From Deltaproteobacteria bacterium (GTDB taxonomy: Bacteria > Desulfobacterota > Desulfobacteria > Desulfobacterales > G020354645): a stretch of DNA of 64,000 nucleotides. How positions within the stretch are numbered: the first letter of the stretch is position 1; every line of letters begins with the position of its first letter. This document shows positions 1 through 64,000 of this stretch, in pieces. The notes below the pieces were generated by a model. That model worked only from the letters and a program-made list of their open reading frames with translations, was not told the DNA's origin and searched no databases. The DNA is taken from NCBI GenBank assembly GCA_020354645.1, contig CP070652.1, forward strand, positions 292,818 through 356,817. The letters run 5' to 3'. The position numbers were made by a program, and so were the translations under genes.

Positions 1-1
1 C

Positions 2-778
2 AACAACCTTTTCAGCAATACGGACTTAAGCCTTAAATACCTGAATGCATCCAGTTCTGAGTCGATTACAAATTACCTATGGCTGGCGGCACAAAACTGG
101 AACCAATGGTGTGATCTTACCAAAGTGATACAAGGCAAAGCCGACAAAAATAAAGCATTGGGTACCGAAAACCCGGAATTAAAAAAACGATTTTCTCTCG
201 CGGTTAATGAGAGAAGCTTACAAGTTATACCCAAATTATTGCAGCACATCCACGTCGGCAGCGCTAAATCACTATTGGATTTGGGCGGGGGGGATGGCTC
301 TTATTCATTCGCCATACTCGAAAAAAACCCCCAGCTGCGTGTCACGATTTTCGACCGTCCATATATGATAACAGCCGCGATGCTGCGGGCTTTCGACAAA
401 GGCGTCATAACAAAGATAAAATTGGTGGCAGGCGATTTTTTTAAAGATGATTTCGGCGGCCCCCATGATATTGTATTCTTGTCAAATATCATTCATATTT
501 TCGGAGCAGCCGAGAACAAGCGTCTGCTCGAAAAAATTACAAAAGCCCTGAACGCTGGCGGCAAATTGCTGATTGTGGATAGATTTTTGGAAGATGATAA
601 AACGAATCCTCCTGAGGCCGCTTTTTTTACGGTTGAATTGTTTTTACGGACCGATTCCGGCCGATGTTACTCTTGGTCGGATGTTATTCATTGGCTTAAA
701 GCTGTTGGATACAGCGGTTTTAGATGTACCCGAATCGATGAAAGCGCCGGCATGTTGGACGCGCGCATGGCATCATAG
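2..778 (+). CDS. SAM-dependent O-methyltransferase (family 2, COMT-like), 5' end cut by window edge
   Basis: The reading frame is open from nt 2, with no stop upstream of the GTG at 125 used by the ORF track. SAM-binding motif LDLGGGDGSYSFAIL, followed by FDRP, VAGDFF and LSNIIH motifs typical of the Methyltransf_2 catalytic domain. Confidence 0.7.
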   Translation, partial: NNLFSNTDLSLKYLNASSSESITNYLWLAAQNWNQWCDLTKVIQGKADKNKALGTENPELKKRFSLAVNERSLQVIPKLLQHIHVGSAKSLLDLGGGDGSYSFAILEKNPQLRVTIFDRPYMITAAMLRAFDKGVITKIKLVAGDFFKDDFGGPHDIVFLSNIIHIFGAAENKRLLEKITKALNAGGKLLIVDRFLEDDKTNPPEAAFFTVELFLRTDSGRCYSWSDVIHWLKAVGYSGFRCTRIDESAGMLDARMAS

Positions 779-855
779 AATTCGGTGACTGCCTGATGTA
801 AACCAAAGTAAGCATAAGAAACATCTTAATACATTCAACAAGCAAGGAGATTCTT

Positions 856-1974
856 TTGGTTATTCTCATTGAAAATAGGCTTGCCCAACTTAGAAAATCT
901 ATAGCCAAAGAAAATATTGATGGCCTTCTGGTTCTGGTCGCAGAAAATCGCCACTATTTAAGCGGTTTTACGGGTGAGGACACCCAGTTTGATGAATCCG
1001 CCGGGGCGTTGATCATCAGTGACGCCAATTTGACTTTGGCCACGGATTCCCGCTATGAGTTGCAGGCCAAAAATGAGGCATCTTTATATGAGGTGACCAC
1101 ATACAAGGAGAGTTTGGCCAAGAAAATCCCCCAAATTTTGGATGGTATGCAAATAAAAACTCTCGGTTTTGAAAGCAACCGCATCTCATATAAGCAGTAC
1201 AATGATATTTCAAGGGAATTGAAAAAAATCGATTCGCCTGTTAAACTCAAACCCACGGAAAACCTGGTGGAAAATTTACGAATAATTAAAACCGATCCGG
1301 AAATCGATGCCATAAAAGCCTCTCTTTCAATAGCCGAATCGGCTTTCACCGATTGTCTGCAAATCATCCGTCCGGGAATAACCGAAAGGGAGAATGCTTG
1401 GGAAATGGAAAAGAGACTGCGCGAAGCCGGCGCTGACAGCCTTTCCTTTCCGATTATTGTCGCAGCAGGATCGAATAGTGCCCTGCCCCATGCAATCCCC
1501 GGCTCCCGCAAAATTAAAGCAGGAGAACCCCTCCTTTTTGACTGGGGTGTCAAATTCAAGGGCTATTGTTCAGATATATCGCGGACCGTGGTCATCGGCA
1601 AACCGGATAAAACCTTTGAAAAAGTATTCCAAACGGTCTTCGATGCTCAGCGCATGGCCATTGATGCCGTTAAGCCGGGTATCAGTTCCAAAGCTGTGGA
1701 TGAAATTGCGAGAAACTATATCAACGCTAGAGGATTTGAAGGGAAATTCGGCCATGGACTGGGACACGGAACAGGTCTTGCAATTCATGAAGCTCCGCGA
1801 TTAAGCCCCATCAAAGATATTCCGCTTCAAATCGGTATGGTATCCACCATAGAACCCGGCATATATTTACCAGGATGGGGCGGCGTAAGGCTCGAAAATA
1901 TGATTGTCGTCCGCAAGGACGGCGCTGAAGTGCTCAACGGCCTCGATGTCGCAAATTACCAACTAGAGATCTAA
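856..1974 (+). CDS. Xaa-Pro aminopeptidase/dipeptidase, peptidase family M24B
   Basis: 372 aa. Creatinase-like N-terminal domain plus pita-bread fold motifs: DWGVKFKGYCSDISRT, HGLGHGTGLAIHE, IEPGIY, GGVRLEN. AGGAGA Shine-Dalgarno 5 nt upstream of the TTG start. Confidence 0.85.
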   Translation: MVILIENRLAQLRKSIAKENIDGLLVLVAENRHYLSGFTGEDTQFDESAGALIISDANLTLATDSRYELQAKNEASLYEVTTYKESLAKKIPQILDGMQIKTLGFESNRISYKQYNDISRELKKIDSPVKLKPTENLVENLRIIKTDPEIDAIKASLSIAESAFTDCLQIIRPGITERENAWEMEKRLREAGADSLSFPIIVAAGSNSALPHAIPGSRKIKAGEPLLFDWGVKFKGYCSDISRTVVIGKPDKTFEKVFQTVFDAQRMAIDAVKPGISSKAVDEIARNYINARGFEGKFGHGLGHGTGLAIHEAPRLSPIKDIPLQIGMVSTIEPGIYLPGWGGVRLENMIVVRKDGAEVLNGLDVANYQLEI

Positions 1975-2082
1975 AAGGTCGCCTGATAAGGGCCGTGGAT
2001 GATTGTTTGAATATCTCACTGTTTCAATTTTCAGCCGGCGGTTGAATATAAACCATTGAATCCACCCAACGGGGGTTAGTAG

Positions 2083-2979
2083 TTGCCATCAATTGACGAT
2101 TTGGCCGACCGCTTTTTAAACTATTTGCTGGTTGAAAAGGGTCTGTCTCCAAAAACTTTAACAGCCTACGGCAGTGATATTTCCAGGTACCTTTCATTCC
2201 TTGATAAAAAAAGAATAAAAAAGATTGCTGATGCCGATACCGCCGTTATCATAAAATACTTGATCAGGATGCGAGATGAAGGCCTGGGCGCCAGATCGCG
2301 GGCCAGACACCTGGTCACGCTCCGAGGGTTTTATCGGTTTTTAGTCAGGGAAAATATTCTCCGCAATGATCCTGCAGAAATTATTGATCTGCCCAAAAGC
2401 AGCCTCAATTTACCGAATACCTTAACAGTTGAGGAAGTGAAACTGTTGCTCAACACCCCTGATCTCAAAAGACCGGTAGGGCTCAGAGATGCTGCCATGC
2501 TGGAATTGCTTTATGCAGCGGGCCTGCGTGTATCTGAACTCATTGATCTCAAGCTCCAAGACGTGAACCTTGAGGCAGGTTTTGTGAGGGTTTTTGGCAA
2601 GGGTTCAAAAGAAAGGATCGTACCCATAGGCTTTTATGCAAAAGATAAGATCGACAGTTACATAAAGAAATGCCGACCACGGCTGTTAAAAGGCATCGTC
2701 AGCCCTTACCTCTTTGTGGCCAGGGCGGGCAAACCGATGACTCGTCAGGGGTTTTGGAAATTATTAAAACGCTACGCACAAAAAGCAGGATTTGTAAAGA
2801 AAATCACCCCCCACAGTCTAAGACACTCTTTTGCAAGTCATTTATTGGAAGGCGGCGCCGATTTGCGGGCCGTCCAAGTGATGTTAGGCCATGTGGACAT
2901 TTCTACAACCCAGATATACACCCATGTGGCACGGGAACACTTAAAGAAAGCACATGAAAAATTTCATCCTCGCGGCTGA
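2083..2979 (+). CDS. xerD: Tyrosine site-specific recombinase XerD
   Basis: 298 aa and colinear with E. coli XerD as I recall it: LSPKTLTAYGSDISRYL, AMLELLYAAGLRVSEL, GKGSKERIVP, HSLRHSFASHLLEGGADLRAVQVMLGHVDISTTQIYTHV, ending HPRG. The catalytic R..HxxR..Y residues are present. Confidence 0.85.
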   Translation: MPSIDDLADRFLNYLLVEKGLSPKTLTAYGSDISRYLSFLDKKRIKKIADADTAVIIKYLIRMRDEGLGARSRARHLVTLRGFYRFLVRENILRNDPAEIIDLPKSSLNLPNTLTVEEVKLLLNTPDLKRPVGLRDAAMLELLYAAGLRVSELIDLKLQDVNLEAGFVRVFGKGSKERIVPIGFYAKDKIDSYIKKCRPRLLKGIVSPYLFVARAGKPMTRQGFWKLLKRYAQKAGFVKKITPHSLRHSFASHLLEGGADLRAVQVMLGHVDISTTQIYTHVAREHLKKAHEKFHPRG

Positions 2980-3152
2980 CTTCCGCATCGGGGCAAATAA
3001 GTATGGATTTTTTTGCGAATAATTGCTGCGTTGAAAGCCAATCGGTAACCGGAGATACTTGCTGCCAAGTGTTTGACATTTCAGGAAATTTTATTTAAAT
3101 CAGGGATCGGGATTTTTTACCTTTCATTTTTGTGCGTTAGGGCCAGGGAAAA

Positions 3153-4829
3153 TTGCTACCCATTATTCCGGAAATCAGCAAAGTTATAGGATGGTGGAAA
3201 CCGGGTGATAATTCGCCGGAGCTTGGAAATGATGCGATAAAAGCTGCAATTTCCAATGTGAGGGCATCAGTAGTTTTATTGAACATAAATGGTCAACTTG
3301 GGGTTGGCAAGGGCGGTTCACTGCATCTTGGTGATCTCGCAACCGCAGCATTCCCCCCTGAACCCGATGACTATCCGATAGTAGCTTACGCGCCGCCACT
3401 GCATCCGAATTGCCTGGGTCACTTGTATTTCAAACGTTCTCATAATTTACGCTATGCCTATGTTATCGGCGCCATGGCCAATGGAATTTCATCGGTTGAA
3501 ATGGTTGAGCAGGCCGGGCAGGCAGGAATGCTAGGTTTTTTTGGTGCTGCCGGATTGACGATACCTGAAATTGACTCGGCCATCACCCAAGTGCAACAAC
3601 GTATGTCCGCACTGCCCTATGGGTTTAATCTGATTCACAGCCCAAACGAGCCTGAATTGGAATCCGCAACGGTGGATCTTTATCTAAAACGAGGCGTCAA
3701 ACGCGTAAGTGCATCAGCTTATCTCGACCTCACACTGCCCCTGGTGTATTTCCGATCACACGGTATTAGCCGAGATCATCAGGGGCGGGTAATTTGCCCC
3801 AATCAAATCGTTGCCAAAGTTTCCAGACGAGAAGTTGCCCAAAAATTTTTTTCACCGCCGCCGGATAAGCTACTCAAACATCTTGTTACGCACGGAATGA
3901 TCACCGAACAACAAGCCATGCTTGCAAAGTCTATACCCATGGCAGACGATCTGACCGCTGAAGCCGATTCCGGGGGGCACACCGATAATCAGCCGGCCAT
4001 TTCTTTGCTGCCCACCATGCGGGCTCTGCGCGATGAATTGGCCGAGAAATTCAATTATGACCGCCCGTTGCGAGTGGGCTTGGCCGGCGGAATCGCCACT
4101 CCTGATTCGGCTGCTGCAGCCTTTGCAATGGGTGCAGATTATGTTCTGACCGGTTCTATAAATCAGGCCTGTCTGGAAGCCGGAACATCGGATAGCGTCC
4201 GCTCTATGCTGGCACAAGCCAGTCAAGCAGATGTTTCTATGGCCCCGGCCGCTGATATGTTTGAAATGGGGGTCAAGGTTCAGGTGTTGAAACGCGGAAC
4301 GATGTTTCCCTTTCGGGCAGCCAAACTCTACGACCTGTATTGCAAATATGACTCCTTAGAAGAACTTCCAGCGGAACAAAAAATAATCTTAGAACGAGAT
4401 TTTTTTCGTCGCAGTTTTGAAGAGGAATGGGAATACACCCAGGCATATTTTGACCGGAGGGATCCTACGCAAATCCAGCGGGCCGCATCAAACCCCAAGC
4501 ACAAGATGGCCCTTGTTTTTCGCTCATATCTGGGCCGTTCATCTTCCTGGGCAAATACGGGTGAGCCGTCGCGAAAAATAGATTATCAAATATGGTGCGG
4601 TCCGGCCATCGGTGCATTCAATGAGTGGGTCAAGGGGAGTTTTCTCGAAAAACCGGAAAACCGGAGAATCGTGACGGTTGCCATGAATATTTTGTACGGA
4701 GCCGCGGTGATTACACGAATCAATTGGATTCGCAGTCAATGTATACCGTTAGATTCAGCCTTCCAAAAATATATTCCGCAAAAACTCTCGAAAATAAATG
4801 AAATGTTGCGTGAAGATCTGATTGGCTAA
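3153..4829 (+). CDS. pfaD: PfaD-family trans-acting enoyl reductase of a PUFA/polyketide synthase (nitronate monooxygenase fold)
   Basis: 558 aa. YAYVIGAMANGISSVEMVEQAGQAGMLGFFGAAGL and GLAGGIATPDSAAAAFAMGADYVLTGSINQ are typical of PfaD-type FMN enoyl reductases. Lies upstream of pfaA/pfaC-like genes. Confidence 0.85.
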   Translation: MLPIIPEISKVIGWWKPGDNSPELGNDAIKAAISNVRASVVLLNINGQLGVGKGGSLHLGDLATAAFPPEPDDYPIVAYAPPLHPNCLGHLYFKRSHNLRYAYVIGAMANGISSVEMVEQAGQAGMLGFFGAAGLTIPEIDSAITQVQQRMSALPYGFNLIHSPNEPELESATVDLYLKRGVKRVSASAYLDLTLPLVYFRSHGISRDHQGRVICPNQIVAKVSRREVAQKFFSPPPDKLLKHLVTHGMITEQQAMLAKSIPMADDLTAEADSGGHTDNQPAISLLPTMRALRDELAEKFNYDRPLRVGLAGGIATPDSAAAAFAMGADYVLTGSINQACLEAGTSDSVRSMLAQASQADVSMAPAADMFEMGVKVQVLKRGTMFPFRAAKLYDLYCKYDSLEELPAEQKIILERDFFRRSFEEEWEYTQAYFDRRDPTQIQRAASNPKHKMALVFRSYLGRSSSWANTGEPSRKIDYQIWCGPAIGAFNEWVKGSFLEKPENRRIVTVAMNILYGAAVITRINWIRSQCIPLDSAFQKYIPQKLSKINEMLREDLIG

Positions 4830-4943
4830 ATTATAAATTAACATGTTTTATCAAGACCGATGGATTTTCACCGATTCTAGTGATTGTCATATTGATATAT
4901 CTTTTTAACAATATACAATCTGATATTTTCTTTATTCGTATCT

Positions 4944-5549
4944 TCATGGTTTTTGCGCCTTACCCGGTATGCGATAAAGCGTTTTTGAAATATTTAGCGC
5001 TTCGATAAATTGTTGCAGTACGGCTGTTATATTGAGTATCTTCACTTCCGCAGCTTCTGAAACCGCCCGAATATTTTTTTGTGTTGGGATCAATAACTCA
5101 ATATACCGTTGTTCTCTGACCCCCGAAGCTTCATGTTCAACAGGGATATCGGAAATTATTCCTCGAACAGCATAGAAAAAGTCAATGGTTTGACCCGAGA
5201 AAGATGGCTGCTGATAAATGAATATAACATATCGTTTGACGACAACATCCGGGATATCTTTCAATTTGGGGGCCGCGCTGGAATTCTGATAAATACCCAT
5301 TGACTTTAGCCATTGCCTCAGATCTTCTAGAATCTTCTTGGCTTCAGGAATCGTAAATTTTATGGTTGAAACGAGATGGCCACCCAGAAAAACCTTAAAC
5401 GCATCATCGATACTATACTGCCGGGCGAATCCGGATTGCATGCCGCCCAAAGGGTCCGGTGGTAAAAATTCTCTTGACCATCGCTTCCATTTGGCTAAAT
5501 TAATCCCAAGCTTTTGTGCCAATTCCCTGTTTGTATAAAATTTTATCAA
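4944..5549 (-). CDS. Hypothetical protein with possible N-terminal helix-turn-helix
   Basis: 201-aa ORF divergent from pfaA. The N-terminus YTNRELAQKLGINLAKWKRWSREF resembles a short MerR/excisionase-type HTH. No other recognisable motif. Confidence 0.45.
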   Translation of the reverse strand: MIKFYTNRELAQKLGINLAKWKRWSREFLPPDPLGGMQSGFARQYSIDDAFKVFLGGHLVSTIKFTIPEAKKILEDLRQWLKSMGIYQNSSAAPKLKDIPDVVVKRYVIFIYQQPSFSGQTIDFFYAVRGIISDIPVEHEASGVREQRYIELLIPTQKNIRAVSEAAEVKILNITAVLQQFIEALNISKTLYRIPGKAQKP

Positions 5550-5609
5550 AATACCTCCTTGCTAACTTGTTATATCGGGTTATCAATTTAAATTTCGATT
5601 GTCAATTCC

Positions 5610-5638
5610 TTGCAATTAATTTAATTTTGCTTTATATA
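5610..5638 (+). promoter_or_regulatory. Candidate sigma70-type promoter for pfaA
   Basis: TTGCAA (5610-5615), a 17-nt spacer, then TATATA (5633-5638), about 55 nt upstream of the pfaA start in an AT-rich divergent intergenic region. Confidence 0.3.
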
Positions 5639-5692
5639 GACACTTTTAATTAGGCCACAATATACCCTGAAATATCTTAAAGAGAGACACAT

Positions 5693-8600
5693 TTGAAACC
5701 ACACATAAAAACCACCGGAAACCACCCCCCCCTCGCAATCATCGGAATGGGATGTTTTTTTCCGAAAGCAGCAGGATTAAAAGAATACTGGCGACTCATC
5801 GCTCAGGCGCAGGACGGTATCACGGAGGTACCAGAGACCCATTGGTCGGCTGATGATTATTACCATCCGGATTCAAAGACTCCCGACCATGTATATTGCA
5901 AAAGGGGAGGATTTATCTCTCCTGTCATGTTCGATCCGGCTGAATTCGGCATCCCTCCGAATACACTTGAGGCTACGGATACCTCTCAAATTCTTGGTCT
6001 GATGGCAGCCAAGTCCGCTCTAGCGGATGCCGGGTACGGTGACGGCTCTGGTCGAAGTTTTAACCGGAGTCGAACCAGCGTCATTCTCGGTGTTACCGGA
6101 ACGCAGGAACTTGTAATCCCTTTGAGTTCAAGGTTGGGTTTTCCGAAATGGCGCCGGGCGCTTGAGGCTGCGAACGTACCCGTTGAAAAAGCTGACGAAG
6201 TTGTCGAGAGGATATCGAAGTCGTACGTCCCCTGGCAGGAAAACTCCTTTCCGGGCCTTTTGGGTAATGTTGTTGCCGGGAAAATATGCAACCGCTTGGA
6301 CCTCGGTGGCACTAACTGTGTGGTTGACGCCGCCTGCGCCAGTTCCATGAGCGCCATTCATCTTGCCGTTCTTGAACTCTGCTCCGGTATCAGCGACATG
6401 GTAATTACCGGTGGTGTCGACACGCTCAACGACATTTTCATGCATATGTGTTTTTCAAAAACTCAAACCCTCTCAGCGTCCGGTGATGCTAAACCATTTT
6501 CAAAATATGCGGATGGCACTGTACTGGGCGAAGGAATCGGTATCATTGTTATCAAACGCCTTAGCGATGCGAAAAAAGATGACGACAGGATCTACGCTGT
6601 AATCAGAGCCCTGGGATCTTCCAGTGACGGGAAATCTCAAAGTATTTATGCCCCCCGAGTGGAAGGTCAGGCTAAAGCGCTGCGTGCGGCCTACGAAAAT
6701 AGCGGTATTCATACTTCAACGGTTGAACTTATTGAGGCTCACGGCACTGGTACACGCGTCGGCGATAGGGTCGAATTTAAAGCGCTGTGCCGGGTATTCG
6801 ACAGACAATCCCGCAATGGACACAAATGTGCTCTCGGCTCGGTTAAGTCCATGATCGGCCACACCAAAGCGGCGGCAGGTGCTGCCGGTCTTATTAAGAC
6901 CGCTCTTTCCCTTTACCACAAAATACTACCGCCGACGCTCAAAGTTGAAGAACCCGATTCCAAGTTGAACGTCAATGAAAGTCCTTTTTATTTGAATACG
7001 GTAACCCGACCGTGGCTCACGAAGGGTAAACATCCACGCCGTGCGGGTGTACGCGCATTTGGATTTGGTGGAAGTAACTTTCATATGGTACTTGAAGAAT
7101 ATCAGCAGGTCAAAACTGAAGTGTCCTGGGACGGTTCTGCCGAAATTGTGGCGTTGTCGGCTTCATCCGAAAAAAGCCTGGCCGATCGGCTGGCTGAGTT
7201 TATAACTCAAACCGAAAAGGGTGTGCCAAAAACCCAACTCTCCCTGCAAGCAGCGAAATCAAGGCGTTCATTTTCGTACCGAGACGCTTGTCGGCTTCTG
7301 TTTGTACTTGACCAGCAAATGATCGAATCCGGCGAATTTGTTGACCTTTTTTCTGGGGCACTGATGAACCTGCAGATGGACCACCAAAGAAACCCTTTGA
7401 ATTTAAAGCATACCTTTTACGGTGGGCCCGAAAATCCAGGAAATTTGGCTCTATTGTTCCCCGGTCAGGGCAGCCAGTATGTGGGAATGGGCCGAGACCT
7501 TGTATGCTATTTTCCGGAAGCGATGAGAGTACTTGATAATGCCAATAAAGCTTTCGGAAAAATAGGCCTGCTGAGTGAGTATATCTATCCCCCGCCCTCT
7601 CAAACAAAAGAAGAAGAAAAAAACCAGGCAGAAACACTGGCGAAAACCGAAATCGCCCAACCGGCCATTGGAAGCATAAGTTTGGCTATGCTGAAAATCC
7701 TTCAGCGATTTGGTGTTCGATCTGATGCAACCTGCGGTCACAGTTTTGGAGAATTCACGGCCCTGCATGCGGCCGGCTGGTTCGACGAAAAAACCCTTAT
7801 GCAGCTTTCAATCACGCGGGGACGCCTAATGGCCGCGGTCGTTGGAAATCATAACCAGCACAAAGGATCTATGTTAGCCGTTTTCGCCCCGCTCGATGAA
7901 ATTCAAAAAATAATTCAGGACTACAGCCTGAATGTCACTTTTGCGAATAAAAACAGCCCGTTCCAGGGAGTGGTATCCGGTCATACTGACGCCGTATCTA
8001 CCGCCGAGGAGGTTTTCAGGCAAAAAGGTTTCAACACGGTAGTGCTGCCAGTCTCCGCAGCTTTCCACAGCTCGCTGGTTAATGATGCCCGTGAACCATT
8101 GTTAGCTGCCCTAAAAAAAGTCCCATTCAAACCGTCACGGATACCGGTATATTCCAATTCAACCGGTACCCCTTACCCTTTAGCAGTGGATAAGGTCGTC
8201 GAGTTACTGGGCAACCACCTTTTACAACCGGTTGATTTCGTGAGTGACATCGAAAATCTCTACCAGTCCGGCATCCGGACATTTGTTGAGGTCGGCCCAA
8301 AATCAACCCTCACCGGGCTTGTCACCGCCATATTAGATGGCCGTCAATTTAACGCAATTTCAATGGACCAATCTACAGGAAGGCGATTCGGTCTTGTGGA
8401 CCTTGCCATGACCCTTTGCAATCTAGCCGCTCTCGGCTACGCTGTAGAACTGGATAATTGGGAAACACCGCTCGCCGATATGAAAAAACCGTTGTTGAGC
8501 ATACCGATCACAGGAACGAATTATTGGAATCCGAAAGCCGAAATCACGAGCCAAAAACTAACAAACCATAACGATCCTGAGGAAACGGGGATGGTGGGGA

Positions 8601-11600
8601 CGCCTTCCGATTTTCCTAAGCCAATGGATCTAGCGGATGATTTTGTTTCGCAGACATCATCTTACTCTGAAGAAATGAATTCCATGAAAAAATCAAAAGA
8701 GAAGCGTCAACGCCTTGAGGTTGCAGCCGCATTAAAAACGGTTCGGGAGGTCCTCAAATCCATTCAGGCTCTCCAGATAAAGACTGCTGAAACCCACCAA
8801 AAATTCCTGGAAGCCCAAATGGAGGCCAGCCGTACGCTGCAGATGATGATGCAAAGTACCCAGCGCCTGGCAGAAAAATCACCGGGTTTCTCTGTTACCG
8901 GGGACGACCTAGAAGGGGTGCAAGAAAAAATCAGAAAAATTAGCGGGGGCTTAAAAAATGCTTTCTCCGATATTAAGGACAGCCTTCCTTGCGCTGCAGT
9001 CTCACCGGAAAGTGTCATTTCGGAAGAAAGCACCGCAGATGACACTCCTATAAATTGCGAAGCACCGGAAACCGGGCCCTGTGCATATAAGGCCCCCCTA
9101 CCTATTGAAAAATCCAACTCAGACCATCAGGCATTGAAAACCCTTGTGCTTGATCTGGTGAGCGAGTTGACCGGTTATCCGATTGAAATGCTTGACCTGG
9201 ATATGGATATCGAAGCTGATTTGGGAATCGATTCCATTAAAAGAGTCGAAATTTTCTCAACTCTTGAGGAAAAGATACCCGGCCTGCCACCACTGTCACC
9301 CGATATGTTGAGTCGCTTAAAAACCCTCGGCCAGATTATCACTTATATCAGCGACGCTTCCAAAAGGAAGCAGGAAAATCAGCCAACGGCGCCATCCACT
9401 GTTGAAAGTTCTTCTTTTTCTTATGAAACCGGCCAAACCGGAGATGCAGCTATCTTACGGGAAAAGCTGTTGGATATCCTCTTGCTGACGGTCAGCCAAC
9501 TGACCGGCTATCCGATTGAAATGCTCGGTTTGGAAATGGATATCGAATCTGATTTGGGAATCGACTCCATCAAAAGGGTGGAAATTTTCTCCACCCTCGA
9601 GGAAAAAATTCCCAACCTGCCTAACATCTCACCCGATGTCTTGGTTTCATTAAAAACCCTCGGCCAGATTACCGACTATCTGATTGGCACCATCCCCAAT
9701 GGTGACTCCGCACGGAGTAACATCAAACGCTCGACTTCCAAATCGGAAAATTTCTTGAACATCGAGGACACTTTAACACAAGAATTATCTGAAACCGGTT
9801 CAGTATCCGCTCGGGTTGAAAGGTACGTCATATCCGCAACAGAGAAACCCCACCGCAAAAGATCCACAATAACAATTCCGGCCGATCGCAAGGTATTGAT
9901 TATCGATGACCAAAATGGGCTTTCAACGGCTATCGCCGATGAATTTAAGCAACGGAACATAGATTCTGTTGTAATACCCAGCGACGTATTGACCCGTAAA
10001 GAAAAACTGCCTGAGACGGGCGGCCTCATCTATATTCAAAAATCAGAATTGCTCGTCCAGCCCTCAGATTTGAAAAAGGCTTTTCTTTTAGCCCAATTCG
10101 TGGCACCGCAACTTATCGATTCCGCTGGGTGCGGAGGGGCAATCTTTGCAACCATAACCCGGCTTGATGGGGCTTTCGGCTTTAAAGGCACGGGATTTGA
10201 CAATCCGTTGCAAGGCGCGCTTGCAGGTATGGTGAAAACTGCTGCGACCGAATGGGTGGGTATAAGCTGTTGCGCCATCGATGTTGCTCCGGATTGGTCC
10301 AAAAACCGGGAAATCGCCAGGACGTTAGTTAGAGAGCTGGTGGAACCTTCGGGAGACGTTGAGATTGGAATTGATCAAAACAAACGTGTCGTGCTCGAAC
10401 TGGAGGCTGCACCCTTTGCCCAAGACCAGAAAATAAAAATTGATCTTCATCCAACGGATGTTGTTGTCGTCACCGGCGGCGCAAGGGGCATTGCAGCACA
10501 TGCTATCTGTACCCTGGCCAATCACACCAAAGCTAATTTTGTTCTCATCGGACGCTCACCACATCCAACATCGGAACCGCTTTGGCTTGAAAATTTGACA
10601 GATGAAGCGCGGATGAAAAAAGCAATCCTTGAAAATCAGTTTAAAGACAAAAAGGCTTCACCGATTCAGCCCGAAGAAGCCTATAAAAAGTACACAGCCA
10701 ATCGTGAAATCGCCGCCAATCTTAGCCGTCTGAAAGCTAGTGCTTCGAATGTATCCTATTTCTCCGCCGATGTTCGCGATCCTCAAGCGATTCGATCTGT
10801 CCTCAAAAAGGTGCAGAAAGACCACGGGCCTATTAAAGCAATCATACATGCTGCCGGTGTACTGAATGACCGGCTGATTGTGGATAAAACACCCGAACAG
10901 TTTGAAAAGGTTTTTGACACCAAAGTAAAAGGCCTCAATGCCTTGCTGGAGACGACTAAAAGAGAAAATCTAAAGTATCTCGTACTCTTCTCATCCATTA
11001 CCGCACGGATAGGCAACCCGGGCCAGGTGGATTATGCCATGGCCAACGAAGCCCTAAATAAGATTGCCCAACAAGCGTCGCAGAACCGTCCTAATTGCAA
11101 AGTAGTCTCCATTAATTGGGGGCCATGGGAAGGCGGTATGGTGACGCCCATGCTGAGGCGTGAATTTAAACGCAAGGGAATCAGGCTCATTCCTCTCGAT
11201 GAAGGTGCAAAATGTATGCTATATGAAATGTCGGCAAAGAACAACAGTCCTGCAGAAGTCGTCATCGGCAGCAGCAGAATCTCTCCGGCTAAGGCGCCAA
11301 TCAAAGAAATTCAAAATGCAGCCCTGGGGTATCATCAATCTGATGATAAAGACTTTTTAATCACTTTCAAACGAGAAATAGATGTCGATCGGTACCCTAT
11401 TCTGGATTCACACATATTGGGTGGCAAACCTGTAGTTCCTTTCGCACTGATGACGGAGTGGTTTGGCCACAGTGCGCTTCACAATAATCCGGGACTGACT
11501 CTCTGTGGCCTTGAAGATATGCGAATCTTAAACGGCATCAAAGTCGATCAGGAAGGAAGGGTCGTGCGCCTGCTGGCCGGCAAAGCCCGTAAAAGAAAAT

Positions 11601-12196
11601 CAAATTGGGAGGTTGATGTTGAATTAAGGGATGGGTTAAAGAATGGAATTGAGGTTGTTCACTCCAGAGCCAAAGCCATCTTGAGTGAAACCCTATCTCA
11701 TCCGCCAAAATTCAATTTACCCGCTGAATTAAAAAGCAACAAATACCCTCGGAGCGTGGTAGAAGTATATGATAAGATACTATTTCACGGAATCGATCTT
11801 CGTGGTATTAAGGAGATAATCAGCTTCTCATATCACGGTATGATTGCCCGGATTTGTTCAGCCCCATCCCCGTCAGCGTGGATCAAGGATCCGCTTAGAA
11901 GCCAGTGGATCGGCGACCCCTTAGCTCTCGATTCAGCCTTTCAGATGGCCACCATCTGGTGCTATGAAAAAATGGGATCAGTTTCACTGCCTAGCTACAT
12001 GGCCGCTTATCGACAATATCGCACGAAATTTCCCACCGGAGGAGTAACGGCAGTGCTGGAAGTTCAGGAAGCCAGTGAGCATAAGATGGCAGGCAATATC
12101 ACCTTCCTTGATCAAAATGACATTGTTGTGGCGCAATTACATGGGTACGAGGCCATTGCGGACCCATCTCTTTTTAAGGCCTTTAAACCCGATTAA
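5693..12196 (+). CDS. pfaA: PfaA-like multidomain PUFA/polyketide synthase subunit: KS-AT-ACP-ACP-KR-DH
   Basis: 2167 aa. KS motif VDAACASS (Cys codon 6335-6337). AT motif GHSFGE (Ser codon 7742-7744). Two ACPs with LGIDSIKRVE (Ser codons 9233-9235 and 9566-9568). KR Rossmann motif VVVTGGARGIA (about 10459). PKS-type DH motif HILGGKPVVP (His codon 11411-11413). Confidence 0.92.
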   Translation: MKPHIKTTGNHPPLAIIGMGCFFPKAAGLKEYWRLIAQAQDGITEVPETHWSADDYYHPDSKTPDHVYCKRGGFISPVMFDPAEFGIPPNTLEATDTSQILGLMAAKSALADAGYGDGSGRSFNRSRTSVILGVTGTQELVIPLSSRLGFPKWRRALEAANVPVEKADEVVERISKSYVPWQENSFPGLLGNVVAGKICNRLDLGGTNCVVDAACASSMSAIHLAVLELCSGISDMVITGGVDTLNDIFMHMCFSKTQTLSASGDAKPFSKYADGTVLGEGIGIIVIKRLSDAKKDDDRIYAVIRALGSSSDGKSQSIYAPRVEGQAKALRAAYENSGIHTSTVELIEAHGTGTRVGDRVEFKALCRVFDRQSRNGHKCALGSVKSMIGHTKAAAGAAGLIKTALSLYHKILPPTLKVEEPDSKLNVNESPFYLNTVTRPWLTKGKHPRRAGVRAFGFGGSNFHMVLEEYQQVKTEVSWDGSAEIVALSASSEKSLADRLAEFITQTEKGVPKTQLSLQAAKSRRSFSYRDACRLLFVLDQQMIESGEFVDLFSGALMNLQMDHQRNPLNLKHTFYGGPENPGNLALLFPGQGSQYVGMGRDLVCYFPEAMRVLDNANKAFGKIGLLSEYIYPPPSQTKEEEKNQAETLAKTEIAQPAIGSISLAMLKILQRFGVRSDATCGHSFGEFTALHAAGWFDEKTLMQLSITRGRLMAAVVGNHNQHKGSMLAVFAPLDEIQKIIQDYSLNVTFANKNSPFQGVVSGHTDAVSTAEEVFRQKGFNTVVLPVSAAFHSSLVNDAREPLLAALKKVPFKPSRIPVYSNSTGTPYPLAVDKVVELLGNHLLQPVDFVSDIENLYQSGIRTFVEVGPKSTLTGLVTAILDGRQFNAISMDQSTGRRFGLVDLAMTLCNLAALGYAVELDNWETPLADMKKPLLSIPITGTNYWNPKAEITSQKLTNHNDPEETGMVGTPSDFPKPMDLADDFVSQTSSYSEEMNSMKKSKEKRQRLEVAAALKTVREVLKSIQALQIKTAETHQKFLEAQMEASRTLQMMMQSTQRLAEKSPGFSVTGDDLEGVQEKIRKISGGLKNAFSDIKDSLPCAAVSPESVISEESTADDTPINCEAPETGPCAYKAPLPIEKSNSDHQALKTLVLDLVSELTGYPIEMLDLDMDIEADLGIDSIKRVEIFSTLEEKIPGLPPLSPDMLSRLKTLGQIITYISDASKRKQENQPTAPSTVESSSFSYETGQTGDAAILREKLLDILLLTVSQLTGYPIEMLGLEMDIESDLGIDSIKRVEIFSTLEEKIPNLPNISPDVLVSLKTLGQITDYLIGTIPNGDSARSNIKRSTSKSENFLNIEDTLTQELSETGSVSARVERYVISATEKPHRKRSTITIPADRKVLIIDDQNGLSTAIADEFKQRNIDSVVIPSDVLTRKEKLPETGGLIYIQKSELLVQPSDLKKAFLLAQFVAPQLIDSAGCGGAIFATITRLDGAFGFKGTGFDNPLQGALAGMVKTAATEWVGISCCAIDVAPDWSKNREIARTLVRELVEPSGDVEIGIDQNKRVVLELEAAPFAQDQKIKIDLHPTDVVVVTGGARGIAAHAICTLANHTKANFVLIGRSPHPTSEPLWLENLTDEARMKKAILENQFKDKKASPIQPEEAYKKYTANREIAANLSRLKASASNVSYFSADVRDPQAIRSVLKKVQKDHGPIKAIIHAAGVLNDRLIVDKTPEQFEKVFDTKVKGLNALLETTKRENLKYLVLFSSITARIGNPGQVDYAMANEALNKIAQQASQNRPNCKVVSINWGPWEGGMVTPMLRREFKRKGIRLIPLDEGAKCMLYEMSAKNNSPAEVVIGSSRISPAKAPIKEIQNAALGYHQSDDKDFLITFKREIDVDRYPILDSHILGGKPVVPFALMTEWFGHSALHNNPGLTLCGLEDMRILNGIKVDQEGRVVRLLAGKARKRKSNWEVDVELRDGLKNGIEVVHSRAKAILSETLSHPPKFNLPAELKSNKYPRSVVEVYDKILFHGIDLRGIKEIISFSYHGMIARICSAPSPSAWIKDPLRSQWIGDPLALDSAFQMATIWCYEKMGSVSLPSYMAAYRQYRTKFPTGGVTAVLEVQEASEHKMAGNITFLDQNDIVVAQLHGYEAIADPSLFKAFKPD
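9140..9690 (+). repeat. Tandem ACP-domain duplication inside pfaA (period 333 nt / 111 aa)
   Basis: TGYPIEML.L.MDIE.DLGIDSIKRVEIFSTLEEKIP.LP..SPD.L..LKTLGQI occurs twice. The nucleotide blocks at about 9170-9282 and 9503-9613 are nearly identical. Confidence 0.9.
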
Positions 12197-12226
12197 ATTA
12201 TAGCGGACGGTACAAAAATATTACGA

Positions 12227-12997
12227 TCAAAGGTTAAACTTACGGGAAAACTCATCGATGATGATTACAAATTCCTCCGGTAGCCTTTTTCTCACATTGG
12301 CAATAATATTAGCGGAAACTTTTTTATAAAACGCTTGAGCAATTCCACCGGTAATACATCCAATGGTATCACTGTCACCGCCGAGAGAGATACCTTTTCG
12401 GATCGCATCTTCATAATCTTCCGACTCCAGAAAGGCGATAATTGCTTCTGGAACCGTGCCCTGGCAAGATATATCAAAACGGTACAACGGTCTGATATCA
12501 TCAAGTTTTCGTTTAAGATCATATTTAAACCGATCGCTAATTTCCGTCTGTATATCACGTTTGGTGTATCCGGTTCGGGCCAGATAGATCGCCAAGGCTG
12601 TAGCTTGAGCGCCTTTGATCCCTTCCGGGTGATTGTGGGTTACGGCCGCGCTTTTTTCCGCTTCAGTTAAAACCTCATCTTTAGAATCAAAGGCAAAGCC
12701 TACCGGACTAACCCTCATGGCAGCCCCATTCCCCCAGCTTTTGTAAGGTTTGCTTTGTGCCGACTGCAGCCAGTGAAAAAATGAGAGGCCGTATCCGGCA
12801 AAGGGATATTTTTGTCCGAACAATTTTAATGAAAAACCATAATCGGTGTTATTCAGAATTGAATAGGCGACAGCAACGGTTAGAACGGTGTCGTCGGTAA
12901 ATCGCGAATGGGATCTAAAAAGTGGAAAAATGGTGGTTTTGATGGGATTCTGCTCAAAAACCGAGCCAATGATATCCCCGGCAACGGCGCCAATCAT
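12227..12997 (-). CDS. ADP-ribosylglycohydrolase family protein (DraG/ARH-like)
   Basis: Motifs GAVAGDIIGS, FTDDTVLT, GNGAAMRVSP, HNHPEG and GGDSDTIGCITGG are typical of the ARH fold. The likely start is the internal ATG (MIGAVAG) at 12997 rather than 13009. Confidence 0.8.
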   Translation of the reverse strand: MIGAVAGDIIGSVFEQNPIKTTIFPLFRSHSRFTDDTVLTVAVAYSILNNTDYGFSLKLFGQKYPFAGYGLSFFHWLQSAQSKPYKSWGNGAAMRVSPVGFAFDSKDEVLTEAEKSAAVTHNHPEGIKGAQATALAIYLARTGYTKRDIQTEISDRFKYDLKRKLDDIRPLYRFDISCQGTVPEAIIAFLESEDYEDAIRKGISLGGDSDTIGCITGGIAQAFYKKVSANIIANVRKRLPEEFVIIIDEFSRKFNL

Positions 12998-13279
12998 TGT
13001 TAACTCCACTGGGTTTCGAAAACAATAGACTTAACCCGTGTAGAGTTTCAATTAAATAATCTTGATTTTTAAAAATAATAATGCTTAATAAGCAAAATTT
13101 CATCTTTTTTCTTGATCTTATTTTAGAATTTACTCTATGATAAACATAGTTGATTATGCCCCTGCAGGGAAAAGGATTGATGTCGCTTTGCAGGAAAGGT
13201 TCCTTGGCTAGGGCGTCAGTATCTATCAGTTGGGGTGATCGTGGGGTGATCGTTAACAGTTGGCGAAAGGAGTTAGGTT

Positions 13280-13480
13280 TTGGCAAATGGCACAGTAAAA
13301 TGGTTTAGCAACAAAAAGGGCTATGGTTTTATTGAGAAGGAAGAAGGCGGGGATTTATTTGTTCACTACACTGCCATTAGCATGCCGGGATATAAAACCC
13401 TCGCTCAGGGTGACCGGGTGACATTTGAAATCGAAGAGAGCGAACGAGGACCTGCTGCCAAGAACGTCGAAAAGATTTAA
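13280..13480 (+). CDS. Cold-shock protein, CspA family
   Basis: 66 aa. GTVKWFSNKKGYGFI (RNP1) and DLFVHYTAI (RNP2). AAGGAG Shine-Dalgarno 7 nt upstream of the TTG start. Long 5' leader, as is usual for csp genes. Confidence 0.9.
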   Translation: MANGTVKWFSNKKGYGFIEKEEGGDLFVHYTAISMPGYKTLAQGDRVTFEIEESERGPAAKNVEKI

Positions 13481-13500
13481 CCGTTTGCATTGCAAAGCAA

Positions 13501-13544
13501 AAGGGGCATCTCAATTTTCCAACTGAGTATGCCCCTTTTATTTT
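13501..13544. terminator. Rho-independent terminator after csp (may also serve the convergent gspC-like gene)
   Basis: AAGGGGCAT (13501-13509) pairs with ATGCCCCTT (13529-13537), followed by TTATTTT. Confidence 0.7.
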
Positions 13545-13602
13545 AAGCGTTTTAATCCATCACTTGGTTTTGAAATTTGGCCAGTAAAATTTCAATCTTA
13601 AA

Positions 13603-14454
13603 TCATTTAATATTATAATCAATTATTCTCGACCGGCCTCTTCGTTTTAACTCAAGGGTCACATTATCTGCCGATCGTAAACTTTCATAAAACTTCAAGG
13701 CGTCGTCAACAGATTGAAGTGAAGACCCATTCACGCCGGTAATGATATCCCCGTTTCTCAAGCCCATTCGCAAAAAGATGGATCTGGGTTTAATACGGGT
13801 AAGTAAAAGCCCATCTGGTTTTCCATCCCTAAAGTGAGGTCGAATATTGACCTGGGTCAGTAAATTGTTAACATCTTCAAGGGCGTTTTCGATTTGAGCG
13901 CGTCTCAAAGTAATCCTTTGAGGACGTGTAGATCGTGTCATCTGGGCCGGTTGCAACGCTGACATAGTCTTGGCGGTGCTTCGAACCTTTTCAATCTCAA
14001 GAACTTCATCTTTCCCATCAACATTGAGAACAACCTTTTCTCTTAATACCATCTTGACAATGGCATTTTGAATCGTATCGCCCACGCGGTAGAGGTTTTG
14101 TTTTCTGGTTTTTGATTCTTCAATTACAGCATACGTTTGCTCTTGCAGACCCGTTACGGTTCCCCATAATTTGAGGTTTAAACTTGTTTGCTTTAGGGCG
14201 TCAATATTAATGGTGCCGGGTTTAATATCAGTCGTGGCGTTGGTTTTGAACAGATCGCGATCAATGATGGTGTTGTAATGTGACAACGGGGGACGATTTT
14301 CTTTTACAGGAGCAGATACTTTGACACGGTCAGCAAGGTTGGGATGGTCCGGGTCAAGCCTCATCGCCGTTATTTTGTAAAAGGTATTTACGCTAAAATA
14401 AACGACGGCGCCAATTAAAAGTAAGTTTAGTATAGTAAAATATCGCTTTAACAT
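13603..14454 (-). CDS. gspC: Type II secretion system protein C-like (N-terminal TM, HR domain, C-terminal PDZ)
   Basis: 283 aa. N-terminal TM helix ILNLLLIGAVVYF. HR-like segment LKLWGTVTG...YAVIEE...LYRVGDTIQNAIVKMVLREKVVLNVDG. PDZ-like C-terminus GLRNGDIITGVNGSSLQSVDDALKF. Confidence 0.6.
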   Translation of the reverse strand: MLKRYFTILNLLLIGAVVYFSVNTFYKITAMRLDPDHPNLADRVKVSAPVKENRPPLSHYNTIIDRDLFKTNATTDIKPGTINIDALKQTSLNLKLWGTVTGLQEQTYAVIEESKTRKQNLYRVGDTIQNAIVKMVLREKVVLNVDGKDEVLEIEKVRSTAKTMSALQPAQMTRSTRPQRITLRRAQIENALEDVNNLLTQVNIRPHFRDGKPDGLLLTRIKPRSIFLRMGLRNGDIITGVNGSSLQSVDDALKFYESLRSADNVTLELKRRGRSRIIDYNIK

Positions 14455-14544
14455 GGTTTCTTATTCAAAATATTTTTAGCAAATACATAGTTTTCTTGAT
14501 TTTTTTTCATTCAAACGGACTGTAGCTAAAAATTATACCGAAAA

Positions 14545-15414
14545 CTAATGAAAATTAAAAGCCGGATTTTCGATTGGCCCCTTAATCGAAATTGAAACAT
14601 CTCCGATTTTTGATTTTATATCATTAAATATTGACGCTTGCAAATCGCCACTCAGATGCTTGAAAAATAAATGGTGAGGATTTAATATGCCCGACAATTC
14701 TATGATGCTCTTATTAAACGGATCTTTCAAGACCCCAAAACCGGACACCGTCCCGTCTACCTGGTTTCCTTTGAAATTGCAGTGTTCTATATCTATTCTG
14801 TAGTTACGGATATTTAAGACAGCTTCAATTTGTTTAAATGTTAAGCGATCCTTTATTGACAGGGGTTTTAGTGGTTGCAACTCACAGTTCAGTATCTCGA
14901 CACTTGCTCGGATTGGGTTGTCAATCTCTTGAGCGTTTTTGTAAATTATATCTGCCCTTAAAACACCAGATAGCTTAAATGCAGTTAGGTTCCTAACCGC
15001 AGGTATATCTGCCAACTGCATCCCGAAAATTTTAGCTTTGATATCGAACTGCCGGTCATCATTTTTGGCAATAATTTCCGCCCTACCGTTCAGGATACCC
15101 CCATGGGCCTTTAAGTTAAACCGGATTGTCCATTTGGGGCCAAAAAAGGATGCCAATCTTGGAACAACTCTGATTTCCTCAGCATCAAGCACTAAAGCAT
15201 CCAAGTATTCCAGGCTAATTGTATCAAAACGCAATCCTGGTGGAAATGTTGGAAATACACGACCGATTGAAACTTTCAGATTTGGATTAAATTGGCCGGC
15301 TTTAAATATAATATACCTTTCTACGAATTCAGAAGGGAAAAGGTAATAAACGAGAAAAATCAGCACAGCCATAATAAAGACAGCGTATGCAAACCATTTT
15401 TTGATGTCAGACAT
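14545..15414 (-). CDS. gspN: Type II secretion system protein N-like (single N-terminal TM)
   Basis: 289 aa. N-terminal TM helix AYAVFIMAVLIFLVYYLF. The size and beta-rich body are consistent with GspN, and it sits directly upstream of the gspC-like gene. The assignment is weaker than for gspC. Confidence 0.4.
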   Translation of the reverse strand: MSDIKKWFAYAVFIMAVLIFLVYYLFPSEFVERYIIFKAGQFNPNLKVSIGRVFPTFPPGLRFDTISLEYLDALVLDAEEIRVVPRLASFFGPKWTIRFNLKAHGGILNGRAEIIAKNDDRQFDIKAKIFGMQLADIPAVRNLTAFKLSGVLRADIIYKNAQEIDNPIRASVEILNCELQPLKPLSIKDRLTFKQIEAVLNIRNYRIDIEHCNFKGNQVDGTVSGFGVLKDPFNKSIIELSGILNPHHLFFKHLSGDLQASIFNDIKSKIGDVSISIKGPIENPAFNFH

Positions 15415-15545
15415 GGCTCAAAGTACCCTTCCCTTTTGAGAACTTATGTTCACTTATCTTACCATTCAGTTAAGACCAATGCAAATAAACCGAAAAACCG
15501 GTTAAAATGAATTGAAGTTTATAGTAAAATCACTGGTTGAATTTG

Positions 15546-15576
15546 TTGACATCTCATCCAGCATGTTCAGTATACA
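15546..15576 (+). promoter_or_regulatory. Candidate promoter for pfaC
   Basis: TTGACA (15546-15551) followed by AGTATA/TATACA at 17-19 nt spacing, within a 321-nt AT-rich intergenic region. Confidence 0.25.
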
Positions 15577-15735
15577 ATTAGTATAAACTATTCGAACCAC
15601 CAACCCAATATAACCATTTAATCCGAATAGACACTTGCCATATACGCTATATTCGGATATAAAGCCAGTTTTTGCAAGCTTCTTTCAAGCAGCAGACTAT
15701 GCGACTATCACTGGATAACATTGTATAAACCATAA

Positions 15736-18700
15736 ATGGCGATAAAAAAAGCGACACCAATCGCGGTCGTGGGAATGGCCGGGCTTTTTCCCGGGGCAAC
15801 GGATCTTGACGTCTTTTGGCATAATATTATCAACAAAGTCGATACCACCCGGCCGGTGCCCAAAAAAAGATGGATCGTTGACCCGGATACCATGTATCAA
15901 TCGGAGACCTCACCGGACAAAGCCGTTTCGACCCGCGCCTGCCTGATTGAAAACTTTCGGTTTAATCCCGAAGAAATCGCTATCGATCATGACCTTTTAG
16001 AATCACTTGACCCCTTATACCATATGGTTCTCCACACCGGCAGAACCGCAATTAGCAATCTGGTCAATCGATCCTTCAACAAAGAACGCACCGGTGTCAT
16101 TCTTGCAGCCATCGCCCTGCCAACGGATACATCTTCAGCTCTCACAAGAAAAATATTTGAAAACAGCTTTTCCGAAAAATTGTTTGACCGGTCTGCATTT
16201 GAAGCACCGACAAAGAACCAAAGCCTTGCCAGCAGAGTCACCAGCCTGCCTGCAGCTCTGCTCGCCAAAGGGCTGGGTCTCGGCGGGGGGAGTTACACTT
16301 TGGACGCCGCCTGCGCATCCTCGCTCTATGCAGTCAAGCTTGCTTGTGACGAGCTTGCTTCATACCGTACCGACACGATGCTGGCGGGGGGAGTCTCGAG
16401 ACCGGATTGCCTTTACACTCAGGTTGGATTCAGCCAGCTTCGCGCCTTATCTCCAACCGGCTGCTGTGCCCCGTTTGACGAGAGCGCAGATGGTCTGGTG
16501 GTCGGTGAGGGCGCAGGTGTCGTTGTACTGAAGCGGCTTGAAGATGCTTTAAAGCATGATGACCCCATACAGGGTATCATCAGCGGCAGCGGAATTTCGA
16601 ACGATCTGAGAGGCAACCTTCTGGCGCCCGACAGTGAGGGACAGCTGCGAGCCATGCGCTGTGCATATGAATCCGCCGGATGGTCGCCGCTTGAGGTCGA
16701 TCTCATCGAGTGTCACGGCGCCGGTACACCGGTCGGGGATAACACGGAACTGTTGAGCCTAAGAAAATTATGGGGCTCCTCAGGTTGGCAACCGGGGCAA
16801 TGTGCCATCGGTTCGGTTAAATCGATGATTGGTCATTTGCTAACCGCCGCGGGTGCTGCCGGTATGATAAAAACACTTCTGGCATTAAAATATAAAATTT
16901 TACCGCCTTCGCTTCATTTTAAAAAAGCGCCCGAAAACAGTCCGTTGAACAATGGCCCGTTTCGCGTTCAAACGACCGCCGAAGAGTGGACCAAAGAAAA
17001 TGATTCAGAACCGAGACGGGCAGCGGTCAGTGCTTTTGGATTCGGCGGAATCAATGCGCATTTGCTTTTAGAAGAGTGGCATCCAGAAACTTCTGATTTT
17101 GTTCATGTCGCGCCCGTTACGAAAAGTGATTTTTCTGAGTGCCCACAATTGAAAGAAAAAATCGACTCAATCGAAACGTCCGGAACCGACCAGGCAATCG
17201 TTGCCCAAGACCCCTCCCCCGCAGCTATTGTGGGCATGGAAGCATTTTTCGGTTCGATTCGGAATTTAAGAGAATTTCAGGAAGTCATATTACAGGGTAA
17301 ATCCATTATCGGTAAACGGCCGAAATACCGGTGGAAGGGTTGTGACGCTTACATGGAAAAGAGTTGCCTCGGCATGGAATCCCTGCACGGTGGATTCATT
17401 TCCGAGCTGTCGATTGATATTTCCGATTTTCATATACCGCCCAACGAGATCAAGGATATACTCCCCCCGCATCTTTTGATGCTCAAAGTTGCAATTCAAG
17501 CCATGCGGGACGCAGGCCTTGCGTTAAGGAAAGACCGTCCGCGAATGGGGGCCGTCATCGGTATTGATTTCGATATGGAAGCAACCAACTTCCAGTTGCG
17601 GTGGAATCTTCCAAATTGGGTACAGGCATGGAAGAAGAATTACGACTTTGATGGTGACCATCCCTACTTAAATGACTGGTTGGAATCATTCAGGGATTCC
17701 ATGGGACCGCCACTTACCGCCACGCGGACCCGGGGTGCGCTTGGCAGTATGGTAGCCAGTCGAATTGCCAGGGAATTGCGTCTGGGTGGGCCCAGTTTTG
17801 TGGTCTCGGGAGAGGAAGCTTCAGGTCTAAGGGCACTTGAAATCGGCTTGCGGTCATTGCAACAGTATGAAACAGACGCCTTTCTGGTGGGTGCGGTGGA
17901 CCTCTGTTGTGATCTGCGTACGATTATTACGTCAGCCAAAATAAAATCCTTTTCCAAACAAGGAATAATCCGACCTTTCGACCGATCAGCTGATGGAATC
18001 CTCCCCGGAGAAGGAGCTGCAGCCCTGGTTTTGAAAAGACTTGACCAAGCGGTTGCTGACGGAGATCGCATTTATGCGGTGGTAAAAGGAATCGGCAACG
18101 CAAGTGGTGGAGGTATTGACGCCAGCACACCTACAATGAATGCTTACATGGCAGCGTTACGGCTCTCTTGTCAAGACGCCAATGTTTCACCAACTGCCAT
18201 CAGTTACTGCGAAACCCACGGCAGCGGAGAACCCCTGAAGGATAATATCGAATCAGAAGCATTGCTCACCTTTGTTAACGACCGAAATGAGTCCCGTGCA
18301 ATCGGTTCATTAAAACCGAACATTGGCCATACGGGCGCAACCGCCGGTCTGGCCGAACTTGTTAAAACCGCCATATGTCTTTATCAGGAAATAATCCCAC
18401 CGTTGATGAACTTTAAGACGCCGACGACAGCCGTCTGGCATCAGCAAACCTTTCACATCCCAACTTTACCGCAATACTGGCTGCGAGACCGAAAAAAAGG
18501 CCCCCGCCGAGCGACTGTTGCAGCCATCACATCGGACGGTAATTGCGCCTCTGTCGTCCTCGAAGGCTTTGAAGACGCCCCAGCTGAAAAGATGCTCGAA
18601 AAGATTTCAAAAGAAAGAAAGCAGCCTTTGGGATGTAATCCCGTTGGCCTTTTTGTCGTTGAAGGAGAGCGTCGAGCTGATCTCATGGCAGGGCTCGACC

Positions 18701-21700
18701 GACTGCACCAGCATGCAAATAAATACAAGAAAAAAAATAAACCTGTCGAGATGGCTGCCCGTCACTGGTTTCAATTAAATCCACAACAACCGGAAAAACC
18801 GCATGCAGTTTCACTGCTCGCCGCTGACTACCGCCAGCTCAAAAACTGGATCGAAGAGGCACAATATGCCATTCGCACAAATACTTCAAAAACTATGATC
18901 GCCGCCGGAGGTGTCAGTTATTGCCCGTCAGCCATTGGCTCAGTCGGAGAAACAGCTTTCGTCTATCCGGGTTCCGGTAATCATTATATTGGCATGGGCA
19001 CAAACATCGGGGTGCAGTGGCCAGAGATCCTTCGAGAAATGGATGCAACCACATCGCAACTGAAATCTCAAATGCGGCCGCAAGCTTATGTTCCCCATCG
19101 TGTCAGCTGGGAAGCTGGATGGGAACAAACGGCCTATAATTCTTTGATTTCCGACCCACTGAATATGATACTCGGGCCGGTGGTGCATGGCGAAGTTGTT
19201 ACCCATCTGGTGATGAAATTCGACATTAAACCCCACGCGATTATCGGTTACAGCCTTGGAGAATCTACCGGTCTATTTGCTATGGGTGCTTGGCCGGACC
19301 GGCATGAAATGCTGCAGAGAATACTTGGCAGCGAGCTCTTCACATCCGAACTGGCAGGCCCCTGCAAAGCAGCCCGCAAGGCCTGGAACATACCACCGGA
19401 TGAAGATTTCAATTGGTGCGTTACCGCCGTCAATCGCCCTGCGAGCGTAGTCAGAGAAGTGATCGACCGGTGGCCGACGACGCGGCTTCTAATTGTTAAC
19501 ACCCCGGAGGAATGCGTTATTGGCGGCAGAAAAGCAGAACTTGAAACTGCCATAAAAAAGTTGGATTGCGAAGCACTTTTTCTCGACGGTGTTGTCACGG
19601 TGCATTGCGATGCCTTGAAACCGGTTGCAGCCGCATACCGTGATTTACATTTTTTTCCAGTAGATCCTCCAAAGGGCATCAGATTTTACAGTTGTGCATC
19701 AGGGAGTTCTTACTCCCTCACGAGTGAAAACGCTGCTGCGTCCATTCTTCAACAGGCCCTTTCAGGCTTTGATTTTACAACTACTGTCGAACAAGCATAT
19801 CAGGACGGAATACGCGTTTTTCTAGAAATGGGACCCTCGGCTTCCTGTACCAGGATGATCAAACGAATACTGGATAATAGACCCCATCTCGCCATTTCAG
19901 CCTGTGTTCGCGGAGAAGATGATTATCTTACGATCCTTAAATTTATCGCCACTTTGATCTCTTGGCGGTTGCCGGCAAATTTGGGAAAACTTTACGGGAT
20001 GGAATCGTTTGCGATGAAATTTCCCGATACCCAGGAGAACAATGCAAAATCGCAAATTCGAATTGTTATTGGGGGCAAAATGCCGTCTCTGACTCTCCCG
20101 CCGCGTGCTAAAAAGGCTCCACCTGCAACCGTCAACTCTCAAAGCACGATTGCGAGCATTGTTACGTCAGACTCAACTTTACCACCGCAGATTAGTGATG
20201 CAATGGCAATCAGCTCGGCCTCCAAAATGTTGGACCGATTTAATAAATGTATTGAAATAACTGCTGAAGCCCATAAAACCTTTCTGGATTTTTCAAATGA
20301 GGTTGGCCAAGCCTATGCCAAGATATTGGCCTTGCAAAACCGACTTCTCGAAAATACGCCACAAACCGGCAAAACAAACAATTCACCCGCCGATTCTGGC
20401 CCACTGTCTTCAGCCCCGATCTTCAACCGTGATCAATGCCTGGAGTTCGCCAAAGGTGCCGCTGCCAATGTGCTTGGCCCCGACTTTGCAAGTGTGGACA
20501 CTTACAAAGTAAGAGTCCGTCTACCGGATGAACCGCTAATGCTGGTAGACCGGATTCTATCAGTCGAAGGCGAACAGAGATCTCTGGGATCGGGTCGCAT
20601 TGTCACCGAACACGACGTGCTGGCCGATGCATGGTATCTGGATGGCGGCAGAGTTCCTGGGTGCATATCGATTGAAGCGGGACAAGCCGATCTTTTTCTT
20701 TGTGCTTATCTGGGAATCGATCTTGCTGTTAAGGGTTTAAGAAGGTACAGACTCCTGGATGCAAGTGTCGTATTTCATCGCGGGTTGCCGCGTCCGGGAG
20801 ATGTCATCCGGTATGAAATAGAGATTGAAAAATTTATCCGGCAAGGGGATACTTACCTGTTTTTATTTAGTTTTGAAGGTTTTATCGGTAATTCCCGGCT
20901 TATAAGTATGTTTAATGGTTGTGCCGGCTTTTTTACAGAAGATGAAATTCGGAACTCAGGCGGCATAATTGAGGCCGAGGAGGATTCAAAGCTTTTAAAA
21001 GGTAAAATACCGGATGATTGGGTGGAGCTGGTTCCAATAGCAGTGGAGAGCTTTGATGACGAAGGTCTGGATGCATTGCGTGACGGAAACTTAGAGAAAT
21101 GTTTTGGTGAATTATTCAAGGGCGTCCAACTGGCTGAATCGCTTAGACTCCCTGGTGGACCGATGAAACTGATCGATCGTATACAAATCATTAACCCTCA
21201 GGCCGGGCCCTTTGGCTTGGGCATGATCCGGGCCGAAGCCGATATTCATCCGGATGATTGGTTTTTAACCTGCCATTTCATGGATGACATGGTTATGCCC
21301 GGAACACTGATGTACGAATGCTGCGCCCATAGCCTCCGGGTTTTCATCCAACGGCTGGGATGGATTACCGAAAAACCGGGAGTATCTTATGAGCCGGTAA
21401 CTGGGGTCAAAAGTGTTCTCAAGTGCCGCGGGCCGGTAACGCCCGATACAAAAAAGGTTGTCTACGAAGTTGAAATAAAAGAACTCGGCTATGGACCGGA
21501 ACCTTATGTAATTGCGGACGCTCACATGTATGCTGATGGAAACTATATTGTTCGATTTAAAGACATGTCTCTTAAAATGAGCGGAATAAATCGCCGGCAG
21601 ATTGAAACCTTTTGGCGGAAAAAGCACGGCAGCCAGAGTACACAGAAACAACGGGATAAAAAAAATGTGGTCTTTGACCGAGATAAAATAGTGGAATTCG

Positions 21701-22800
21701 CTGTCGGCAAACCTTCAAAAGCTTTCGGAGATCCTTATAAAGATTTTGATGAAGGACGTTTTATCGCGAGACTACCGGCCCCGCCTTTCTCCTTTATAGA
21801 CAGGATCGTTGCAGCCGAGCCCCAGGCCTGGGTCTTAAAGCCGGACGGATGGGTGGAAGCAGCCTATGATGTTTTTCCGGATGCCTGGTATTTTAGAGCC
21901 AACCGCAGCCCTTACATGCCCTACTGTGTGTTGCTGGAAATTGCCCTTCAGACGTGCGGTTGGATGGCGGCTTATGCAGGTTCGGCTCTTAAAAGCCAAA
22001 AAGCGCTTAAATTCAGAAACCTGGAAGGCAGTGCGATTTTGTACCAAGACGTTTCCGCCGATTTAAAGACCTTAAAGATCCGCAGCCGCATGACAAACGT
22101 ATCAACCCTCGAAGACATTATTATTGAGGCATTCGCGGTTAAAATTCTGCAGGCCGAAAAAATGATATTTGAAGGCCAAACATCTTTCGGCTTTTTCACA
22201 CCTGGAGCACTCGCCCAGCAAAAGGGCATCCGGGATGCCGACCAAAATAAATACCATCCCCCTGTGGAGGAGATCAGCGGCGGCAGATCATTGGTCTTTA
22301 ATGCCGAAGCTCCCATGACTCCTGATGATCCCGAAACCACAGCGAGTTCAAGCTTGGCCATGCCGGCCAAGGCGCTTCGCATGATTGACCGGATTGACAT
22401 CTACTTGCCGGATGGTGGTCCTCAGGGTCTGGGCTTTATCCGCGGAGTCAAGCAGGTTGATCCAGACGAGTGGTTTTTCAGGGCCCACTTTTTCCAGGAC
22501 CCGGTGTGTCCGGGTTCGCTGGGCATCGAATCTTTTCTGCAGCTAATAAAATTCATGGCCCTGGAGCGTTGGCCTCACCTGATAAACACTCATCGGTTTG
22601 AACACGTAACCGCTAATCCCCATAGCTGGACTTACCGGGGCCAGATTGTGCCGGAAAACAGAGAGATTGAGGTGGAAGCCTTAGTAAATTCAATTGATGT
22701 GGCGTCGCATCCGACCATCATGGCTGTTGGGTTTTTAAAAGTAGACGGACTTTGTATCTATCGAATGGATAATTTCGGATACCGCTTGGTGCCCTGCTAA
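15736..22800 (+). CDS. pfaC: PfaC-like multidomain PUFA/polyketide synthase subunit: KS-CLF-AT-DH(FabA-like)-DH(FabA-like)
   Basis: 2354 aa. KS motif LDAACASS (Cys codon 16312-16314). A second KS-like domain has no active-site Cys (VVSGEEASG, about 17803-17823), which marks a chain-length factor. AT motif GYSLGES (Ser codon 19252-19254). Two FabA-type motifs: CHFMDDMVMPGTLMYE (His codon 21274-21276) and AHFFQDPVCPGSLGIE (His codon 22486-22488). Confidence 0.92.
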   Translation: MAIKKATPIAVVGMAGLFPGATDLDVFWHNIINKVDTTRPVPKKRWIVDPDTMYQSETSPDKAVSTRACLIENFRFNPEEIAIDHDLLESLDPLYHMVLHTGRTAISNLVNRSFNKERTGVILAAIALPTDTSSALTRKIFENSFSEKLFDRSAFEAPTKNQSLASRVTSLPAALLAKGLGLGGGSYTLDAACASSLYAVKLACDELASYRTDTMLAGGVSRPDCLYTQVGFSQLRALSPTGCCAPFDESADGLVVGEGAGVVVLKRLEDALKHDDPIQGIISGSGISNDLRGNLLAPDSEGQLRAMRCAYESAGWSPLEVDLIECHGAGTPVGDNTELLSLRKLWGSSGWQPGQCAIGSVKSMIGHLLTAAGAAGMIKTLLALKYKILPPSLHFKKAPENSPLNNGPFRVQTTAEEWTKENDSEPRRAAVSAFGFGGINAHLLLEEWHPETSDFVHVAPVTKSDFSECPQLKEKIDSIETSGTDQAIVAQDPSPAAIVGMEAFFGSIRNLREFQEVILQGKSIIGKRPKYRWKGCDAYMEKSCLGMESLHGGFISELSIDISDFHIPPNEIKDILPPHLLMLKVAIQAMRDAGLALRKDRPRMGAVIGIDFDMEATNFQLRWNLPNWVQAWKKNYDFDGDHPYLNDWLESFRDSMGPPLTATRTRGALGSMVASRIARELRLGGPSFVVSGEEASGLRALEIGLRSLQQYETDAFLVGAVDLCCDLRTIITSAKIKSFSKQGIIRPFDRSADGILPGEGAAALVLKRLDQAVADGDRIYAVVKGIGNASGGGIDASTPTMNAYMAALRLSCQDANVSPTAISYCETHGSGEPLKDNIESEALLTFVNDRNESRAIGSLKPNIGHTGATAGLAELVKTAICLYQEIIPPLMNFKTPTTAVWHQQTFHIPTLPQYWLRDRKKGPRRATVAAITSDGNCASVVLEGFEDAPAEKMLEKISKERKQPLGCNPVGLFVVEGERRADLMAGLDRLHQHANKYKKKNKPVEMAARHWFQLNPQQPEKPHAVSLLAADYRQLKNWIEEAQYAIRTNTSKTMIAAGGVSYCPSAIGSVGETAFVYPGSGNHYIGMGTNIGVQWPEILREMDATTSQLKSQMRPQAYVPHRVSWEAGWEQTAYNSLISDPLNMILGPVVHGEVVTHLVMKFDIKPHAIIGYSLGESTGLFAMGAWPDRHEMLQRILGSELFTSELAGPCKAARKAWNIPPDEDFNWCVTAVNRPASVVREVIDRWPTTRLLIVNTPEECVIGGRKAELETAIKKLDCEALFLDGVVTVHCDALKPVAAAYRDLHFFPVDPPKGIRFYSCASGSSYSLTSENAAASILQQALSGFDFTTTVEQAYQDGIRVFLEMGPSASCTRMIKRILDNRPHLAISACVRGEDDYLTILKFIATLISWRLPANLGKLYGMESFAMKFPDTQENNAKSQIRIVIGGKMPSLTLPPRAKKAPPATVNSQSTIASIVTSDSTLPPQISDAMAISSASKMLDRFNKCIEITAEAHKTFLDFSNEVGQAYAKILALQNRLLENTPQTGKTNNSPADSGPLSSAPIFNRDQCLEFAKGAAANVLGPDFASVDTYKVRVRLPDEPLMLVDRILSVEGEQRSLGSGRIVTEHDVLADAWYLDGGRVPGCISIEAGQADLFLCAYLGIDLAVKGLRRYRLLDASVVFHRGLPRPGDVIRYEIEIEKFIRQGDTYLFLFSFEGFIGNSRLISMFNGCAGFFTEDEIRNSGGIIEAEEDSKLLKGKIPDDWVELVPIAVESFDDEGLDALRDGNLEKCFGELFKGVQLAESLRLPGGPMKLIDRIQIINPQAGPFGLGMIRAEADIHPDDWFLTCHFMDDMVMPGTLMYECCAHSLRVFIQRLGWITEKPGVSYEPVTGVKSVLKCRGPVTPDTKKVVYEVEIKELGYGPEPYVIADAHMYADGNYIVRFKDMSLKMSGINRRQIETFWRKKHGSQSTQKQRDKKNVVFDRDKIVEFAVGKPSKAFGDPYKDFDEGRFIARLPAPPFSFIDRIVAAEPQAWVLKPDGWVEAAYDVFPDAWYFRANRSPYMPYCVLLEIALQTCGWMAAYAGSALKSQKALKFRNLEGSAILYQDVSADLKTLKIRSRMTNVSTLEDIIIEAFAVKILQAEKMIFEGQTSFGFFTPGALAQQKGIRDADQNKYHPPVEEISGGRSLVFNAEAPMTPDDPETTASSSLAMPAKALRMIDRIDIYLPDGGPQGLGFIRGVKQVDPDEWFFRAHFFQDPVCPGSLGIESFLQLIKFMALERWPHLINTHRFEHVTANPHSWTYRGQIVPENREIEVEALVNSIDVASHPTIMAVGFLKVDGLCIYRMDNFGYRLVPC

Positions 22801-23012
22801 AGTTTGTCCCAGACACAACGGTCAAAACCGGTGCGGTTGAAAGATTTTTGCAAGCGGCACTCGAGTATATTGACAAAAAGGTAACCGAACGAACTGCATA
22901 ACTAAAACCATTAAAACAATTCAATGTTACGCCCCATGCGTTGACCAATCATAGAGATAGAAAAGAGCGCAGCGGTAAGTATAAACAATCAACAACAAAA
23001 AACCAGAACATT

Positions 23013-24053
23013 ATGCGATACTCCAGAGTTTATATTGAATCGTTTGGCTATGAACTTCCCCCAAACGTCGTGACTTCCAGTGACCTTGAGAATCAACTTG
23101 CACCACTCTATGAAACACTCCGATTTCAAAAAGGGCAACTTGAGGTATTGACCGGCATCCGTGAACGCCGGTTTTGGGATACGGGTTATAGAATGCATGA
23201 AGGCGCCATCAATGCAGGTATGAAAGCCATAAAAGCTTCCGGAATCCCCCCAGAGGCCATCGGCATGCTGATTTACGCAGGGGTCTGCAGGGATAATTTA
23301 GAACCGGCAACAGCATGCGCCGTCTCCCACGGTCTGGGACTCTGTCCCGACACCGAGATTTATGATGTCTCCAATGCTTGTCTGGGCGTTTTGAACGGAA
23401 TGGTCCAAGTGGCGAATGCAATAGAACTCGGACAAATCAGGGCCGGATTGGTTGTATCCTGTGAATCCGCCCGTCAGATAGTGGAGGTCACCATTGACAG
23501 ATTACTAAAATCCAGAGATATGGAGACTTTCAAAAAAACCGTCGCCACCCTGACCGGCGGTTCAGGAGCAGTTGGAGTTTTGCTGACCGATGGCGAGTTC
23601 ACACATCACGGTCACCGACTTTTGGGCGGTGTAGCCAGAAATGCTACCGAACACCACAGGCTGTGTTGGTGGGGACCGGATACAGGGATTCCCGCCAGCG
23701 GACCGCAGGTTATGGAAACCGATTCTGTTGGGGTTTTGCAAAACGGGGTCATTCTTGGTGTTGAAACCTTTAAAGCCTTTCGCCGAGAACTCTCTTGGCC
23801 TCATGATAAACCCGACAAGGTCATTTGTCACCAGGTTGGTGCAACCCATCAACAAAACATTCTCGAATCAATAGGGATTCCGAAAGAGAGGGATTTTACC
23901 ACTTTTAAGTACCTTGGCAATATTGGCACAGTATCTCTGCCGATCACCGTTGCAATTGGAGCTGAACGCGGCTTTCTAATGAGAAATGATCTGGTCGGAT
24001 TGCTCGGTATTGGAAGTGGATTAAACTGTTTGATGCTTGGCGTGGCGTGGTGA
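23013..24053 (+). CDS. oleA: OleA, thiolase-fold acyl-CoA:acyl-CoA head-to-head Claisen condensing enzyme
   Basis: Colinear with Xanthomonas OleA as I recall it: LEPATACAV, YDVSNACLGVLNGM (active-site Cys), TLTGGSGAVGVLL, ICHQVG, GNIGTVSLPIT, LLGIGSGLNCLMLGVAW. The start is placed at the ATG of MRYSRVY (23013), which aligns with OleA N-termini. The track ORF starts 72 nt earlier. Confidence 0.88.
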   Translation: MRYSRVYIESFGYELPPNVVTSSDLENQLAPLYETLRFQKGQLEVLTGIRERRFWDTGYRMHEGAINAGMKAIKASGIPPEAIGMLIYAGVCRDNLEPATACAVSHGLGLCPDTEIYDVSNACLGVLNGMVQVANAIELGQIRAGLVVSCESARQIVEVTIDRLLKSRDMETFKKTVATLTGGSGAVGVLLTDGEFTHHGHRLLGGVARNATEHHRLCWWGPDTGIPASGPQVMETDSVGVLQNGVILGVETFKAFRRELSWPHDKPDKVICHQVGATHQQNILESIGIPKERDFTTFKYLGNIGTVSLPITVAIGAERGFLMRNDLVGLLGIGSGLNCLMLGVAW

Positions 24054-24120
24054 TGCCGGATCTAAACATTTATAACCGCATTATAAAAGTTTTCAAAAGA
24101 ACCTCTTGATAAGGCACTTC

Positions 24121-25032
24121 ATGCTGTTTACAAAAGAAGTCAATATCGACAAATTTCGGCATCTATATCCGTTTGATTCTCATTTCATAAAAATAATGGG
24201 TCTGCGGTATCACTTCCTAAATGAAGGTGCGGGCGATCCTGTTGTAATGATTCATGGCAATCCTACCTGGTCCTTTTATTATCGTGAATTGGTCAAAGCC
24301 CTTTCACTAAATTATAAGGTCATTGTGCCGGATCACATCGGCTGCGGTCTTTCTGACAAACCCAGTGGAAAAAACTATGAGTACCGGCTAGAAAGAAGGG
24401 TCAAGGATCTGGAAGCGCTGATGGACCATTTAAACCTAAAGCGAAAATTTACTTTCGTACTCCATGACTGGGGTGGGATCATCGGCATGGTTTATGCCAT
24501 ACGGTATCCTTCACGAATCGGCCGGTTGGTCATTATGAACACCGCTGCATTCCTGCTGCCCAACGGAAAACGGCTACCCCTGAGATTATGGTTGGTTAGA
24601 AACATCAGACCCTTAGCGACATTAGCCGTTCTTGGATTTAACCTTTTTTCATATGGGGCCCTTTTCATGGCATCTCACAGAAAACTTGCAAAGGATGTTA
24701 AAACCGGTCTTACTGCCCCTTACAACAGCTGGAACAACAGGATTGCGACACTTAAGTTTGTACAAGATATCCCCCTGAATGATAAAGATCCCAGTTATGA
24801 TCTGGTCATGTATGTCGATCAAAACCTGCAGTTGTTATCGGATATACCCATGCTGATTTGCTGGGGTGAACGCGACTTCGTCTTCGATAAGGATTTTCTG
24901 GCTGAGTGGCAGCGCCGGTTCCCAAAGGCCGAAGTGCATACATTTTCAGAAGCCGGCCATTATGTGCTCGAAGACGTGCCTGATGAGATCATAAAATTGG
25001 TGGGTAAATTCCTGATGAATAATCCGTTGTGA
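24121..25032 (+). CDS. oleB: OleB, alpha/beta-hydrolase (haloalkane dehalogenase-like) beta-lactone decarboxylase
   Basis: HGNPTWSFYYR, PDHIGCGLSDKP, nucleophile motif LHDWGG, and C-terminal AGHYVLED. Positioned between oleA and oleC. An alternative TTG start lies at 24106. Confidence 0.85.
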   Translation: MLFTKEVNIDKFRHLYPFDSHFIKIMGLRYHFLNEGAGDPVVMIHGNPTWSFYYRELVKALSLNYKVIVPDHIGCGLSDKPSGKNYEYRLERRVKDLEALMDHLNLKRKFTFVLHDWGGIIGMVYAIRYPSRIGRLVIMNTAAFLLPNGKRLPLRLWLVRNIRPLATLAVLGFNLFSYGALFMASHRKLAKDVKTGLTAPYNSWNNRIATLKFVQDIPLNDKDPSYDLVMYVDQNLQLLSDIPMLICWGERDFVFDKDFLAEWQRRFPKAEVHTFSEAGHYVLEDVPDEIIKLVGKFLMNNPL

Positions 25033-25193
25033 TGATGGGTCCAAATTTAAACCAACCAACAAAATTGACCGGACGGCTTCCACACAAGTCCCGTCTTTTG
25101 AGGCAGAGTCAAGGGAAGCTATTTGAAATAAATACTTTCCCTTTCCGGAGACCCCACCCTGAAGGGTTGGAGCTTCATGATTTGATGGGCTAA

Positions 25194-26864
25194 ATGCACA
25201 GACCTGATCCACCCAACAATGATTTTTTTAATATCTCTTCTTACTTAAAGAGAATGGCCAATATTCTCCCCTTCAAACGGGCTGTTGTCTATCCGGCCGG
25301 TCGCGATAAGCGCGGGCGTGTAACATACGCACATCTGACCTTTGAACAGCTGGATCAAGAATCCGATTGTCTGGCGCATGGACTTGAAAAAACCGGTATT
25401 GTCCGTGGAACCCGCACCATATTAATGGTTCCGCCCGGTTTGGAATTTTTTGCATTAACTTTTGCTATTTTTAAAATCGGCGCCGTACCTGTGGTTGTTG
25501 ATCCAGGAATGGGTGTCCGGCGGATGGTCAGGTGTTTAAAAGAAAGCAGACCCGGAGCGTTTATCGGCATTCCAAAAGCGCATGTATTGCGAAAGCTATA
25601 TCCGAGGTTTTTCAATACGGTAAAGATTTGGATTACGGTGGGCCGGCGCTGGTTCTGGGGTGGCCACACACTTAAAAGTATTCGCCAGTCCCCCTGGAAA
25701 GCTTTTCCGGTAGCCAGAACAAAACGGGACGATATGGCAGCGATACTTTTCACGACCGGCAGTACCGGTCCTCCAAAAGGTGCTGTTTATACCCATGGCA
25801 ATTTTGAGGCCCAGCTGCGACACATAAAGTTACATTTCCATATAACAAGCGATGAAATTGACTTGCCCACCTTTCCCCTTTTTGCTTTGTTTGATCCGGC
25901 ACTTGGCATGACTGCCATCATACCGGATATGGATCCCACAAAACCCGCTTTGGTCAACCCCGAAAGAATCATTGAACCAATTCTAAACCACGGTGTGACC
26001 AATATGTTTGCCTCCCCCGCGCTTCTGAACCGTGTCGGCAGTCATGGCAAGCAACACGGCATAAAACTGCCCTCATTAAAACGGGTTGTTTGCGCTGGCG
26101 CACCGGTAGCACCCGTCAATATCGAGTTGTTTTCCTCAATTTTATGCGGCGGTGCGGAAATACACACGCCGTATGGTGCAACGGAAGCCGTCCCGATTGT
26201 CTCCATCTCCAGCAATGAAATTCTTTCTGAAACCAGACAACGAACAGAGCAGGGTTACGGAATGTGCGTGGGGCGTCCAATCAACGATTTAGAGGTGCGC
26301 ATTATAAAAATAAGCGACCACCCAATCAACCGATGGTCGGATGCCCTTGTTGTTCCTGTTGGTGAGGTCGGTGAAATTGTTGTCAAGGGTAATCTCGTCA
26401 CCCGCACATATTTTGAACGACCCGAGGCCGATGCACTGGCCAAAATCGCGGACGGCACCGGCTTCTGGCACAGGATGGGGGATCTGGGATGGCTGGATCA
26501 GAAGGGGAGGATTTGGTTCTGCGGCCGCAAAAATCACCGGGTAATCACAGAGCATGTCACCTTGTATACCATACCCTGCGAAGCGATCTTTAACAACCAT
26601 CCGCGGGTCTTTCGCAGCGCACTTGTAGGCGTTGGACCCAGGCCAAACCAAAAACCAGTCATATGCATAGAGTTAGAAAAATCATATAGCGGCCGAGACA
26701 AAACAAAAATTCAAAAAGAGCTGCTGGAAATCGCATCCAACCATGACTTGACAAAAAATATTAAAACCGTATTGTTTCACAAGGCTTTTCCGGTGGACAT
26801 TCGCCACAACTCCAAGATATTTCGAGAGAAACTGGCAGTGTGGGCCCAGCAGCAATTGAAATAG
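25194..26864 (+). CDS. oleC: OleC, AMP-dependent beta-lactone synthetase (ANL superfamily)
   Basis: 556 aa. AMP-binding motif FTTGSTGPPKGAVYTH, TPYGATE, HRMGDLGWLDQKGRIWFCGRK. Positioned between oleB and oleD. Confidence 0.88.
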   Translation: MHRPDPPNNDFFNISSYLKRMANILPFKRAVVYPAGRDKRGRVTYAHLTFEQLDQESDCLAHGLEKTGIVRGTRTILMVPPGLEFFALTFAIFKIGAVPVVVDPGMGVRRMVRCLKESRPGAFIGIPKAHVLRKLYPRFFNTVKIWITVGRRWFWGGHTLKSIRQSPWKAFPVARTKRDDMAAILFTTGSTGPPKGAVYTHGNFEAQLRHIKLHFHITSDEIDLPTFPLFALFDPALGMTAIIPDMDPTKPALVNPERIIEPILNHGVTNMFASPALLNRVGSHGKQHGIKLPSLKRVVCAGAPVAPVNIELFSSILCGGAEIHTPYGATEAVPIVSISSNEILSETRQRTEQGYGMCVGRPINDLEVRIIKISDHPINRWSDALVVPVGEVGEIVVKGNLVTRTYFERPEADALAKIADGTGFWHRMGDLGWLDQKGRIWFCGRKNHRVITEHVTLYTIPCEAIFNNHPRVFRSALVGVGPRPNQKPVICIELEKSYSGRDKTKIQKELLEIASNHDLTKNIKTVLFHKAFPVDIRHNSKIFREKLAVWAQQQLK

Positions 26865-26910
26865 CGGTTTTGAATTGCCACCAAAGAAGGGCTTGGAGTT
26901 CTAGCATTGA

Positions 26911-27927
26911 ATGAATAGGAGGGTGAAATTGAACGTTCTGGTTACCGGGGGTGGCGGTTTTCTCGGCAGTGCGATCGTCAAGCAACTTATTGCAAAAGGT
27001 AACAATGTCCGCAGCTTCTGCCGGAGCTACTACTCAAAACTTGAGGAATTGGGGATTGAACAGATTAAGGGTGACATCGGTGATTCGGGCGCCGTTGAAC
27101 GTGCCTGCAAAGGCATCGATCTTGTATTTCATATTGCCGCCAAGCCTCCCCCATGGGGAAATTATGCGGATTACTATCGAACGAATGTTATCGGGACCCA
27201 AAACGTCATCGATGCCTGTGTCAATCAAAACATCCCAAAACTGGTGTATACGAGCACGCCCAGTGTGGTCTTCAATGGGGCTGACATAGAAGGAGCAGAT
27301 GAATCTTTTCCCTATCCTCGTAAATATAACGCCCACTATCCAAAGACCAAGGCGCTGGCTGAACAAAAAGTTTTAAAATCCGCAAGCGGCAATCTTAGAA
27401 CAATTATATTAAGGCCCCATGAGATTTGGGGTCCGGGTGATAATCATATTGCTCCCCGACTTATTGCAAGAGCCAAGCGGCTGAAAAGAATCGGCAACGG
27501 CAAAAATCTGATCGATACGACCTATATCGACAATGCAGCTAATGCACACCTTCTGGCCGCCGAAAAATTGGATGAAAATGAGGCGCTTTCAGGTAAAATT
27601 TATTTCATCAGCCAGGGGGAACCTATGTTGGCATGGGACATGATCAACGCCATTTTAACGATGGCCGGTTTTGGACCAGTAAAAGGATCTGTACCCTACA
27701 GAATTGCATGGGTGACTGGAGCTTTACTTGAATTTGTGTATAAGATATTTCACCTGTCCGGTGAACCCTATATTACCCGCTTTATGGCTTATGCAGTTGC
27801 CAAAAGCCACTGGTTTGATATCGGTGCGGCCAAGAGAGACTTGGGTTATATCCCCCGCGTTTCCAACGAAGAGGGCCTGCGCAGACTTGAAGAATGGTTC
27901 CGCAAAGACTATCACGCAAGAGGATAA
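26911..27927 (+). CDS. oleD: OleD, NAD(P)H-dependent 2-alkyl-3-ketoalkanoate reductase (3-beta-HSD/SDR family)
   Basis: VLVTGGGGFLGSAIV Rossmann motif and the YxxxK motif in YPKTKALAEQ. 338 aa, and the last gene of the canonical oleABCD order. Confidence 0.85.
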   Translation: MNRRVKLNVLVTGGGGFLGSAIVKQLIAKGNNVRSFCRSYYSKLEELGIEQIKGDIGDSGAVERACKGIDLVFHIAAKPPPWGNYADYYRTNVIGTQNVIDACVNQNIPKLVYTSTPSVVFNGADIEGADESFPYPRKYNAHYPKTKALAEQKVLKSASGNLRTIILRPHEIWGPGDNHIAPRLIARAKRLKRIGNGKNLIDTTYIDNAANAHLLAAEKLDENEALSGKIYFISQGEPMLAWDMINAILTMAGFGPVKGSVPYRIAWVTGALLEFVYKIFHLSGEPYITRFMAYAVAKSHWFDIGAAKRDLGYIPRVSNEEGLRRLEEWFRKDYHARG

Positions 27928-27930
27928 ACA

Positions 27931-28458
27931 ATGAAGTTGACAGAGCTTTTACCGCTTGAAAAATGGGTGGAACTTGAAGAGGAGATTAGCGATAAATTTG
28001 GTATCGCGGCCAATGTATTTGACGTAAACGGCATCAGAATAACAAATTATAAAAACTGGGTTAATCGACTATGTCCTGTCATCAAAGCCAATGAAAAAGG
28101 ACAAAGCTTTATCTGTGCCGTTGCGCATATGAATATCGCCATGCAGGCGATGCAAAATAAAAAACCTGTGATTGAAGAATGCGATGCCGGGCTGGCCAAA
28201 CCGGTCGTTCCCATTTTTGCCGGTAACGAATTTTTAGGTGCAATTTGCGGTTGCGGCTTATTACTTGAAGACGGTGAAGTCGACGCATTTTTGGTTCATA
28301 AGATTACCGGTATCCCTGAAGGAGAAATAGAAAGCTTGTCGAATGATATAGAAACTATTGCTGCAAGACATGTGGAAGCCTTAATTAATTTCATGGAAAA
28401 AAGAATCAATCAAATCGTCACAGATTTTGAAAATCAGACTTCCGATAAAGCCTTGTAA
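27931..28458 (+). CDS. Stand-alone PocR sensory-domain protein (PAS-like fold)
   Basis: 175 aa. The layout LQ..F....G.A..V.D..G...T......RLC..I......G...C and the EC.AGL....PI...GE.LGAI.GCG segment match the PocR ligand-binding domain. The ATG is 3 nt after the oleD stop, with an AGAGGA Shine-Dalgarno inside the oleD 3' end. Confidence 0.65.
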   Translation: MKLTELLPLEKWVELEEEISDKFGIAANVFDVNGIRITNYKNWVNRLCPVIKANEKGQSFICAVAHMNIAMQAMQNKKPVIEECDAGLAKPVVPIFAGNEFLGAICGCGLLLEDGEVDAFLVHKITGIPEGEIESLSNDIETIAARHVEALINFMEKRINQIVTDFENQTSDKAL

Positions 28459-28688
28459 TATTCAGCTCATTAATCAGCTCAGATTCAACCATATCACAAT
28501 GCAAATCCAATCCCTGTATCTCCCGCTTTTGACTAAATCCCGCTTTCCTTTCGCTTAAATGAAACCGAATTACCAGTTATCTGCAGATATCTCTCTGTTG
28601 AAGTTCAGACATCAGGACTAAAGATCGAATACTCCGCAAACCCCTATCAATTAAAGATTCAGCAATGTAAACAAAATCACTTTTTCAC

Positions 28689-28743
28689 TTGACAAGAAAA
28701 ATCTGGATAGATATAGATTAATATAGATAAAACTTATATAGAT
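28689..28743 (+). promoter_or_regulatory. Candidate sigma70 promoter plus three ATATAGAT direct repeats (possible Rrf2 operator)
   Basis: TTGACA (28689-28694), a 17-nt spacer, then TATAGA (28712-28717). ATATAGAT occurs at 28711-28718, 28721-28728 and 28736-28743, overlapping and following the -10 element, 55-90 nt upstream of the Rrf2 start. Confidence 0.35.
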
Positions 28744-28797
28744 TAAACTATTCATATATGAGAGTGATTTATAACCTGCTGTGAGGTTCTGCGCTAG

Positions 28798-29202
28798 ATG
28801 AAGCTATCGACAAGAAGCCGATACGGAACGAGATTACTGGTGGATCTGGCCCGCTATAATGATCAGGCGCCAATCCAAATTAGCGAAATTTCCAAGCGGC
28901 AAGATATTTCGGTGAAATATCTGGAACAACTCATTCGCCCCCTTAAAAAGGCTGGACTTGTCACCAGTGTTCGCGGAGCCAAGGGCGGACACAGGCTGGC
29001 CAAAAAACCTGAACAAATCAAACTGGGTGACATTGTCAGGTTATTCGAAGCGCATAGTGATCTGGTAGATTGCGTCAGCTCCCCTGAAAAATGCGATCTG
29101 GCTGACGATTGTCGTGTCCGTTTAGCTTGGAAGGAAGCCAATGAAGTTCTTTATCAGAAACTGGACAGCTTTACGATAGCCGATCTCATGAAAGAAACAT
29201 AA
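28798..29202 (+). CDS. Rrf2-family transcriptional regulator (IscR/NsrR-like, three-Cys cluster-binding motif)
   Basis: MKLSTRSRYGTRLLVDLA, ISVKYLEQLIRPLKKAGLVTSVRGAKGGHRLA, and the Cys triad CVSSPEKCDLADDC. Confidence 0.88.
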   Translation: MKLSTRSRYGTRLLVDLARYNDQAPIQISEISKRQDISVKYLEQLIRPLKKAGLVTSVRGAKGGHRLAKKPEQIKLGDIVRLFEAHSDLVDCVSSPEKCDLADDCRVRLAWKEANEVLYQKLDSFTIADLMKET

Positions 29203-29514
29203 GATTTGCGCCTGAAACAAAGATACTTTTCGAGCATCAGAAAAATATGTCTATCGACTTGGATGCGCAATCGACATCCGGTAATCAATACAGCTAGGGT
29301 AACTTTTTGTAGGACCAATATAGCAATCCTGAACATCGGGCAAAGGGAGGTGAGGCTCAAAGCAAAACCGCCGCCTTGAGCAACCTGGTTAATTATCCAA
29401 ACAGTTTATAGGCCGGAGCAATTCACTTTCAAATTGATGAAAATATCAAAACGTTTTCTTTAAACTATCATAACGAGGCAGTGTCTAATTTTATTTACTG
29501 ATAAGGAGGAGAAT

Positions 29515-30756
29515 ATGAGAAGAATATTAATTTTGGGGTCAGGAGCCGGCGGAACCATGATGGCCGCTGGCTTGCGGAAACATTTGAATAGCGCCGAATG
29601 GCAAATCACCATCATCGACAATAATGAAATCCACCATTACCAGCCGGGGTGGCTGTTTATTCCATTTGGTGTCTACACTGCAGAAGATTGTCAGAAACCC
29701 AAACGGGAATTCATTCCTAAGGGCGTCGAATTTGTCCTGGATGAAATTGTAGGGGTCAATCCGAATACCAAGGAGGTGGAAGGCAAGAAAGACAATTATA
29801 AATACGATTGGCTGATTGTCGCCACCGGTGTCCGGATTATGCCCGAGGAAGTTGAAGGCATGATGGACGGTTGGGGTGACGATATCCATAATTTCTACAC
29901 CTTGGAGGGTGCAGTGGCGCTTAGAAAAAAGTTGAAATACTTCAAATCCGGTCGGGTGGTTTTGAACGTAGCCGAATTGCCATACAAATGCCCTGTGGCC
30001 CCGCTGGAGTTCATCTTCATGGCCGATTGGTTCTTCACCGAGAATGGGGTCCGCGACGATGTGGAAATTGAACTGGTAACGCCCGTAGCCGGCGCTTTCA
30101 CCAAACCCATCGCTTCCAGAATTTTAGGTGATATCGCGGTACAAAAAAATATTAAAGTAACCCCGAACTATGACATCGCCAAGGTTAACCACGGTGAAAA
30201 AACCATCGAATCCCATAAGGGCGAGAAGGTTTCCTATGATTTACTGATTGCTGTTCCGCCTAATTTTGGTGCCCAGTGGGTCGAGGACTCCGGCATGGGC
30301 GACCCAATGTGTTATGTTGATACCGATCATTTCACACTCAAAGCCAAAGACTACGATAATATTTATGTTATCGGCGATGCCACCAATGTTCCCACCTCCA
30401 AAGCCGGAGCCGTTGCCCATTACGAGTCCGAAACAATCGTCGAAAATTTGATCAGAGAGATCGAAGGCCAAACTCCTAAAGCGACTTTTGACGGCCATGC
30501 CACCTGCTTTATTTGCTCCGGCTATGAAAAAGCGGTTCTGATCGACTTTAATTATGAATATGAGCCTCTGCCCGGCAAATTTCCCTTCCCGGGACTCGGC
30601 CCATTTTCACTCCTTGGAGACAGTAACTTTAATTACTGGGGCAAAATGATGTTCAAATGGGTCTATTGGAACCTTATGCTCAAGGGTGTGGAATTGCCTC
30701 TGGAGCAACAACTGACATTGGCCGGCAAGATGCGGCACGTCCCGGTAACAGAATAG
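29515..30756 (+). CDS. FAD-dependent pyridine-nucleotide-disulfide oxidoreductase, SQR/NDH-II-like
   Basis: 413 aa. N-terminal ILILGSGAGG dinucleotide fold and a second motif IYVIGDA. Strong AAGGAGG Shine-Dalgarno. Followed by a DUF1641-type partner, which is the usual pairing. Confidence 0.7.
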   Translation: MRRILILGSGAGGTMMAAGLRKHLNSAEWQITIIDNNEIHHYQPGWLFIPFGVYTAEDCQKPKREFIPKGVEFVLDEIVGVNPNTKEVEGKKDNYKYDWLIVATGVRIMPEEVEGMMDGWGDDIHNFYTLEGAVALRKKLKYFKSGRVVLNVAELPYKCPVAPLEFIFMADWFFTENGVRDDVEIELVTPVAGAFTKPIASRILGDIAVQKNIKVTPNYDIAKVNHGEKTIESHKGEKVSYDLLIAVPPNFGAQWVEDSGMGDPMCYVDTDHFTLKAKDYDNIYVIGDATNVPTSKAGAVAHYESETIVENLIREIEGQTPKATFDGHATCFICSGYEKAVLIDFNYEYEPLPGKFPFPGLGPFSLLGDSNFNYWGKMMFKWVYWNLMLKGVELPLEQQLTLAGKMRHVPVTE

Positions 30757-30766
30757 GGAGGCGGCT

Positions 30767-31441
30767 ATGACAAACGAAGAATTGATTTTAGAACGACTTG
30801 ACCGTGTTGAGACCCAATTGGCGCCATTGGTGGAGACTGCCAAGAGCGTCAGAGAACTTCGGGATGATTTAATTCCTTTGAGCGCCCAGGCCTTCAGGCT
30901 TTTAATTACAGAACTGGAGGATATTGAATCCGGTTTCCAACTAGAAGACTTTATGGCCATGGTGAAGACGCTTATGAGAAGCGTCAGGAACATCACATTC
31001 ATGGCGGAACAACTAAATAATATTGTCGACTTTGTCACAACAATCGAACCCCTATTGAGATCTTCCGTCCCCCAACTGATTAATTATCTGGATGACCTGG
31101 AGCAAAGAGGGGTATTGCGGATGTTTACCGCAATGCTGGATGTCCGTGCCAAGATCGCTGCAGCATATACCCCTGAAGACATCGATAAAATCGGTGATGG
31201 GGTGGTGGCCTTACTCGGTGTGGCAAAAAGACTCAGCGATCCCCAAGTAGCGGCATTCGTGGAGAAAATTGCTGAAATGCCGAGTCACGTGAACCTGTCA
31301 AAATCCAAGGACGTTGGTCCGTTTGGCCTTTTTTCAGCAGCCTCCAGTAAAGAGGTTAAGCAAGGATTGGGGGTTATGATGGAGTTGACAAAAGCAATGG
31401 GCAAACTAAAAAGCAACGGAGGGATAGCCCCTGCCGCATGA
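30767..31441 (+). CDS. DUF1641-like helical protein
   Basis: 224 aa. Repetitive helical segments (LDRVETQLAPLVETAKSVRELRDDL, IVDFVTTIEPLLRSSVPQLINYLDDLEQRGVL). GGGAGG Shine-Dalgarno. Position immediately after the SQR/NDH-II-like gene. Confidence 0.55.
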   Translation: MTNEELILERLDRVETQLAPLVETAKSVRELRDDLIPLSAQAFRLLITELEDIESGFQLEDFMAMVKTLMRSVRNITFMAEQLNNIVDFVTTIEPLLRSSVPQLINYLDDLEQRGVLRMFTAMLDVRAKIAAAYTPEDIDKIGDGVVALLGVAKRLSDPQVAAFVEKIAEMPSHVNLSKSKDVGPFGLFSAASSKEVKQGLGVMMELTKAMGKLKSNGGIAPAA

Positions 31442-31560
31442 TTTGGCGTATTATTCCTGGCGGAATGCTCTCAGGATAGCATTTTTGCGTGATCAAGACT
31501 CGATTATCGGAAGCCGATGCTAACATGAGGTCTCCCTCGTGCCTCAGGAAAGGGGATGTT

Positions 31561-31992
31561 ATGAAAAAGCAAATGGTTCAATGTGAGGATGGGAGGAGAA
31601 GACAAGCAAGAATCTATGGTGAACCCAGGGAAGATGGGGGCTTTGAGATATGGAAATCCGCCGTGAGGGTCAAAGGAAAACACGTATCAGGAGAAGCCTG
31701 GCATAGCCGCAAAACCAGGACCTGGTATTTCTTGACAAGTCCTGAAGGCAAAAACAGTCATCTATTGTACCGTAGTCACAAAGATTCCATAAAGAAGATG
31801 AAAAAGGAACTGGACGCCCTTAAGACCCGGCATAAAAAAGAATGGAATAAACTTGCGGAGCACCGAATAAAAATGGTTGCCATCGAGTCTGAAATCAAAG
31901 CCCTTGAACAGAATATATCGAATCTAATGAAGCGAATACCCATAGAATCCAGTCAAAATTTGGTACGCTCACGACATATCCGGACGCGATAA
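31561..31992 (+). CDS. Hypothetical basic protein with C-terminal coiled coil
   Basis: ORF with an AGGGGA Shine-Dalgarno upstream of the ATG at 31561 (MKKQMVQCEDG). The track ORF begins at 31489. No recognisable family. Confidence 0.35.
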   Translation: MKKQMVQCEDGRRRQARIYGEPREDGGFEIWKSAVRVKGKHVSGEAWHSRKTRTWYFLTSPEGKNSHLLYRSHKDSIKKMKKELDALKTRHKKEWNKLAEHRIKMVAIESEIKALEQNISNLMKRIPIESSQNLVRSRHIRTR

Positions 31993-32439
31993 TTAAACCA
32001 GTTGGTTATTGGAATGGAAAAACCCGTCTGCCGCCAACAACACCGAAGTTTTATTTATTCTCCATAACAAAATTCTATCAATTCATCGCTCTCCACCTTT
32101 ATGCGATGCGTTGCAGGCGAAGCGGCCAGTTGACGCGTCGCCAGCAATATGCGAAATTGTCATCCAAAAAGCAGCCGGTGCACTTAAAAACCTCCGACAT
32201 TTTATCCCGCCATCCAATCATTCGAATTTATCCTATGCCCTCTCTTATTATGAAGGGACGTGCAGGACTCAGTGGTAGGCGCTGTATTCCATTAGAGCCG
32301 CCTGCTCGACTTTCTTGTTCCAAAATTTATAATTCGTGATTACGAACAAAACTATGGCATTAATCGGATATATAATATTGACAGAGGCTATCGATTAATT
32401 TAGCTATAAATCTTTTGCGCGTGAATTCGAATTTACAAA

Positions 32440-33696
32440 GTGAGTTCAATTACAATGGCGGATGGTAAGGTTCTGATAATTGGCGGTGGGGTCGCAGGTC
32501 TTTCTGCAGCCTTAGGACTGGCACGACTTGGCCTCGAAGTCCAAATAGTTGAAAAGAAAAGCTTTCTGGGTGGCCACGCCATTAGATTTTCGTGCAAAGC
32601 CACGGACAGATGCGTGAAATGCGGTGCCTGTAGGGTGGAAGAAACACTAAAAAATGTGACAAATAATCCGAAAATCAAAGTATGGACAGAGACCCGTGTT
32701 ATTAATGTCTCCAAGGCGAACACATTTACGATACATCTGTCCAAGCGACCAGAATATATCAACCCCCGGAAGTGCACCCGATGTGGTGCCTGCTTTGATC
32801 AATGTCCAGAGTCTGGAGCTCTCATCCAGGGACATTCTAACTACAATTTCCCATTCATCGCCATCTATGAAGAAAAATGCAGATTTATGCGGGATCGTTC
32901 GTGTTGCATATGCCAGGAGATTTGCCCTGAAGCAGCGATCCAACTCGATGGAAACAGCCAACAGAAAGTATATCTTGCGGATGCAATAATAATAGCTACA
33001 GGTTTCCAGCCCTTCAATCCTGAAAGTAAGCCTTATGGATATAATTCATTTCCAAACGTCATCACCAACCTGCAACTGGAAGAGATGCTCAAACGGGAAA
33101 GCATCGTGTTAAGACCCTCTGATAATACGATTCCTAAAAAGATCGCATTCATCCAATGTGTGGGAAGCAGAGATGCGAAGCTCAATCATTTATGGTGTTC
33201 AAAAGTATGTTGTGCCTCGGCACTTCGCTTGGCGAGATTGATCAAAAGTAGACAACCAGAAATTGAAATTTCATTTTTCTACATTGATGTCCAGACATTC
33301 GGTAGAGATTTTCAGGCATTTTATGCGGCTGTGCAAAATGAGGTGCGCATGATCCGCAACATACCCGGTGATATTTACCAAACGGAGGATAAACGCTTGC
33401 AAGTCAATTTTTACGATGCCGCATTGGCTGTTACCCAAGAGGAAATATTCGATATGGTGGCATTATCCATTGGCATCACGCCATCTTCTGAATTGAATAA
33501 AATGGTTGAATTGTTTGAATTGAGGCTCGATGAAACGGGTTTTGCCTTTGGATCCGGAGAAACGCAATGGTTTTCAGTCCCGGGAGTTTACACGGCCGGA
33601 ACAGCATCCGGCCCCATGAGTATCGCCGATACGATTGCAAGTGCCAGCCAGGCGGTGACGGCAGTCGCAAAATTATTGCGTCAAAAAGCAGGCTGA
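32440..33696 (+). CDS. HdrA-like FAD- and FeS-containing oxidoreductase
   Basis: VLIIGGGVAGLSAAL FAD fold. Cys clusters CVKCGAC, CTRCGACFDQCP and CCICQEICPEAAI. HdrA signatures FIQCVGSRD and WCSKVCC. The start may instead be the ATG at 32455 (MADGKV). Confidence 0.8.
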   Translation: MSSITMADGKVLIIGGGVAGLSAALGLARLGLEVQIVEKKSFLGGHAIRFSCKATDRCVKCGACRVEETLKNVTNNPKIKVWTETRVINVSKANTFTIHLSKRPEYINPRKCTRCGACFDQCPESGALIQGHSNYNFPFIAIYEEKCRFMRDRSCCICQEICPEAAIQLDGNSQQKVYLADAIIIATGFQPFNPESKPYGYNSFPNVITNLQLEEMLKRESIVLRPSDNTIPKKIAFIQCVGSRDAKLNHLWCSKVCCASALRLARLIKSRQPEIEISFFYIDVQTFGRDFQAFYAAVQNEVRMIRNIPGDIYQTEDKRLQVNFYDAALAVTQEEIFDMVALSIGITPSSELNKMVELFELRLDETGFAFGSGETQWFSVPGVYTAGTASGPMSIADTIASASQAVTAVAKLLRQKAG

Positions 33697-33786
33697 TCAT
33701 ATTTGTTCCGGGAAAATTGCCGGTAAATAAAACGAATGGATAGGTAATAAATGCTTTCAAAACAGATTTGAAAAAGGCGAGACAAC

Positions 33787-35370
33787 GTGGATAAAACAAT
33801 CCTGATAATCGGCAATGGAAACTGCGCACAAAGAATTGCAGAAAATCTTCTCGTTCAGGGTGTAAATGTGATTATTGCCTCGAAGGATCAACACTTCGAA
33901 TTCGCTTTGTCCTCCGCTGCCAAGCGTCAAACCTGGGGATCAATTGAAATCTTAACCCCCACCTCAGTACTGGCTTGTTATGGTTTTATCGGCCTATTTG
34001 ATATTTTGTTCCAAAGTGCCAGGGAAAAAATTCGCCGTAACGCATCCATCATCATTATTGCCGAAGACTATGAACTAAAACCCAATTTCGACCTATATGA
34101 TCTCAATCCGTCTGTTTATGTATGGTCACTTTCACAAATCAATGAATCCGTGAACGGTTTACAGCATTTAAAAAAAAATCTTCCCATAGGTTCAAAGATA
34201 GCCTTTCTCACCGGATTGATAAAAGAAAGCAACGCTGTAATCCAGGAAAACGTCATGCGGACCGCTTTGCGACTTCAATTGGATCTTGAACTGCAAACCT
34301 ACATTTTTACAGGAAACCTTAAAGTGTCCGGAAAGGGTCTCGAGGCTCTGTCCCGGGAATTAAAAAAAGCCGGTGCCGTCATTAGCAAATTTACCAAAAA
34401 CATTCCTCAAATCATTCAAAACAGGGACGGCAGCATAAGCATCACGTATCTCGATGAAGTCACCTTGCAACATTTTATCCTGATCCCGGATATAACAGTT
34501 GTTGATGAAACAATCTACCCATCGAACTATCTGCCCCATTTGGCAGACGTATTTGGTCTGGAAACCGATCTGCTCGGATTTCTTCAGGCCGACAATGTCC
34601 ATCGGATTCAGACACACACAAACCGCAAAGGGATACTTGCAGCCGGACCTTCTAAAGCCGTTCAGAGTATCGCAGACCATCTAAGTGACGCTGACGGTGC
34701 TGCCCAAACTGCTATTGAGTTTTTAAGGGGCTCATTTTTCCAAACCCGGTATACAGCAGAAATAAATACAGGAATGTGCGTGCGTTGCTTGACCTGTTTA
34801 CGATTGTGTCCTCATCATGCAATTTCTTTTGGTGCAAAACTTGGGGTCATCCTTGAGGCCTGTGAGGGTTGTGGATTATGTGCCGCCGAATGCCCTGCAA
34901 CTGCCATCAGCCAGCAGCATTTGCAGGATAATATCATCAATCAAAATTTTTTGAACAGGCCAAAACAAATAGACCCTGCTTCGCCATCAATCGTAGCCTT
35001 CTGCTGCGGTCGATCTGCCGTCCCGTGCGCTGAACTGGCCCGTTGCATGCGGCATAAACTTCCGCAGGGATTGTTCATTGTTGAGGTGCCTTGCGCATGC
35101 AGTATATCAATTGAATACATTCTAACTGCCTTTACCAACCTGGCAGAAGGTGTCCTCGTTCTGACCTGCCATGAAGGCAACTGCTATTCCGAAAAAGGAA
35201 TACTCTTTGCGAACAATCGCACAAATCAGGTTTTGGATTTTTTCGAGCAAACAACGTCATCCGGAAAGCGGATTGAAATGCACACAATAGCTTCTAATAT
35301 GGGTACAGAGTTTTTTGAGATTGTAAATCAGTTTGAGAAAATGTTAATTGATATGGGTCCACTGCATTAA
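33787..35370 (+). CDS. Fusion protein: degenerate HdrA-like Rossmann domain + 2x[4Fe-4S] ferredoxin + MvhD-like domain
   Basis: ILIIGNGNCAQ at the N-terminus. CVRCLTCLRLCP and CEGCGLCAAECP ferredoxin motifs. C-terminal VAFCCGRSAVPCAE...VPCACSI...LVLTCHEGNCYSEKG is typical of the methyl-viologen-reducing hydrogenase delta subunit (MvhD). Confidence 0.75.
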   Translation: MDKTILIIGNGNCAQRIAENLLVQGVNVIIASKDQHFEFALSSAAKRQTWGSIEILTPTSVLACYGFIGLFDILFQSAREKIRRNASIIIIAEDYELKPNFDLYDLNPSVYVWSLSQINESVNGLQHLKKNLPIGSKIAFLTGLIKESNAVIQENVMRTALRLQLDLELQTYIFTGNLKVSGKGLEALSRELKKAGAVISKFTKNIPQIIQNRDGSISITYLDEVTLQHFILIPDITVVDETIYPSNYLPHLADVFGLETDLLGFLQADNVHRIQTHTNRKGILAAGPSKAVQSIADHLSDADGAAQTAIEFLRGSFFQTRYTAEINTGMCVRCLTCLRLCPHHAISFGAKLGVILEACEGCGLCAAECPATAISQQHLQDNIINQNFLNRPKQIDPASPSIVAFCCGRSAVPCAELARCMRHKLPQGLFIVEVPCACSISIEYILTAFTNLAEGVLVLTCHEGNCYSEKGILFANNRTNQVLDFFEQTTSSGKRIEMHTIASNMGTEFFEIVNQFEKMLIDMGPLH

Positions 35371-35417
35371 ATAATACCATCTGTACTGTAAAGGATTTGT
35401 GAGGTTAAGATTGCTAA

Positions 35418-36638
35418 ATGTCAAATACTTCTGAAAAATTCCTTATCAATCTTTTAGATCATGGCTGCTTTAAATCGTGGACGTTTTCACAAGATGTATG
35501 TCTTACTTGCGGAATATGTTCGAGTTGTTGTCCGGCTTCCGGTATCGACGGCTTCGATCCACGAAAACTTGTTCGGATGGTGGCCCTCGGACTGCAAGAT
35601 GAAGTTGTTGAAGCCAGATGGCCATGGATATGCACGATATGTGCGAAGTGTGAAAACGTTTGCCCGATGGATATCGATATCTCCAATATCGTAAGAAGGG
35701 TTCGGTCTTTAAGAGACCGAGACAGAGTGCCGGGTGTACTTCAAAAAGGGGTTGAGATGGCCCTGAAAACCGGAAACATTCTCGGCCTGCCAAAAGAAGA
35801 TTTTATTTTCATCGTTGAAGATGTCGCTGCAGAATTGGCCGAAGAACCCGGCTTTGAAGAGTTTAAGGTTCCCATCGACAAAAAGGGGGCCAATATCCTG
35901 TGTACGATTCACAATAAATTGGTGAATACACATACTGAGGATCTTAAACACTGGTGGAAAATCTTTTATGCTGCTGGGGAAGATTGGACAATATCTTCTG
36001 ATTATTGGGAAGGATGTAACTGGGGATACTTCACCGGAGATGATATGGCCAGCAAGACCATGGTAGGCCGCATTGCTGAAAATCTGAAAAAGCTTGAGAT
36101 AAAAAATTTCCTCTGGTGTGAATGAGGCCACTCCTATTTGGCGACCAGGTCTGGTTTTGAAAGGTGGTACCCTGAAGCCCTCAAAAAGTTAGGCACTTAT
36201 ACCGTTTTTGATCTGATTATAAAATATATCAAAGAAGGCAGAATCACGCTGGATAAGTCCAAGTTCGACATGCTGATAACCTATCATGATCCCTGCCATT
36301 ATGGTCGTAAAGCTGAGAAACTTTTTGGGCATGGGTATTTTGAAGAACCACGTTGGATACTTGACCAGTGTGTTGAGAATTGGGTCGACCTGTATCCTGC
36401 AAGAGACAATCAGATTTGCTGTGGCGGAGGTGGCGGGGCCCTTACCACTGGATATAACCAAGAACGAATATATTACGGTAGGAAAAAAATGGAACAGATC
36501 AAGGCTACGGGGGCAACAATGATCGTTGTCCCCTGCGACAGTTGTCATAGCCAATTAAATAATCTGAAAAAAGAATACGAAATGGATAATCTTCAGGTTA
36601 AATATCTTTGGGAGCTGGTGGCCGATTGTCTTATTTGA
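35418..36638 (+). CDS. HdrD/HdrCB-like FeS oxidoreductase, predicted selenoprotein (in-frame UGA at 36123-36125 read as Sec)
   Basis: The track ORFs 35418..36125 and 36138..36638 share one frame and are separated only by TGA plus four sense codons. The N-terminal part has HdrC-like motifs CLTCGICSSCCP and CTICAKCENVCP. The C-terminal part has a CCG domain (DPCHYGRK, CCGGGGG, PCDSCH). A SECIS-like hairpin follows the TGA. Read-through gives ...NFLWCE-U-GHSYLATRSG... Confidence 0.7.
36133..36164 (+). promoter_or_regulatory. Bacterial SECIS-like hairpin (selenocysteine insertion signal)
   Basis: Lower stem CCU(A)UUU (36133-36139) pairs with GAAAGG (36159-36164). Upper stem ACCA (36144-36147) pairs with UGGU (36152-36155). 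Apical loop GGUC (36148-36151). The apical CCAGGUCUGG closely resembles the E. coli fdhF SECIS minihelix GCAGGUCUGC. The loop lies 23 nt after the UGA. Confidence 0.6.
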
Positions 36639-37023
36639 CACTAACAACTGGACAATGGGCTTTCAAAATCACATATTGAGCGGTTGAACCCATCAGGAGT
36701 TTGCCTACTTTTGATCTTCTTTTAACACCGACCATAATTTCATCGACATTATTTTCCCTGGCAAATTCAACGATGTCCTCTCCTGGTGACAACCCGCGAA
36801 TCAGCAAATGCGTTTTACAGGAAATGTTTTCCTGTTCCAAAAGGGTTTTTGCATATTCAAGTCCGCGTTCGGCCTGCTCAATGTCTTCACGTTCGTTTTC
36901 AGTACCCTTGGCCATTGAAGTCACAACATCTACGAAGGCCTTGAAGGTTTTAGCGTGGCTTTTAGCCAAATCCAATGCTTCTTTGGCCACATTGGAACCA
37001 TCGTATCCAACCAATATCTTCAT
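36631..37023 (-). CDS. Universal stress protein (UspA family)
   Basis: MKILVGYDGS, DEIMVGVKRRSKVGKLLMGSTAQYVILKAHCPVVSV. GGGAGA Shine-Dalgarno upstream of the internal ATG at 37023. The 3' end overlaps the convergent hdrD-like stop by 8 nt. Confidence 0.85.
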   Translation of the reverse strand: MKILVGYDGSNVAKEALDLAKSHAKTFKAFVDVVTSMAKGTENEREDIEQAERGLEYAKTLLEQENISCKTHLLIRGLSPGEDIVEFARENNVDEIMVGVKRRSKVGKLLMGSTAQYVILKAHCPVVSVK

Positions 37024-37411
37024 AGCACAATCTCCCATTAAAAATTGATAGCTAACTTAAAGCAAAGACAGCTATAGATCAAAGACTTCCAAAATTAGCG
37101 CACCAATATAACCCATATGATGATTCAGTGTCAATCTATACATCCTTATGGAGAATTCAACACCAAGGAGAAAATAGAAACTCCCTGTCCCCACCGTTGG
37201 AGCCTTCCCTTGTCTCCCCTTCAAAGGCAAGGCTTAACGGGTAGCAAATCGTTCAACCACGGCTCACACGGCGGGCAGCCTGAATTTTTGAAACAGATCA
37301 AAAAAAAGCGCATAAGTGCTTCAACGGTTGAACTTGCAGTCGGATGTGAAATACCCGGTCTGTAAGGCAAGAAAGCAAGGTTTGCTTAGATTAGGATTAA
37401 ATGAGAAGACA

Positions 37412-40400
37412 TTATCCGTTTGTAACGATGGATTCGTTTGCTCTTGACTCCTCGGAGTTGGCTGCCGATACGGCGGAGGCAGTCCACAGTTCCGCTTCAA
37501 CTTTTTCTAAAATCCGTTTGGCGGATTCGGATCCTAAGTCAAAGGCACGTTTTGCATTTTCTTTGGCCTGTTCGTAATCTTTTAGTTTAAGATAAAGATT
37601 AGCCAAATTCAGATAGCTGGCCGGTGCATCGGGTAATAGTTCGGTGACCTTTGTAAAATTCTGTATGGCCTTATGATATGATTCCTGTTCCGCGGCGGCT
37701 AAACCGAGGGCAAAATAGTCGCTGACGGGATCACTTTTCGGAAAAATTTCAGTATCGGGCGCTGGTGATTGCGAATTATTAGAGTATATGAGCGTATCAT
37801 CTTCCATAGAAATGGTTTCAGTTGCCGATTCCATTTCTAAAAATTTTGAATCTTGCAAATCGGACTGATCCGCATCAGTCATAGTTTCGCCGGGAGCTTC
37901 GGATACCTTGCCATCCTGCTCATTAGCACTTTTTGTGGGTATTGCCGTAACCATCTGATTTGTTTTCTGGATATCAAGCGTAGGAAACTCGGGCAGAGTG
38001 TCGGTAATTTCACCAGGACCAGAGGCATCAGAACTGGTTGCCCGTTTGTTCGCGATCTTTTCCAGTATCCGTCGGGCATCATCTGATCCTAAATCAAGGG
38101 CTTGTTGGGCATACCCCCGGGCTTTTTCATAATCTTTCAGACGGTAATGTAATACAGCCAGTCTGAAGAAACTGCGAGGAGCGTTTGGCAGTAATTCGGT
38201 GACTCGGGAAAAATTTTCGATCGCTTTCTGATACTCATTTCGCTCAAAGGCCTTCACTCCGAGGGTGAAATATTTTTTAGCATCACCGCCTTCCGGATAA
38301 GATTTTGTGTCGGAAACTGACGCTGAGACAGTTGGTTTAGCCTGAGGGCCTTTAGCATTTTCATTTAAGCGGTTTGCCCGCTCGGCATCGATCACTGCCT
38401 GCTCCCTTGCTTCTTCCGGATAACCGATATCTTCTGACCTATCCGGGGTAGGCGGCTCACGAGATGTGTCGTCCATTTCTGTGGGAGGTTTTTTACCAGA
38501 ATCTGCGGAGCGCTTCGCTTCAATTTTTTCTAATATCCGCTCTGCAGAGCGGGAACCTAAATCAAGCGCCTTTCGGGCATGTGTTTGGGCCGTTTCATAG
38601 TCTTTCAGTCGATAATACAAAGCAGCAAGCCTGATAAAACTGCGGCGCGCATTGGGCAATAATTCGGTGACCTTGGTAAAATAATCAATTGCTTCATGAT
38701 ATTTCTTTTGTTTAAAGGCCTTTAAACCGAGAGAGAAGTACTCTTTGGCGTTATCGGAGCCGGCAAGAGATTCTGGCCCTGCTTTCGGTTGCTGCGGGGC
38801 TTGCAAAAACTGAATCGCTTCAAAATCGTAAGCGACGGTTACGGTTGAAGGCGGTTCGTCTTGTGGCGATGTCAAATCCTCTTTTTCTTCCAGAGGGCTT
38901 GCCTGGTGATCTGCCGCTTTTTTAGCTTCCACCGGCTGTCCAAATATGATCACATCCTGGCTATCAGCTGCGTCAGTGCCTTCACCAGAACTGGAACCTT
39001 CTGTATCGACCGAGGCATCGAAATCATCCGGGCCCCATATAATTGCCTCTTCGGTGGGCGATTCATAACTATCCTCAGAGATAGATTCGTCGGAAATCAT
39101 CGCCTGTTTGTCTTTAATCTTTGCTAAAATACGTTTGGCTGATTCGGCCCCTAACTCAAGTGCTCGTTGCGCATACTCATATGCCGCTTCATAATCCTTA
39201 AGACGATAAAACAAAACGGCAATTCTAAGTAAACTTCGCCGGGCATTGGGCATCAGTTCGGTAACTTGGGTAAAATATTCGATGGCCTTATGATATTCTT
39301 TTTGTTTAACAGCTGCTAAACCCTGGGCAATGAGTTTTTTAACCAATTTTTTTCGCGCAGAAGAATCCGGTTCGGTGTCCGTTGGCCGGTCTTCATCAAC
39401 GTCGACGGCCTCCTTTCTTTGCAGTGAATCCGTCTCAGTTGCAGAGATGGCTGCCTGTTGCTTTATCTCTTCTACATCCGTCGGCAAACTCGGCACACGT
39501 CCCGCATCTTTTTCCTGATCTGTGGGTTGCTCGGAATCCTCGAGCTTTTCTTCAACAGCACCTCCCGCGTCAATGAGTGGCGCTTCTGATTTAGAAGTTT
39601 CTTCAACAGACGATCCTGTATCCGTTACAATCGGTTCACTCACGAACTTTTCTTCGGCTTTTTCGGCAAAACCTGAGACCGTCTCTTGGCTAACATCGAC
39701 ACCCGATGAGGATGTCCTGGAAGCAGGTTCCTCGGTGGTTGTAGGGGTCTCCTCCCGCTTTCTATCATCGCTTTCCGTATTTTCCTTTACTTCTGGTTCA
39801 GAGGGAGTATCAGAAAAATCAGGACTTTTTACTGTGATGGGAACACTCGATTGAGGGATAACAATTTCCGGTTTCTCCGCATCGTGCGGTGCTATGAGTG
39901 AAATTTTATGTTCTAAAGCCCGGATGCGTTTAAAATCTTGCTGTTCACGGAGCAGGGCCATTTTCTCACGCTGTTCGTATAATTCAAGCTGCTGATGTAG
40001 GTATTGATGGTCGGATTTCAAGTCTGCGATGTGTTGCAGCATACTGCGGCTATCTTTAATAATGACTTTAAACTGTTTCTGAAATGCTTTGATATAGGCT
40101 CGGCTGCTTTTGGTCACTTGATTCTCAATGATCTCTCCTAATAACTGATAGTCAAATCCTGAAGCTGGCGTGCCAAGATGTGCTGAGACAGTTTCACCTT
40201 CGTCGATATGCTCTTCCTGGTTGCCAAAATATGACTCTAAATTTTGAGGAACAGTATTAACAAAATTTTCTCGGTTCCATACAATAAAATCATCAAAGTC
40301 AAATGGTTTGAAATACCACTGTGTCACATTCACCAAATGCGTAATATGATTCAAGAGGTTATCCATAATATCGAACATATCTTGGTTTCGGTTCAATTCC

Positions 40401-40648
40401 ACCAGTATCGTATAATTTCCGTCTTCGCCTGGAGAAGATGACACCTCAACGTCAACCAAATCAAACTGACCCTGGGTAATATAGTTGCTTAAATCTCGAG
40501 CGGGATCTCTCTGCTTGACTAAAAAGGCCACCACCACGATATCTTTTTCATCGCAGAGTTTCGGCTTGAATGCATCCACTAAAAATTTATCAAGCACCAG
40601 TCCTTCTAAATCTCCTGGCTTAAACTCTTCTTCCAGCTGCATTTCCAT
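37412..40648 (-). CDS. Large (1078 aa) protein: unknown N-terminal domain + coiled coil + four TPR-like modules separated by acidic low-complexity linkers
   Basis: Long uninterrupted ORF. It contains four copies of a 78-aa module with the consensus .YF.LGL.A....Y.KAI..F..VTELLPNA.RS...LA.LYYRLKDYE.A...A..ALDLGS..A.RILEKI. The linkers are rich in D/E/S/T/P. Confidence 0.7.
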   Translation of the reverse strand: MEMQLEEEFKPGDLEGLVLDKFLVDAFKPKLCDEKDIVVVAFLVKQRDPARDLSNYITQGQFDLVDVEVSSSPGEDGNYTILVELNRNQDMFDIMDNLLNHITHLVNVTQWYFKPFDFDDFIVWNRENFVNTVPQNLESYFGNQEEHIDEGETVSAHLGTPASGFDYQLLGEIIENQVTKSSRAYIKAFQKQFKVIIKDSRSMLQHIADLKSDHQYLHQQLELYEQREKMALLREQQDFKRIRALEHKISLIAPHDAEKPEIVIPQSSVPITVKSPDFSDTPSEPEVKENTESDDRKREETPTTTEEPASRTSSSGVDVSQETVSGFAEKAEEKFVSEPIVTDTGSSVEETSKSEAPLIDAGGAVEEKLEDSEQPTDQEKDAGRVPSLPTDVEEIKQQAAISATETDSLQRKEAVDVDEDRPTDTEPDSSARKKLVKKLIAQGLAAVKQKEYHKAIEYFTQVTELMPNARRSLLRIAVLFYRLKDYEAAYEYAQRALELGAESAKRILAKIKDKQAMISDESISEDSYESPTEEAIIWGPDDFDASVDTEGSSSGEGTDAADSQDVIIFGQPVEAKKAADHQASPLEEKEDLTSPQDEPPSTVTVAYDFEAIQFLQAPQQPKAGPESLAGSDNAKEYFSLGLKAFKQKKYHEAIDYFTKVTELLPNARRSFIRLAALYYRLKDYETAQTHARKALDLGSRSAERILEKIEAKRSADSGKKPPTEMDDTSREPPTPDRSEDIGYPEEAREQAVIDAERANRLNENAKGPQAKPTVSASVSDTKSYPEGGDAKKYFTLGVKAFERNEYQKAIENFSRVTELLPNAPRSFFRLAVLHYRLKDYEKARGYAQQALDLGSDDARRILEKIANKRATSSDASGPGEITDTLPEFPTLDIQKTNQMVTAIPTKSANEQDGKVSEAPGETMTDADQSDLQDSKFLEMESATETISMEDDTLIYSNNSQSPAPDTEIFPKSDPVSDYFALGLAAAEQESYHKAIQNFTKVTELLPDAPASYLNLANLYLKLKDYEQAKENAKRAFDLGSESAKRILEKVEAELWTASAVSAANSEESRANESIVTNG
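37487..39337 (-). repeat. Four in-frame 234-nt (78-aa) TPR-like repeat modules
   Basis: Modules lie at 39104-39337, 38510-38743, 38042-38275 and 37487-37720, all in the same frame. Similarity is clear at the protein level and partly visible at the nucleotide level. Confidence 0.85.
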
Positions 40649-40998
40649 TTTTGCGATTCCTAGTTTGGGTAATTTCTAAAAAACTACCTGCCGATATCCC
40701 GCTAAATATATAAAACTTACACTATAAAACCCTGAAAGTCAAGGATAAATGAGCATTTTTATTGAATCATTTCGAATAGTTAACCTTGTGGTGGTCTTGA
40801 TGACAAATAGACTTTTTCTCTTTACAATTAGGTTGCCGCTTGATGGTATAAGTGATTTTCCAAATGTTATTTTTTAATTGTTTTCAATCAATTTATCTGT
40901 TATTTTAATAAGTTAAATATTTAGTGAAGTGCTGCTGTGACCTCAGATAGCGGCTTCGGAAACAAATTTTGTAAAATTTTGTGAGAAAAGGAAAAAAA

Positions 40999-41457
40999 AT
41001 GGGGCTTTATGAATTGATCGGCGATATGCCTATGTTCAAATTTTTCTCTGAGCAAGAGAAAAGAGATTTTGCGGCCATGGAACACTCACTCCTGGGTTTC
41101 AATAAAGATGACATTATAATCCGGGAAGGTGATTCTTTCACATCCCTGTACCTCTTGATTAAGGGAACCATAATAATCACCAAAACAGCCTATAATACAG
41201 TCATATCGAAGCTCACTCCGGGTGCCGTGTTTGGTGAAATGTCGTTTTTGACCAAAAAACCCCGCTATACAAATGTAATTGCCAACGAAAAAGTTCTGGT
41301 GATGAAAATGGATGATGAGTTCTTTAGAATGGTCAAGCCGGAGATCAAAGACAGAATAAAAGACTATCTCATTGAACTCCTTATAAATCGACTGGATGCA
41401 ATGAACGAATCGCTAAGCAAAATAGCCAAATATGCCAGAAGTTACTCTCTCAAATAA
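40999..41457 (+). CDS. Stand-alone cyclic-nucleotide-binding (CAP effector-type) domain protein
   Basis: FGEMSFLTKKPRYTNVIA phosphate-binding-cassette-like motif within a beta-roll layout. There is no DNA-binding domain. The ATG at 40999 is preceded by AAGGAAA. Confidence 0.7.
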   Translation: MGLYELIGDMPMFKFFSEQEKRDFAAMEHSLLGFNKDDIIIREGDSFTSLYLLIKGTIIITKTAYNTVISKLTPGAVFGEMSFLTKKPRYTNVIANEKVLVMKMDDEFFRMVKPEIKDRIKDYLIELLINRLDAMNESLSKIAKYARSYSLK

Positions 41458-41543
41458 ACATTCAGACACCCGCTCAGATTTTGTTCATCTTTCAATTGTA
41501 GATGATTTTTCAATCTTAACCCATCCCATGCAAACCACAAATT

Positions 41544-42026
41544 ATGCCGACGATACTTAAAGCCAGGGAAGATTTTCTGGTCGGTCTCATTTCGGATACA
41601 CACGGTGTCTTAAATCCTGCCGTAATGAAACTATTTGATGGTGTCCATGAAATCATTCATGCTGGAGACATCGGTGCGCCGGATGTCCTTGATGTATTGG
41701 GACGAATTGCGCCGGTTATTGCGGTTCGCGGCAATATGGACGGCGGTTCATGGATAAGTGATCTGCCGGATGTCAAGGTGGTTGAAGTTGGAAAGGTTAT
41801 TTTATATGTTCTGCACGACCTCCACCAACTGGATTTGGATCCGTATGCAGCCGGTTTTAACGCAATCATCAGCGGTCACACCCATCGGACCGCCATCAGG
41901 GAGCAAAACGGCATATTATACGTAAATCCAGGCAGTGCCTCTTTTCCGGGCATCAATTATGCCGCCACTATTGCTTTGCTCCGGATAAGCGGTGAGAGAC
42001 TGACAGCTCGCATTGTTGAAATCTGA
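41544..42026 (+). CDS. YfcE/MJ0936-family metallophosphoesterase
   Basis: Motifs ISDTHG, HAGDIG, RGNMDG, SGHTHR and VNPGS in the canonical order. 160 aa. Confidence 0.85.
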   Translation: MPTILKAREDFLVGLISDTHGVLNPAVMKLFDGVHEIIHAGDIGAPDVLDVLGRIAPVIAVRGNMDGGSWISDLPDVKVVEVGKVILYVLHDLHQLDLDPYAAGFNAIISGHTHRTAIREQNGILYVNPGSASFPGINYAATIALLRISGERLTARIVEI

Positions 42027-42143
42027 TTATTGGATTTCAGGCCAAATTTATTAGTGAATTCTTAAATCAAACTGTGGTATAATGAACCAAAATCGACTTT
42101 GGGATTGAATCCTAGCCTTAAAGAACTGTTGAGGAGGTAACCA

Positions 42144-42542
42144 ATGCTGACAATCGAATTGAAATTTAACAATGCAGTGCTCAAAACCATCGAAACCGAA
42201 AAAGAAGTTATCACAATTGGGCGCAATGTTAAAAATGATATTCAAATCGATAATTTGAGTGTTTCAAAACAACATGCAAAGATTGTAAAAAACCAAGGCA
42301 AATATTTTCTTGAGGACCTCAATAGCACCAACGGTACTTATCTCAACGAAAAAAAGGTTTCGAAAGAAAAGTTGACGAACAATGATACTATAACGATTGG
42401 AAAGCACACCTTGGTCGCCATCCTTGAAAAACAAAAGCTTGAGAATTCGGACCCAGAAATGATTAATGACACGATGATGCTTACGACCGAAAAACACAAA
42501 CAAATGCTTGAAAAACAAAAGAAAGTCAAAAGCAAAAAATAA
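42144..42542 (+). CDS. FHA-domain protein
   Basis: ITIGRNVKNDIQIDNLSVSKQHAKI....YFLEDLNSTNGTYLN...ITIGKHTL is a canonical FHA core. GGAGG Shine-Dalgarno. Lys-rich tail. Confidence 0.8.
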   Translation: MLTIELKFNNAVLKTIETEKEVITIGRNVKNDIQIDNLSVSKQHAKIVKNQGKYFLEDLNSTNGTYLNEKKVSKEKLTNNDTITIGKHTLVAILEKQKLENSDPEMINDTMMLTTEKHKQMLEKQKKVKSKK

Positions 42543-42722
42543 ACCGGCCGCTATCTCCTGACACTTCAGTTTAGACCATCTGGATTTGTCGAAACAGTCA
42601 ATACGAAAAAAAATGTCAGGGCTTGAACGTGAAGGAGTTCACCAGTCATTCAACGCTAGATTCAATCAGATTACAGTACCCACCCGGCACGATTCCCTGC
42701 AGACATATCTGGAAAATCAACT

Positions 42723-43499
42723 CTAGGATGTAGATCTGCCCATCCTCCTTATTGATATGAGGGATCTTTCAGCGGCAATGAAAGGTAGCTTATACGTTTT
42801 TCGGGTCACAGAAAAATTATCGCTACCGGTGGTCGACGCGATCGAATCACGTGAAAGAGCTAAGCGGACAGATTCAATTTCTGGTTCGGAAACCTTGCCT
42901 TTCATGGCGACTATCAGTCCGTCTTTTTTCAATGCTGGCAACGCCATTGTAATAAAATCATTCAAAGAAGCGAGGGCGCGGCTGATGACAATATCAAAGG
43001 GTTTGGCTAAAACGCTCTTTATTGGGTTAAATGACGGCCGTCTGAATTCAAGTTGGGTTTTTTGGAATCTGGGAATTTCAGGATGTTCTAAAATGATGTC
43101 CTCCCCTCTGATTTGGTGAACATCCATATTATCCAATTTTAAGGTTCTCAAAACATGGTTTAAAAAACTGACCTTTTTGCGTGAAGCATCAATAAGCGTT
43201 ACCGACAAGGTAGGCATCAGTATCTTGAGCGGTATACCGGGAAATCCGCCACCTGATCCAATATCAAGCATGGAATCGTGGGGGAATATCATAACGGCCG
43301 GAGCGAGTGAATCTACAATATGTTTAACAGCAATTTCGAATGGATCGGTGATAGCGGTAAGATTGATCTTTCGGTTCCAATTTATCAGTTCCCTGGCATG
43401 GGCGGCAAATAATTTCAACTGTTCATCGCTGACATCAATACCAACTGTTTTGGCCCCTTGACGTATAATAATATTCCATTTTTCAGAACCGATTTCCAT
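42723..43499 (-). CDS. rsmG: 16S rRNA (guanine527-N7)-methyltransferase RsmG (GidB)
   Basis: WNRKINLTAITDP, KHIVDSL, LDIGSGGGFPGIPLKI, TLIDASRKKVSFL. The start is placed at the ATG at 43499 (MEIGSEKW). Confidence 0.8.
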   Translation of the reverse strand: MEIGSEKWNIIIRQGAKTVGIDVSDEQLKLFAAHARELINWNRKINLTAITDPFEIAVKHIVDSLAPAVMIFPHDSMLDIGSGGGFPGIPLKILMPTLSVTLIDASRKKVSFLNHVLRTLKLDNMDVHQIRGEDIILEHPEIPRFQKTQLEFRRPSFNPIKSVLAKPFDIVISRALASLNDFITMALPALKKDGLIVAMKGKVSEPEIESVRLALSRDSIASTTGSDNFSVTRKTYKLPFIAAERSLISIRRMGRSTS

Positions 43500-43609
43500 G
43501 AACCTACAACAAGCATTGGCAATCATTCACATAGGAGGACACAGCGGCTTTACATCCATTAGAACAAACATTCAAAATCGAAGCATCAGCTGCTGTGAAA
43601 ATAGTGCTG

Positions 43610-45994
43610 CTAGTTTATACACACCCGTCGAACTTCAGAAACATCGGTGTGCCCTTGGAAAGCCTTCATGATGCCATCTTGCTTTAAGGTGGTCATGCCT
43701 TCTTTAATCGCCTGGGCAAAAAGCATTTCAGTAGGAGTCGCCTTTTTAATCATTCTTTTTATTTCATCGGTGCCCTCCATGAGCTCATGGATACCCATGC
43801 GACCCCTGTAGCCGGTACTGGAGCAAGAGGCGCAGGCGCCCGGCCGTTTGAGGGTAACTTCGGATGAGTAAATTATCCCGGTTTTCTCAAACATTTTCTT
43901 TCCATAATCCGAGACGATTTCTTGAAACTCCTCCCGTGCTGGATTATAATCTTTACTGCAGTCGGCACATAATCTTCTAACCAATCGCTGGGCCAACACA
44001 GCCAGAAAAGCATCCGAAAAATTCAGCGGATTAAGGCCCATGTCAAGCAATCGTGTCACCGTCTCAGGTGCACTGTTGGTGTGCAGGGTTGAAAGGACCA
44101 GATGACCGGTGAGCGAAGCCTCCACACCAATGGAAGCCGTTTCCTCATCCCGCATTTCGCCGATCATAATGATGTCCGGATCCGCCCTTAAAAAGGCACG
44201 CATGACCCTCGCAAAATCAAGTCCGATTCGGGGCTTAACCTCTACTTGTCTTAAACCGGCCTGAGTGATCTCAACCGGGTCTTCAGCGGTCCAGATTTTA
44301 ACGCCGGGTTTGTTGATATGGGCCAGCGCGGAGTGAAGTGTGGTAGTCTTGCCGGAACCAGTCGGACCCACGCACAATATGAGACCGTAAGGATTCAAAA
44401 TTGCTTTTTTCAAAACAGTATAATTCCTTTTGGTCAGCCCCATATCCTCCAATTGCATAGCCCCGGCCTTGGCCAGAATCCTCATCACAGCATCCTCGTA
44501 ACCGCCAGCAGTCGGCAATGTGGCCACTCGCAGTTCAAAGGACGGTATGCCTTTCCGTTTAAACTTTATTTTACCGTCCTGGGGCAGCCGTCGTTCAGCG
44601 ATGTCCAGATGAGACATAATTTTTATCCGTGAAAGAATAGCCCGGGCCATTGAATTAGGTACTTTGAGATAATCCTGACACACACCGTCCATCCGGAATC
44701 GGATGCTCGTGGCCTTGGTGATCGGTGATGGCTCAATGTGGATATCGGAGGATCCTTTGCGATATGCCGCAATAATACACTGATCAACCAGCTTGACCAC
44801 CTTGCTGGAACTTTCATCAACTTCTTCGATATCATCATCGTAATCTTCATCTTCTTCAAAGGAGACATCTGGAATCAGATCGTAATCATCGACGCCATCC
44901 TCGCTAACCTCCCCTTCTGTCAATTGTTGGTTTTCAGCATAGAACCGTTTAATGAATTCTTCGATGTCCTCCTTTATCGCCACGGAGAAATTGATCTTGG
45001 GGGTGTTCAACAAGGCTTTTATATTGTCGGTTTTATTCAGGTCCCGAGGATCATCGACCAGCACCTCAACCGCATCCTTATCCCAACTGAACGGCACCCA
45101 CCCTTCGTTGAGCAGAAATGCCTCTTTCAGATTTCCTAACAGCTCCGTAGGAGTTGGCACTGCCGGATCATAATCGCGGAAAGGACAGCCGTAGTATAGA
45201 GAAAAAGATTTGCCAATGGCGGCCTTGCTGAGGCCATATTGACCGGTTAGAACAAATTCTACGCTCTTTTTCATTTTCTTAGAAAGCGCAAAAGCTTTCT
45301 GAAGCTGATCTTTTGTAACCTTTTTTTGCTTTAAGAGATAATCATATTTTGACCCCGAAGCGAAGCCTGCCGTAAGCGCGTTCACTCTTTTCTTGATTTC
45401 AGTGTCGGCCGGATTTACTTGTAGTGCTGATTTATAGAGATCCAATGCCGGTTCCTTATGATCTCTTTTCTCCATTTCCTGGCCAAAATAATACTTAACT
45501 CGTGCTCTGGCATCTTTTTCAAGCCGCTGATCATCGGTTAAATTATTGATATAATCGACAACCTTGTCGGGTGACTTATTCTTCAGAAGGCATTCGGTAA
45601 AATCGGCAACAATCTTATCCGGCGGAAACCCCTGGAATATTAATTTTTCATACTCATTAATGGCCTCAACATATAGTCCTAATTCCTTGAAACTGGCAGC
45701 ACTGTCTAGAAGTGTTTGACCGCTGAGGATATCGCGACCACTTTCTTGGCCTGACAATTTTTTCTTGAGCATGGATATGTCTTCTGCAGTAACTCGACTG
45801 CTTTCCGTATGCGTCCGATCGGCCATCTCCTGTTTAACGGCGTCAATTTTCTTTTTAATCGTCTCGGTCGTTCGGGCATCCTTTTCGGGAATTAATGAAA
45901 GAAGTTGCTCATAGATACTGAGAGACTCATCATACAATCCCATGGAGCGGCAGACTTCTGCCTCATTCAGTCTGGTGTCTAATTCGGCTTTCAT
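43610..45994 (-). CDS. GspE/PilB-family secretion ATPase with N-terminal TPR-like extension and T2SSE_N domain
   Basis: 794 aa. Walker A GPTGSGKTTT, Walker B-like DPDIIMIGEMRD, His box LTGHLVLSTLHTN, and a tetra-Cys motif CADC...CASC. The T2SSE_N-like segment is KVTKDQLQKAFALSKK...LSKAAIGKSFSLYYGCPF. The first 200 or so residues are TPR-like helices. Confidence 0.85.
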   Translation of the reverse strand: MKAELDTRLNEAEVCRSMGLYDESLSIYEQLLSLIPEKDARTTETIKKKIDAVKQEMADRTHTESSRVTAEDISMLKKKLSGQESGRDILSGQTLLDSAASFKELGLYVEAINEYEKLIFQGFPPDKIVADFTECLLKNKSPDKVVDYINNLTDDQRLEKDARARVKYYFGQEMEKRDHKEPALDLYKSALQVNPADTEIKKRVNALTAGFASGSKYDYLLKQKKVTKDQLQKAFALSKKMKKSVEFVLTGQYGLSKAAIGKSFSLYYGCPFRDYDPAVPTPTELLGNLKEAFLLNEGWVPFSWDKDAVEVLVDDPRDLNKTDNIKALLNTPKINFSVAIKEDIEEFIKRFYAENQQLTEGEVSEDGVDDYDLIPDVSFEEDEDYDDDIEEVDESSSKVVKLVDQCIIAAYRKGSSDIHIEPSPITKATSIRFRMDGVCQDYLKVPNSMARAILSRIKIMSHLDIAERRLPQDGKIKFKRKGIPSFELRVATLPTAGGYEDAVMRILAKAGAMQLEDMGLTKRNYTVLKKAILNPYGLILCVGPTGSGKTTTLHSALAHINKPGVKIWTAEDPVEITQAGLRQVEVKPRIGLDFARVMRAFLRADPDIIMIGEMRDEETASIGVEASLTGHLVLSTLHTNSAPETVTRLLDMGLNPLNFSDAFLAVLAQRLVRRLCADCSKDYNPAREEFQEIVSDYGKKMFEKTGIIYSSEVTLKRPGACASCSSTGYRGRMGIHELMEGTDEIKRMIKKATPTEMLFAQAIKEGMTTLKQDGIMKAFQGHTDVSEVRRVCIN

Positions 45995-46099
45995 TTTTGT
46001 TTAACCACCTTTCATGATTAGCGGCCCCTTGCCCCCCTGAAACACGACACAGGCAGAACAGTTAATCATTACCTGGGAGGGGTTCTGTCATTTTTTATG

Positions 46100-46447
46100 T
46101 TATTTTTTAAAAAGGCGTTTTAATCCTTTAGATCCTTTGAAAGGTTTCAAAGCGGGTAAGGCAATATCGCAATTTAGCCGCACCATCGCCGCTGATACGA
46201 AACTTCCCATCAATATTAAAAGGTATCCTACCTTGGCTTTTCGCACATAGAGCCTGCTTTTCTCGAAGATTAGATCCGTCTCTCTAATCCCGTTCAGTGA
46301 ATCAATAAAGTGACTCCAATCCTTATTTTCCGGCTCCTGGGTTAGGGGTGCTGAAAACTCTTTAAAAATGATGTCACCGTTAAATGACAAAAGCAGAACG
46401 CCCTTAACACCTTCCATACTCAGTATATCCTTAAATATTTCTCTCAT
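46100..46447 (-). CDS. Roadblock/LC7-like small protein
   Basis: The layout GVKGVLLLSFNGDIIFKEF....RLYVRKAKVGYLLILMG is typical of the Roadblock/LC7 (MglB-like) fold. Its ATG (46447-46445) overlaps the upstream TGA (46446-46444) in an ATGA junction. Confidence 0.55.
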   Translation of the reverse strand: MREIFKDILSMEGVKGVLLLSFNGDIIFKEFSAPLTQEPENKDWSHFIDSLNGIRETDLIFEKSRLYVRKAKVGYLLILMGSFVSAAMVRLNCDIALPALKPFKGSKGLKRLFKK

Positions 46448-47478
46448 TTTTTCAAAACCTGGACGATCTTTTCTCTCGGGCATTTCGGATGGACAGAAAG
46501 CACGGTGGTTTGCTTGTCTGGCAATATAATGAAATCGTTGGTCTCGCCGCGATCTATGTAACCGACTTTTAATTTGCCCGCCTTAAAAAATGAACCGACG
46601 CGGGTAAAGTGTTCAATCAGCCGGTTCCAGGAGTTGTCCTGGTATATACCCGTCACCCCATGACGAGGACCTATTGCCTTTTCTAATCTTTGCTTGATGG
46701 TATTCATAAAATCGGAAGGCCCGGTCTCCTTGATTGGAGTATCTCTTACTATCATTTCCGGTTCTGGTGCCTCTTGAGTCTCATCAACTTTTACCTGAGA
46801 GGCTTCATCCTTCAAACGGGTTGCTTCAAGGATCAGCGGCTGGAGATCGCTTTGTATTTTATTATTAATTTTGGGACAAACATTCTGGATGGTAATCGTA
46901 ACTTTATCCCACGAAAAAATTTTGTACGCCGCTGATTTGCCCTGCAAGTTGTCGACTCTGGCATCCAGGAGTTCGCCATCCCGAAAAAAAAGTACTCCCT
47001 TTTTTCCCGAATTTTTATCTTCAAGCCGGATGGTGCAGGTTTTTTGCTCCATCTCCATCAGTTGAAGGAAAATGCCTGACGAAACACTGTGCAGGGTGCC
47101 ACCTTCTGATTCTCTTCGCAGGGTCGCCATTATTTTACGGGCTAAATTTTCAAGCATAAACGGTTTCGCAATATACCCCACTGCACCGCCTTCGAGTGCA
47201 AGTTTTTCCATTTCGGGAGTACTGTACCCAGTGATGATTACTACTGGTATATCCGGATAGTTTTCCATAATGTGTTCCAGAAGCTCGAATCCATCCATCA
47301 CCGGCATTTTCAGATCGGTAACAACCAGAGATACAATGTTTTTTTTCAGATGTTCCAATGCATCCCGGCCGTTTTTTGCAATCAGCACGGAAAAACTATC
47401 TGCGTACTTCTTCAAGCCGTTTTTTAGAGACAACAACATCTCTTGATCGTCATCCACAATGAGCACATTCTTTACCAT
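46444..47478 (-). CDS. Response regulator: REC + PATAN (DUF4388)-like domain + C-terminal domain
   Basis: REC motifs: VLIVDDD, phospho-acceptor VVTDLKMPVMDG, and YIAKPF. The segment GTLHSVSSGIFLQLMEMEQKTCTIRLED...GVLFFRDGELLDARV....GKSAAYKIFSW matches the PATAN/DUF4388 pattern. Confidence 0.75.
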   Translation of the reverse strand: MVKNVLIVDDDQEMLLSLKNGLKKYADSFSVLIAKNGRDALEHLKKNIVSLVVTDLKMPVMDGFELLEHIMENYPDIPVVIITGYSTPEMEKLALEGGAVGYIAKPFMLENLARKIMATLRRESEGGTLHSVSSGIFLQLMEMEQKTCTIRLEDKNSGKKGVLFFRDGELLDARVDNLQGKSAAYKIFSWDKVTITIQNVCPKINNKIQSDLQPLILEATRLKDEASQVKVDETQEAPEPEMIVRDTPIKETGPSDFMNTIKQRLEKAIGPRHGVTGIYQDNSWNRLIEHFTRVGSFFKAGKLKVGYIDRGETNDFIILPDKQTTVLSVHPKCPREKIVQVLKK

Positions 47479-47501
47479 CTATTTTCCCCACTTTCTCCGC
47501 T

Positions 47502-48620
47502 TCACGAAGCTTTATCAATGTCGACAATTTTAATCCCCGCCACATAATCCATCGCTTCATATTTTTTTATCTTTCCGATTTTTTCGGTGATCTCGTTCAT
47601 CTTTTGAATTTGGTTGTTGATAATCATAATTTTTTGATATTGGGGATCATCTGGCCGCGAATCATTTACGATATCATTAATGACATTGTTAATAATTGTC
47701 AGGGGTTGATTCAAGCGATGAACCACTCCACCTGCCATCTCGAGTACCCCCTGAAATTTATCCCTGCTGGTATTGTCCTTCTGTTTTTTTATCTTCTCTG
47801 TGATATCATGTGCTATGCCTTTGATATGATGTGCCTTGCCATATTTTCTTATCAATACTGCATTGAATTCGAGTTGATGATCAACACCCCTGCCGTCTGT
47901 TAGGTCAAAAATAACCTCCTCCGATCCAAATTTTAAGATATCAGCAAGAAATAGCAGAAAAAGTTCACGGTGCGGGGGGATGAGAAAATCAGATAATGAT
48001 TTCTCCACCAAGTCCCTGACAGGATACCCCAGCAATTCGGCGCCGACCTCGTTAATATCTATTATGTTACCCTGTAAGTCAAAAATGATGATAATGTCAT
48101 CCGCTCCGACGATTCCAGCAAGTTTCGGCACTTCATCTTTTTCTTCAACCTGATCCGTAATATCTTTCAAAACGCCGTCGAGATGGACTACAATTCCATC
48201 GTCATCGGGGACAGCTCTGGCGGTCACTGCACACCAAATGGCTGTTCCGTCTTTCTTTATGAATGAAATTGGCAAATCGGAAACTCGTCCTCTATGCATC
48301 ACCGCATCAACTAAAACTCCCCGGTCTTTTTTGTTTCGATACAGATTTATGGCCGGGCTGCTAATTAATTCATCAGGACTGTCATATCCGAGCGTTTGCG
48401 CAAAACCCCTGTTACAAAATACGATACTTCCCTCTATGGTCGTGCGATAAATAGCCACCGGTATGCTGTTAATAAAGGCGATATATCGCCCGGCTAAGCT
48501 GTCAGATAAATCTTGAGGAGATATTCCCGTCATGTTTATTTTGCCGATAAAAGATAATAGGCTGTTGCGCGTGTAGTCTGGATCATTAAACCAAAACAAA
48601 CGGATGGGCGCTGAGTTCAT
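47502..48620 (-). CDS. PAS-PAS-DHp protein lacking a HATPase_c catalytic domain
   Basis: Two PAS-like segments (YRTTIEGSIVFCNRGFAQTLGY... and IIIFDLQGNIIDINEVGAELLGY...). H-box-like motif AGGVVHRLNQPLTII. The ORF ends about 70 aa after the His, with no N/G1/G2 boxes. Confidence 0.7.
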   Translation of the reverse strand: MNSAPIRLFWFNDPDYTRNSLLSFIGKINMTGISPQDLSDSLAGRYIAFINSIPVAIYRTTIEGSIVFCNRGFAQTLGYDSPDELISSPAINLYRNKKDRGVLVDAVMHRGRVSDLPISFIKKDGTAIWCAVTARAVPDDDGIVVHLDGVLKDITDQVEEKDEVPKLAGIVGADDIIIIFDLQGNIIDINEVGAELLGYPVRDLVEKSLSDFLIPPHRELFLLFLADILKFGSEEVIFDLTDGRGVDHQLEFNAVLIRKYGKAHHIKGIAHDITEKIKKQKDNTSRDKFQGVLEMAGGVVHRLNQPLTIINNVINDIVNDSRPDDPQYQKIMIINNQIQKMNEITEKIGKIKKYEAMDYVAGIKIVDIDKAS

Positions 48621-48623
48621 GGT

Positions 48624-49607
48624 TCAAATGCGTATGCCCAAGTCAGATAACCTTGCTTCATATTTTTTAATCCATGATGACAGATAATTTTTTAACTCCG
48701 GCAGCAAGCTGAATTCCTCTGCCAATTCCACCACTGATTCGACAACGCCGTTAACCAGATCTTTTTCTTCGGTTTCTCCAGTAAAAGAAATAGTGCGGTT
48801 AGCGTACTCAAATTCAGCTGCAAATGGGTCGAGAAACGTGTATTTTTCTGCATTTTCTACAAATTTTTTCCGTAAGGCCTTGTTGAAATCCACTTGCTTG
48901 TCTTGTTTAGAGGCGAAAAGGGTTTCAAAAATACCCAAAAATTCTTCAAGCATTCTAATGACATTGATAGAAAAGCCAGTACCGGTTTTAAGAGGTTTAT
49001 CACTCACCTGATTCTTTTTCAGGGGAATTTTACTTACCTGAAATACACCGCCTGAATCCTTCGACTTATTTATCAGTATTTCAAGGTTCCGCTTGAATGG
49101 AAGTGACTCCTCTTTTCCCCATGAAAATGAACCGCCGATTATCTCTCCATTGCTCATAAAGATAAGACCGCCTTCATCGCCGTTGCCAATTGATATATCG
49201 ATAAAGCCGGTTAATTTCTCGGATCCCATCTTTTTAATCAATCCTTCCAGATCGGTAAATTCAGTGCTTAAATCTTTGTATATCTTATCGGCCGAGGGTA
49301 AGCTGGACCAAAAATATACTTCTTCCTGGGGAATTCTATAAACATCGATGGAAAAATTGTATTCAGATTCTTCCTCCATAAAACGATCGATGGCTTCATA
49401 GCCTAAAATGTCGTTATCTTTATCCCGAAAATAGCCGTTTAGATATTCGTCTTTATCAAAAAATATCACGCCTTCCGCGTTGGAAGATTTAAAGAATATA
49501 CCGCCTGACCCAATTTCACCTTGAAAGTGTTCAATCAATTTCCGGAGATCTATATAGTACATATTCAGGTTTTGCATTACAGGTTTTTCTTTAGGAACAA
49601 CGACCAT
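48624..49607 (-). CDS. Hypothetical protein with two PATAN/DUF4388-like modules
   Basis: Two segments match the PATAN-like pattern: IDLRKLIEHFQGEIGSGGIFFKSSNAEGVIFFDKDEYLNGYF....GYEAI and TDLEGLIKKMGSEKLTGFIDISIGNGDEGGLIFMSNGEIIGGSF. Strong AAGGAGA Shine-Dalgarno 5 nt before the ATG. Confidence 0.5.
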   Translation of the reverse strand: MVVVPKEKPVMQNLNMYYIDLRKLIEHFQGEIGSGGIFFKSSNAEGVIFFDKDEYLNGYFRDKDNDILGYEAIDRFMEEESEYNFSIDVYRIPQEEVYFWSSLPSADKIYKDLSTEFTDLEGLIKKMGSEKLTGFIDISIGNGDEGGLIFMSNGEIIGGSFSWGKEESLPFKRNLEILINKSKDSGGVFQVSKIPLKKNQVSDKPLKTGTGFSINVIRMLEEFLGIFETLFASKQDKQVDFNKALRKKFVENAEKYTFLDPFAAEFEYANRTISFTGETEEKDLVNGVVESVVELAEEFSLLPELKNYLSSWIKKYEARLSDLGIRI

Positions 49608-49723
49608 TACTTCTCCTTTATCGATATGTACTTCGATACCTTACCCGTGTCAGTGCTCAACATGAACAAGGCCTTTGAACATCAAGCGCATCCTGACTTT
49701 TTCAAATCCATTGGTACATAGTT

Positions 49724-50872
49724 CTATCGGTGTCGACGTAATCGTTCGATAGATAATCGCACACTATCTTGCATCCGCGCAATGGCTTCTGCTAAATCCC
49801 CAACCTCATCACTCGATTTTATATTGATCTCAGCATCGAGTTCACCTACGCTGATACGATCTGCAACTTCAGTTAATGATTTTATTCGCCCCGCCAAGCG
49901 ATTCCCGTAGAAGGAAACAATGAGTCCGATGATCAAAAGTGTGACGCCAAGTATACCCCAAACAGTATTTCTGGTCTGTTTTGTCAACTGCTCTGAACTG
50001 GCAACCAACCGCTTAACAGGCGTTGTTAGTTCATCAATGTAGGTTGTTGCTGCCACTACAAACGGCGTTCCCTCTATCGGATTACAGACCATAAATTTAT
50101 CGCGGAAAGTCTCGTCTTTATCCTGCCAAGTGTAATATCCTCTGGATTCTTTGCCGCGCCTGACGCCGATGAAGATCCTCCAAAAACCCTTGAAATTTGG
50201 TCCCAAAGGCTTTTTTAAGGTTTTCATATCAATGCCAACAATTTTAGGATTCACATGTGCCCATGTTCGCCAGATTCCGTCAGGGCCCGGTCGTTGGTAA
50301 AGAGCCGTATAACCCGTCATTCCCACTTTTTGAACAGCCAGCCGTTTAAAATTGTTATCCCTTGCGAAATTCTCTTTCCGCAATCCCGGATGACTCAACA
50401 GATAAAGCTGACACTGGGTAGCAACTGCTCTGGAAATATTAGCAATTTTGTCTTCCGCCATCTGCGATACGATTTTGGAACTTTCGCCTGTGAGCAGCGA
50501 GGCCAGGCTGTTCATCTCGTTCAAGAAAAGCAAGCCGGCAATGGCAACAAATATGATGGGAATGATAAAAAAAAGAATCATCATCCTAGTCCGCACGCCA
50601 AGGCGCTGTGATTTCAGAGCAAAACTAAAACGAGGCTTGGACTCAAAGGATGGAGTTGCAACATCAGGTTCATATGCAGTTTGCATTTGTTTAGCTACTT
50701 CCCCATCCGGTTCAACAAATGGAGGAGGTGCGGGTTCCGGTGTTTTTATTTCCGGTTTCGAAACCGCGAGTATATGATTACACGCCTTACATCGAAATTT
50801 GGCTGTCTGGCCCTTGATTTTGGATGGGTCTATCCGATATTTCTTCCCGCATTCTTCACAAATAATTATCAT
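49724..50872 (-). CDS. Membrane sensor: MJ0042-type zinc ribbon + TM + periplasmic/extracytoplasmic sensor + TM + HAMP, no output domain
   Basis: CEECGKKYRI....FRCKACNHIL zinc ribbon. TM helices MMILFFIIPIIFVAIAGLLFL and VWGILGVTLLIIGLIVSFY. HAMP motif RIKSLTEVADRISVGELDAEI...DEVGDLAEAIARMQ. The ORF ends 15 aa later. Confidence 0.7.
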   Translation of the reverse strand: MIIICEECGKKYRIDPSKIKGQTAKFRCKACNHILAVSKPEIKTPEPAPPPFVEPDGEVAKQMQTAYEPDVATPSFESKPRFSFALKSQRLGVRTRMMILFFIIPIIFVAIAGLLFLNEMNSLASLLTGESSKIVSQMAEDKIANISRAVATQCQLYLLSHPGLRKENFARDNNFKRLAVQKVGMTGYTALYQRPGPDGIWRTWAHVNPKIVGIDMKTLKKPLGPNFKGFWRIFIGVRRGKESRGYYTWQDKDETFRDKFMVCNPIEGTPFVVAATTYIDELTTPVKRLVASSEQLTKQTRNTVWGILGVTLLIIGLIVSFYGNRLAGRIKSLTEVADRISVGELDAEINIKSSDEVGDLAEAIARMQDSVRLSIERLRRHR

Positions 50873-51010
50873 TATTAAACTCCTTTGAAATTGAAAGGTT
50901 TTGACAGTAAACCGGATCGTTCTTCTTTATTAAGATTCATACTTTATTTTCGTGCCACCATTGTGCCCGAAACCGTTTGCAATCTGAAAATATCTTCGCC
51001 AAGATTAAAT

Positions 51011-51481
51011 TCAATATCCCTTCTGCTTAATCTTATTCACCATATTTAATTTAAAAGCGCCTCTTTTTTCATCCCGCTGGATTTCACGGGCAAGCAGATC
51101 CACTAACTCGGCAGCCTGAGAACTTGGAAAGTGGGTAGCCGAATATCCCAACTCGCCTATGACTTCTTCTATCAAGACTTGCGCTATCGGCCCTATTGCT
51201 CGAGACAATTGGGCCGTAAGAAAGCCATAAAATTCTTTATCAAGTGTTAATTTTTCCTTGTTAGCGGCTTCAATGAGTTCAAGGGCCACAAGCCGGTAAA
51301 TAATCTCCCGCATGTCCCCCATATCTATTTTGTTTTCCTCTGCCACCTTGTCCAGAGTCTTCTTACCATCAAAGGCCAAAAAAACCCGCAAGATTTGACT
51401 GTCAAGCGAAAAATCTCCCAAATCATCCTTGATGACTTGCCGGAAGATTATCGATGAAATATTGCCCGACAATATATCCAT
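51011..51481 (-). CDS. Hypothetical protein (156 aa)
   Basis: ORF in operon context, 20 nt after the upstream stop. The segment LRVFLAFDGKKTLDKVAEENKIDMGDMREIIYRLVALELIE resembles a small winged-helix-like module. No firm family assignment. Confidence 0.45.
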   Translation of the reverse strand: MDILSGNISSIIFRQVIKDDLGDFSLDSQILRVFLAFDGKKTLDKVAEENKIDMGDMREIIYRLVALELIEAANKEKLTLDKEFYGFLTAQLSRAIGPIAQVLIEEVIGELGYSATHFPSSQAAELVDLLAREIQRDEKRGAFKLNMVNKIKQKGY

Positions 51482-51501
51482 CCAACAACCCCCAAGTGAA
51501 T

Positions 51502-52119
51502 TTACCTCAAGGATTTAAGTTCCTCTCTCAAGGCTTTGAGTTCAGTTTTAATCAGTTCTTTGATCTCCTCAATAGCCACTAATAAATCATTCAAATCAGC
51601 TTGATCTATTTTTCTCTTACTCACAGACTTTACCTGTTCAATTTTCTCCTTTTTAGGCTTGCTGGGTGTTAATTGCTCTTTTAATGTCTTGTATTTGGCT
51701 AATTCTGTCGCTAGTATTTTTTTCTTCTCGGACTCCGTTAAATCCTTTGACTGTGAAACTTTATCCAGTTGAGTGAATAACGAATTCAAAATTTTAAACG
51801 CATCTGGGTGACACATTCCTTTGTTGGCTTTGATGTATTCCCCGAGTGAACCCAATAACTGCAGAAAAACGAGAAGAATTTTATCGTTTTTGAATCTGCC
51901 CTTTAAAACAGCTATTTGATCGACAAAACTGGTCATTACCTCGTCGGTAATCTCCCAGTCTATAGATAACACAATCGTCTTTAACTCTCTTAGCGGGGAG
52001 TCTTCGGAGTCTGCACTTTCATCCAAATGGACAGCAGCGGTGTTCTCTTCACCGAATAGGTCATCCAAGCGGTCTTCAACCTCTTCAGTAATGTCATCAT
52101 TGTCGCTAGGGAATTCCAA
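51502..52119 (-). CDS. Hypothetical protein, acidic N-terminus and Lys-rich coiled-coil C-terminus
   Basis: 205-aa ORF starting 11 nt after the mglA-like stop. No recognisable motif. Confidence 0.45.
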   Translation of the reverse strand: MEFPSDNDDITEEVEDRLDDLFGEENTAAVHLDESADSEDSPLRELKTIVLSIDWEITDEVMTSFVDQIAVLKGRFKNDKILLVFLQLLGSLGEYIKANKGMCHPDAFKILNSLFTQLDKVSQSKDLTESEKKKILATELAKYKTLKEQLTPSKPKKEKIEQVKSVSKRKIDQADLNDLLVAIEEIKELIKTELKALREELKSLR

Positions 52120-52130
52120 TTTCTCAGCTC

Positions 52131-52736
52131 CTATCTCAGTTCCTTGATTATTGAAGAAATCGTCATCGAGATTATCTTTTTCATGGTTGCCACAACATTT
52201 GTTCCCACCAGAGCGCTGGCTTTAAACGATGGTGTTTTTAATTTATCGTTTAAATCCTCTTCAAGCGTATTTATGGGAAGCAATGGTATTCCCTGTTCGG
52301 CAAGATCTATTTTATTATACTGCAGAACGATGGGAATTTTAAAGATGCTTTTTTTGTAGTTGGCCAGGTTTTCCTGCAGGTTCTTAAGAGAAAGTATATT
52401 TTTCTCCCGTCGCACTGCCATGGCATCTGCCACAAACACAATACCATCAGCTCCTCTCAAGACAAGTCTACGCGTTGCATTATACTTTACCTGTCCCGGC
52501 ACGGTATAAAGTTGTATTTTAATGTCATATCCGTTAACTTTCCCGATATCAAAAGGAAGAAAGTCAAAGAAGAGCGTACGGTCTCCGTGTGTTTTAATCG
52601 TAACCATTTCGGTTTTGATGCGCTCTCTGAATTTTTTATATATGTATTCCAGATTGGTCGTCTTACCGCCCCTTCCCGGGCCGTAGTATACGATTTTAAC
52701 CTGGACCTCTTTCTTTTTCGGATTAATAAATGCCAT
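52131..52736 (-). CDS. mglA: MglA-like Ras-superfamily small GTPase
   Basis: Colinear with Myxococcus MglA as I recall it: KIVYYGPGRGGKTTNLEYIY (P-loop), GDRTLFFDFLP (intrinsic Arg), LYTVPGQV (catalytic Gln), GADGIVFVAD, LQYNKIDL (NKxD). Confidence 0.88.
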   Translation of the reverse strand: MAFINPKKKEVQVKIVYYGPGRGGKTTNLEYIYKKFRERIKTEMVTIKTHGDRTLFFDFLPFDIGKVNGYDIKIQLYTVPGQVKYNATRRLVLRGADGIVFVADAMAVRREKNILSLKNLQENLANYKKSIFKIPIVLQYNKIDLAEQGIPLLPINTLEEDLNDKLKTPSFKASALVGTNVVATMKKIISMTISSIIKELR

Positions 52737-52805
52737 ACTTTAAAATCCGCTGACAATTACGGCTTCGTGTAGACAACATCATCACAGAAGGGCAAAAAGC
52801 CGGCG

Positions 52806-53210
52806 TTAGGGCACATTTATTGTCTCTAAAACCTGCTTTATTTTTTCGACAGCTTCATTGACTTTTAATCGTAAAAAACCAAGGGATATATCATTGCTAA
52901 AAATAGTAATTAACAAAAAATCAGAAATTATTTTGTTAAAGTGTATATTTTCTTTTTTGCCCTTATGGAAAAGCAGCGAAAATTCGCCTTCTCCGATAAT
53001 TTTGGCCATTGCACTTACCGCTCCAAAATTTCCCGCGGCCAGAGCGGCAAGGGAGTATACGTCGTGCTTTATCTTACCATTGTCTCGGTTAGCAATAATA
53101 TTGCCGGCCATATCAATAAGAAACACACAGCGCACCCCGATATCTATCAGGTCCTGCTGCAAGACCCCCTCTATGGTATCAAGCTGTTTTTGACCCAGGG
53201 TATACGACAA
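52806..53210 (-). CDS. mglB: MglB-like Roadblock/LC7 protein (putative GAP of the adjacent GTPase)
   Basis: 134 aa. VRCVFLIDMAGNIIA....SLAALAAGNFGAVSAMAK.....LLFHKGKKENIHFNKI...LLITIF is typical of the Roadblock/LC7 fold. Lies directly upstream of the mglA-like gene. Confidence 0.75.
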   Translation of the reverse strand: MSYTLGQKQLDTIEGVLQQDLIDIGVRCVFLIDMAGNIIANRDNGKIKHDVYSLAALAAGNFGAVSAMAKIIGEGEFSLLFHKGKKENIHFNKIISDFLLITIFSNDISLGFLRLKVNEAVEKIKQVLETINVP

Positions 53211-53605
53211 TTGTCTCCCTCCCGATTGTTATTATGTTTAGACTGAACGATTTTTCAGAAAAACATCCAGCCGGCGTGAAAAACACCCAGATTTCTTGTT
53301 TGAAAGGCTACAATAAATAGTTTTGTTTTAAAACCTTAGAATAACAGATAATATACTCATTTTTCAAGCTAAATTTTAAAAGAGCAAATGAGCTTGTGTT
53401 AATTTAAATCGCTGAAAAATATGAGAATATACGTTACTTTTAAGCCGAATTTGCCTCTCGAACCACATGATTACATCCGATAAAGCCATATCGTTTTTGG
53501 TTGATATTTCAGAAAATGGAAACTACCATACAGCAGATTAGAGTACCGAGTTTCTTCAAATAAATATGCGCTTGTCCACCAATCCGATTGCAGCAGATTT
53601 TTAAT

Positions 53606-54307
53606 ATGAAACAAACGAAATCCTCTGGTATATTTAGACCCTTTGAAGGCCTGCGCATCCTTCTAAAAGATCGGTCCTTGCCACCCAACCCCATAACGCG
53701 GGATAGTTCCCGCATAAAACAAAAGGCCGAAGCAGATCCTGTAGATGACAAGGAGCTATTTAAAAAGGCCATGGTGGGGGTTAAACCGATTTCAAAAGAT
53801 AAATACCGCAAAAAAATTGCCGCTTCCGGCAGACAATTAGTGCACAACAAGCAAAAAGTCGAATGTGATACCTTAATCCGGCTTCACAACCTCATTGAAC
53901 ACGGCGAAGGATTCGTTGTCGCTGATACATCGGAATATGCTGAAGGAGTGGGATACGCTGTAAATCCTGCGGTCACGAAGTATCTTCATCGGGGGGAGTT
54001 TTCCATACAGGCATATGTAGATCTTCACGGGCTTTCAGTCCAGGCAGCTGAGGAGGTATTTAACCGGTTTTTAAAAGAGATGCTTATGTCCGGGAAACGG
54101 GCTGTTTCAATCATACATGGCCGCGGTTTGTCATCGCCGGATAAACCCGTGCTGAAAACCAAAGTTCATAAATGGCTGACCACCGGACCATGGTGCAAAT
54201 GGGTATTGGCCTTTTCGAGCGCCAGACCGTGTGATGGCGGTGCGGGTGCGACTTATGTGCTTCTTCGGCAGCGTCCGTTGACCAAACGTTTGCGAAAGAG
54301 ACTATAG
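53606..54307 (+). CDS. Smr-domain protein (MutS2 C-terminal nuclease-like)
   Basis: C-terminal VDLHGLSVQAAEEVFNRFLKE....GKRAVSIIHGRGLSS....LKTKVHKWL is the Smr core. The start is placed at the ATG at 53606. The track ORF begins at TTG 53588. Confidence 0.8.
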   Translation: MKQTKSSGIFRPFEGLRILLKDRSLPPNPITRDSSRIKQKAEADPVDDKELFKKAMVGVKPISKDKYRKKIAASGRQLVHNKQKVECDTLIRLHNLIEHGEGFVVADTSEYAEGVGYAVNPAVTKYLHRGEFSIQAYVDLHGLSVQAAEEVFNRFLKEMLMSGKRAVSIIHGRGLSSPDKPVLKTKVHKWLTTGPWCKWVLAFSSARPCDGGAGATYVLLRQRPLTKRLRKRL

Positions 54308-54508
54308 AATTTTTTTCTAAAGCAGCCGTAAACCGGTAAAACAGTCAAAATTCGCTTGACATTTGTTAAATAAGTAATTAGTTTCCCAGCCTTTTATCTA
54401 ATATCCAGGTAAATTTGTTGTCCGGTAGGAGGTCCCTCAATACTGGCAATATTTTTCTTGATTATACATACAAAGAGTTTTCGACCCAGGTCGTAAGGGA
54501 AAAAAGGT

Positions 54509-56593
54509 ATGAGAATCGCTCAAGACAAAGTTAGGAACATCGGTATAAGCGCCCACATAGATTCGGGTAAAACCACGCTTACCGAAAGGATTTTGTATTA
54601 TACCAAACGTATCCACGCTATCCATGACGTCAAAGGCAAGGATGGAATCGGTGCAACCATGGATTCGATGGATCTGGAAAAAGAGCGGGGCATATCAATC
54701 GCCTCCGCGGCAACATTTTGCCAATGGCGCGGTCATGATATTAATATTATTGATACTCCCGGTCATGTTGATTTCACCATTGAGGTCGAAAGGTCTTTGC
54801 GCGTAATCGACGGAGCTATCCTTGTCTTGTGCGCAGTTGGCGGAGTCCAGTCCCAGTCCATTACTGTGGACCAACAAATGAAAAGATACCGGGTTCCGTG
54901 TATTGCTTTTGTCAACAAGTGTGATCGCAGCGGCGCCAATCCATTTCGGGTTGTCGAGCAACTTAACGAAAAACTTGGCCATAATGCCGTGGCGATGCAG
55001 ATCCCAATCGGTCTGGAGGAAAACTTTTCCGGCATTGTCGATCTCATCAGCATGAAAGCTGTCTTTTTCGAGGGGGTAAACGGTGAAGCGGTCCGTGTCG
55101 AAAATATACCTGATGAGATTCTCACACAAGCCTTGGAAAAGCGTGAAGAACTTATCAATGCCACCTCTATGTTTTCAGACGAGCTTACCGAGGCTGCTCT
55201 CGAAGATCGCATTACTGAAGATCTTATTATTTCAGCAGTACGCAAAGCAACACTTAATCGTGATATGACACCTGTTTATATGGGATCGGCATATAAAAAC
55301 AAAGGGGTTCAGCCCCTGCTCGATGCCGTGACCCATTTATTGCCATGCCCTGCGGATATCCAAAACGAGGCACTTGAACTTGATAATTCCGAACAGCCTG
55401 TCATGATTTCCAGCAATCCGGATGACCCTCTGGTTGCCCTTGCTTTTAAGCTTGAAGAGGGGCCGTACGGTCAACTCACGTATATCCGAGTATACCAAGG
55501 CACCCTCACCAAAGGATCGACGATAATGAATGTGCGAAAAGGAAAAAAGATTAAGGTAGGCAGAGTGGTCCGCATGCATGCCAGCCAAATGGAAGATATC
55601 GAAAGCATATCGGCGGGGTATATCGGAGCCCTTTTCGGCATTGACTGCGCGTCTGGCGATACGTTTGTAAGTCCGGGACTCAATTTGTCCATGACATCCA
55701 TGTATGTACCGACACCGGTGATTTCTCTGGCGATTGCCCCGCAAGACAATAAATCTCAAATAAATATGTCAAAAGCACTTAATCGATTCACCAAGGAGGA
55801 TCCAACTTTTAGGTCTTACGTTAACAAGGAGACCAATGAAACCATTATTGAAGGCATGGGTGAATTGCATCTGGAAGTTTATCTAGAGCGCATGAGAAGG
55901 GAGTATGATGCCCAGGTTGAGGCAGGCAACCCTCGGGTAGCCTATCGCGAGACCATTACCAAGAAAGCGGAATTCAATTACACTCACAAGAAACAGACCG
56001 GTGGCGCCGGACAGTATGGCCGGATTGCCGGATACTTGGAACCTGTAACCGGCCAAGATTTCGTATTTGAAAACCAAATCGTCGGTGGGGCGATTCCGAG
56101 CAAATTCATCCCGGCCTGCGAAAAAGGATTTCGAGAATGTCTGGCCAAAGGGCCAAAATTAGAATTCCCCGTGACCGGCGTAAAGGTTGTTATCAATGAC
56201 GGAGCTTTCCATGCGGTTGACTCTTCTGACTTGGCTTTCCAAACAGCAGCTCGTGGTGCTTTTTGGGATGCTTATTTCAAAGCCAATCCGGTGATTCATG
56301 AACCGATCATGAAAGTAGTTATTGAGACACCGACCGAGTTTCAGGGTGCAGTCATGGGATCTTTAAACCAGCGCCGAGGTGTGATCGTCGGTTCTCAGGA
56401 TGAGGGGCCGACATCTGTTATCGAAGCCCAAGTCCCCTTATCAGAAATGTTTGGATATTCAACGGTTTTAAGATCATTGACCCAGGGTAAGGCGCAATTC
56501 ACCATGGAATTCTTCATCTATAAACAAGTCCCGCAATCAATTACCGAAGCATTGGCAAAAAAAACAGCAGAAAAAAAGAAAAACGTTGCTTAA
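54509..56593 (+). CDS. Elongation factor G paralog (EF-G2-like translational GTPase)
   Basis: 694 aa. AHIDSGKTT (G1), DTPGHVDF (G3), NKCD (G4). Domains II-V are colinear with EF-G. It is not in an rpsL-rpsG-fusA-tuf context. Confidence 0.88.
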
Positions 56594-56609
56594 AGAAAGG
56601 AGTATCGGC

Positions 56610-57329
56610 ATGTTAAAAACTGATCTAATCCTCCGAAATCCATTGAGACTAATTAGCAGCCAATCAGAAGACGGCCTATCTGACGGAGTGTTCGGGGCGG
56701 TTCTTGCGCGTGCCGGTGTTGGCAAAACAGCGTTTTTGGTACAGGTATCATTGAATTTTTTGCTTAGGGGGAAAAATGTTCTGCATATCAGCCTGAATGA
56801 TCCAATCCAGAAGGTCAACCTCTGGTACCAGGAAGTCTTTGGCCACCTCGCCCGCCAATACAATGTCAAGCAAGTTCAAGAGCTTTGGGAATCATTGCTG
56901 CCGCACAGATTTATCATGACCTTTAAGGTTGAAGGCTTTAGCGTTCCCAGGTTGGAAGAACGGGTTACCGATCTGACAGAGCAGAAAATCTTCATTCCGC
57001 AAATGGTTATTATTGATGGTCTGCCTTTTAATGCATCAGTGCGAGAGTCTCTGTTGCTCCTTAAATCTTTGGCCTACAAACGTTCGTTGAGTGTCTGGTT
57101 TACGGTAAGGACTCATCGCCATGAGGCCCCCGGACCGGATGGCTTGCCCGCTCAACTAGAGAATATTGCGGATTTATTTGAATTGGCTATCCAGCTAAAA
57201 CCCAAGGGTGAAGAGATCTATGTAATTGCTTTAAAAGGAGAAAAATTACCAGTTGCTGATCATGCCCTGCTACTTGATCCGGCCACTATGCTCATCAAAA
57301 AGCAAGATACAGTTTCCGTGACCGACTAA
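56610..57329 (+). CDS. RecA-superfamily (KaiC/DnaB-like) P-loop protein, function unknown
   Basis: Walker A-like LARAGVGKTAF and Walker B-like PQMVIIDGL. AGGAG Shine-Dalgarno 8 nt before the ATG at 56610, which is 16 nt after the EF-G stop. Confidence 0.5.
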   Translation: MLKTDLILRNPLRLISSQSEDGLSDGVFGAVLARAGVGKTAFLVQVSLNFLLRGKNVLHISLNDPIQKVNLWYQEVFGHLARQYNVKQVQELWESLLPHRFIMTFKVEGFSVPRLEERVTDLTEQKIFIPQMVIIDGLPFNASVRESLLLLKSLAYKRSLSVWFTVRTHRHEAPGPDGLPAQLENIADLFELAIQLKPKGEEIYVIALKGEKLPVADHALLLDPATMLIKKQDTVSVTD

Positions 57330-57363
57330 ATAAATTGCTCATGGTGGATATAAAACCATAATA

Positions 57364-57396
57364 AAATTTGATGGGTCGGCGAACATCAAATTTTTT
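57364..57396 (+). terminator. Rho-independent terminator
   Basis: AAATTTGATG (57364-57373) pairs perfectly with CATCAAATTT (57384-57393), and the T run extends to 57396. Confidence 0.6.
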
Positions 57397-57690
57397 CAGT
57401 TGAGAACCTTCTTCAGAAACCCCGCCACGTTCGTTTTATCGTCATAATTGTTTGCTATTCGGCCAGGAACTCACTGGCTGGACCTCATGCGCAATTGGCG
57501 GCCGGCATCTGGTCGACAAAAAAATTAACCTTCGCCTGGGCCGGTACAACCGTGAGGGCAAAAGGTCATAAAATGAATCAATCCGCCCGAATTCTAACCC
57601 TAAATCGTAATGGTATTCGCCACGCTAACTTTGACCTGTCGTTTTATGCAGACGAGACTGGAATCCGGTTGTAATATAGGAAATATTTAA

Positions 57691-58395
57691 ATGCGGGTAT
57701 CTGAAAAAAAAACGGTCATCGAAACAAAAGCACTGACACGCATCTATTCGCTCGGTGACAGTGAAGTAATTGGAATCAGCTCAATCAATCTCGAAATCGC
57801 CGCCAGAGAACTGGTAGTTCTCAAAGGTAACAGCGGCTCGGGGAAAAGCACTTTATTGTCATTGCTGTCAGGTCTGGATCGACCCACAAGCGGAGAATTG
57901 AAGGTCGCTGGTCATGACCTTATAAAAGCACCGGAGGAACAACTCACCCGATTTCGCCGCGAAGTTGTAGGTATGGTGTTTCAAAACTTCAATTTACTGC
58001 CCACCCTTTCGGTCTTAGAAAATGTCTGCCTGCCAGCGCTGCTGGCCGGCGGTTGGCCCGAAAAAATTGAACCCAAGGCGATCGATCTTTTACAGTGGCT
58101 TGGCCTGGGCGATCGAATGGCGCATCAACCGGCACAGCTTTCCGGTGGTGAAATGCAACGAACCGCCATCGCCAGAGCCCTCATCAACGATCCCGCCATC
58201 ATTCTTGCGGATGAACCCACCGGTAATCTGGATAGCCGCAACGGCCAACTCGTTATTCAATTGCTGGCAGAATTGCACCGTACACGGGAGCGTACGGTGA
58301 TCATTGCCACCCACAGCAATCTGGCGGATGCTTTCGCCACGATGGAGATATGCCTCAAAGACGGTATGATAACGGATACAACATGCGAAGTTTAG
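57691..58395 (+). CDS. ABC transporter ATP-binding protein (MacB/LolD/FtsE type)
   Basis: Walker [11 protein letters not shown]-loop, signature LSGGEMQR, Walker [13 protein letters not shown]-loop ATHS. Confidence 0.9.
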
Positions 58396-60971
58396 TATTC
58401 TTTTTGCGGTTATTTAGCTGGTTCAGTCTGCGTCATATCGGAAAGCATTGGTTTCAGGCGATGTTGGTTTTATTCGGCATCGCTTTAGGTGCAGCCGTAT
58501 TTACAAGTGTGAGACTCTCCGTTCATGCCTCGTTGCGTTCCTTTACCAGTAGCATGAATCATATCGCCGGCCGAACAGAAAAAGTATTGGCACGCCCAGG
58601 CGGGTTTTTACCTGAAAGCCTTGTATCCGCCATTATAAATCATCCTTCAGTCCGCAACGCTTCACCGATGCTGTCCGGCTATGTCCAGCATTTTGGCGCA
58701 GACAAAGAACCCTTTCTTCTCATCGGAATTGATCCTATTCTTGACCGTCCCTTTCGCAGCTGGCAAATTGCCAAAGGAAAGCCTCGCAAAGTCGGCATGT
58801 GGCTGGATCTGCTAAAAGAACCTTACACATTGATTTTGGGAGGGGCGTTGGCCCGTCAATATGGTTATGCGCCTGGAGAGAAAATAAAGCTGGAGCATTC
58901 TCGGCAAACCGTTGATTTTCGAATTGTCGGTGTGCTGGCGCCGGAAAACCTGGCTCTCGCAGAGGGTGGGCGCCTGGCGTTAACTGATATTGCAACCTTC
59001 CAGGAATTCACCGGCCTGTATGGAAAAATAGACCGCATCGACCTCCGGCTGCAGCCTGAACAGACCGCAGAGAACTTTCAAAATATTGTATCAACGCTTC
59101 CTCCGGGCGTAATAATGTCATCACCTTCTGAACGCCGCGAAAGCGGCCAGGCTATGATCCGTGCCTATCAACTCAATCTATCGATATTAAGTTTTGCGTC
59201 TCTTTTTGTGGGCATGTTTTTAGTCTATAGCCTTGTTGCATTGAATGCCGCCTCACGCCGCCACGAACTCGCCATCTTACGTTCAACAGGTGCATCTGCC
59301 CGTTTACTCTTTCTCATTTTTTTGGCCCAAGGTACTGTATTCGGTCTTGCCGGATGGCTTTTGGCCATCCCCATCAGCAGCTTTCTGATCAAATATCTGC
59401 TTCATGGTGTCAGCCAGACAATTTCCACGCTCTTTGTCCGAGTTACGGTTGAACAGCTATCGCTGAATTCCTGGGAAATATTTCTGTCTTTTATGGTAAC
59501 AATTTTCATTTCCGTCCTGGCAGCATATCTGCCTGCAAGGGAAGCGATGCAGGTTTCACCCAAAGAGGCACTAAGTATTGCCGAGCATAGCGAGCAGGCT
59601 GATAAACCAACCCTTCGGTTGGCAGGATTAGGGATCTTCTTCATTGTGTTGGTCTGGCCATTGTCCAAGCTCCCAGGATATGCGGGCGTGCCGCTTCCAG
59701 GGTACATCGCCACCCTTTTACTTTTTACTGGATTTGCCATGCTATCGCCTTGGATCCTGGAGCAATTGGGCAAAGCTCTGGCACCAAAACTCCGACGTCT
59801 TGGAGGAATGCCGGCATATCTCGCGGGGCGCTATATTCGCGGCAGCGGGAATCGAACCGCTATTTCAGTAGGGGCTTTGATTACTGCTGTAGCACTTTTT
59901 GTCTCACTCGTCATCATGATCCACAGCTTCCGGCAGACGGTTCAATTATGGGCTTATCAAACAGTAAGTGGGGATCTGTTTGCCACCACCAAAATGGGTG
60001 AAGTCAACCAATTTCGATACCCCTTATCCCCGGAGGTAATCAGGACCCTCACGACCCTCGATGCGCCGGTAGACCTTGTACCCAACCGGCGCTATTTTTT
60101 AAATTACGGAAAGTTTCCTTATGAATTTGAATTGTTGGATGTTGTTACCTTTTTACGATATGGTTCATACGTCTGGCTGAAAGGGCCATCCGAAACGGCA
60201 ATACACCGACTGATCAGTGGTGACGGCGTGATTGTATCAGAAGTATTTTCCAATCGAACAGGATTGACCGTCGGCGATCTTTTTCGTGCTCAGATTGAAA
60301 CATCACTGGTTGAGCTTCCTATTCTTGGAGTAGTTAGAGATTATCGAACCCAGGGAGGCGTTGTATTTTACGCAATGCCTCATTTTAAAAGGCGTTTCCA
60401 CGACCCTAAATGGGGGGGCGTAAGATTTTTCCTTCGCAATCGAAATCAGAACCTTGACGCTGCCGTTGTGTCTCTCCGCCGAGAAATTATCGAAAAATGT
60501 GGCGATCAATTAGGGATGATTAGCGGCAAGGAACTGAGGCAATCGATTTTGAAGGTCTTTGATGAAACTTTTGCCATAACGACGATACTTCTCTTTATCG
60601 CCTTCGTCATCGCGGCTTTAGGAATCACCACGACCTTGGCAGTGCTTGTGTTGGAACGGACCAGCCAACTCAATACCCTTTATGCCGTTGGCGCCAGCTT
60701 CGGACAAATTCGGAGGATGATATTTTGGGAGAGCATACTTATGGTTATTGCCGGCGAAACAGCAGGTTTTCTTTGCGGTCTTATCCTTTCCTATTTGCTG
60801 GTCTTTGTCATTAACCGGCAGTCTTTTGGCTGGACGTTTCTCTACGGGTTGGACCTGAAAGCTTTGGTTTTCTCTCTACCGTTAATCATTCTTACCGCAC
60901 TCATGGCAGCCCTGCCGGCAATAAGGCTTGTTTTCCGCCAACCGCCAGCGATGCTGTTGCGAGAAAGATAA
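58383..60971 (+). CDS. ABC transporter permease with duplicated FtsX/MacB-type domains
   Basis: About 860 aa, with two 4-TM FtsX-like blocks each preceded by a large extracytoplasmic loop. The ATG at 58383 overlaps the end of the ATPase gene. The track ORF starts at 58350. Confidence 0.8.
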   Translation: MRSLVFFLRLFSWFSLRHIGKHWFQAMLVLFGIALGAAVFTSVRLSVHASLRSFTSSMNHIAGRTEKVLARPGGFLPESLVSAIINHPSVRNASPMLSGYVQHFGADKEPFLLIGIDPILDRPFRSWQIAKGKPRKVGMWLDLLKEPYTLILGGALARQYGYAPGEKIKLEHSRQTVDFRIVGVLAPENLALAEGGRLALTDIATFQEFTGLYGKIDRIDLRLQPEQTAENFQNIVSTLPPGVIMSSPSERRESGQAMIRAYQLNLSILSFASLFVGMFLVYSLVALNAASRRHELAILRSTGASARLLFLIFLAQGTVFGLAGWLLAIPISSFLIKYLLHGVSQTISTLFVRVTVEQLSLNSWEIFLSFMVTIFISVLAAYLPAREAMQVSPKEALSIAEHSEQADKPTLRLAGLGIFFIVLVWPLSKLPGYAGVPLPGYIATLLLFTGFAMLSPWILEQLGKALAPKLRRLGGMPAYLAGRYIRGSGNRTAISVGALITAVALFVSLVIMIHSFRQTVQLWAYQTVSGDLFATTKMGEVNQFRYPLSPEVIRTLTTLDAPVDLVPNRRYFLNYGKFPYEFELLDVVTFLRYGSYVWLKGPSETAIHRLISGDGVIVSEVFSNRTGLTVGDLFRAQIETSLVELPILGVVRDYRTQGGVVFYAMPHFKRRFHDPKWGGVRFFLRNRNQNLDAAVVSLRREIIEKCGDQLGMISGKELRQSILKVFDETFAITTILLFIAFVIAALGITTTLAVLVLERTSQLNTLYAVGASFGQIRRMIFWESILMVIAGETAGFLCGLILSYLLVFVINRQSFGWTFLYGLDLKALVFSLPLIILTALMAALPAIRLVFRQPPAMLLRER

Positions 60972-61127
60972 TCATGAGGTTTAGCTTGGTCCTGATTGGG
61001 GTCTTCCGGCAACGGCATTGTATTTTGAAAAAATTAAATCATGAAAATCGATTATTGAAAGAAAAATTGAATTTAATGGCTCAGTTTATTTAAGAGTGTT
61101 TTTAAAACTAGCGCTAAAGGGTAAATT

Positions 61128-62291
61128 TTGAAGGCGCCATTTCTGCAGCAAAAATCGCATAAAAGAAAGACATTAATCTTCGGAATCCTGTTGCTTAGTT
61201 TAGGCACCGTCCTTCAGCTGTTTGCAGCTGACGATAGCGGATATTTTTCGGTAACGGGACCCTGCAATCTTGAATTTCCCAAAGATCATGGTTCTCATTC
61301 TGGTTATCGCACTGAGTGGTGGTATTATACCGGAAACGTAGATTCTGAAAACGGAAACCGTTTCGGTTTTCAGCTCACTTTTTTTCGAAGCCAGTTGAGC
61401 CCGGCTGGTGCAAGCCGGCATTGGCCTAAACCGGCATCACAATGGCGCACGCAACACATCTATCTGGCTCATGCCGCCATTTCAGATCTGGCCGGCGGCA
61501 GGCATCTTCACGCGGAGGAAAGCAGCCGGGGTGCACTCGGTCTGGCCGGCGTTGCTCTAAATGAAACCAGAATAACCACCGTGCATCTGAAAAACTGGTA
61601 CGCCAAAATCGGCCCTGAAAATCAACACCTTAAAGCCGCGACGGATAGGTTCGCTTTTGATCTAGAGCTAATCCCGACCAAAAAGCCAATTTTGCATGGT
61701 GAAGCCGGCTATAGTCGCAAAGGGAGGGCTTCTGAGAGTGCCAGTTGTTACTATTCGTTTACCAGGCTTAAGACCAGAGGCTCTTTGACCTTGAACGGTA
61801 AAACCTTTGCGGTGGAAGGTTTGAGCTGGATGGATCATGAATTCAGTACCGCACCGTTGGAGCCGGGAATCGTAGGCTGGGACTGGTTCAGTCTCATACT
61901 TTCTGATAGGACCGAATTAATGGTCTATGTGTTGCGCCAAAAAGACGGTACGATTAATCCGGCCTCCAGCGGCACTTTTGTAGACCCAGATGGGAACAGC
62001 CGTCATTTAACTAAAGAAGAATTTCGGGTTCTAGTTCTAGACTCCTGGAAAAGCCCAAATTCAGAAGCTTTATATCCGGTGCGATGGCGCTTGTCGGTTT
62101 TCCCGCTCTCGATGGAATTATCAATCGTGTCCAATCTGGCCGACCAAGAACTGCAGACGACAGAAAGCACCGGCGTTACCTATTGGGAAGGCAGTGTCTC
62201 AATCACCGGAACGGCGAATGATCACCGGATTGAGGGTCAAGGATATGTTGAGCTGACAGGGTATGCAAAAGCGTTTGATGCACCAATGTAA
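61128..62291 (+). CDS. AttH/CrtC-like lipocalin-fold lipoprotein (hydroxyneurosporene synthase-like domain)
   Basis: Signal peptide LIFGILLLSLGTVLQLFA. FPKDHGSH..YRTEWWYYTGNV.....FGFQLTFFR and WMDHEF motifs are typical of the AttH component of attEFGH-type ABC systems. Confidence 0.7.
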   Translation: MKAPFLQQKSHKRKTLIFGILLLSLGTVLQLFAADDSGYFSVTGPCNLEFPKDHGSHSGYRTEWWYYTGNVDSENGNRFGFQLTFFRSQLSPAGASRHWPKPASQWRTQHIYLAHAAISDLAGGRHLHAEESSRGALGLAGVALNETRITTVHLKNWYAKIGPENQHLKAATDRFAFDLELIPTKKPILHGEAGYSRKGRASESASCYYSFTRLKTRGSLTLNGKTFAVEGLSWMDHEFSTAPLEPGIVGWDWFSLILSDRTELMVYVLRQKDGTINPASSGTFVDPDGNSRHLTKEEFRVLVLDSWKSPNSEALYPVRWRLSVFPLSMELSIVSNLADQELQTTESTGVTYWEGSVSITGTANDHRIEGQGYVELTGYAKAFDAPM

Positions 62292-62302
62292 AAGAGAAAA
62301 AA

Positions 62303-62332
62303 GGGGGTTGCGAGTGTTTTCTTGCAACCCCC
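62303..62332. terminator. Bidirectional rho-independent terminator (attH-like on +, tRNA genes on -)
   Basis: GGGGGTTGC (62303-62311) pairs with GCAACCCCC (62324-62332). On the minus strand the stem is followed by TTTTTTCTCTTTT. Confidence 0.7.
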
Positions 62333-62343
62333 TACAATTTTAC

Positions 62344-62418
<75 letters not shown>

Positions 62419-62426
62419 CAAAAAAA

Positions 62427-62501
<75 letters not shown>

Positions 62502-62554
62502 TCAGCAGGAGTTGTTTGTTTATCTTTTTATGTCAATTTTGTCAACAAAAAAGG

Positions 62555-63094
62555 CTAAATCTCCAACAGCCTTCTGAATCGGATAAAATAATCAACACCC
62601 GACCAAATCGTAAATACGAGCGCAGTTAACAGAAATACGTAACCAATAGCCTGAAAATTAATTTCAAAATAGGGATAATGGATTAAAAGAGGAATAGCAG
62701 CGGCAATTTGAAATCCGGTTTTATATTTCCCCAGCCAGGAAGCAGATACATCTTCACCTTTTCCGGCAATGATGTTCCGAAGGCCTGTGACCGCAAGCTC
62801 GCGACCGATGATAATGCACACCATCCACGCCGGTATCCAGTCATGGGAGGTGAGCATGATAAATGCTGAGGATACCAATAACTTGTCAGCAACCGGATCC
62901 ATCACTTTTCCGAGCGTGGTTTCAAGTCCCCGTCGCCTGGCAAGATAGCCATCCAGGTAATCCGTAATAGCAGCGGCACTGAACAGCGCCGCTGCCAATA
63001 TTGCGCATGCTCGATTGGGGAAGATCATCAGGGCCACGATGGCCGGCACCGCTGCAATTCGGAATAATGTTAAAAAATTAGGATGATTCCACAT
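62555..63094 (-). CDS. pgsA: CDP-diacylglycerol--glycerol-3-phosphate 3-phosphatidyltransferase
   Basis: 179 aa. PNFLTLFRI and the CDP-alcohol phosphatidyltransferase motif DYLDGYLARRRGLETTLGKVMDPVADKL. Multiple TM helices. Confidence 0.88.
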   Translation of the reverse strand: MWNHPNFLTLFRIAAVPAIVALMIFPNRACAILAAALFSAAAITDYLDGYLARRRGLETTLGKVMDPVADKLLVSSAFIMLTSHDWIPAWMVCIIIGRELAVTGLRNIIAGKGEDVSASWLGKYKTGFQIAAAIPLLIHYPYFEINFQAIGYVFLLTALVFTIWSGVDYFIRFRRLLEI

Positions 63095-63424
63095 TTTTTT
63101 AATTTGATGCCCTCAACCATCGTTCGTAATTCGGGAATGAGTAATTTCCTGAATTTTGCACGAGTCGGAGGCTTTCATATGCAAGGCATCTAAGGGCGAA
63201 GTCATAGTGAACTATTACGAGCCCTTAGTAATAACGGCGCTTTAAGCGCAGCCCGGAGGGCATGGAAGCCTCCGGCTCGCCCGCAGGGTGAAAATTAATG
63301 AGATAAAATGATTTTCATCCATTATACTTGATCGGTATTTTAGTTTACTTCTCTGGTTTGCTTAACCTGCTGTCATTAAATATTATTTCAACTTCTCATT
63401 AATTTTTATGCAAGATTCAGGAAT

Positions 63425-64000
63425 TTACTTCTGGGCTTTCTCCCAATCTTCCAGAAAGGCTTTCAGCCCTTTGTCAGTAAGCGGATGAGCCGCTAATTTA
63501 CTGAGGACATCGAATGGAATGGTCGCTACGTCGGCACCCATCAGAGCGGCTTCGAGAACATGGAGCGGATTGCGGACACTGGCCACAATAATTTCGGTAT
63601 CAAACGCATAGTTGCTGTAAATTTCAACGATCTGTTCAGCCAAAAGGAGCCCGTCCTGAGAGATATCATCCAGGCGGCCCACAAACGGGCTGACGAAAGC
63701 AGCACCGGCCTTGGCCGCCATAAGTGCCTGCAGGGGTGAAAAAACCAGGGTCAGGTTGGTCTTGATCCCCTCGTCGGCAAGCTTGCAGGTTGCTTTCAAA
63801 CCGTCGGTGGTCATGGGAATCTTGACAACGATATTCTGGTGAATCTTTGCCAGCTCTCGGGCTTCCTTGACCATGCCGTAGCTATCGGTGCTGATGACCT
63901 CCGCGCTTATGGGACCATCTACAAGGTCACAAATCTCTCTGATAATTTTTTCAAAAGGGCGCGCTTCTTTAGCGATCAGCGTCGGATTAGTTGTCACCCC
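63425..64000 (-). CDS. tal: Transaldolase / fructose-6-phosphate aldolase family (short Tal type), N-terminus beyond window edge
   Basis: [16 protein letters not shown] (Schiff-base Lys context), [11 protein letters not shown]. The frame is open to the window end. Confidence 0.85.

Follow-up and report, generated by a model that had tools for sequence, protein, structure and literature searches.

Described systems combining Pfa synthases and Ole enzymes

Genes for head-to-head olefin synthesis (ole) are often linked to pfa-like clusters (Shulse & Allen 2011, PMC3098273), and a tandem pfaD-A-B-C-oleABCD-pfaE cluster has been described in the strict anaerobe Geobacter bemidjiensis (Yoshida et al. 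2016, PMC4882568), the product being the C31:9 hydrocarbon hentriacontanonaene (PMC4882568; PMC3098273, citing Sukovich 2010). Genetics and heterologous expression in work on Shewanella strains indicate that OleA condenses a 16:4 chain derived from Pfa: pfa mutants lose C31:9, expression of pfaA-E together with oleA in E. coli leads to a 31:8 ketone, and OleA has been inferred to take acyl chains straight from the Pfa ACP domains (PMC6463001). S. oneidensis MR-1 and S. pealeana possess both enzyme systems (pfaABCDE and oleABCD), as does the locus described here, but their pfa and ole loci are unlinked and PfaB and PfaC are separate proteins; these strains are facultative anaerobes and may also make EPA. 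In Photobacterium profundum SS9 the pfa and ole operons are adjacent, as here, with pfaT between them, and no detectable hydrocarbon is made (PMC6463001). That organism is a gammaproteobacterium, and unlike in its cluster, a PfaT-type hotdog thioesterase was not detected in the 64-kb window, i.e. the whole stretch of DNA analysed here.

The biochemical and structural reference for OleABCD is provided by Xanthomonas campestris, X. oryzae and Stenotrophomonas maltophilia, which share the gene order oleABCD but, unlike the present locus, rely on FAS-II acyl-CoA substrates and have no linked Pfa synthase. To our knowledge, no linked pfa-ole locus from an anaerobe has been enzymatically reconstituted so far. 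The same order of bacteria as our host contains the clusters of type C (Desulfatibacillum alkenivorans AK-01), type K (Desulfococcus oleovorans Hxd3) and type S (Desulfobacterium autotrophicum) of Shulse & Allen, which were compared by description, their genomes lying outside the related loci used below; type C encodes a PfaBC fusion of the layout KS-CLF-AT-DH2, and type K is similar to type I (PMC3098273). The linkage, which the initial annotation of this DNA implied to be new, has been reported several times (PMC3098273 in 2011; PMC4882568 in 2016; PMC6463001). Its placement in an anaerobe was correct, the host being an uncultured bacterium of sulfate-reducer type and an anaerobe-type member of the Desulfobacterales.

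Gene content of the locus

Our analysis confirmed the seven proposed genes (PfaD, PfaA, a PfaBC-type PfaC and OleA to OleD) in their positions and families, both by Pfam and NCBIfam profile matches and by catalytic motifs, which were recognisable in all four Ole proteins (Table 1). The E-values, 1e-120 to 0, are far beyond chance. Six further genes, encoding a MerR-like protein, an ADP-ribosylglycohydrolase, a cold-shock protein, GspC, GspN and a PocR protein, had been missed.

Table 1. Features of the pfa-ole locus (positions within the window)
Feature	Position	Strand	Basis
pfaD, enoyl reductase subunit of PUFA-type synthase	3153..4829	+	TIGR02814 pfaD_fam, 643 bits (cutoff 449)
MerR-like gene, 201 aa, divergent from pfaA	4944..5549	-	fold match, weak MerR_1 match
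pfaA, KS-AT-ACP-ACP-KR-DH' subunit	5693..12196	+	TIGR02813, 1477 bits (cutoff 1010)
ADP-ribosylglycohydrolase	12227..13009	-	PF03747, 123 bits
cold-shock protein, 66 aa	13280..13480	+	reading of product; Pfam CSD on small genes at the same place in L082/L086
GspC	13603..14454	-	GspC_delta NF041515, 180 bits (cutoff 150)
GspN	14545..15414	-	GspN TIGR04411, 91 bits (cutoff 50)
gspN-pfaC divergent intergenic region, 321 bp	15415..15735		sequence read directly
pfaC-like, PfaBC fusion type, KS-CLF-AT-DH-DH	15736..22800	+	Pfam, PfaB-family AT match
pfaC-oleA intergenic spacer, 212 bp	22801..23012		pfaC and oleA on same strand
oleA, thiolase-fold head-to-head Claisen condensing enzyme	23013..24053	+	NF006720, 481 bits (cutoff 285)
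oleB, alpha/beta-hydrolase, presumed beta-lactone decarboxylase	24106..25032	+	Abhydrolase_1, 112 bits
oleC, AMP-dependent olefin beta-lactone synthetase	25194..26864	+	NF006754, 766 bits (cutoff 478)
oleD, NAD(P)H-dependent 2-alkyl-3-oxoalkanoate reductase	26911..27927	+	NF042422 oxyalk_red_OleD, 403 bits
standalone PocR sensory-domain gene	27931..28458	+	PF10114 PocR, 72.9 bits (cutoff 23.9)

PfaD matches NMO and FabD_helical_ins, and orthologues of 548–557 aa occupy the equivalent position in four related loci (L082, L083, L085, L086). PfaA contains the Pfam domains ketoacyl-synt, Acyl_transf_1, two PP-binding, KR and PS-DH, with the KS cysteine Cys215 in DAACASS, HGTGT at 350, the AT motif GHSFG at 682 and only two ACP domains (serines S1181 and S1292). 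In PfaC, which ends at 22800 as proposed, two ketoacyl-synt and two Ketoacyl-synt_C domains and four FabA stretches were detected, together with a PfaB-family AT match at residues 1068–1416 (GYSLG at 1171), the KS cysteine Cys193 and FabA-type His motifs at 1847 and 2251; the second KS-like domain was assigned as CLF because a Glu is placed at the position equivalent to the Cys. The architecture of PfaC varies, its AT region being absent in 11 related loci. Identity to the Geomonas proteins is only ~43% for PfaA and PfaC and 52–59% for the Ole proteins.

OleA scores as highly on NF006720 as the solved X. oryzae OleA (471 bits), to which it is 38% identical, and matches the Xanthomonas OleA entries 3fk5, 3row and 4kti of the PDB with 191–200 bits as opposed to 30–56 bits for FabH structures, which places it in the OleA clade, a point on which the initial annotation had asked for a check. 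All four catalytic residues are kept: E97, C123, H273 and N303 align with E117, C143, H285 and N315 of X. campestris, and the catalytic Cys is at 123 in Shewanella as well (C123A mutant, PMC6463001). Although the open reading frame opens at 22941 (TTG), homologous sequence starts with the ATG at 23013, in agreement with the proposed start.

The start codon of oleB is uncertain, since its relatives align from residue 2–20. The nearest models and structures of OleB are haloalkane dehalogenases, a likeness that is a known trait of this enzyme, and the motifs HDWGG (Asp121) and GHY (His285) are present. OleC carries the P-loop TTGSTGPPK at 187, and OleD, which also matches 3Beta_HSD (197 bits), has GGGGFLG and Y143-x3-K. 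On the olefin beta-lactone synthetase models NF045785/NF045786, OleC reaches 643/633 bits, under the cutoffs of 850/900; likewise, the best matches of OleD, NF042422 and NF042423 (382 bits), both stay under the cutoff of 580. The score profiles of OleB, OleC and OleD are however the same in Geomonas, where OleC (695/694 bits) and OleD (470/433 bits) miss these values too, suggesting that the equivalog cutoffs for OleC and OleD are narrow.

Arrangement and conservation of the genes

In 61 of the 76 related genome loci surveyed for the pfaC-oleA adjacency, as the initial annotation had advised, oleA is immediately preceded by a pfaC homolog; these loci span Geobacteraceae, Desulfobacterales and one Sumerlaeota MAG. 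The gap between both genes ranges from -6 to 611 bp with a median of 60 and is often 0–40 bp, and in the OleA tree the unlinked cases form nested sub-clades or belong to the Pirellulales outgroup. Given its presence in 61 of 76 loci, the junction is not coincidental. The spacer 22801..23012 itself contains no terminator-like site, no unusual RNA structure (z = 0.20) and no Rfam family. In addition, oleB, oleC and oleD are kept together with oleA across the relatives.

The closest described cluster is that of G. bemidjiensis Bem (now Citrifermentans), which belongs to the same phylum, is strictly anaerobic and shares the order pfaD, pfaA, PfaBC-type gene and oleABCD as well as a co-oriented pfaC immediately before oleA; the Geomonas loci L061–L074 have exactly its layout. 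There are however differences. A MerR-like gene is placed between pfaD and pfaA, pfaA and pfaC are 3.5 kb apart (~40 bp in Geomonas), and a PocR-domain gene takes the slot after oleD in which Geomonas carries pfaE. No PPTase gene (pfaE) was found anywhere in the 64-kb window, including after oleD. The description as one colinear locus does not hold: pfaD, pfaA and pfaC form three separate units, broken up by five genes of which four lie on the other strand, and most Desulfobacterales relatives have pfaD and pfaA away from pfaC-oleABCD. Probably pfaC-oleA-oleB-oleC-oleD-pocR is one transcription unit, with pfaD and pfaA as putative separate units close by, and 15415..15735, where promoter-like matches are weak, is its presumed promoter region.

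The block of ADP-ribosylglycohydrolase, cold-shock protein, GspC and GspN genes between pfaA and pfaC, which is also found in L082 and L086, while GspC/GspN lie upstream of pfaC in L047, L049, L050 and L059, probably has no tie to lipid synthesis. At default thresholds the MerR-like protein falls into neither a Pfam nor an NCBIfam family, and nearly all of its 1618 homologs are annotated as hypothetical. A weak MerR_1 match at residues 5–76 was nevertheless found in 26 of 38 family members (best E 1.4e-5), and the AF2 model (pLDDT 78) has as its best PDB fold match the MerR-type regulator CvkR (7xn2, E 5.6e-4), followed by BmrR, suggesting a probable MerR-type transcription regulator. The gene adjoins pfaA divergently in seven contexts (L082, L083, L085, L086, L088–L090), a cut gene being present at its place in L087, and it probably regulates pfaA.

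The PocR gene begins 3 nt past the oleD stop. In 25 related loci oleD is followed by a homolog of 165–178 aa, and in 10 of these the two genes overlap by 4 bp, which makes the PocR gene a candidate fifth member of the ole unit in Desulfobacterales; no solved structure of a relative was found. The range up to 28458 had been assigned to the pfa/ole machinery, but this last gene encodes a PocR-domain protein and no Ole enzyme.

Proposed pathway and product

We put the probability at roughly 70% that an iterative PUFA-type polyketide/fatty-acid synthase and a complete OleABCD head-to-head olefin pathway are both encoded here and functionally joined, the predicted product most likely being a very long polyunsaturated hydrocarbon. 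The conserved adjacency and the published genetics (PMC6463001) both fit such a coupling, and thereby support the earlier suggestion that the Pfa product is handed to OleA.

The pfa and ole genes for the steps below are present, and the chemistry is predicted from the families named. After phosphopantetheinylation of the ACPs by a PPTase encoded outside the window, PfaA (KS, AT, two ACPs, KR, DH'), PfaC (KS, CLF, AT, two FabA-type DH) and PfaD (ER) would use malonyl units to assemble a polyunsaturated acyl group of medium chain length on the two ACPs of PfaA. The roles of OleA to OleD are those established biochemically for the enzymes of Xanthomonas and Stenotrophomonas: OleA (Cys123 acyl-enzyme, Glu97 base) would join two chains to a 2-alkyl-3-oxo acid by non-decarboxylative Claisen condensation, OleD would reduce it to the 3-hydroxy acid, OleC would form the beta-lactone with ATP and OleB would decarboxylate this to the cis-alkene.

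The coupling may be real and the product nonetheless differ from C31:9 in chain length or unsaturation, the Pfa synthase releasing another intermediate, as the sequence gives neither chain length nor double-bond number. We regard this as a possible though not the favoured outcome. The two ACPs, the PfaBC fusion, the modest identity to the Geobacteraceae enzymes and the variable PfaC architecture, including the loci without the AT region, all point this way, and the products of the Desulfobacterales types C, K and S are given as uncharacterised (PMC3098273). C31:9 was however reportedly also found in a planctomycete and a verrucomicrobium (Sukovich 2010), and its occurrence in distant lineages suggests the 16:4 precursor as a conserved feature of Pfa-Ole coupling. 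Shewanella and G. bemidjiensis, which are distant from each other, both belong to these reported cases (PMC3098273).

That the two systems are neighbours working independently, the Pfa fatty acid entering the membrane or another secondary lipid and OleABCD condensing FAS-II acyl-CoAs to mono-unsaturated or branched C27–C31 olefins, is unlikely. Xanthomonas and Stenotrophomonas OleA do use FAS-II products (PMC6463001), several relatives have pfaD and pfaA unlinked from pfaC-oleABCD, oleA lacks an upstream pfaC in 15 of 76 loci, and a stand-alone product of pfa homologs was left possible by Shulse & Allen (PMC3098273). Yet Shewanella OleA uses exclusively the Pfa-derived chain despite the presence of FAS II (PMC6463001), and G. 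bemidjiensis, with the same gene order, makes the Pfa-derived C31:9 (PMC4882568). Moreover, the gene tied to oleA is pfaC, which alone is unable to make a product, a tie that is difficult to account for unless the two genes share a function.

It is very improbable that the pathway halts at an intermediate, as the initial annotation considered, i.e. at a beta-lactone natural product or at a long-chain ketone formed when the OleA product decarboxylates spontaneously. OleC-type synthetases do occur in lactone natural-product clusters without OleB, but here oleB, oleC and oleD are all intact, in canonical order, with their motifs and conserved with oleA, and the Asp/His pair of OleB implies lactone decarboxylation, so that an alkene is the expected end product; ketones arise when OleA is expressed without OleBCD (PMC6463001).

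The pfa-ole arrangement is thus real, already described in Geobacter and common among related anaerobes, and two small undescribed leads are provided by the PocR gene that follows oleD and by the MerR-like gene beside pfaA.

Gene content of the window and identity of the Pfa and Ole enzymes

Open reading frames were listed for positions 1-36000 and scanned for protein families with Pfam and NCBIfam, and the whole window was searched with Rfam. The seven genes which the initial annotation had assigned to a Pfa-type synthase and an olefin cluster, i.e. pfaD, pfaA, a pfaC-like gene and oleABCD, were confirmed, and the positions it gave for the pfaC stop and the oleA start are both right. In detail, the oleA reading frame opens at a TTG at 22941, and the homology to all relatives starts at the ATG at 23013. 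In the Rfam search, two tRNAs were the only matches in the window, and the cluster had no match to a riboswitch or leader.

Genes and gene groups of the window (window coordinates)
Feature	Position	Strand	Remarks
O-methyltransferase	125-778	+
M24 peptidase	856-1974	+
Xer-type tyrosine recombinase	2083-2979	+
PfaD	3153-4829	+	TIGR02814
MerR-like protein	4944-5549	-	201-aa ORF, no family at default thresholds
PfaA	5693-12196	+	TIGR02813, domains, active-site residues
ADP-ribosylglycohydrolase	12227-13009	-
Cold-shock protein	13280-13480	+	66 aa
GspC	13603-14454	-
GspN	14545-15414	-
PfaC-like	15736-22800	+
OleA	23013-24053	+
OleB	24106-25032	+
OleC	25194-26864	+
OleD	26911-27927	+
PocR protein	27931-28458	+	standalone PocR sensory domain
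Rrf2 regulator	28798-29202	+
Rrf2 regulator and oxidoreductase genes	28798-36638	+
Signalling and motility-type genes	43610-53210	-
ABC transporter and CrtC-like genes	57691-62291	+
tRNA-Cys and tRNA-Gly	62344-62501	-	Rfam

PfaD, the enoyl reductase, scored 643 bits against TIGR02814 (cut-off 449), and PfaA 1477 bits against TIGR02813 (cut-off 1010). PfaA shows the KS-AT-tandem ACP-KR-DH' layout with only two ACPs. Its KS carries Cys215 and HGTGT, its AT GHSFG and its ACPs the serines S1181 and S1292, and KR and PS-DH domains are present. The PfaC-like protein is a PfaBC fusion, in which a PfaB-like AT (GYSLG) is fused inside; it has a KS with Cys193, a CLF in which Glu replaces the catalytic Cys, and four stretches matching the FabA family, in which two His motifs of the FabA type occur.

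The OleA-like protein falls on the OleA side and not among the FabH/KAS III enzymes. Against the PDB, Xanthomonas OleA entries scored 191-200 bits and FabH entries 30-56 bits. On the OleA model NF006720 it reached 481 bits (cut-off 285), for which the solved X. oryzae OleA (471 bits) and a Geomonas OleA (502 bits) serve as references, compared with 67 bits on the fabH model TIGR00747 (cut-off 292). All four catalytic residues are kept, as E97, C123, H273 and N303 align with E117, C143, H285 and N315 of the X. campestris enzyme.

The genes oleB, oleC and oleD follow oleA in the same direction, an order common to almost all related loci. Haloalkane dehalogenases are the models and structures closest to OleB, in which the Asp/His pair is present (D121 in HDWGG, H285 in GHY); the libraries searched returned no match to an OleB-specific model. 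The best specific matches of OleC and OleD are olefin beta-lactone synthetase and 2-alkyl-3-oxoalkanoate reductase models. OleC stays below the cut-offs of NF045785 (643 bits, cut-off 850) and NF045786 (633 bits, cut-off 900) and lies above that of the broader NF006754 (766 bits, cut-off 478). OleD, which has the SDR motifs, matched NF042422 (403 bits) and NF042423 (382 bits) best, both under the cut-off of 580. Since the Geomonas orthologues are likewise below these cut-offs (695/694 bits for OleC on NF045785/NF045786, 470/433 bits for OleD on NF042422/NF042423), we read the cut-offs as probably narrow and not as counter-evidence to membership. In the PDB, OleB, OleC and OleD had no Ole structure among their matches, all of which were generic haloalkane dehalogenases, acyl-CoA ligases or SDRs.

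Further downstream, the Rrf2 regulator gene heads a run of genes for flavin and FeS oxidoreductases (Pyr_redox_2, DUF1641, a second Pyr_redox_2/Fer4, Fer4 plus FlpD/MvhD-like, and Fer4 and CCG-domain proteins), a set which resembles a heterodisulfide-reductase-type (Hdr/Flx-like) module. The string of signalling and motility-type genes comprises an ATPase of the T2SS/T4P type that carries an MshEN domain, a DUF4388-containing response regulator, a PAS protein, a zinc-ribbon/HAMP protein, several ORFs without a family, and a small Ras-like GTPase adjoining a Roadblock/LC7 protein in the manner of an MglA/MglB-like pair. Finally, an ABC ATPase, a MacB/FtsX-type permease and a CrtC-like protein (carotenoid hydratase N-terminal lipocalin) are encoded consecutively, with the two tRNA genes after them.

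Conservation of the pfaC-oleA junction and layout of the pfa genes

The pfaC-like gene is followed by oleABCD on the same strand after a spacer of 212 bp. This spacer contains no terminator-like site and no Rfam match, and its predicted RNA fold is not distinct from shuffled controls (z = 0.20). A scan with the OleA protein, restricted to one genome per species, yielded 80 loci, onto which all window proteins were mapped by tblastn. The adjacency noted by the initial annotation proved to be common across Desulfobacterales and Geobacteraceae: among the 76 loci in which 1 kb or more of sequence precedes oleA, 61 have the C-terminal end of a pfaC homologue immediately before that gene, with a gap of -6 to 611 bp (median 60). 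The linked set includes many MAGs of Desulfobacterales and one of Sumerlaeota, as well as ten Geomonas/Geobacter genomes and the cultured Desulfatitalea alkaliphila. When OleA was placed in a neighbour-joining tree, the loci without linkage fell into nested sub-clades, such as a Candidatus Desulfaltia group, or into the Pirellulales outgroup; therefore the linkage looks ancestral to this OleA clade and its losses secondary. This adjacency most likely reflects a functional relation and not a chance neighbourhood.

A PfaC homologue that is shorter by about 1.5-3 kb and has no match to the AT region adjoins oleA in a number of related loci (L032, L033, L038-L041, L048, L053, L067, L073 and L075), so the architecture of PfaC differs among the linked clusters.

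The proposal that all seven genes form one colinear locus was not borne out, because five genes, of which four lie on the minus strand, come between pfaD, pfaA and pfaC. With these intruding genes and with pfaE missing, the window does not have the G. bemidjiensis-type layout of pfaD-A-(B)C-oleABCD-pfaE, in which all pfa and ole genes are contiguous and co-directional. How typical the interrupted arrangement is was judged from contexts anchored on PfaA homologues. The nearest public relative found, GCA_975970985.1 (L082), shows full synteny with 85% identity in OleA and 67% in PfaA. It shares with a metagenome contig (L086) the interrupted order of M24 peptidase, Xer, pfaD, MerR-like (-), pfaA, ADP-ribosylglycohydrolase (-), cold-shock protein and GspC (-); GspN (-) and pfaC come next in L082, and L086 stops within GspC. 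No pfaC was present within 10 kb downstream of pfaA in a complete Desulfobacterales chromosome (L083), in Desulfonema limicola (L084) or in a further locus (L085).

Among the OleA-anchored loci, pfaA abuts pfaC (gap about 40 bp) in ten Geobacteraceae loci only and not in 37 other loci. Therefore, pfaC-oleABCD is the conserved unit in Desulfobacterales. The window is a loosely linked variant, in which pfaD and pfaA lie 3.5 kb upstream of pfaC by happenstance.

The block that separates pfaA from pfaC (12227-15414) encodes the ADP-ribosylglycohydrolase, the cold-shock protein and the type II secretion proteins GspC and GspN, and is kept in L082 and L086. GspC/GspN genes are also found upstream of pfaC in four other related loci (L047, L049, L050 and L059). 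A genomic island carrying the cluster and marked by the Xer-type recombinase was considered and rejected, as the synteny of M24 peptidase, Xer and pfaD is kept in L082 and L086.

Accessory genes and candidate regulators

In Geomonas, a pfaE gene for the PPTase (Pfam ACPS) lies directly after oleD. Pfam ACPS had no match in the scanned ORFs of the window (long, non-nested, roughly at least 120 aa), and tblastn with the Geomonas PfaE gave no hit, either in the window or in any of the Desulfobacterales loci. The PPTase may be encoded elsewhere in the genome. Proteins of the 4HBT/hotdog (PfaT-like) family were likewise absent from all scanned window ORFs.

The slot after oleD, held by pfaE and not by a PocR gene in Geobacteraceae, is occupied in the window by the PocR gene, which starts 3 nt past the oleD stop. 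Among related Desulfobacterales loci, 25 have a PocR homologue of 165-178 aa after oleD, and in 10 of these the two genes overlap by 4 bp. In relatives without it, the genes past oleD are mostly on the opposite strand. A search of the PDB with the PocR protein found nothing. We speculate that the gene may be a fifth member of the ole operon in this lineage, encoding a ligand-binding or sensing component.

The MerR-like protein has more than 1600 homologues, nearly all annotated as hypothetical. A family member stands beside pfaA, in divergent orientation, in all seven complete contexts examined, and 26 of 38 family members match the MerR HTH domain weakly. The AlphaFold model (pLDDT 78) has its best fold match in CvkR, a MerR-type regulator, with BmrR next. 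The protein is probably a dedicated regulator of pfaA. When the family profile was compared with PDB sequences, only KDPG-aldolase-derived designed proteins were hit, and weakly (E ~0.005); this was considered spurious, the fold search having given MerR-type regulators instead.

It is conceivable, though we hold it to be rather unlikely, that the Desulfobacterales module consists of six genes, pfaC-oleA-oleB-oleC-oleD-pocR, with PocR binding or sensing the hydrocarbon or an intermediate and with pfaA separately under an undescribed MerR-type family. Such a module may stand in place of the textbook set of pfaABCDE plus oleABCD. The literature searched contained no link between PocR and olefins, and no report of PocR or MerR-like genes as Pfa/Ole components.

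Proposed pathway and its significance

By analogy with characterised systems, PfaA, PfaC and PfaD would build up a polyunsaturated acyl chain iteratively on the ACPs of PfaA, and OleA would condense two such chains head-to-head. OleD would then reduce, OleC lactonise and OleB decarboxylate the product, giving a long polyene such as hentriacontanonaene (C31:9). We infer this chemistry, as distinct from the genes, motifs and adjacency, from the Shewanella and Xanthomonas systems and from the product of G. bemidjiensis. Allemann et al. 2019 (PMC6463001) describe adjacent pfa and ole operons in Photobacterium profundum SS9. In their account, OleA probably draws its substrate straight off the ACP domains of Pfa.

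Among the alternatives, a coupled pathway with a different polyene as product fares best; neither the exact chain length nor the double-bond count is predictable. That the Pfa and Ole systems act independently is unlikely, given the adjacency found in the comparative survey. Arrest of the pathway at an intermediate is the weakest alternative; E. coli carrying pfaA-E plus oleA makes a 31:8 ketone (PMC6463001), and the window encodes OleB, OleC and OleD in addition. The coupling of both machineries for a long-chain polyunsaturated hydrocarbon, as put forward by the initial annotation, is plausible and has comparative support, but the colinearity and novelty claimed along with it find no support.

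The fused locus had been regarded as unseen in an anaerobe; the linkage is, however, already known from Shulse & Allen 2011 (PMC3098273) and Yoshida et al. (PMC4882568). The former defined a 'Type I' of pfa-like cluster, marked by fused pfaBC and occurring in Geobacter, Desulfuromonas, Pelobacter and Gemmata, and proposed that it supplies precursors for olefin biosynthesis (PMC3098273). Production of C31:9 by G. bemidjiensis, now Citrifermentans bemidjiense and of the same family as Geomonas, enters both papers as a citation (PMC3098273, PMC4882568). Enzymatic reconstitution, though, is not yet known for any linked cluster from an anaerobe.

In chemistry and mechanism the locus represents no new class; it adds another uncultured Desulfobacterales genome to the many anaerobes with the genetic potential for polyunsaturated long-chain hydrocarbons. 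The survey of pfaC-oleA linkage bears on where the polyene hydrocarbons of anoxic sediments come from and on the role of these lipids in strict anaerobes, for which protection against oxidative stress has been proposed (PMC4882568). Very little is known about the regulation of the Pfa/Ole pathway (PMC3098273), and two small new leads, the PocR gene linked to oleD and the MerR-like gene beside pfaA, could give handles on it.

Follow-up and report, generated by a model that had tools for sequence, protein, structure and literature searches.

An internal TGA in a single reading frame

The locus studied here raises the question of whether the TGA at positions 36123–36125 ends a gene or encodes selenocysteine (Sec) within a longer one. 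In the window, by which we mean the whole 64-kb stretch of DNA analyzed, a forward-strand ORF (35418..36125) starts with ATG and encodes 235 amino acids before being closed by this TGA, and a second ORF (36138..36638) shares its frame. A preliminary description of the DNA had joined the two as a same-frame pair with no further stop between them, and this was borne out: the TGA is the sole stop before the terminal TGA at 36636–36638, and ~171 more codons lie in frame beyond it. The motifs it had listed for the two ORFs (WCE-*-GHS, DPCHYGRK, CCGGGGG, and PCDSCH) were all found in the sequence.

We conclude with high confidence that the region 35418..36638 on the forward strand is one complete gene for a soluble HdrD-like (GlpC-type) Fe–S selenoprotein of 406 residues, in which the UGA at 36123..36125 (same strand) is recoded to Sec at residue 236 (U236, context W-C-E-U-G-H-S) and the TGA at 36636–36638 is the genuine terminator. 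The single-gene status, the conserved UGA, the SECIS hairpin, the pattern of domains and cysteines, and the conserved gene order are direct observations. The insertion of Sec itself is deduced from these sequences, and the mid-gene "stop" at 36123–36125 very probably encodes it.

Three other candidates in the window were considered and rejected. A second recoding upstream would have joined the ORFs 32440..33696 and 33787..35370, which share a frame, but several stops lie between them and they are two genes. The other long ORF–TGA–ORF junction (48626, minus strand) consists of two adjoining genes, with an ATG 3 nt past the stop. An SQR-like gene at 29515 matches a "selenoprotein subtype" model; as a second selenoprotein it was discarded, being without an in-frame TGA and ending in TAG. 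In the related loci, the neighboring hdrA-like and mvhD-fusion genes showed no systematic in-frame TGAs.

Conservation of the TGA among relatives

The comparison set consisted of the window and 80 related genome loci from different GTDB species (81 sequences), supplemented by two closer metagenome loci, L082 and L083 (83 in total). TGA occupied the aligned codon in all 80 genome loci, in the window, and in both metagenome loci (83/83), and was never replaced by TAA or TAG. The residues around it, E-U-G-H-A/S-Y, are invariant, and over codons +1 to +4 (G-H-A/S-Y) the amino acids are fixed while the third positions are free to vary. The C-terminal half begins at +3, in frame, in 80/80 loci, and across these loci the C- and N-terminal halves are conserved to the same degree (identities of 61–79% and 62–77%, respectively). 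The 80 genome loci and the 2 metagenome loci all preserve the two halves in collinear order.

These patterns bear directly on the reading in which the TGA is a genuine stop and the locus produces two polypeptides, a 235-aa HdrC-like ferredoxin and a ~166-aa HdrB-like CCG protein, the latter through re-initiation or translational coupling. Such an arrangement has a precedent in methanogen Hdr, where HdrC and HdrB are separate and each is matched by one of the two halves; gene callers give exactly such a split, and the window has a TTG four codons past the TGA. A true terminator would, however, hardly be TGA in 83/83 sequences when TGA accounts for 30% of the stops in the window's ordinary genes (TAA 15, TAG 11, TGA 11). 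The residues from the TGA to any possible start are invariant, with synonymous drift, and in 51 of the 81 sequences the 25 codons past the TGA contain neither ATG, GTG, nor TTG in frame; most relatives have CTG, CTT, or CTC where the window has its TTG. The preliminary description had named homologues divided at the TGA as counterevidence, but these were not what we found: in full-length relatives of ~485 aa and in the HmcF, TmcB, and DsrK models, one chain spans both halves across the position of the TGA. With the covarying hairpin and its SelB-type loop described below also against it, we regard the production of two polypeptides as very unlikely.

In 10 full-length relatives, the residue aligned to the UGA is Cys in six, Ser in three, and Ala in one, so that the proposed alignment of Cys-containing homologs did place a Cys opposite the UGA. 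The relatives with Ser or Ala at the Sec position are HTH-fused paralogues of ~50% identity, and in at least that branch the residue is therefore dispensable. In the solved HdrD-like structure 9ojn_A, the Sec column aligns with a further Cys, the first of CPHC, which forms the CxxC of the N-terminal CCG domain.

A conserved SECIS hairpin

The conserved SECIS minihelix lies on the forward strand at 36143..36156, with a 5-bp stem (GACCA/UGGUU) and the loop GGUC (36148–36151), and its apical sequence, CCAGGTCTGG, occupies positions 36145–36154. The minihelix starts 17 nt past the TGA and its GGUC loop 22 nt past it. At this site, all 81 sequences folded into a hairpin. Among distinct sequences, the pair 28–33 was A–U in 37 and C–G in 23, a compensatory change, and the pair 24–37 was G–C in 58, G–U in 9, and A–U in 7; these compensatory A–U/C–G and G–C/A–U changes fall at synonymous codon positions. 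The bases C26, C27, G29, G30, G34, and G35 were invariant. The observed covariation score was reached by none of 500 shuffles, and slid registers scored far lower. Synonymous choice was limited at the stem and loop, with ACC in 80 of the 81 sequences, Arg encoded by AGG or CGG only, and Gly by GGT or GGG only. By this comparative evidence, the hairpin at 36143–36156 is under selection.

Taken alone, the window's sequence is less telling. The single-sequence fold of 36117–36190 was unremarkable and uninformative by itself (z = +0.94), and its folding energy ranked at the 13th percentile among synonymous recodings. Exactly this 5-bp stem, closed by a GG loop, arose in 0.3% of the recodings. RNAalifold on the 66-column alignment recovered the three innermost pairs only, and counting the named structure was more informative. 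Rfam scans, covering the window at the gathering threshold and 36060–36260 at high sensitivity, found no SECIS family, with chance matches only (E ~2–7). Because the TGA is present in 83/83 sequences and the hairpin covaries, it is the comparative data that decide that the pattern is more than chance; the evidence of the lone sequence is modest.

The preliminary description had drawn a larger hairpin, starting 8 nt downstream of the UGA with a bulged base in the lower stem. Its start (36133) and its upper minihelix were confirmed, the latter as a conserved element, but conservation does not extend to the bulged lower stem. This extended lower stem with bulges (36133..36164, forward strand) is for the most part confined to the lineage of the window: the pairs 14–45, 15–44, and 19–41 were unpaired in >75% of the relatives, and the remaining lower-stem pairs showed almost no double changes.

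We compared the element directly with fdhF of Escherichia coli K-12, whose SelB-binding apical sequence it had been said to nearly copy. The resemblance is real: fdhF reads TGA-N18-GGTC inside GCAGGTCTGC and the window TGA-N22-GGTC inside CCAGGTCTGG. The two elements share the GGUC loop, the closing A–U pair, and the location inside the coding sequence just past the UGA, and they agree at 8 of the 10 apical bases (GCAGGUCUGC vs. CCAGGUCUGG). They differ in that the loop starts 18 nt past the UGA in fdhF and 22 nt past it in the window. The fdhF SECIS has 4 bp before a bulged U; in the window, the upper stem has 5 bp and the first unpaired base is then a C on the 5′ side, conserved in at least 90% of the sequences (column 23). 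The lower stem of the window element is not conserved among relatives. What is retained is a short G+C-rich helix capped by an fdhF-type GGUC loop, the G residues of the loop being invariant in the 81 sequences. A SECIS, looked for in this region as proposed earlier, is present: a conserved, covarying hairpin at the right distance and with an fdhF-type GGUC loop.

A conserved hairpin past a UGA could also reflect read-through without Sec, in which a near-cognate tRNA (Trp, Cys, or Arg) or an altered code supplies the amino acid and the hairpin only stimulates the process. Stem-loops 3′ of stop codons can have such an effect in other systems, and selA, selB, selD, and tRNA-Sec are all absent from the 64-kb window. 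Sec decoding in the source genome is therefore assumed from relatives, and related Desulfobacteraceae carry selA, selB, and selD along with many selenoproteins (PMC2702500, PMC5109826). The genetic code is not reassigned, because TGA is the ordinary terminator of 11 of the 37 window genes, this gene included. Other observations also stand against read-through without Sec. The loop has the particular GGUC sequence to which SelB binds in fdhF, and its G residues, at synonymous positions, never vary. The Cys found in relatives makes a classic Sec/Cys pair, and there is a curated selenoprotein family with the same UGH motif (PMC13188914). We consider read-through without Sec no more probable than the production of two polypeptides. 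The least credible reading, a nonsense mutation or sequencing error in a pseudogene of the source organism, has nothing in its favor beyond the internal stop and is refuted by the comparative data, the same codon recurring in 82 independent assemblies with both halves under purifying selection and free of frameshifts.

Domain architecture and cysteine pattern

Translated through the UGA as Sec, the gene encodes an HdrC-like ferredoxin domain (35499..35663, forward strand) with two CxxCxxCxxxC motifs (C28/31/34/38 and C72/75/78/82) for two [4Fe-4S] clusters. Pfam places a 4Fe-4S dicluster (Fer4_8/Fer4_17) at residues 26–87, and HdrC chains of solved Hdr complexes match the N-terminal half with E = 1e-12 to 5e-17, best with the family profile. 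The ferredoxin-motif cysteines are 96–100% conserved. Weak matches to the GlpC models NF008369 and TIGR03379 also cover the N-terminal part.

The C-terminal half contains a complete CCG domain (36276..36557, forward strand), with C293, C334, C335, C373, and C376 forming a predicted noncubane [4Fe-4S] site. It was detected by Pfam at residues 287–380 (E = 1.5e-12), and HdrB chains match residues 283–384. The five cysteines are 100% conserved, and Cys318, inside the CCG domain, is 99% conserved.

Only this C-terminal motif is complete, in contrast to the pattern of two complete CCG motifs (CxnCCGxmCxxC) that bind two noncubane clusters. The first repeat had been described as degenerate, which is correct, and the degeneracy is greater than supposed: the cysteines taken for this repeat, C162, C200, and C234, are specific to the small subclade of the window, W-T-I stands at the position of the CCG triplet, and Sec alone is left of the CxxC. 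The internal alignment of the two CCG-like halves was collinear but weak (hhalign E = 0.07), and the alignment to 9ojn_A was relied on instead. Sequences of the window's subclade carry an extra Cys two residues upstream of Sec (C-E-U).

A conserved three-gene module

The gene is preceded on the same strand by two further genes. The first (32440..33696) encodes an HdrA-like FAD/Fe–S subunit, identified by Pfam and NCBIfam and covering positions 139–561 of the HdrA2 model. The second (33787..35370) fuses the C-terminal part of HdrA (HdrA2 model positions 419–773) with a ferredoxin domain and an MvhD/VhuD domain, with FlpD/MvhD at residues 402–524 and a match to VhuD. An HdrA-like gene lies upstream in 67 of the 80 related loci, and the MvhD-fusion gene lies directly upstream in 77 of them. 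The Sec gene is the third member of this conserved module of split HdrA, MvhD fusion, and HdrD(Sec). On its 3′ side, a universal stress protein is encoded on the opposite strand. No frhG or frhA hydrogenase genes were found in the 64-kb window.

Relationship to known proteins

The product of 35418..36638 belongs to the known "Fe-S oxidoreductase-like (GlpC)" selenoprotein family, described since 2004–2009. The preliminary description had named GlpC/Hdr-type Fe–S oxidoreductases as a reported bacterial selenoprotein family, and the literature agrees: genes of the family are found in clusters with hdrA and frhD (Zhang et al. 2006, PMC1794560), and its Sec motif is listed as UGH (PMC13188914, crediting its reference 12). 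The window has E-U-G-H-S, and U-G-H is present in 81/81 aligned sequences; Cys homologues, a downstream SECIS with an apical-loop G, and ferredoxin and CCG domains were found as well. The window gene thus resembles the GlpC selenoproteins of Deltaproteobacteria in its in-frame UGA within U-G-H, its Fe–S/CCG (GlpC/HdrD-type) domains, its Cys homologues, in part its clustering with hdrA and frhD/mvhD, and its occurrence among sulfate-reducing or syntrophic Deltaproteobacteria. The published operon, glpC-hdrA-frhD-frhG-frhA, includes hydrogenase subunits, whereas the order in the window is hdrA-like, hdrA′/mvhD fusion, and glpC-like. The comparison covered motif, domains, and gene context, and does not distinguish orthology from paralogy with respect to the family's reference sequences (e.g., WP_174406253.1).

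A close parallel is Desulfobacterium autotrophicum HRM2, in which a Sec-containing HdrD4 was annotated in 2009 together with a full selABCD set and tRNA-Sec (PMC2702500). HdrD4 is, by its description, a soluble HdrD (a homologue of HdrC plus HdrB) from a member of the Desulfobacteraceae whose annotation lists it as a selenoprotein, and the genome likewise has split hdrA genes with associated mvhD genes (PMC2702500). Proteomics of Syntrophobacter fumaroxidans did not detect the HdrD of that organism's Hdr/Flox cluster (PMC5947623).

In the methanogen HdrB/HdrC structures (PDB 5odc, 7bkb, and 8rvu), HdrC resembles the N-terminal half of the window protein, and the second CCG domain of HdrB resembles its C-terminal CCG domain, with the same CxnCCGxmCxxC ligand pattern. 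HdrC and HdrB are separate chains in methanogens, whereas the window protein fuses both in one; HdrB has two complete CCG motifs with two noncubane clusters and no Sec, whereas in the window protein the first motif is degenerate and Sec is kept. The substrate of the window protein cannot be CoM-S-S-CoB, because this heterodisulfide has been found only in methanogens (PMC5947623).

The best NCBIfam matches over nearly the full length were HmcF, TmcB, and DsrK (E = 8e-49, 9e-45, and 1e-41, respectively), the cytoplasmic HdrD-like subunits of sulfate-respiration complexes, which share the single-chain HdrD-type architecture. The scores were far below the curated cutoffs (HmcF 167 vs. 750, TmcB 153 vs. 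735, and DsrK 143 vs. 400 bits), and the window protein is therefore not an equivalog of any of them. The window gene also differs in being without adjoining membrane-subunit genes, its partners being soluble HdrA and MvhD proteins.

A possible mechanism

We propose that, when the ribosome pauses at the UGA, the minihelix at 36143–36156 would recruit SelB with its Sec-tRNA(Sec). The resulting protein would bind two HdrC-type [4Fe-4S] clusters and a further cluster at the HdrB-type noncubane [4Fe-4S] site of its one complete, C-terminal CCG domain, while the N-terminal CCG-like domain has lost its cluster ligands and kept Sec alone, at the first Cys of the terminal CxxC. The HdrD-like selenoprotein may join the split HdrA flavoprotein and the MvhD fusion in a soluble complex and form its catalytic end. 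Electrons from the HdrA flavin would reach the noncubane cluster by way of MvhD and the ferredoxin-type clusters, the direction being presumed. The noncubane cluster and Sec236 may jointly reduce a disulfide-type or other sulfur substrate, with the invariant Cys318 as a potential resolving partner. Our inferences comprise a catalytic function for Sec, its proximity to the cluster, the nature of the substrate, and the complex.

The lone Sec at the position of a lost-cluster ligand, the family-specific invariant Cys318, and the single noncubane [4Fe-4S] cluster tentatively suggest a "one cluster plus selenol" active site, an idea that we find possible but rather doubtful. If true, such a site would differ in mechanism from the two-cluster site of HdrB, and its logic would be more like that of ferredoxin:thioredoxin reductase. 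In the window's subclade, the additional Cys of C-E-U could form a local selenenylsulfide with Sec.

Annotation and significance

Automated annotation had been predicted to split the gene, and the NCBI and JGI entries are indeed 235-aa fragments, named "4Fe-4S dicluster domain-containing protein" or "heterodisulfide reductase subunit C." The C-terminal half is called as a separate gene in L083 and is uncalled in L082. Public databases hold hundreds of such 235-aa entries with the catalytic CCG half absent or separately called.

The Sec HdrD-like gene raises no new question; it extends a known, biochemically uncharacterized selenoprotein family by one well-supported member. The picture of that family is sharpened in two respects: within a degenerate CCG domain, Sec occupies what was once a ligand position of a noncubane cluster, and the gene lies within a conserved three-gene module of split HdrA, MvhD fusion, and HdrD(Sec). 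Because the database entries are truncated or split, metabolic reconstructions of Desulfobacterales miss a complete HdrD-like catalytic subunit.

Results

The frame at 35418–36638 on the forward strand comprises 407 codons and, on translation, contains a sole internal stop, the TGA at 36123–36125 (codon 236), ahead of the terminal TGA at 36636–36638. A mechanical ORF list divides it into a 235-aa ORF with an ATG start (35418..36125) and a 166-aa ORF with a TTG start in the same frame (36138..36638). The preliminary description of two same-frame ORFs split by a lone TGA was borne out, and its motifs WCE-stop-GHS, DPCHYGRK, CCGGGGG, and PCDSCH were all found in the translation.

We scanned one genome per GTDB species for relatives, confirmed 586 loci, and kept the best 80, whose proteins are 64–76% identical to the window's and nearly all labelled Desulfobacterales or other Deltaproteobacteria/Thermodesulfobacteriota. 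Among these best 80 of 586, the aligned codon is TGA in 80/80, with no TAA or TAG, and typically stands in L-W-P-E-U-G-H-A-Y-L-A-T; the frame continues for ~171 codons after it. Two metagenome loci from the window's closer subclade (L082 and L083, with the FLWCE ending) have the identical TGA, downstream sequence, and continuation. A TGA in 83 of 83 sequences departs from normal stop usage, because the ordinary genes of the window use TAA 15 times and TAG and TGA 11 times each.

A second half made by independent initiation downstream of the TGA would also give two adjacent ORFs, but this cannot explain the pattern of conservation. In the window and the 80 relatives, codons +1 to +4 past the TGA drift at their third positions (GGG/GGC/GGT/GGA, CAC/CAT, GCC/GCT/GCA/GCG, TAT/TAC), yet the amino acids that they encode are invariant (G, H, A/S, Y). 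No in-frame ATG, GTG, or TTG occurs within 25 codons after the TGA in 51 of these 81 sequences, and the window's TTG at 36138 is CTG, CTT, or CTC in most relatives. Using tblastn, the C-terminal half was found at +3, in frame, in all of the best 80 of 586 loci, where it is no less conserved (61–79% identity) than the N-terminal half. Judged from these sequence comparisons, the TGA very probably encodes selenocysteine (Sec236) and 35418..36638 is one gene.

The SECIS proposed shortly after the UGA was recovered as a covarying 5-bp helix with a GGUC loop, and folding placed a hairpin at the site in 81/81 sequences. In a gap-free alignment of 66 columns with the TGA in columns 4–6, the upper helix pairs columns 24–28 with 33–37 (window 36143–36147 with 36152–36156) and closes the apical loop GGUC (36148–36151). 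Among 75 distinct sequences, pair 28–33 is A-U in 37 and C-G in 23; pair 24–37 is G-C in 58, G-U in 9, and A-U in 7; and pairs 26–35 and 27–34 are invariantly C-G. Ten "C-C" exceptions represent a register shift, with ACCCGGUCCGGGUU restoring a 5-bp stem with the loop GGUCC. The observed covariation score and percentage paired were reached by 0 of 500 column shuffles, and sliding the 3' partners lowered the paired fraction from 84% to 47–64%. The stem changes are synonymous, and the RNA therefore constrains codon choice: Arg AGG and CGG switch in step with Ser UCU and UCG, and across the stem and loop Thr is ACC in 80/81 sequences, Arg only AGG or CGG, and Gly only GGU or GGG. Taken by itself, the window's sequence gives weaker evidence than the comparison: 0.3% of its synonymous recodings produced the exact 5-bp stem with a GG loop, and its overall folding energy was unremarkable.

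The long stem suggested at 36133–36164 was retained in part: its upper minihelix is conserved, but the lower stem with the bulge is not, pairs 14–45, 15–44, and 19–41 being unpaired in >75% of relatives and double changes almost absent from the remaining pairs. This fits the E. coli SECIS, where the upper minihelix alone is needed for SelB binding. The likeness of the apical hairpin to fdhF also held on comparison with the E. coli K-12 sequence, the loop and closing pair being identical. The E. coli gene reads TGA-N18-GGTC from codon 140 within GCAGGTCTGC, whereas the window reads TGA-N22-GGTC within CCAGGTCTGG, with the loop 4 nt farther from the UGA. No Rfam model matched the window or its SECIS region, and no tRNA-Sec was found in the 64-kb window.

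When the stop was written as Cys, Pfam assigned a 4Fe-4S dicluster domain to residues 26–87 and a CCG domain to residues 287–380. The N-terminal part matches HdrC chains of solved heterodisulfide reductases and the C-terminal part the second CCG domain of HdrB, while the best whole-length NCBIfam matches (HmcF, TmcB, and DsrK) are all far under their cutoffs; together, these matches mark the protein as an HdrD-type fusion that is the equivalog of no named enzyme. The 81 Sec proteins conserve two CxxCxxCxxxC motifs, the five Cys of the C-terminal CCG motif, and Sec236. Cys318 (36369–36371, forward strand) is 99% conserved among them, and the HTH-fused relatives have it without exception; this Cys lies outside the canonical CCG ligand set, has no counterpart in the solved HdrD-like chain 9ojn_A, and is a candidate partner for Sec236. 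The family profile aligns to 9ojn_A over both CCG domains, with the Sec column on the first Cys of C-P-H-C and W-T-I where 9ojn_A has C-T-G, and by this alignment the N-terminal CCG domain is degenerate, with Sec alone kept.

C162, C200, and C234, previously read as a remnant first CCG motif, each occur in only 1–4% of the 81 sequences. Only P0001, a search hit with 99% identity to the window, showed C162; the other two recur in the window's small subclade (search hits P0001, P0012, P0016, P0030, and P0032, with L082 and L083). There, Cys200 (36015–36017, forward strand) stands in W-E-G-C-(N/S)-W-G, with Thr in others, and Cys234 (36117–36119, forward strand) in C-E-U, with W-P-E-U in 77/80 genome relatives (best 80 of 586). 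Cys234, two residues ahead of Sec, could form a local selenenylsulfide. An internal alignment of the two CCG halves, collinear but statistically weak (hhalign E = 0.07), is consistent with the proposed placement of U no more than one residue from the terminal CxxC of repeat 2. The expected Cys aligned with the UGA was present in 6 of 10 full-length relatives, with Ser in three and Ala in one.

A homology search covering 5.8 billion proteins returned two populations. Many proteins of ~235 aa, 70–99% identical, end exactly at the end of the first ORF, under names including "4Fe-4S dicluster domain-containing protein" (Desulfonema magnum) and "heterodisulfide reductase subunit C." The second population, of ~485 aa and ~50% identity, spans 94% of the read-through product and has an extra N-terminal HTH_17 domain. 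These nearest full-length non-Sec relatives (P0002–P0046; e.g., P0004, Desulforhabdus amnigena) join an HTH_17 (excisionase/MerR-like) DNA-binding domain to an HdrD-like body, have Cys, Ser, or Ala in place of Sec, and might be redox-sensing regulators on an HdrD scaffold. In L083, gene calling turned the C-terminal half of the Sec gene into an independent 150-aa "CCG" gene (2617–3069); in L082 (region 3737–5798), this half was missed altogether. L082 also has a second, uninterrupted HdrD-like gene (Fer4+CCG, 439 aa) farther downstream, at a distance of ~1.3 kb from the Sec gene.

Directly upstream of the Sec gene, a forward-strand gene (33787..35370) fuses the HdrA C-terminal part, a ferredoxin domain, and an MvhD/VhuD domain, and an HdrA-like flavoprotein (32440..33696, forward strand) covers HdrA2 model positions 139–561. 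In the best 80 of 586 related loci, where many contigs end nearby, the HdrA-like gene is upstream in 67 and the MvhD fusion in 77. The downstream gene, on the opposite strand, encodes a universal stress protein. Upstream of the HdrA-like gene are a DUF1641 gene (30767–31441) and an SQR-like flavoprotein gene (29515–30756, forward strand; 413 aa), the latter preceded by an Rrf2 regulator (28798–29202); none of the three was found within ~6 kb in the best 80 of 586 loci. Encoded ~4.7 kb upstream of the Sec gene, the SQR-like protein exceeds the cutoff of 525 for NCBIfam NF049943, "type III sulfide quinone reductase, selenoprotein subtype," with a score of 660 bits. Its gene has no in-frame TGA and stops at TAG, and the protein appears to be the Cys variant in a family having a Sec subtype.

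Elsewhere, positions 3153–27927 hold a pfa-type polyunsaturated fatty acid/polyketide synthase set, with PfaD (3153–4829), a PfaA-like KS-AT-ACP-KR-DH protein (5693–12196), and a PfaC-like protein with KS and FabA domains (15736–22800), followed directly by oleA-, oleB-, oleC-, and oleD-like genes (22941–24053, 24106–25032, 25194–26864, and 26911–27927). Such pfa and ole arrangements are linked to polyunsaturated hydrocarbon synthesis. Between pfaA and pfaC, the reverse strand carries an ADP-ribosylglycohydrolase-like gene (12227–13009) and gspC and gspN of type II secretion (13603–15414). Also on the reverse strand are genes for an MglA-like small GTPase with an MglB-like partner (52131–53210), a 794-aa PilB-type ATPase with a long N-terminal extension (43610–45994), and adjoining tRNA-Cys and tRNA-Gly (62344–62501). 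A PAS sensor (47502..48620) and a 327-aa ORF with no family match (48624..49607), both on the reverse strand, share a frame; we considered 47502–49607 as a recoded junction and, with just a TGA, one codon, and an ATG between them, read them as two adjacent genes.

Discussion

We observed one gene with a conserved UGA, a covarying SelB-type hairpin, a cofactor-ligand pattern, and conserved partner genes. SelB loaded with Sec-tRNA(Sec) would bind the minihelix, and Sec would be inserted at codon 236. The HdrD-like protein may serve as the catalytic subunit in a soluble complex with HdrA and MvhD, in which electrons would flow from the HdrA flavin through Fe-S clusters to the noncubane cluster, with bifurcation or confurcation possible. 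This cluster and Sec236, perhaps with Cys318, would act on a putative disulfide-type substrate. In the HdrB structure, the substrate site lies between two opposed noncubane clusters; Sec, standing where the lost cluster once had a ligand, would by that geometry point toward the cluster that is left.

"Fe-S oxidoreductase (GlpC)" is one of 25 bacterial selenoprotein families (Zhang et al. 2006, PMC1794560), found also in Olavius symbionts (PMC1976440) and with UGH as its Sec motif in a 2026 review (PMC13188914). Desulfobacterium autotrophicum HRM2 has a Sec-containing hdrD4, split hdrA genes with mvhD, and full selABCD with tRNA-Sec (PMC2702500); D. multivorans has selA, selB, and selD, and hdrA and mvhD genes with SECIS (PMC5109826). 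The window's gene resembles this family in motif, domains, Cys homologs, SECIS, and hdrA/mvhD association but differs in gene order and in that hydrogenase genes are not adjacent. The observation and interpretation in the preliminary description were both right, and the gene belongs to an already known kind. A gene of this kind has even been hand-annotated in a related genome. Automated pipelines still cut it short, and the 235-aa truncations number hundreds in public protein sets.

Follow-up and report, generated by a model that had tools for sequence, protein, structure and literature searches.

A conserved MglB-MglA-PATAN gene cluster of the Desulfobacterales that commonly ends in a TPR-fused PilB-type ATPase

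Ten minus-strand genes at positions 43610-53210 of the 64,000-nucleotide stretch of DNA analysed here (the window) begin with the pair MglB-MglA and end with a gene for a PilB/GspE-family ATPase. They are listed below in their order of reading, preceded by the region upstream of them; domain calls were made with Pfam and NCBIfam profiles and with sequence searches of the PDB.

53211..53587, minus strand: AT-rich upstream region, 377 nt, putative promoter and leader
52806..53210, minus strand: g1, MglB, predicted Roadblock/LC7 GTPase-activating protein, 134 aa (Robl_LC7, PDB MglB)
52131..52736, minus strand: g2, predicted Group-1 MglA small GTPase, 201 aa (PDB MglA matches, motifs)
51502..52119, minus strand: g3, member of a family without functional annotation, 205 aa (no Pfam/NCBIfam family)
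51011..51481, minus strand: g4, DUF8082 protein, 156 aa (PF26309, winged-helix-like N-terminus)
49724..50872, minus strand: g5, predicted membrane sensor, 382 aa (Zn_ribbon_4, two hydrophobic segments, HAMP)
48624..49607, minus strand: g6, two tandem PATAN-like modules and a C-terminal domain, 327 aa (internal duplication, ortholog DUF4388)
47502..48620, minus strand: g7, PAS-PAS-DHp protein, 372 aa (PAS_9, weak HisKA)
46444..47478, minus strand: g8, REC-PATAN response regulator, 344 aa (Response_reg, DUF4388)
46100..46447, minus strand: g9, second predicted Roadblock-fold protein, 115 aa from a revised start (AlphaFold and Foldseek)
43610..45994, minus strand: g10, predicted TPR-fused PilB/GspE-family hexameric ATPase, 794 aa (T2SSE, MshEN, TPR)
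45350..45994, minus strand: TPR module of g10, residues 1-215 (TPR_2/TPR_14)
44933..45193, minus strand: N1/MshEN domain of g10, residues 268-354 (MshEN)
43625..44815, minus strand: ATPase core of g10, residues 394-790 (T2SSE)

An ORF check recovered all ten reading frames at their first-pass positions, and the intergenic distances from g1 to g10 (69, 11, 20, 138, 116, 3, 23, −4, and 105 nt) agree with the earlier description of same-strand genes spaced from a 4-nt overlap to 138 nt. Because the genes share a strand, lie −4 to 138 nt apart with no convincing internal terminator found within the cluster, and recur in the same order elsewhere, we predict that they constitute one conserved operon. 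The upstream region is common to the operon and a divergent Smr gene. Four minus-strand sigma-70-like matches cluster at 53402-53231; over the whole upstream region such matches are not enriched relative to shuffles, and no Rfam family matches there. The g1 start codon is TTG, with a GGGAGGGAG Shine-Dalgarno sequence just ahead of it. Elsewhere in the window, 30 kb from the cluster, a lone GspC-like gene (T2SSC and PDZ; 13603-14454) lies inside an unrelated PUFA-synthase cluster.

The first two genes encode the GTPase switch. The g1 product scores 28.9 bits against the Pfam profile Robl_LC7 (cut-off 23) and aligns with Myxococcus xanthus MglB from the PDB at an E-value of 3e-19 (residues 9-131 on 12-133), although the extended C-terminal helix of the M. 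xanthus protein is missing from it. Full-length g2 matches the PDB structures of MglA from Thermus thermophilus (E 6e-52) and M. xanthus (E 1e-50). Its identity to orthologs in 80 genomes is 72-95%, and the P-loop (G19/G21/K25/T26), R53-T54, T78-V-P-G-Q82, and N141-K-x-D144 are unchanged in all 80. Judged by these matches and motifs, g2, which the first-pass annotation had called MglA-like, is a genuine Group-1 MglA with its catalytic motifs intact and not a generic Ras/Arf-like protein. Directly 3′ of mglA, at a distance of 11 nt in the window, lies g3, one of two genes previously called unknown. The label still fits g3: it belongs to no Pfam or NCBIfam family, and its 1167 database relatives, none of which carries a Pfam domain, are nearly all unnamed or "hypothetical", apart from a few auto-named by JGI (as H-NS or CobT, for instance). 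An acidic N-terminus is followed by a helical bundle (residues 44-150), which a variable linker joins to a C-terminal helix. The AlphaFold model of g3 has a pLDDT of 68. A fold search of the PDB returned nothing significant (the best matches were CheA-P1-like bundles, E 0.06-0.5), and comparisons with RomX and with solved structures detected no resemblance.

The label no longer fits the other gene, g4, since the precomputed annotation of a protein identical to it is PF26309 (DUF8082), and its profile matches Lrp/AsnC-type HTH regions in the PDB at residues 26-75 (E 5e-4). The g5 protein, the sole membrane protein among the ten, consists of an MJ0042-type Zn-ribbon (Cys5/8/28/31; Zn_ribbon_4 at 1.7e-12), a Pro-rich linker, a first transmembrane segment (residues ~97-119), a periplasmic domain, a second transmembrane segment (300-322), and HAMP (2e-12), and it carries no output domain. 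Matches of the sensor domain to Cache are weak (E 0.003-0.04), and the periplasmic domain may be Cache-like. In g6 the two proposed PATAN-like modules are borne out by an internal duplication (residues 1-110 versus 100-205, hhalign 95%) and by DUF4388 matches in 9 of 26 orthologs (best 3e-5), with DUF2226 in 5 of the 26; a Pfam search of the window copy gave no match.

Two putative components of a phosphorelay follow. The g7 protein contains two PAS domains (PAS_9 at 1e-26) and a weak HisKA match (E 1e-3, residues 294-348) with an H-box histidine, the phospho-acceptor His301, whose H-x-L-N-Q-P-L motif is unchanged in 25 of 25 orthologs. HATPase_c is absent, the protein ending 71 residues past His301; g7 is likely a phosphotransfer or phosphatase partner of g8. 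The g8 protein joins a receiver domain (Response_reg at 1e-26), with the complete set D9/D10/D11/D55/T83/K105, to a DUF4388/PATAN domain (3.6e-13) and 110 uncharacterised C-terminal residues. The two genes co-vary: all 32 loci with g7 keep the phospho-acceptor D55, whereas 8 of the 19 without g7 have Glu, Asn, or Val in its place, and in three further g7-less loci D10 or T83 is degenerate. Fisher's test gives p = 1e-4 for D55, or 2e-6 with the D10/T83 cases added, on counts that stem from about four independent loss events. Because D55 retention tracks the presence of g7, this co-variation supports a functional tie between g7 and g8.

For g9, alignment places the most likely start at the second Met (window position 46447), yielding 115 residues and an ATGA overlap with g8. 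Neither Pfam nor hhalign finds a Roadblock signal in g9, and the Roadblock nature proposed for it earlier is detectable solely through structure prediction: the AlphaFold model (pLDDT 87.6) matches LAMTOR/Ragulator and MglB structures in Foldseek with probability 1.0 and TM scores of 0.65-0.70. The family is unannotated, all 506 relatives being "hypothetical". Its C-terminal tail is basic and conserved (KGxKRFFKK).

The ATPase g10 matches T2SSE at 8.5e-115 and MshEN at 5e-13, and its N-terminal 215 residues by themselves exceed the TPR_2 and TPR_14 cut-offs, in keeping with the TPR-like extension first noted there; 26 of 30 homologs match TPR_14. All 33 orthologs examined keep Walker A, Walker B, and the Cys4 zinc site unchanged, and we predict that the enzyme is catalytically competent. 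In the PDB its best scores are 360 bits with PilF, 358 with M. xanthus PilB, and 332 with GspE; against the NCBIfam equivalogs it falls below both cut-offs, PilB (about 486-487; cut-off 676) and GspE (476; cut-off 630). Past the TPR module, g10 corresponds to full-length M. xanthus PilB, PilB-type N-terminal domain included (residues 214-788 versus 3-557), whereas the GspE alignment begins only at residue 339. The TPR module is rare: 1.84 billion representatives yield 123 clusters at E ≤ 1e-10. It is N-terminal throughout and is encoded either as part of the ATPase or by a separate gene in the same slot after g9. It is specific to the MglBA-g9 cluster; a reverse search starting from it found the same cluster on 10 of 10 metagenome contigs, within the reach of each contig.

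How widely is this arrangement conserved? The gene order is shared by 80 species-level genomes of Desulfobacterales and Desulfatiglandales, with the recurrent form MglB-MglA-g3-[g4-g5]-g6-[g7]-g8-g9-ATPase, in which the bracketed genes may be missing, and with proteins down to 30-60% identity. Among 50 loci scored for presence, g3 and g8 occur in 50, MglB in 49, g6 in 45, and g4 in 39. The conserved core is MglB-MglA-g3...g8-g9; g4 and g5 are an accessory module, since g4 is lost mostly together with g5, and in some relatives the HAMP part is all that remains of g5. The ATPase lies directly 3′ of g9 in 36 of 47 informative loci. The idea of an operon that ends in the motor ATPase thus holds for most loci and is not universal: a TPR(+MshEN) protein stands alone after g9 in 2-3 loci, unrelated genes follow in 4 of the 47, and in 5 the insert is either a full hybrid histidine kinase or a REC-PAS-GAF sensor protein truncated at the contig end. 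No pil or gsp genes flank the cluster in any locus, and no platform protein (PilC/GspF), pilin, or secretin lies beside it in the window or any other locus; the ATPase never adjoins conventional pil/gsp machinery.

Several pairwise links among these components are already published. PATAN genes adjoin mglA and mglB. The PATAN domain of PixE binds PilB1 in Synechocystis, PATAN also binds PilC, and PATAN-GspE_N fusions exist. In Myxococcus, MglA-GTP binds and recruits SgmX, a TPR protein that in turn recruits PilB. The Cys spacing of the g5 Zn-ribbon equals that of the GltJ Zn-ribbon (C5/C8/C28/C31), which binds MglB. However, GltJ contacts the MglB C-terminal helix, and the absence of this helix from g1 counts against a GltJ-like contact between g5 and MglB. 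A literature search found no paper on this operon. What is new is the conserved combination in one operon and the TPR-ATPase fusion, not the underlying principle: the parts are known elsewhere, and their wiring in these Desulfobacterales, relatives of sulfate reducers, is undescribed.

We lean towards the view that the operon links a Ras-like GTPase switch, together with a phosphorelay of the two-component type, to a dedicated PilB-type assembly ATPase. By analogy with these precedents, and much as the first-pass annotation had suggested in outlining a route from sensor through GTPase to a secretion or pilus ATPase, sensory phosphorelay and MglA-GTP would converge on the ATPase via PATAN and the fused TPR. 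MglA would cycle between GTP and GDP with MglB, judged by family membership, as its presumed GAP. Given that g3 always directly follows mglA and that translation of g9 is in every case coupled to that of g8, these two might conceivably be additional MglA regulators or adaptors (GEF, co-GAP, or scaffold), in the manner of RomX/RomY/MglC. An environmental signal would enter by g5 and a second input by g7, which would exchange phosphate with the g8 receiver; the kinase loading g7 would be encoded elsewhere or, in some relatives, within the cluster. Both g8, through its PATAN domain, and g6, through its PATAN-like modules, could then bind the ATPase, and MglA-GTP could bind the N-terminal TPR module of the ATPase. 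Finally, the ATPase would dock on a type-IV-filament platform encoded elsewhere, so that a pilus-type fibre might be assembled at a set place and time. Counting against this view are the loci in which something other than the ATPase follows g9, the lack of platform, pilin, and secretin genes beside the cluster, the NCBIfam scores of g10 below both cut-offs, and, for the proposed role of g3, its lack of resemblance to RomX.

A rather unlikely, though serious, alternative is that the conserved unit is the signalling core only (MglB-MglA-g3, the PATAN proteins, and the second Roadblock protein), a general polarity or scaffolding switch like the actinobacterial conservon, with an interchangeable downstream gene in the ATPase slot. 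The ATPase need not then answer to MglA, and what the core really controls could be cell polarity, the choice of division site, or some other envelope process. Core genes are indeed present in 49-50 of 50 loci while the gene after g9 varies, two loci (L027 and L070) keep just the 5′ part of the cluster, and Wuichet and Sogaard-Andersen found Group-1 MglA neighbourhoods to be otherwise variable. However, the 36 loci with an ATPase directly after g9 span divergent lineages; in L056, the sole readable case, a TPR-MshEN ORF, truncated at the contig end, is again found beyond the kinase insert; and the protein that stands alone in other loci consists of this same TPR(+MshEN) module, which argues for a constant TPR partner rather than arbitrary neighbours. 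Binding of PATAN to PilB is, moreover, known from experiment.

The dedicated PilB-type reading must also be set against type II secretion, in which the ATPase would drive a pseudopilus and the operon would gate signal-responsive protein secretion. The nearly equal GspE and PilB scores and the GspC-like gene 30 kb away are compatible with this, but that gene belongs to the PUFA-synthase cluster, the alignment past the TPR covers PilB in full and GspE only in part, and every functional precedent (MglA, PATAN, and TPR regulators) comes from type IV pili; we regard this alternative as improbable. In the closest relatives synteny extends to the housekeeping neighbours Smr (upstream) and rsmG (downstream), as it does in many loci, so the gene order may partly reflect shared descent. 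That relatedness by itself explains the order, leaving the GTPase part and the ATPase functionally uncoupled, seems to us very improbable: the cluster is retained at 30-60% protein identity and without detected Smr and rsmG (e.g., L036-L038, L043, L044, L050, L055, and L072), the gaps between its genes are short and one pair overlaps, accessory genes come and go as modules while the core order stays, and loss of g7 is accompanied by decay of the g8 active site.

What might link a Ras-like switch to an ATPase of the type IV filament family in this bacterium? Ten successive ORFs, all on the minus strand, fill 43610-53210 (g1 to g10 in order of transcription). The intergenic distances from g1 to g10 are 69, 11, 20, 138, 116, 3, 23, −4 and 105 nt, exactly the range (a 4-nt overlap to 138 nt) claimed by the first-pass annotation, a sequence-only reading whose domain calls also proved essentially correct. 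Upstream, a 377-nt AT-rich spacer separates the cluster from a divergent Smr-domain gene, and rsmG/gidB follows 83 nt downstream on the same strand. The TTG start of g1 has a strong Shine-Dalgarno sequence. Promoter-like matches are grouped in the spacer upstream of g1, and a search for terminators inside the cluster gave none that convinces, promoter and terminator scans both being weak evidence. A single transcript probably carries MglB, MglA, the PATAN regulators, the second Roadblock gene and the TPR-fused ATPase.

Genes of the cluster at 43610-53210 (minus strand, in order of transcription); fractions give the loci with the gene among 50 loci of relatives covering mglA through g9
g1: MglB, 49/50
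g2: MglA
g3: helical protein without annotation, 50/50
g4: DUF8082 protein, 39/50
g5: zinc-ribbon, transmembrane and HAMP sensor, 41/50
g6: protein with two PATAN-like modules, 45/50
g7: PAS-PAS-DHp protein, 31/50
g8: REC-PATAN response regulator, 50/50
g9: predicted Roadblock protein
g10: TPR-fused ATPase of the PilB/GspE family

Is the gene order conserved? Genomes representing each GTDB species, one apiece, were scanned with the MglA query; 121 loci with a close relative were returned, and the best 80 were used. With the exception of a few probable mis-binnings, these best 80 are labeled as Desulfobacterales, Desulfatiglandales or 'Deltaproteobacteria' MAGs. When all ten proteins were mapped on them, order and strand were the same throughout the best 80 of 121 loci, which settles a concern raised in the first-pass annotation, that no relative might share the order. 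A minimal form, MglB-MglA-g3-g8-g9-ATPase, is found in Desulfatibacillum-type loci. Of the complete MAG chromosomes, CP070673.1 and CP070657.1 carry the cluster; CP070694.1 has kept its 5' part alone and lacks g6-g10. In the closest relatives the synteny runs on into Smr and rsmG, and some of it may therefore be inherited; the cluster order is also kept where Smr and rsmG were undetected, and at 30-60% protein identity.

What follows g9 in the 47 loci with sequence beyond it
TPR-ATPase straight after g9: 36/47
REC-containing sensor protein inserted after g9: 5/47
stand-alone 347-aa homolog of the ATPase N-terminal region: 2/47
unrelated genes: 4/47

The complete inserts (loci L071 and L056) are hybrid histidine kinases of the architecture REC-PAS-GAF...HisKA-HATPase-REC, and at L056, the one insert locus reaching further, a TPR-MshEN ORF comes next and is cut by the contig end. 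Stand-alone homologs of the ATPase N-terminal region were found at L053 (10787-11830), L057 (7135-8178) and, in a shorter form, L067 (6680-7219); in the two 347-aa copies (L053 and L057) Pfam detects TPR repeats alone. Because such homologs fill the place of the ATPase after g9, the N-terminal module can be a gene of its own. A reverse search from this TPR module returned 10 metagenome contigs, close relatives only, all of which carry the same cluster to the limit of the contig.

The GTPase itself can be placed with some precision. Group-1 MglA proteins have an arginine finger beside the G2 Thr, TVPGQ, a P-loop of the form GxxxxGK[ST], and NKxD (Wuichet and Sogaard-Andersen 2014; PMC4316618). 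In g2 the P-loop G19-P-G-R-G-G-K25-T26, N141-K-I-D144, R53-T54 (intrinsic arginine finger and G2 threonine) and T78-V-P-G-Q82 (G3) are unchanged in 80/80 orthologs from the best 80 of 121 loci. The protein matches Pfam Ras (3.8e-9) and, over residues 1-196, the solved MglA structures 3t12_A (E 5.7e-52) and 6hjh_A (E 1.4e-50). Judged by sequence, g2 is a bona fide Group-1 MglA; this upholds the first-pass reading of an MglA with intact P-loop, Arg and TVPGQ and speaks against membership of a non-MglA GTPase family. Its neighbor g1, 69 nt upstream of mglA, matches Robl_LC7 at 28.9 bits (cut-off 23) and the M. xanthus MglB structure at E 3.4e-19, and scores 62.2 bits against the Thermus-type NCBIfam equivalog NF052242, far under the cut-off of 200. 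By family, g1 is an MglB-type Roadblock/LC7 protein, the predicted GAP of MglA. It is short: where g1 ends, at residue 134, the alignment has come to position 133 of M. xanthus MglB, a chain of 160 residues, and g1 is missing the C-terminal helix of the Myxococcus protein.

At the other end of the operon, g10 contains a T2SSE core (8.5e-115) preceded by an MshEN/GspE_N domain (4.9e-13). Walker A (GPTGSGKT), Walker B (IGEMRD) and the zinc site (C676/C679/C721/C724) are unchanged in 33/33 orthologs, and g10 is predicted to be a catalytically competent PilB-type ATPase. It falls below the cut-offs of the curated equivalogs for both PilB (TIGR02538, 486.5 versus 675.65) and GspE (TIGR02533, 475.6 versus 630.25) and by score is equidistant from the two; past the TPR part, its alignment with full-length PilB runs from one end to the other. 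The TPR part is a 215-residue N-terminal extension that precedes MshEN. Residues 1-215 alone match TPR_2 (28.6 bits, cut-off 27) and TPR_14 (28.9 bits, cut-off 23.5), the latter also being matched by 26/30 homologs of the module. The module family is rare and specific to this operon: a search of 1.84 billion representatives gave 123 clusters at E≤1e-10. Its position is always N-terminal, and the proteins that carry it are either ATPases of ~790 aa or 240-350 aa long.

Could g10 belong to a conventional secretion or pilus system, or answer to a different signal? The first-pass annotation had raised the former, an ATPase that is part of a pil or gsp cluster. No genes for PilC/GspF, pilins or pseudopilins, or secretins lie beside g10 in the window or downstream in 10 inspected loci, where the gene after the ATPase is rsmG or encodes a REC or an HNH protein. 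Neither the window nor these related loci show a conventional pil or gsp neighborhood. The fiber or secretion machine that g10 would serve is absent from the window, and the one related gene there is a GspC-like ORF 30 kb away. Control of g10 by c-di-GMP was rejected on two negative results. A regular-expression search for the 24-residue MshE-type motif, RLGxx(L/V/I)(L/V/I)xxG(L/V/I)(L/V/I)xxxxLxxxLxxQ, gave no match in g10, where the stretch reads YDYLLKQKKVTKDQLQKAF, with Lys at the motif Gly, and no Rfam family, riboswitches included, was matched in 42500-54000.

How would sensory signals reach this ATPase? The g4 protein is a DUF8082 protein with a winged-helix-like segment at its N-terminus. 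The g5 protein begins with an MJ0042-type zinc ribbon (Cys5/8/28/31), continues through a Pro-rich linker, a TM helix, a weakly Cache-like domain and a second TM helix, and ends in HAMP; a Pfam scan found no output domain. At L088, L089, L091, L093 and the L005-type loci, the g5 homolog aligns over the HAMP-proximal ~110 residues alone (query 269-381), and in this subclade the zinc ribbon and periplasmic sensor are apparently missing. The L005-type subclade also lacks g7, and its g8 carries Glu in place of the receiver Asp. In g6, which has no Pfam match of its own, an internal duplication (hhalign 95%) and DUF4388 matches in 9/26 orthologs (best 3e-5) support the two PATAN-like modules read there by the first-pass annotation.

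The phosphorelay part consists of g7 and g8. In g7 a pair of PAS domains precedes a DHp domain (HisKA E 1.2e-3 at residues 294-348), and the H-box motif H301-x-L-N-Q-P-L is unchanged in 25/25 orthologs. HATPase_c has no match in g7, which stops 71 residues past His301, and this short form is conserved (25 orthologs, 341-372 aa). Because it lacks a catalytic domain, g7 would be a phosphotransferase or phosphatase, and we liken it to the Spo0B/ChpT type, or else would be loaded by a kinase from another locus. Candidate loading kinases occur inside the clusters of relatives, namely the hybrid kinases of L071 and L056 and a 239-aa HisKA-HATPase protein of L084. The L084 mini-kinase (8212-8931, HisKA-HATPase_c), from a metagenome relative, is encoded directly upstream of mglB and overlaps its start; further upstream lie another REC-PATAN gene and two sigma-54 activators. 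In g8, a Response_reg domain (1.1e-26; residues 5-116) precedes DUF4388/PATAN (3.6e-13; residues 127-226) and a further uncharacterized C-terminal region, and the receiver residues D9/D10/D11, D55, T83 and K105 are all there. Asp55 is kept in 32/32 loci with g7. When g7 is absent, 8/19 loci have Glu, Asn or Val in place of Asp55, and three further g7-less loci have a degenerate Asp10 or Thr83. This association (Fisher p 1e-4 for replaced Asp55, 2e-6 with the Asp10 and Thr83 cases; changes in about four independent clades) is what one would expect were g7 the phospho-partner of g8.

Two core genes, g9 and g3, belong to families without annotation. The first-pass annotation had called g9 a second Roadblock-like protein, and fold comparison bears this out where sequence does not. 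No Pfam family, Robl_LC7 included, matches g9. Its hhalign probability against the MglB profile is 1.3%, and its profile finds at most sub-threshold dynein Roadblock matches in the PDB (E 0.23-1.4); on these results, a sequence-based assignment of g9 as a paralog of MglB was rejected. The AlphaFold model (44 homologs; pLDDT 87.6, pTM 0.80) gave 68 Foldseek matches in the PDB at E≤1e-3; among the 50 of 68 listed, all are Ragulator/LAMTOR, MglB or Roadblock structures (TM 0.6-0.7), with Foldseek probability 1.0 and TM 0.65-0.70 against Ragulator/LAMTOR and MglB. Because the model matches these folds, the second-Roadblock reading is right: as modeled, g9 is a Roadblock/LC7 alpha-beta-alpha sandwich, visible by fold comparison only. 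According to the alignment, g9 begins at the second Met; it is then 115 aa long and overlaps g8 by ATGA. All of the about 500 members of the family are annotated 'hypothetical'. The C-terminus (46100-46150) carries a conserved basic/aromatic tail of consensus KGxKRFFKK after an invariant RLNCD; the tail, disordered in the model, may be a peptide that binds a membrane or a partner.

The g3 family comprises about 1170 proteins without a Pfam domain, almost all unnamed or 'hypothetical'. The AlphaFold model is a helical bundle with a C-terminal helix, of moderate confidence; the g3 profile has no match in the PDB, and Foldseek returned no significant structural neighbor. An HPt domain might be suspected from the best Foldseek neighbors, CheA-P1 bundles, yet these are non-significant (E 0.06-0.5), and the invariant His104-Pro105 lies at a helix N-cap, away from the position that an HPt needs. 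A RomX-like protein fares no better, RomX being missing from both the Foldseek and the PDB profile results. Because both readings failed, we assign g3 to no family. The L084 homolog of g3 is 421 aa long.

How does the cluster compare with known systems? The closest comparison is with MglA/MglB-SgmX-PilB of M. xanthus. Both have a Group-1 MglA with R53/T54 and TVPGQ and, just upstream of mglA, a Roadblock GAP gene; in both, the presumed effector of MglA-GTP is a TPR module and the end point is an ATPase of PilB type (Potapova 2020, as cited in PMC11580455). According to the same account, MglA-GTP binds the C-terminal TPRs of SgmX, and SgmX recruits PilB; direct SgmX-PilB contact was not detected in Myxococcus (PMC11580455). 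PATAN proteins co-occur with SgmX in STRING. However, the Myxococcus components are scattered, whereas those of the window form one operon, and SgmX, with its 14 TPRs, stands as a protein of its own, whereas the window has a short, family-specific TPR module fused to the ATPase. The cluster yielded no homolog of RomR, RomX, RomY, FrzS or SopA. Similarly, the g5 N-terminus recalls GltJ of the Myxococcus gliding machinery (PMC11135422) in its Cys5/8/28/31 zinc ribbon, Pro-rich linker and TM helix, but g5 lacks the GYF domain and ends in HAMP; the GltJ ribbon binds the C-terminal helix of MglB, which the MglB of the window lacks. MglC, an MglB paralog (PMC4719450), is a second Roadblock protein beside MglB, as is g9, but hhalign and the PDB profile search detected no sequence similarity of g9 to MglB or MglC.

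The cyanobacterial PatA-type regulators, PixE, PixG and others, which bind PilB1 and PilC (Han et al. 2021 bioRxiv), resemble g8 in pairing REC with PATAN alongside sensory genes. Their output domain, PATAN, contacts the pilus extension ATPase, and in Synechocystis PilB1 is bound by the PATAN domain of PixE; PATAN-GspE_N fusions also exist. In PatA-type proteins PATAN is ahead of REC, whereas in g8 REC comes first and an extra C-terminal domain follows. PatA-type genes sit in a Che-type operon; the cluster in the window has no che genes, is tied to MglA/MglB and a second Roadblock, and encodes the ATPase partner in cis. The actinobacterial conservon CvnA-D also encodes, from a single operon, a histidine kinase, a Roadblock protein, an uncharacterized protein and an MglA-like GTPase, but its MglA is of Group 2, without the intrinsic Arg finger and TVPGQ, and its four genes include no PATAN, TPR or secretion-family ATPase. 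In Bdellovibrio, the TPR partner of MglA-RomR is Bd2492. This B. bacteriovorus MglA-RomR-TPR hub, as reported from Milner 2014 in PMC4316618, offers a precedent for MglA outside gliding in which a TPR protein takes part and type IV pili are the output, but without MglB, such an operon or a fused ATPase. PATAN genes neighboring mglA and mglB were noted in 2006 and 2014. In open-access papers and bioRxiv we found neither a description of this operon, in keeping with the first-pass claim that the unit was undescribed, nor a TPR-fused PilB-type ATPase linked to mglBA, nor MglA in Desulfobacterales.

We propose that MglA-GTP would bind the fused TPR module of g10, as it does with SgmX, and that the PATAN modules of g8 and g6 would bind the ATPase, as the PixE PATAN does with PilB1. 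The g5 zinc ribbon might contact MglB as that of GltJ does, although the helix contacted there is missing from the window's MglB. By a similar analogy, g3 and g9 might be added MglA regulators or scaffolds, in role like RomX and MglC. Control of a type-IV-filament ATPase by MglA/Roadblock and PATAN proteins is plausible and partly supported, with key steps drawn by analogy. The pathway suggested by the first-pass annotation, from GTPase to ATPase, gains from the conserved operon, the Group-1 MglA/MglB pair, the coupling of g7 to g8 and a TPR-ATPase that is competent by sequence; its key binding steps are those borrowed from other systems. A bolder proposal is a self-contained 'GTPase-gated motor', in which MglA-GTP binds the fused TPR, a phosphorylatable REC-PATAN protein binds the same ATPase, and g3 and g9 are a new GEF/co-GAP pair for MglA. 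We consider this proposal unlikely; if true, the TPR-PilB fusion would be a Rosetta-stone answer to how SgmX activates PilB.

MglA/MglB is the model of a Ras-like switch that sets front-rear polarity in bacteria, and how MglA-GTP, with its TPR effector, acts on the pilus motor PilB is mechanistically open in Myxococcus. What the operon adds is the TPR-ATPase fusion, which argues in Rosetta-stone fashion that its two parts are directly coupled; the core families of g3 and g9, both without annotation and both candidates for regulating MglA; and a sensory front end of modular make-up. It also represents a compact system uniting three published pairs: the MglA-PATAN neighborhood, PATAN-PilB binding, and MglA-TPR-PilB. 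The value of the fusion, the two families and the compact system comes from all parts being on one probable transcript that is conserved in many Desulfobacterales and Desulfatiglandales. A further question is what role an MglA polarity switch plays in anaerobic sulfate-reducer lineages, which to our knowledge have not been studied for MglA-dependent motility.

Finally, we note several features elsewhere in the window. A pfa-type polyunsaturated-fatty-acid (PUFA)/polyketide synthase cluster occupies 3153-25032 and is broken by three minus-strand genes between its two giant ORFs.

Features elsewhere in the window
3153-4829: PfaD-like enoyl reductase
5693-12196: 2167-aa KS-AT-ACP-KR-DH protein
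13603-14454, minus strand: lone GspC-like gene (T2SSC and PDZ, 283 aa) within the PUFA-synthase cluster, 30 kb from g10
14545-15414: 289-aa ORF beside the GspC-like gene, without Pfam match
15736-22800: 2354-aa protein with two KS and four FabA domains, followed by a KAS-III-like protein and a hydrolase
29515-36638, plus strand: redox genes (Pyr_redox_2, DUF1641, MvhD/FlpD-ferredoxin fusion, 4Fe-4S)
37412-40648, minus strand: 1078-aa multi-TPR protein, 3 kb downstream of g10
40981-41457: small cNMP-binding protein
41544-42026: Metallophos_2 phosphoesterase

No other type II secretion genes were found near the GspC-like gene. The 1078-aa TPR protein is about the size of SgmX; BLASTP against the g10 TPR module gives E≥0.2 at best, and it is rejected as a homolog of that module. 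The redox run resembles the Hdr/Flox-type electron-transfer clusters of sulfate reducers. Between rsmG and the 1078-aa TPR gene, the cNMP-binding gene and the Metallophos_2 gene on the opposite strand could form a cyclic-nucleotide signaling pair.
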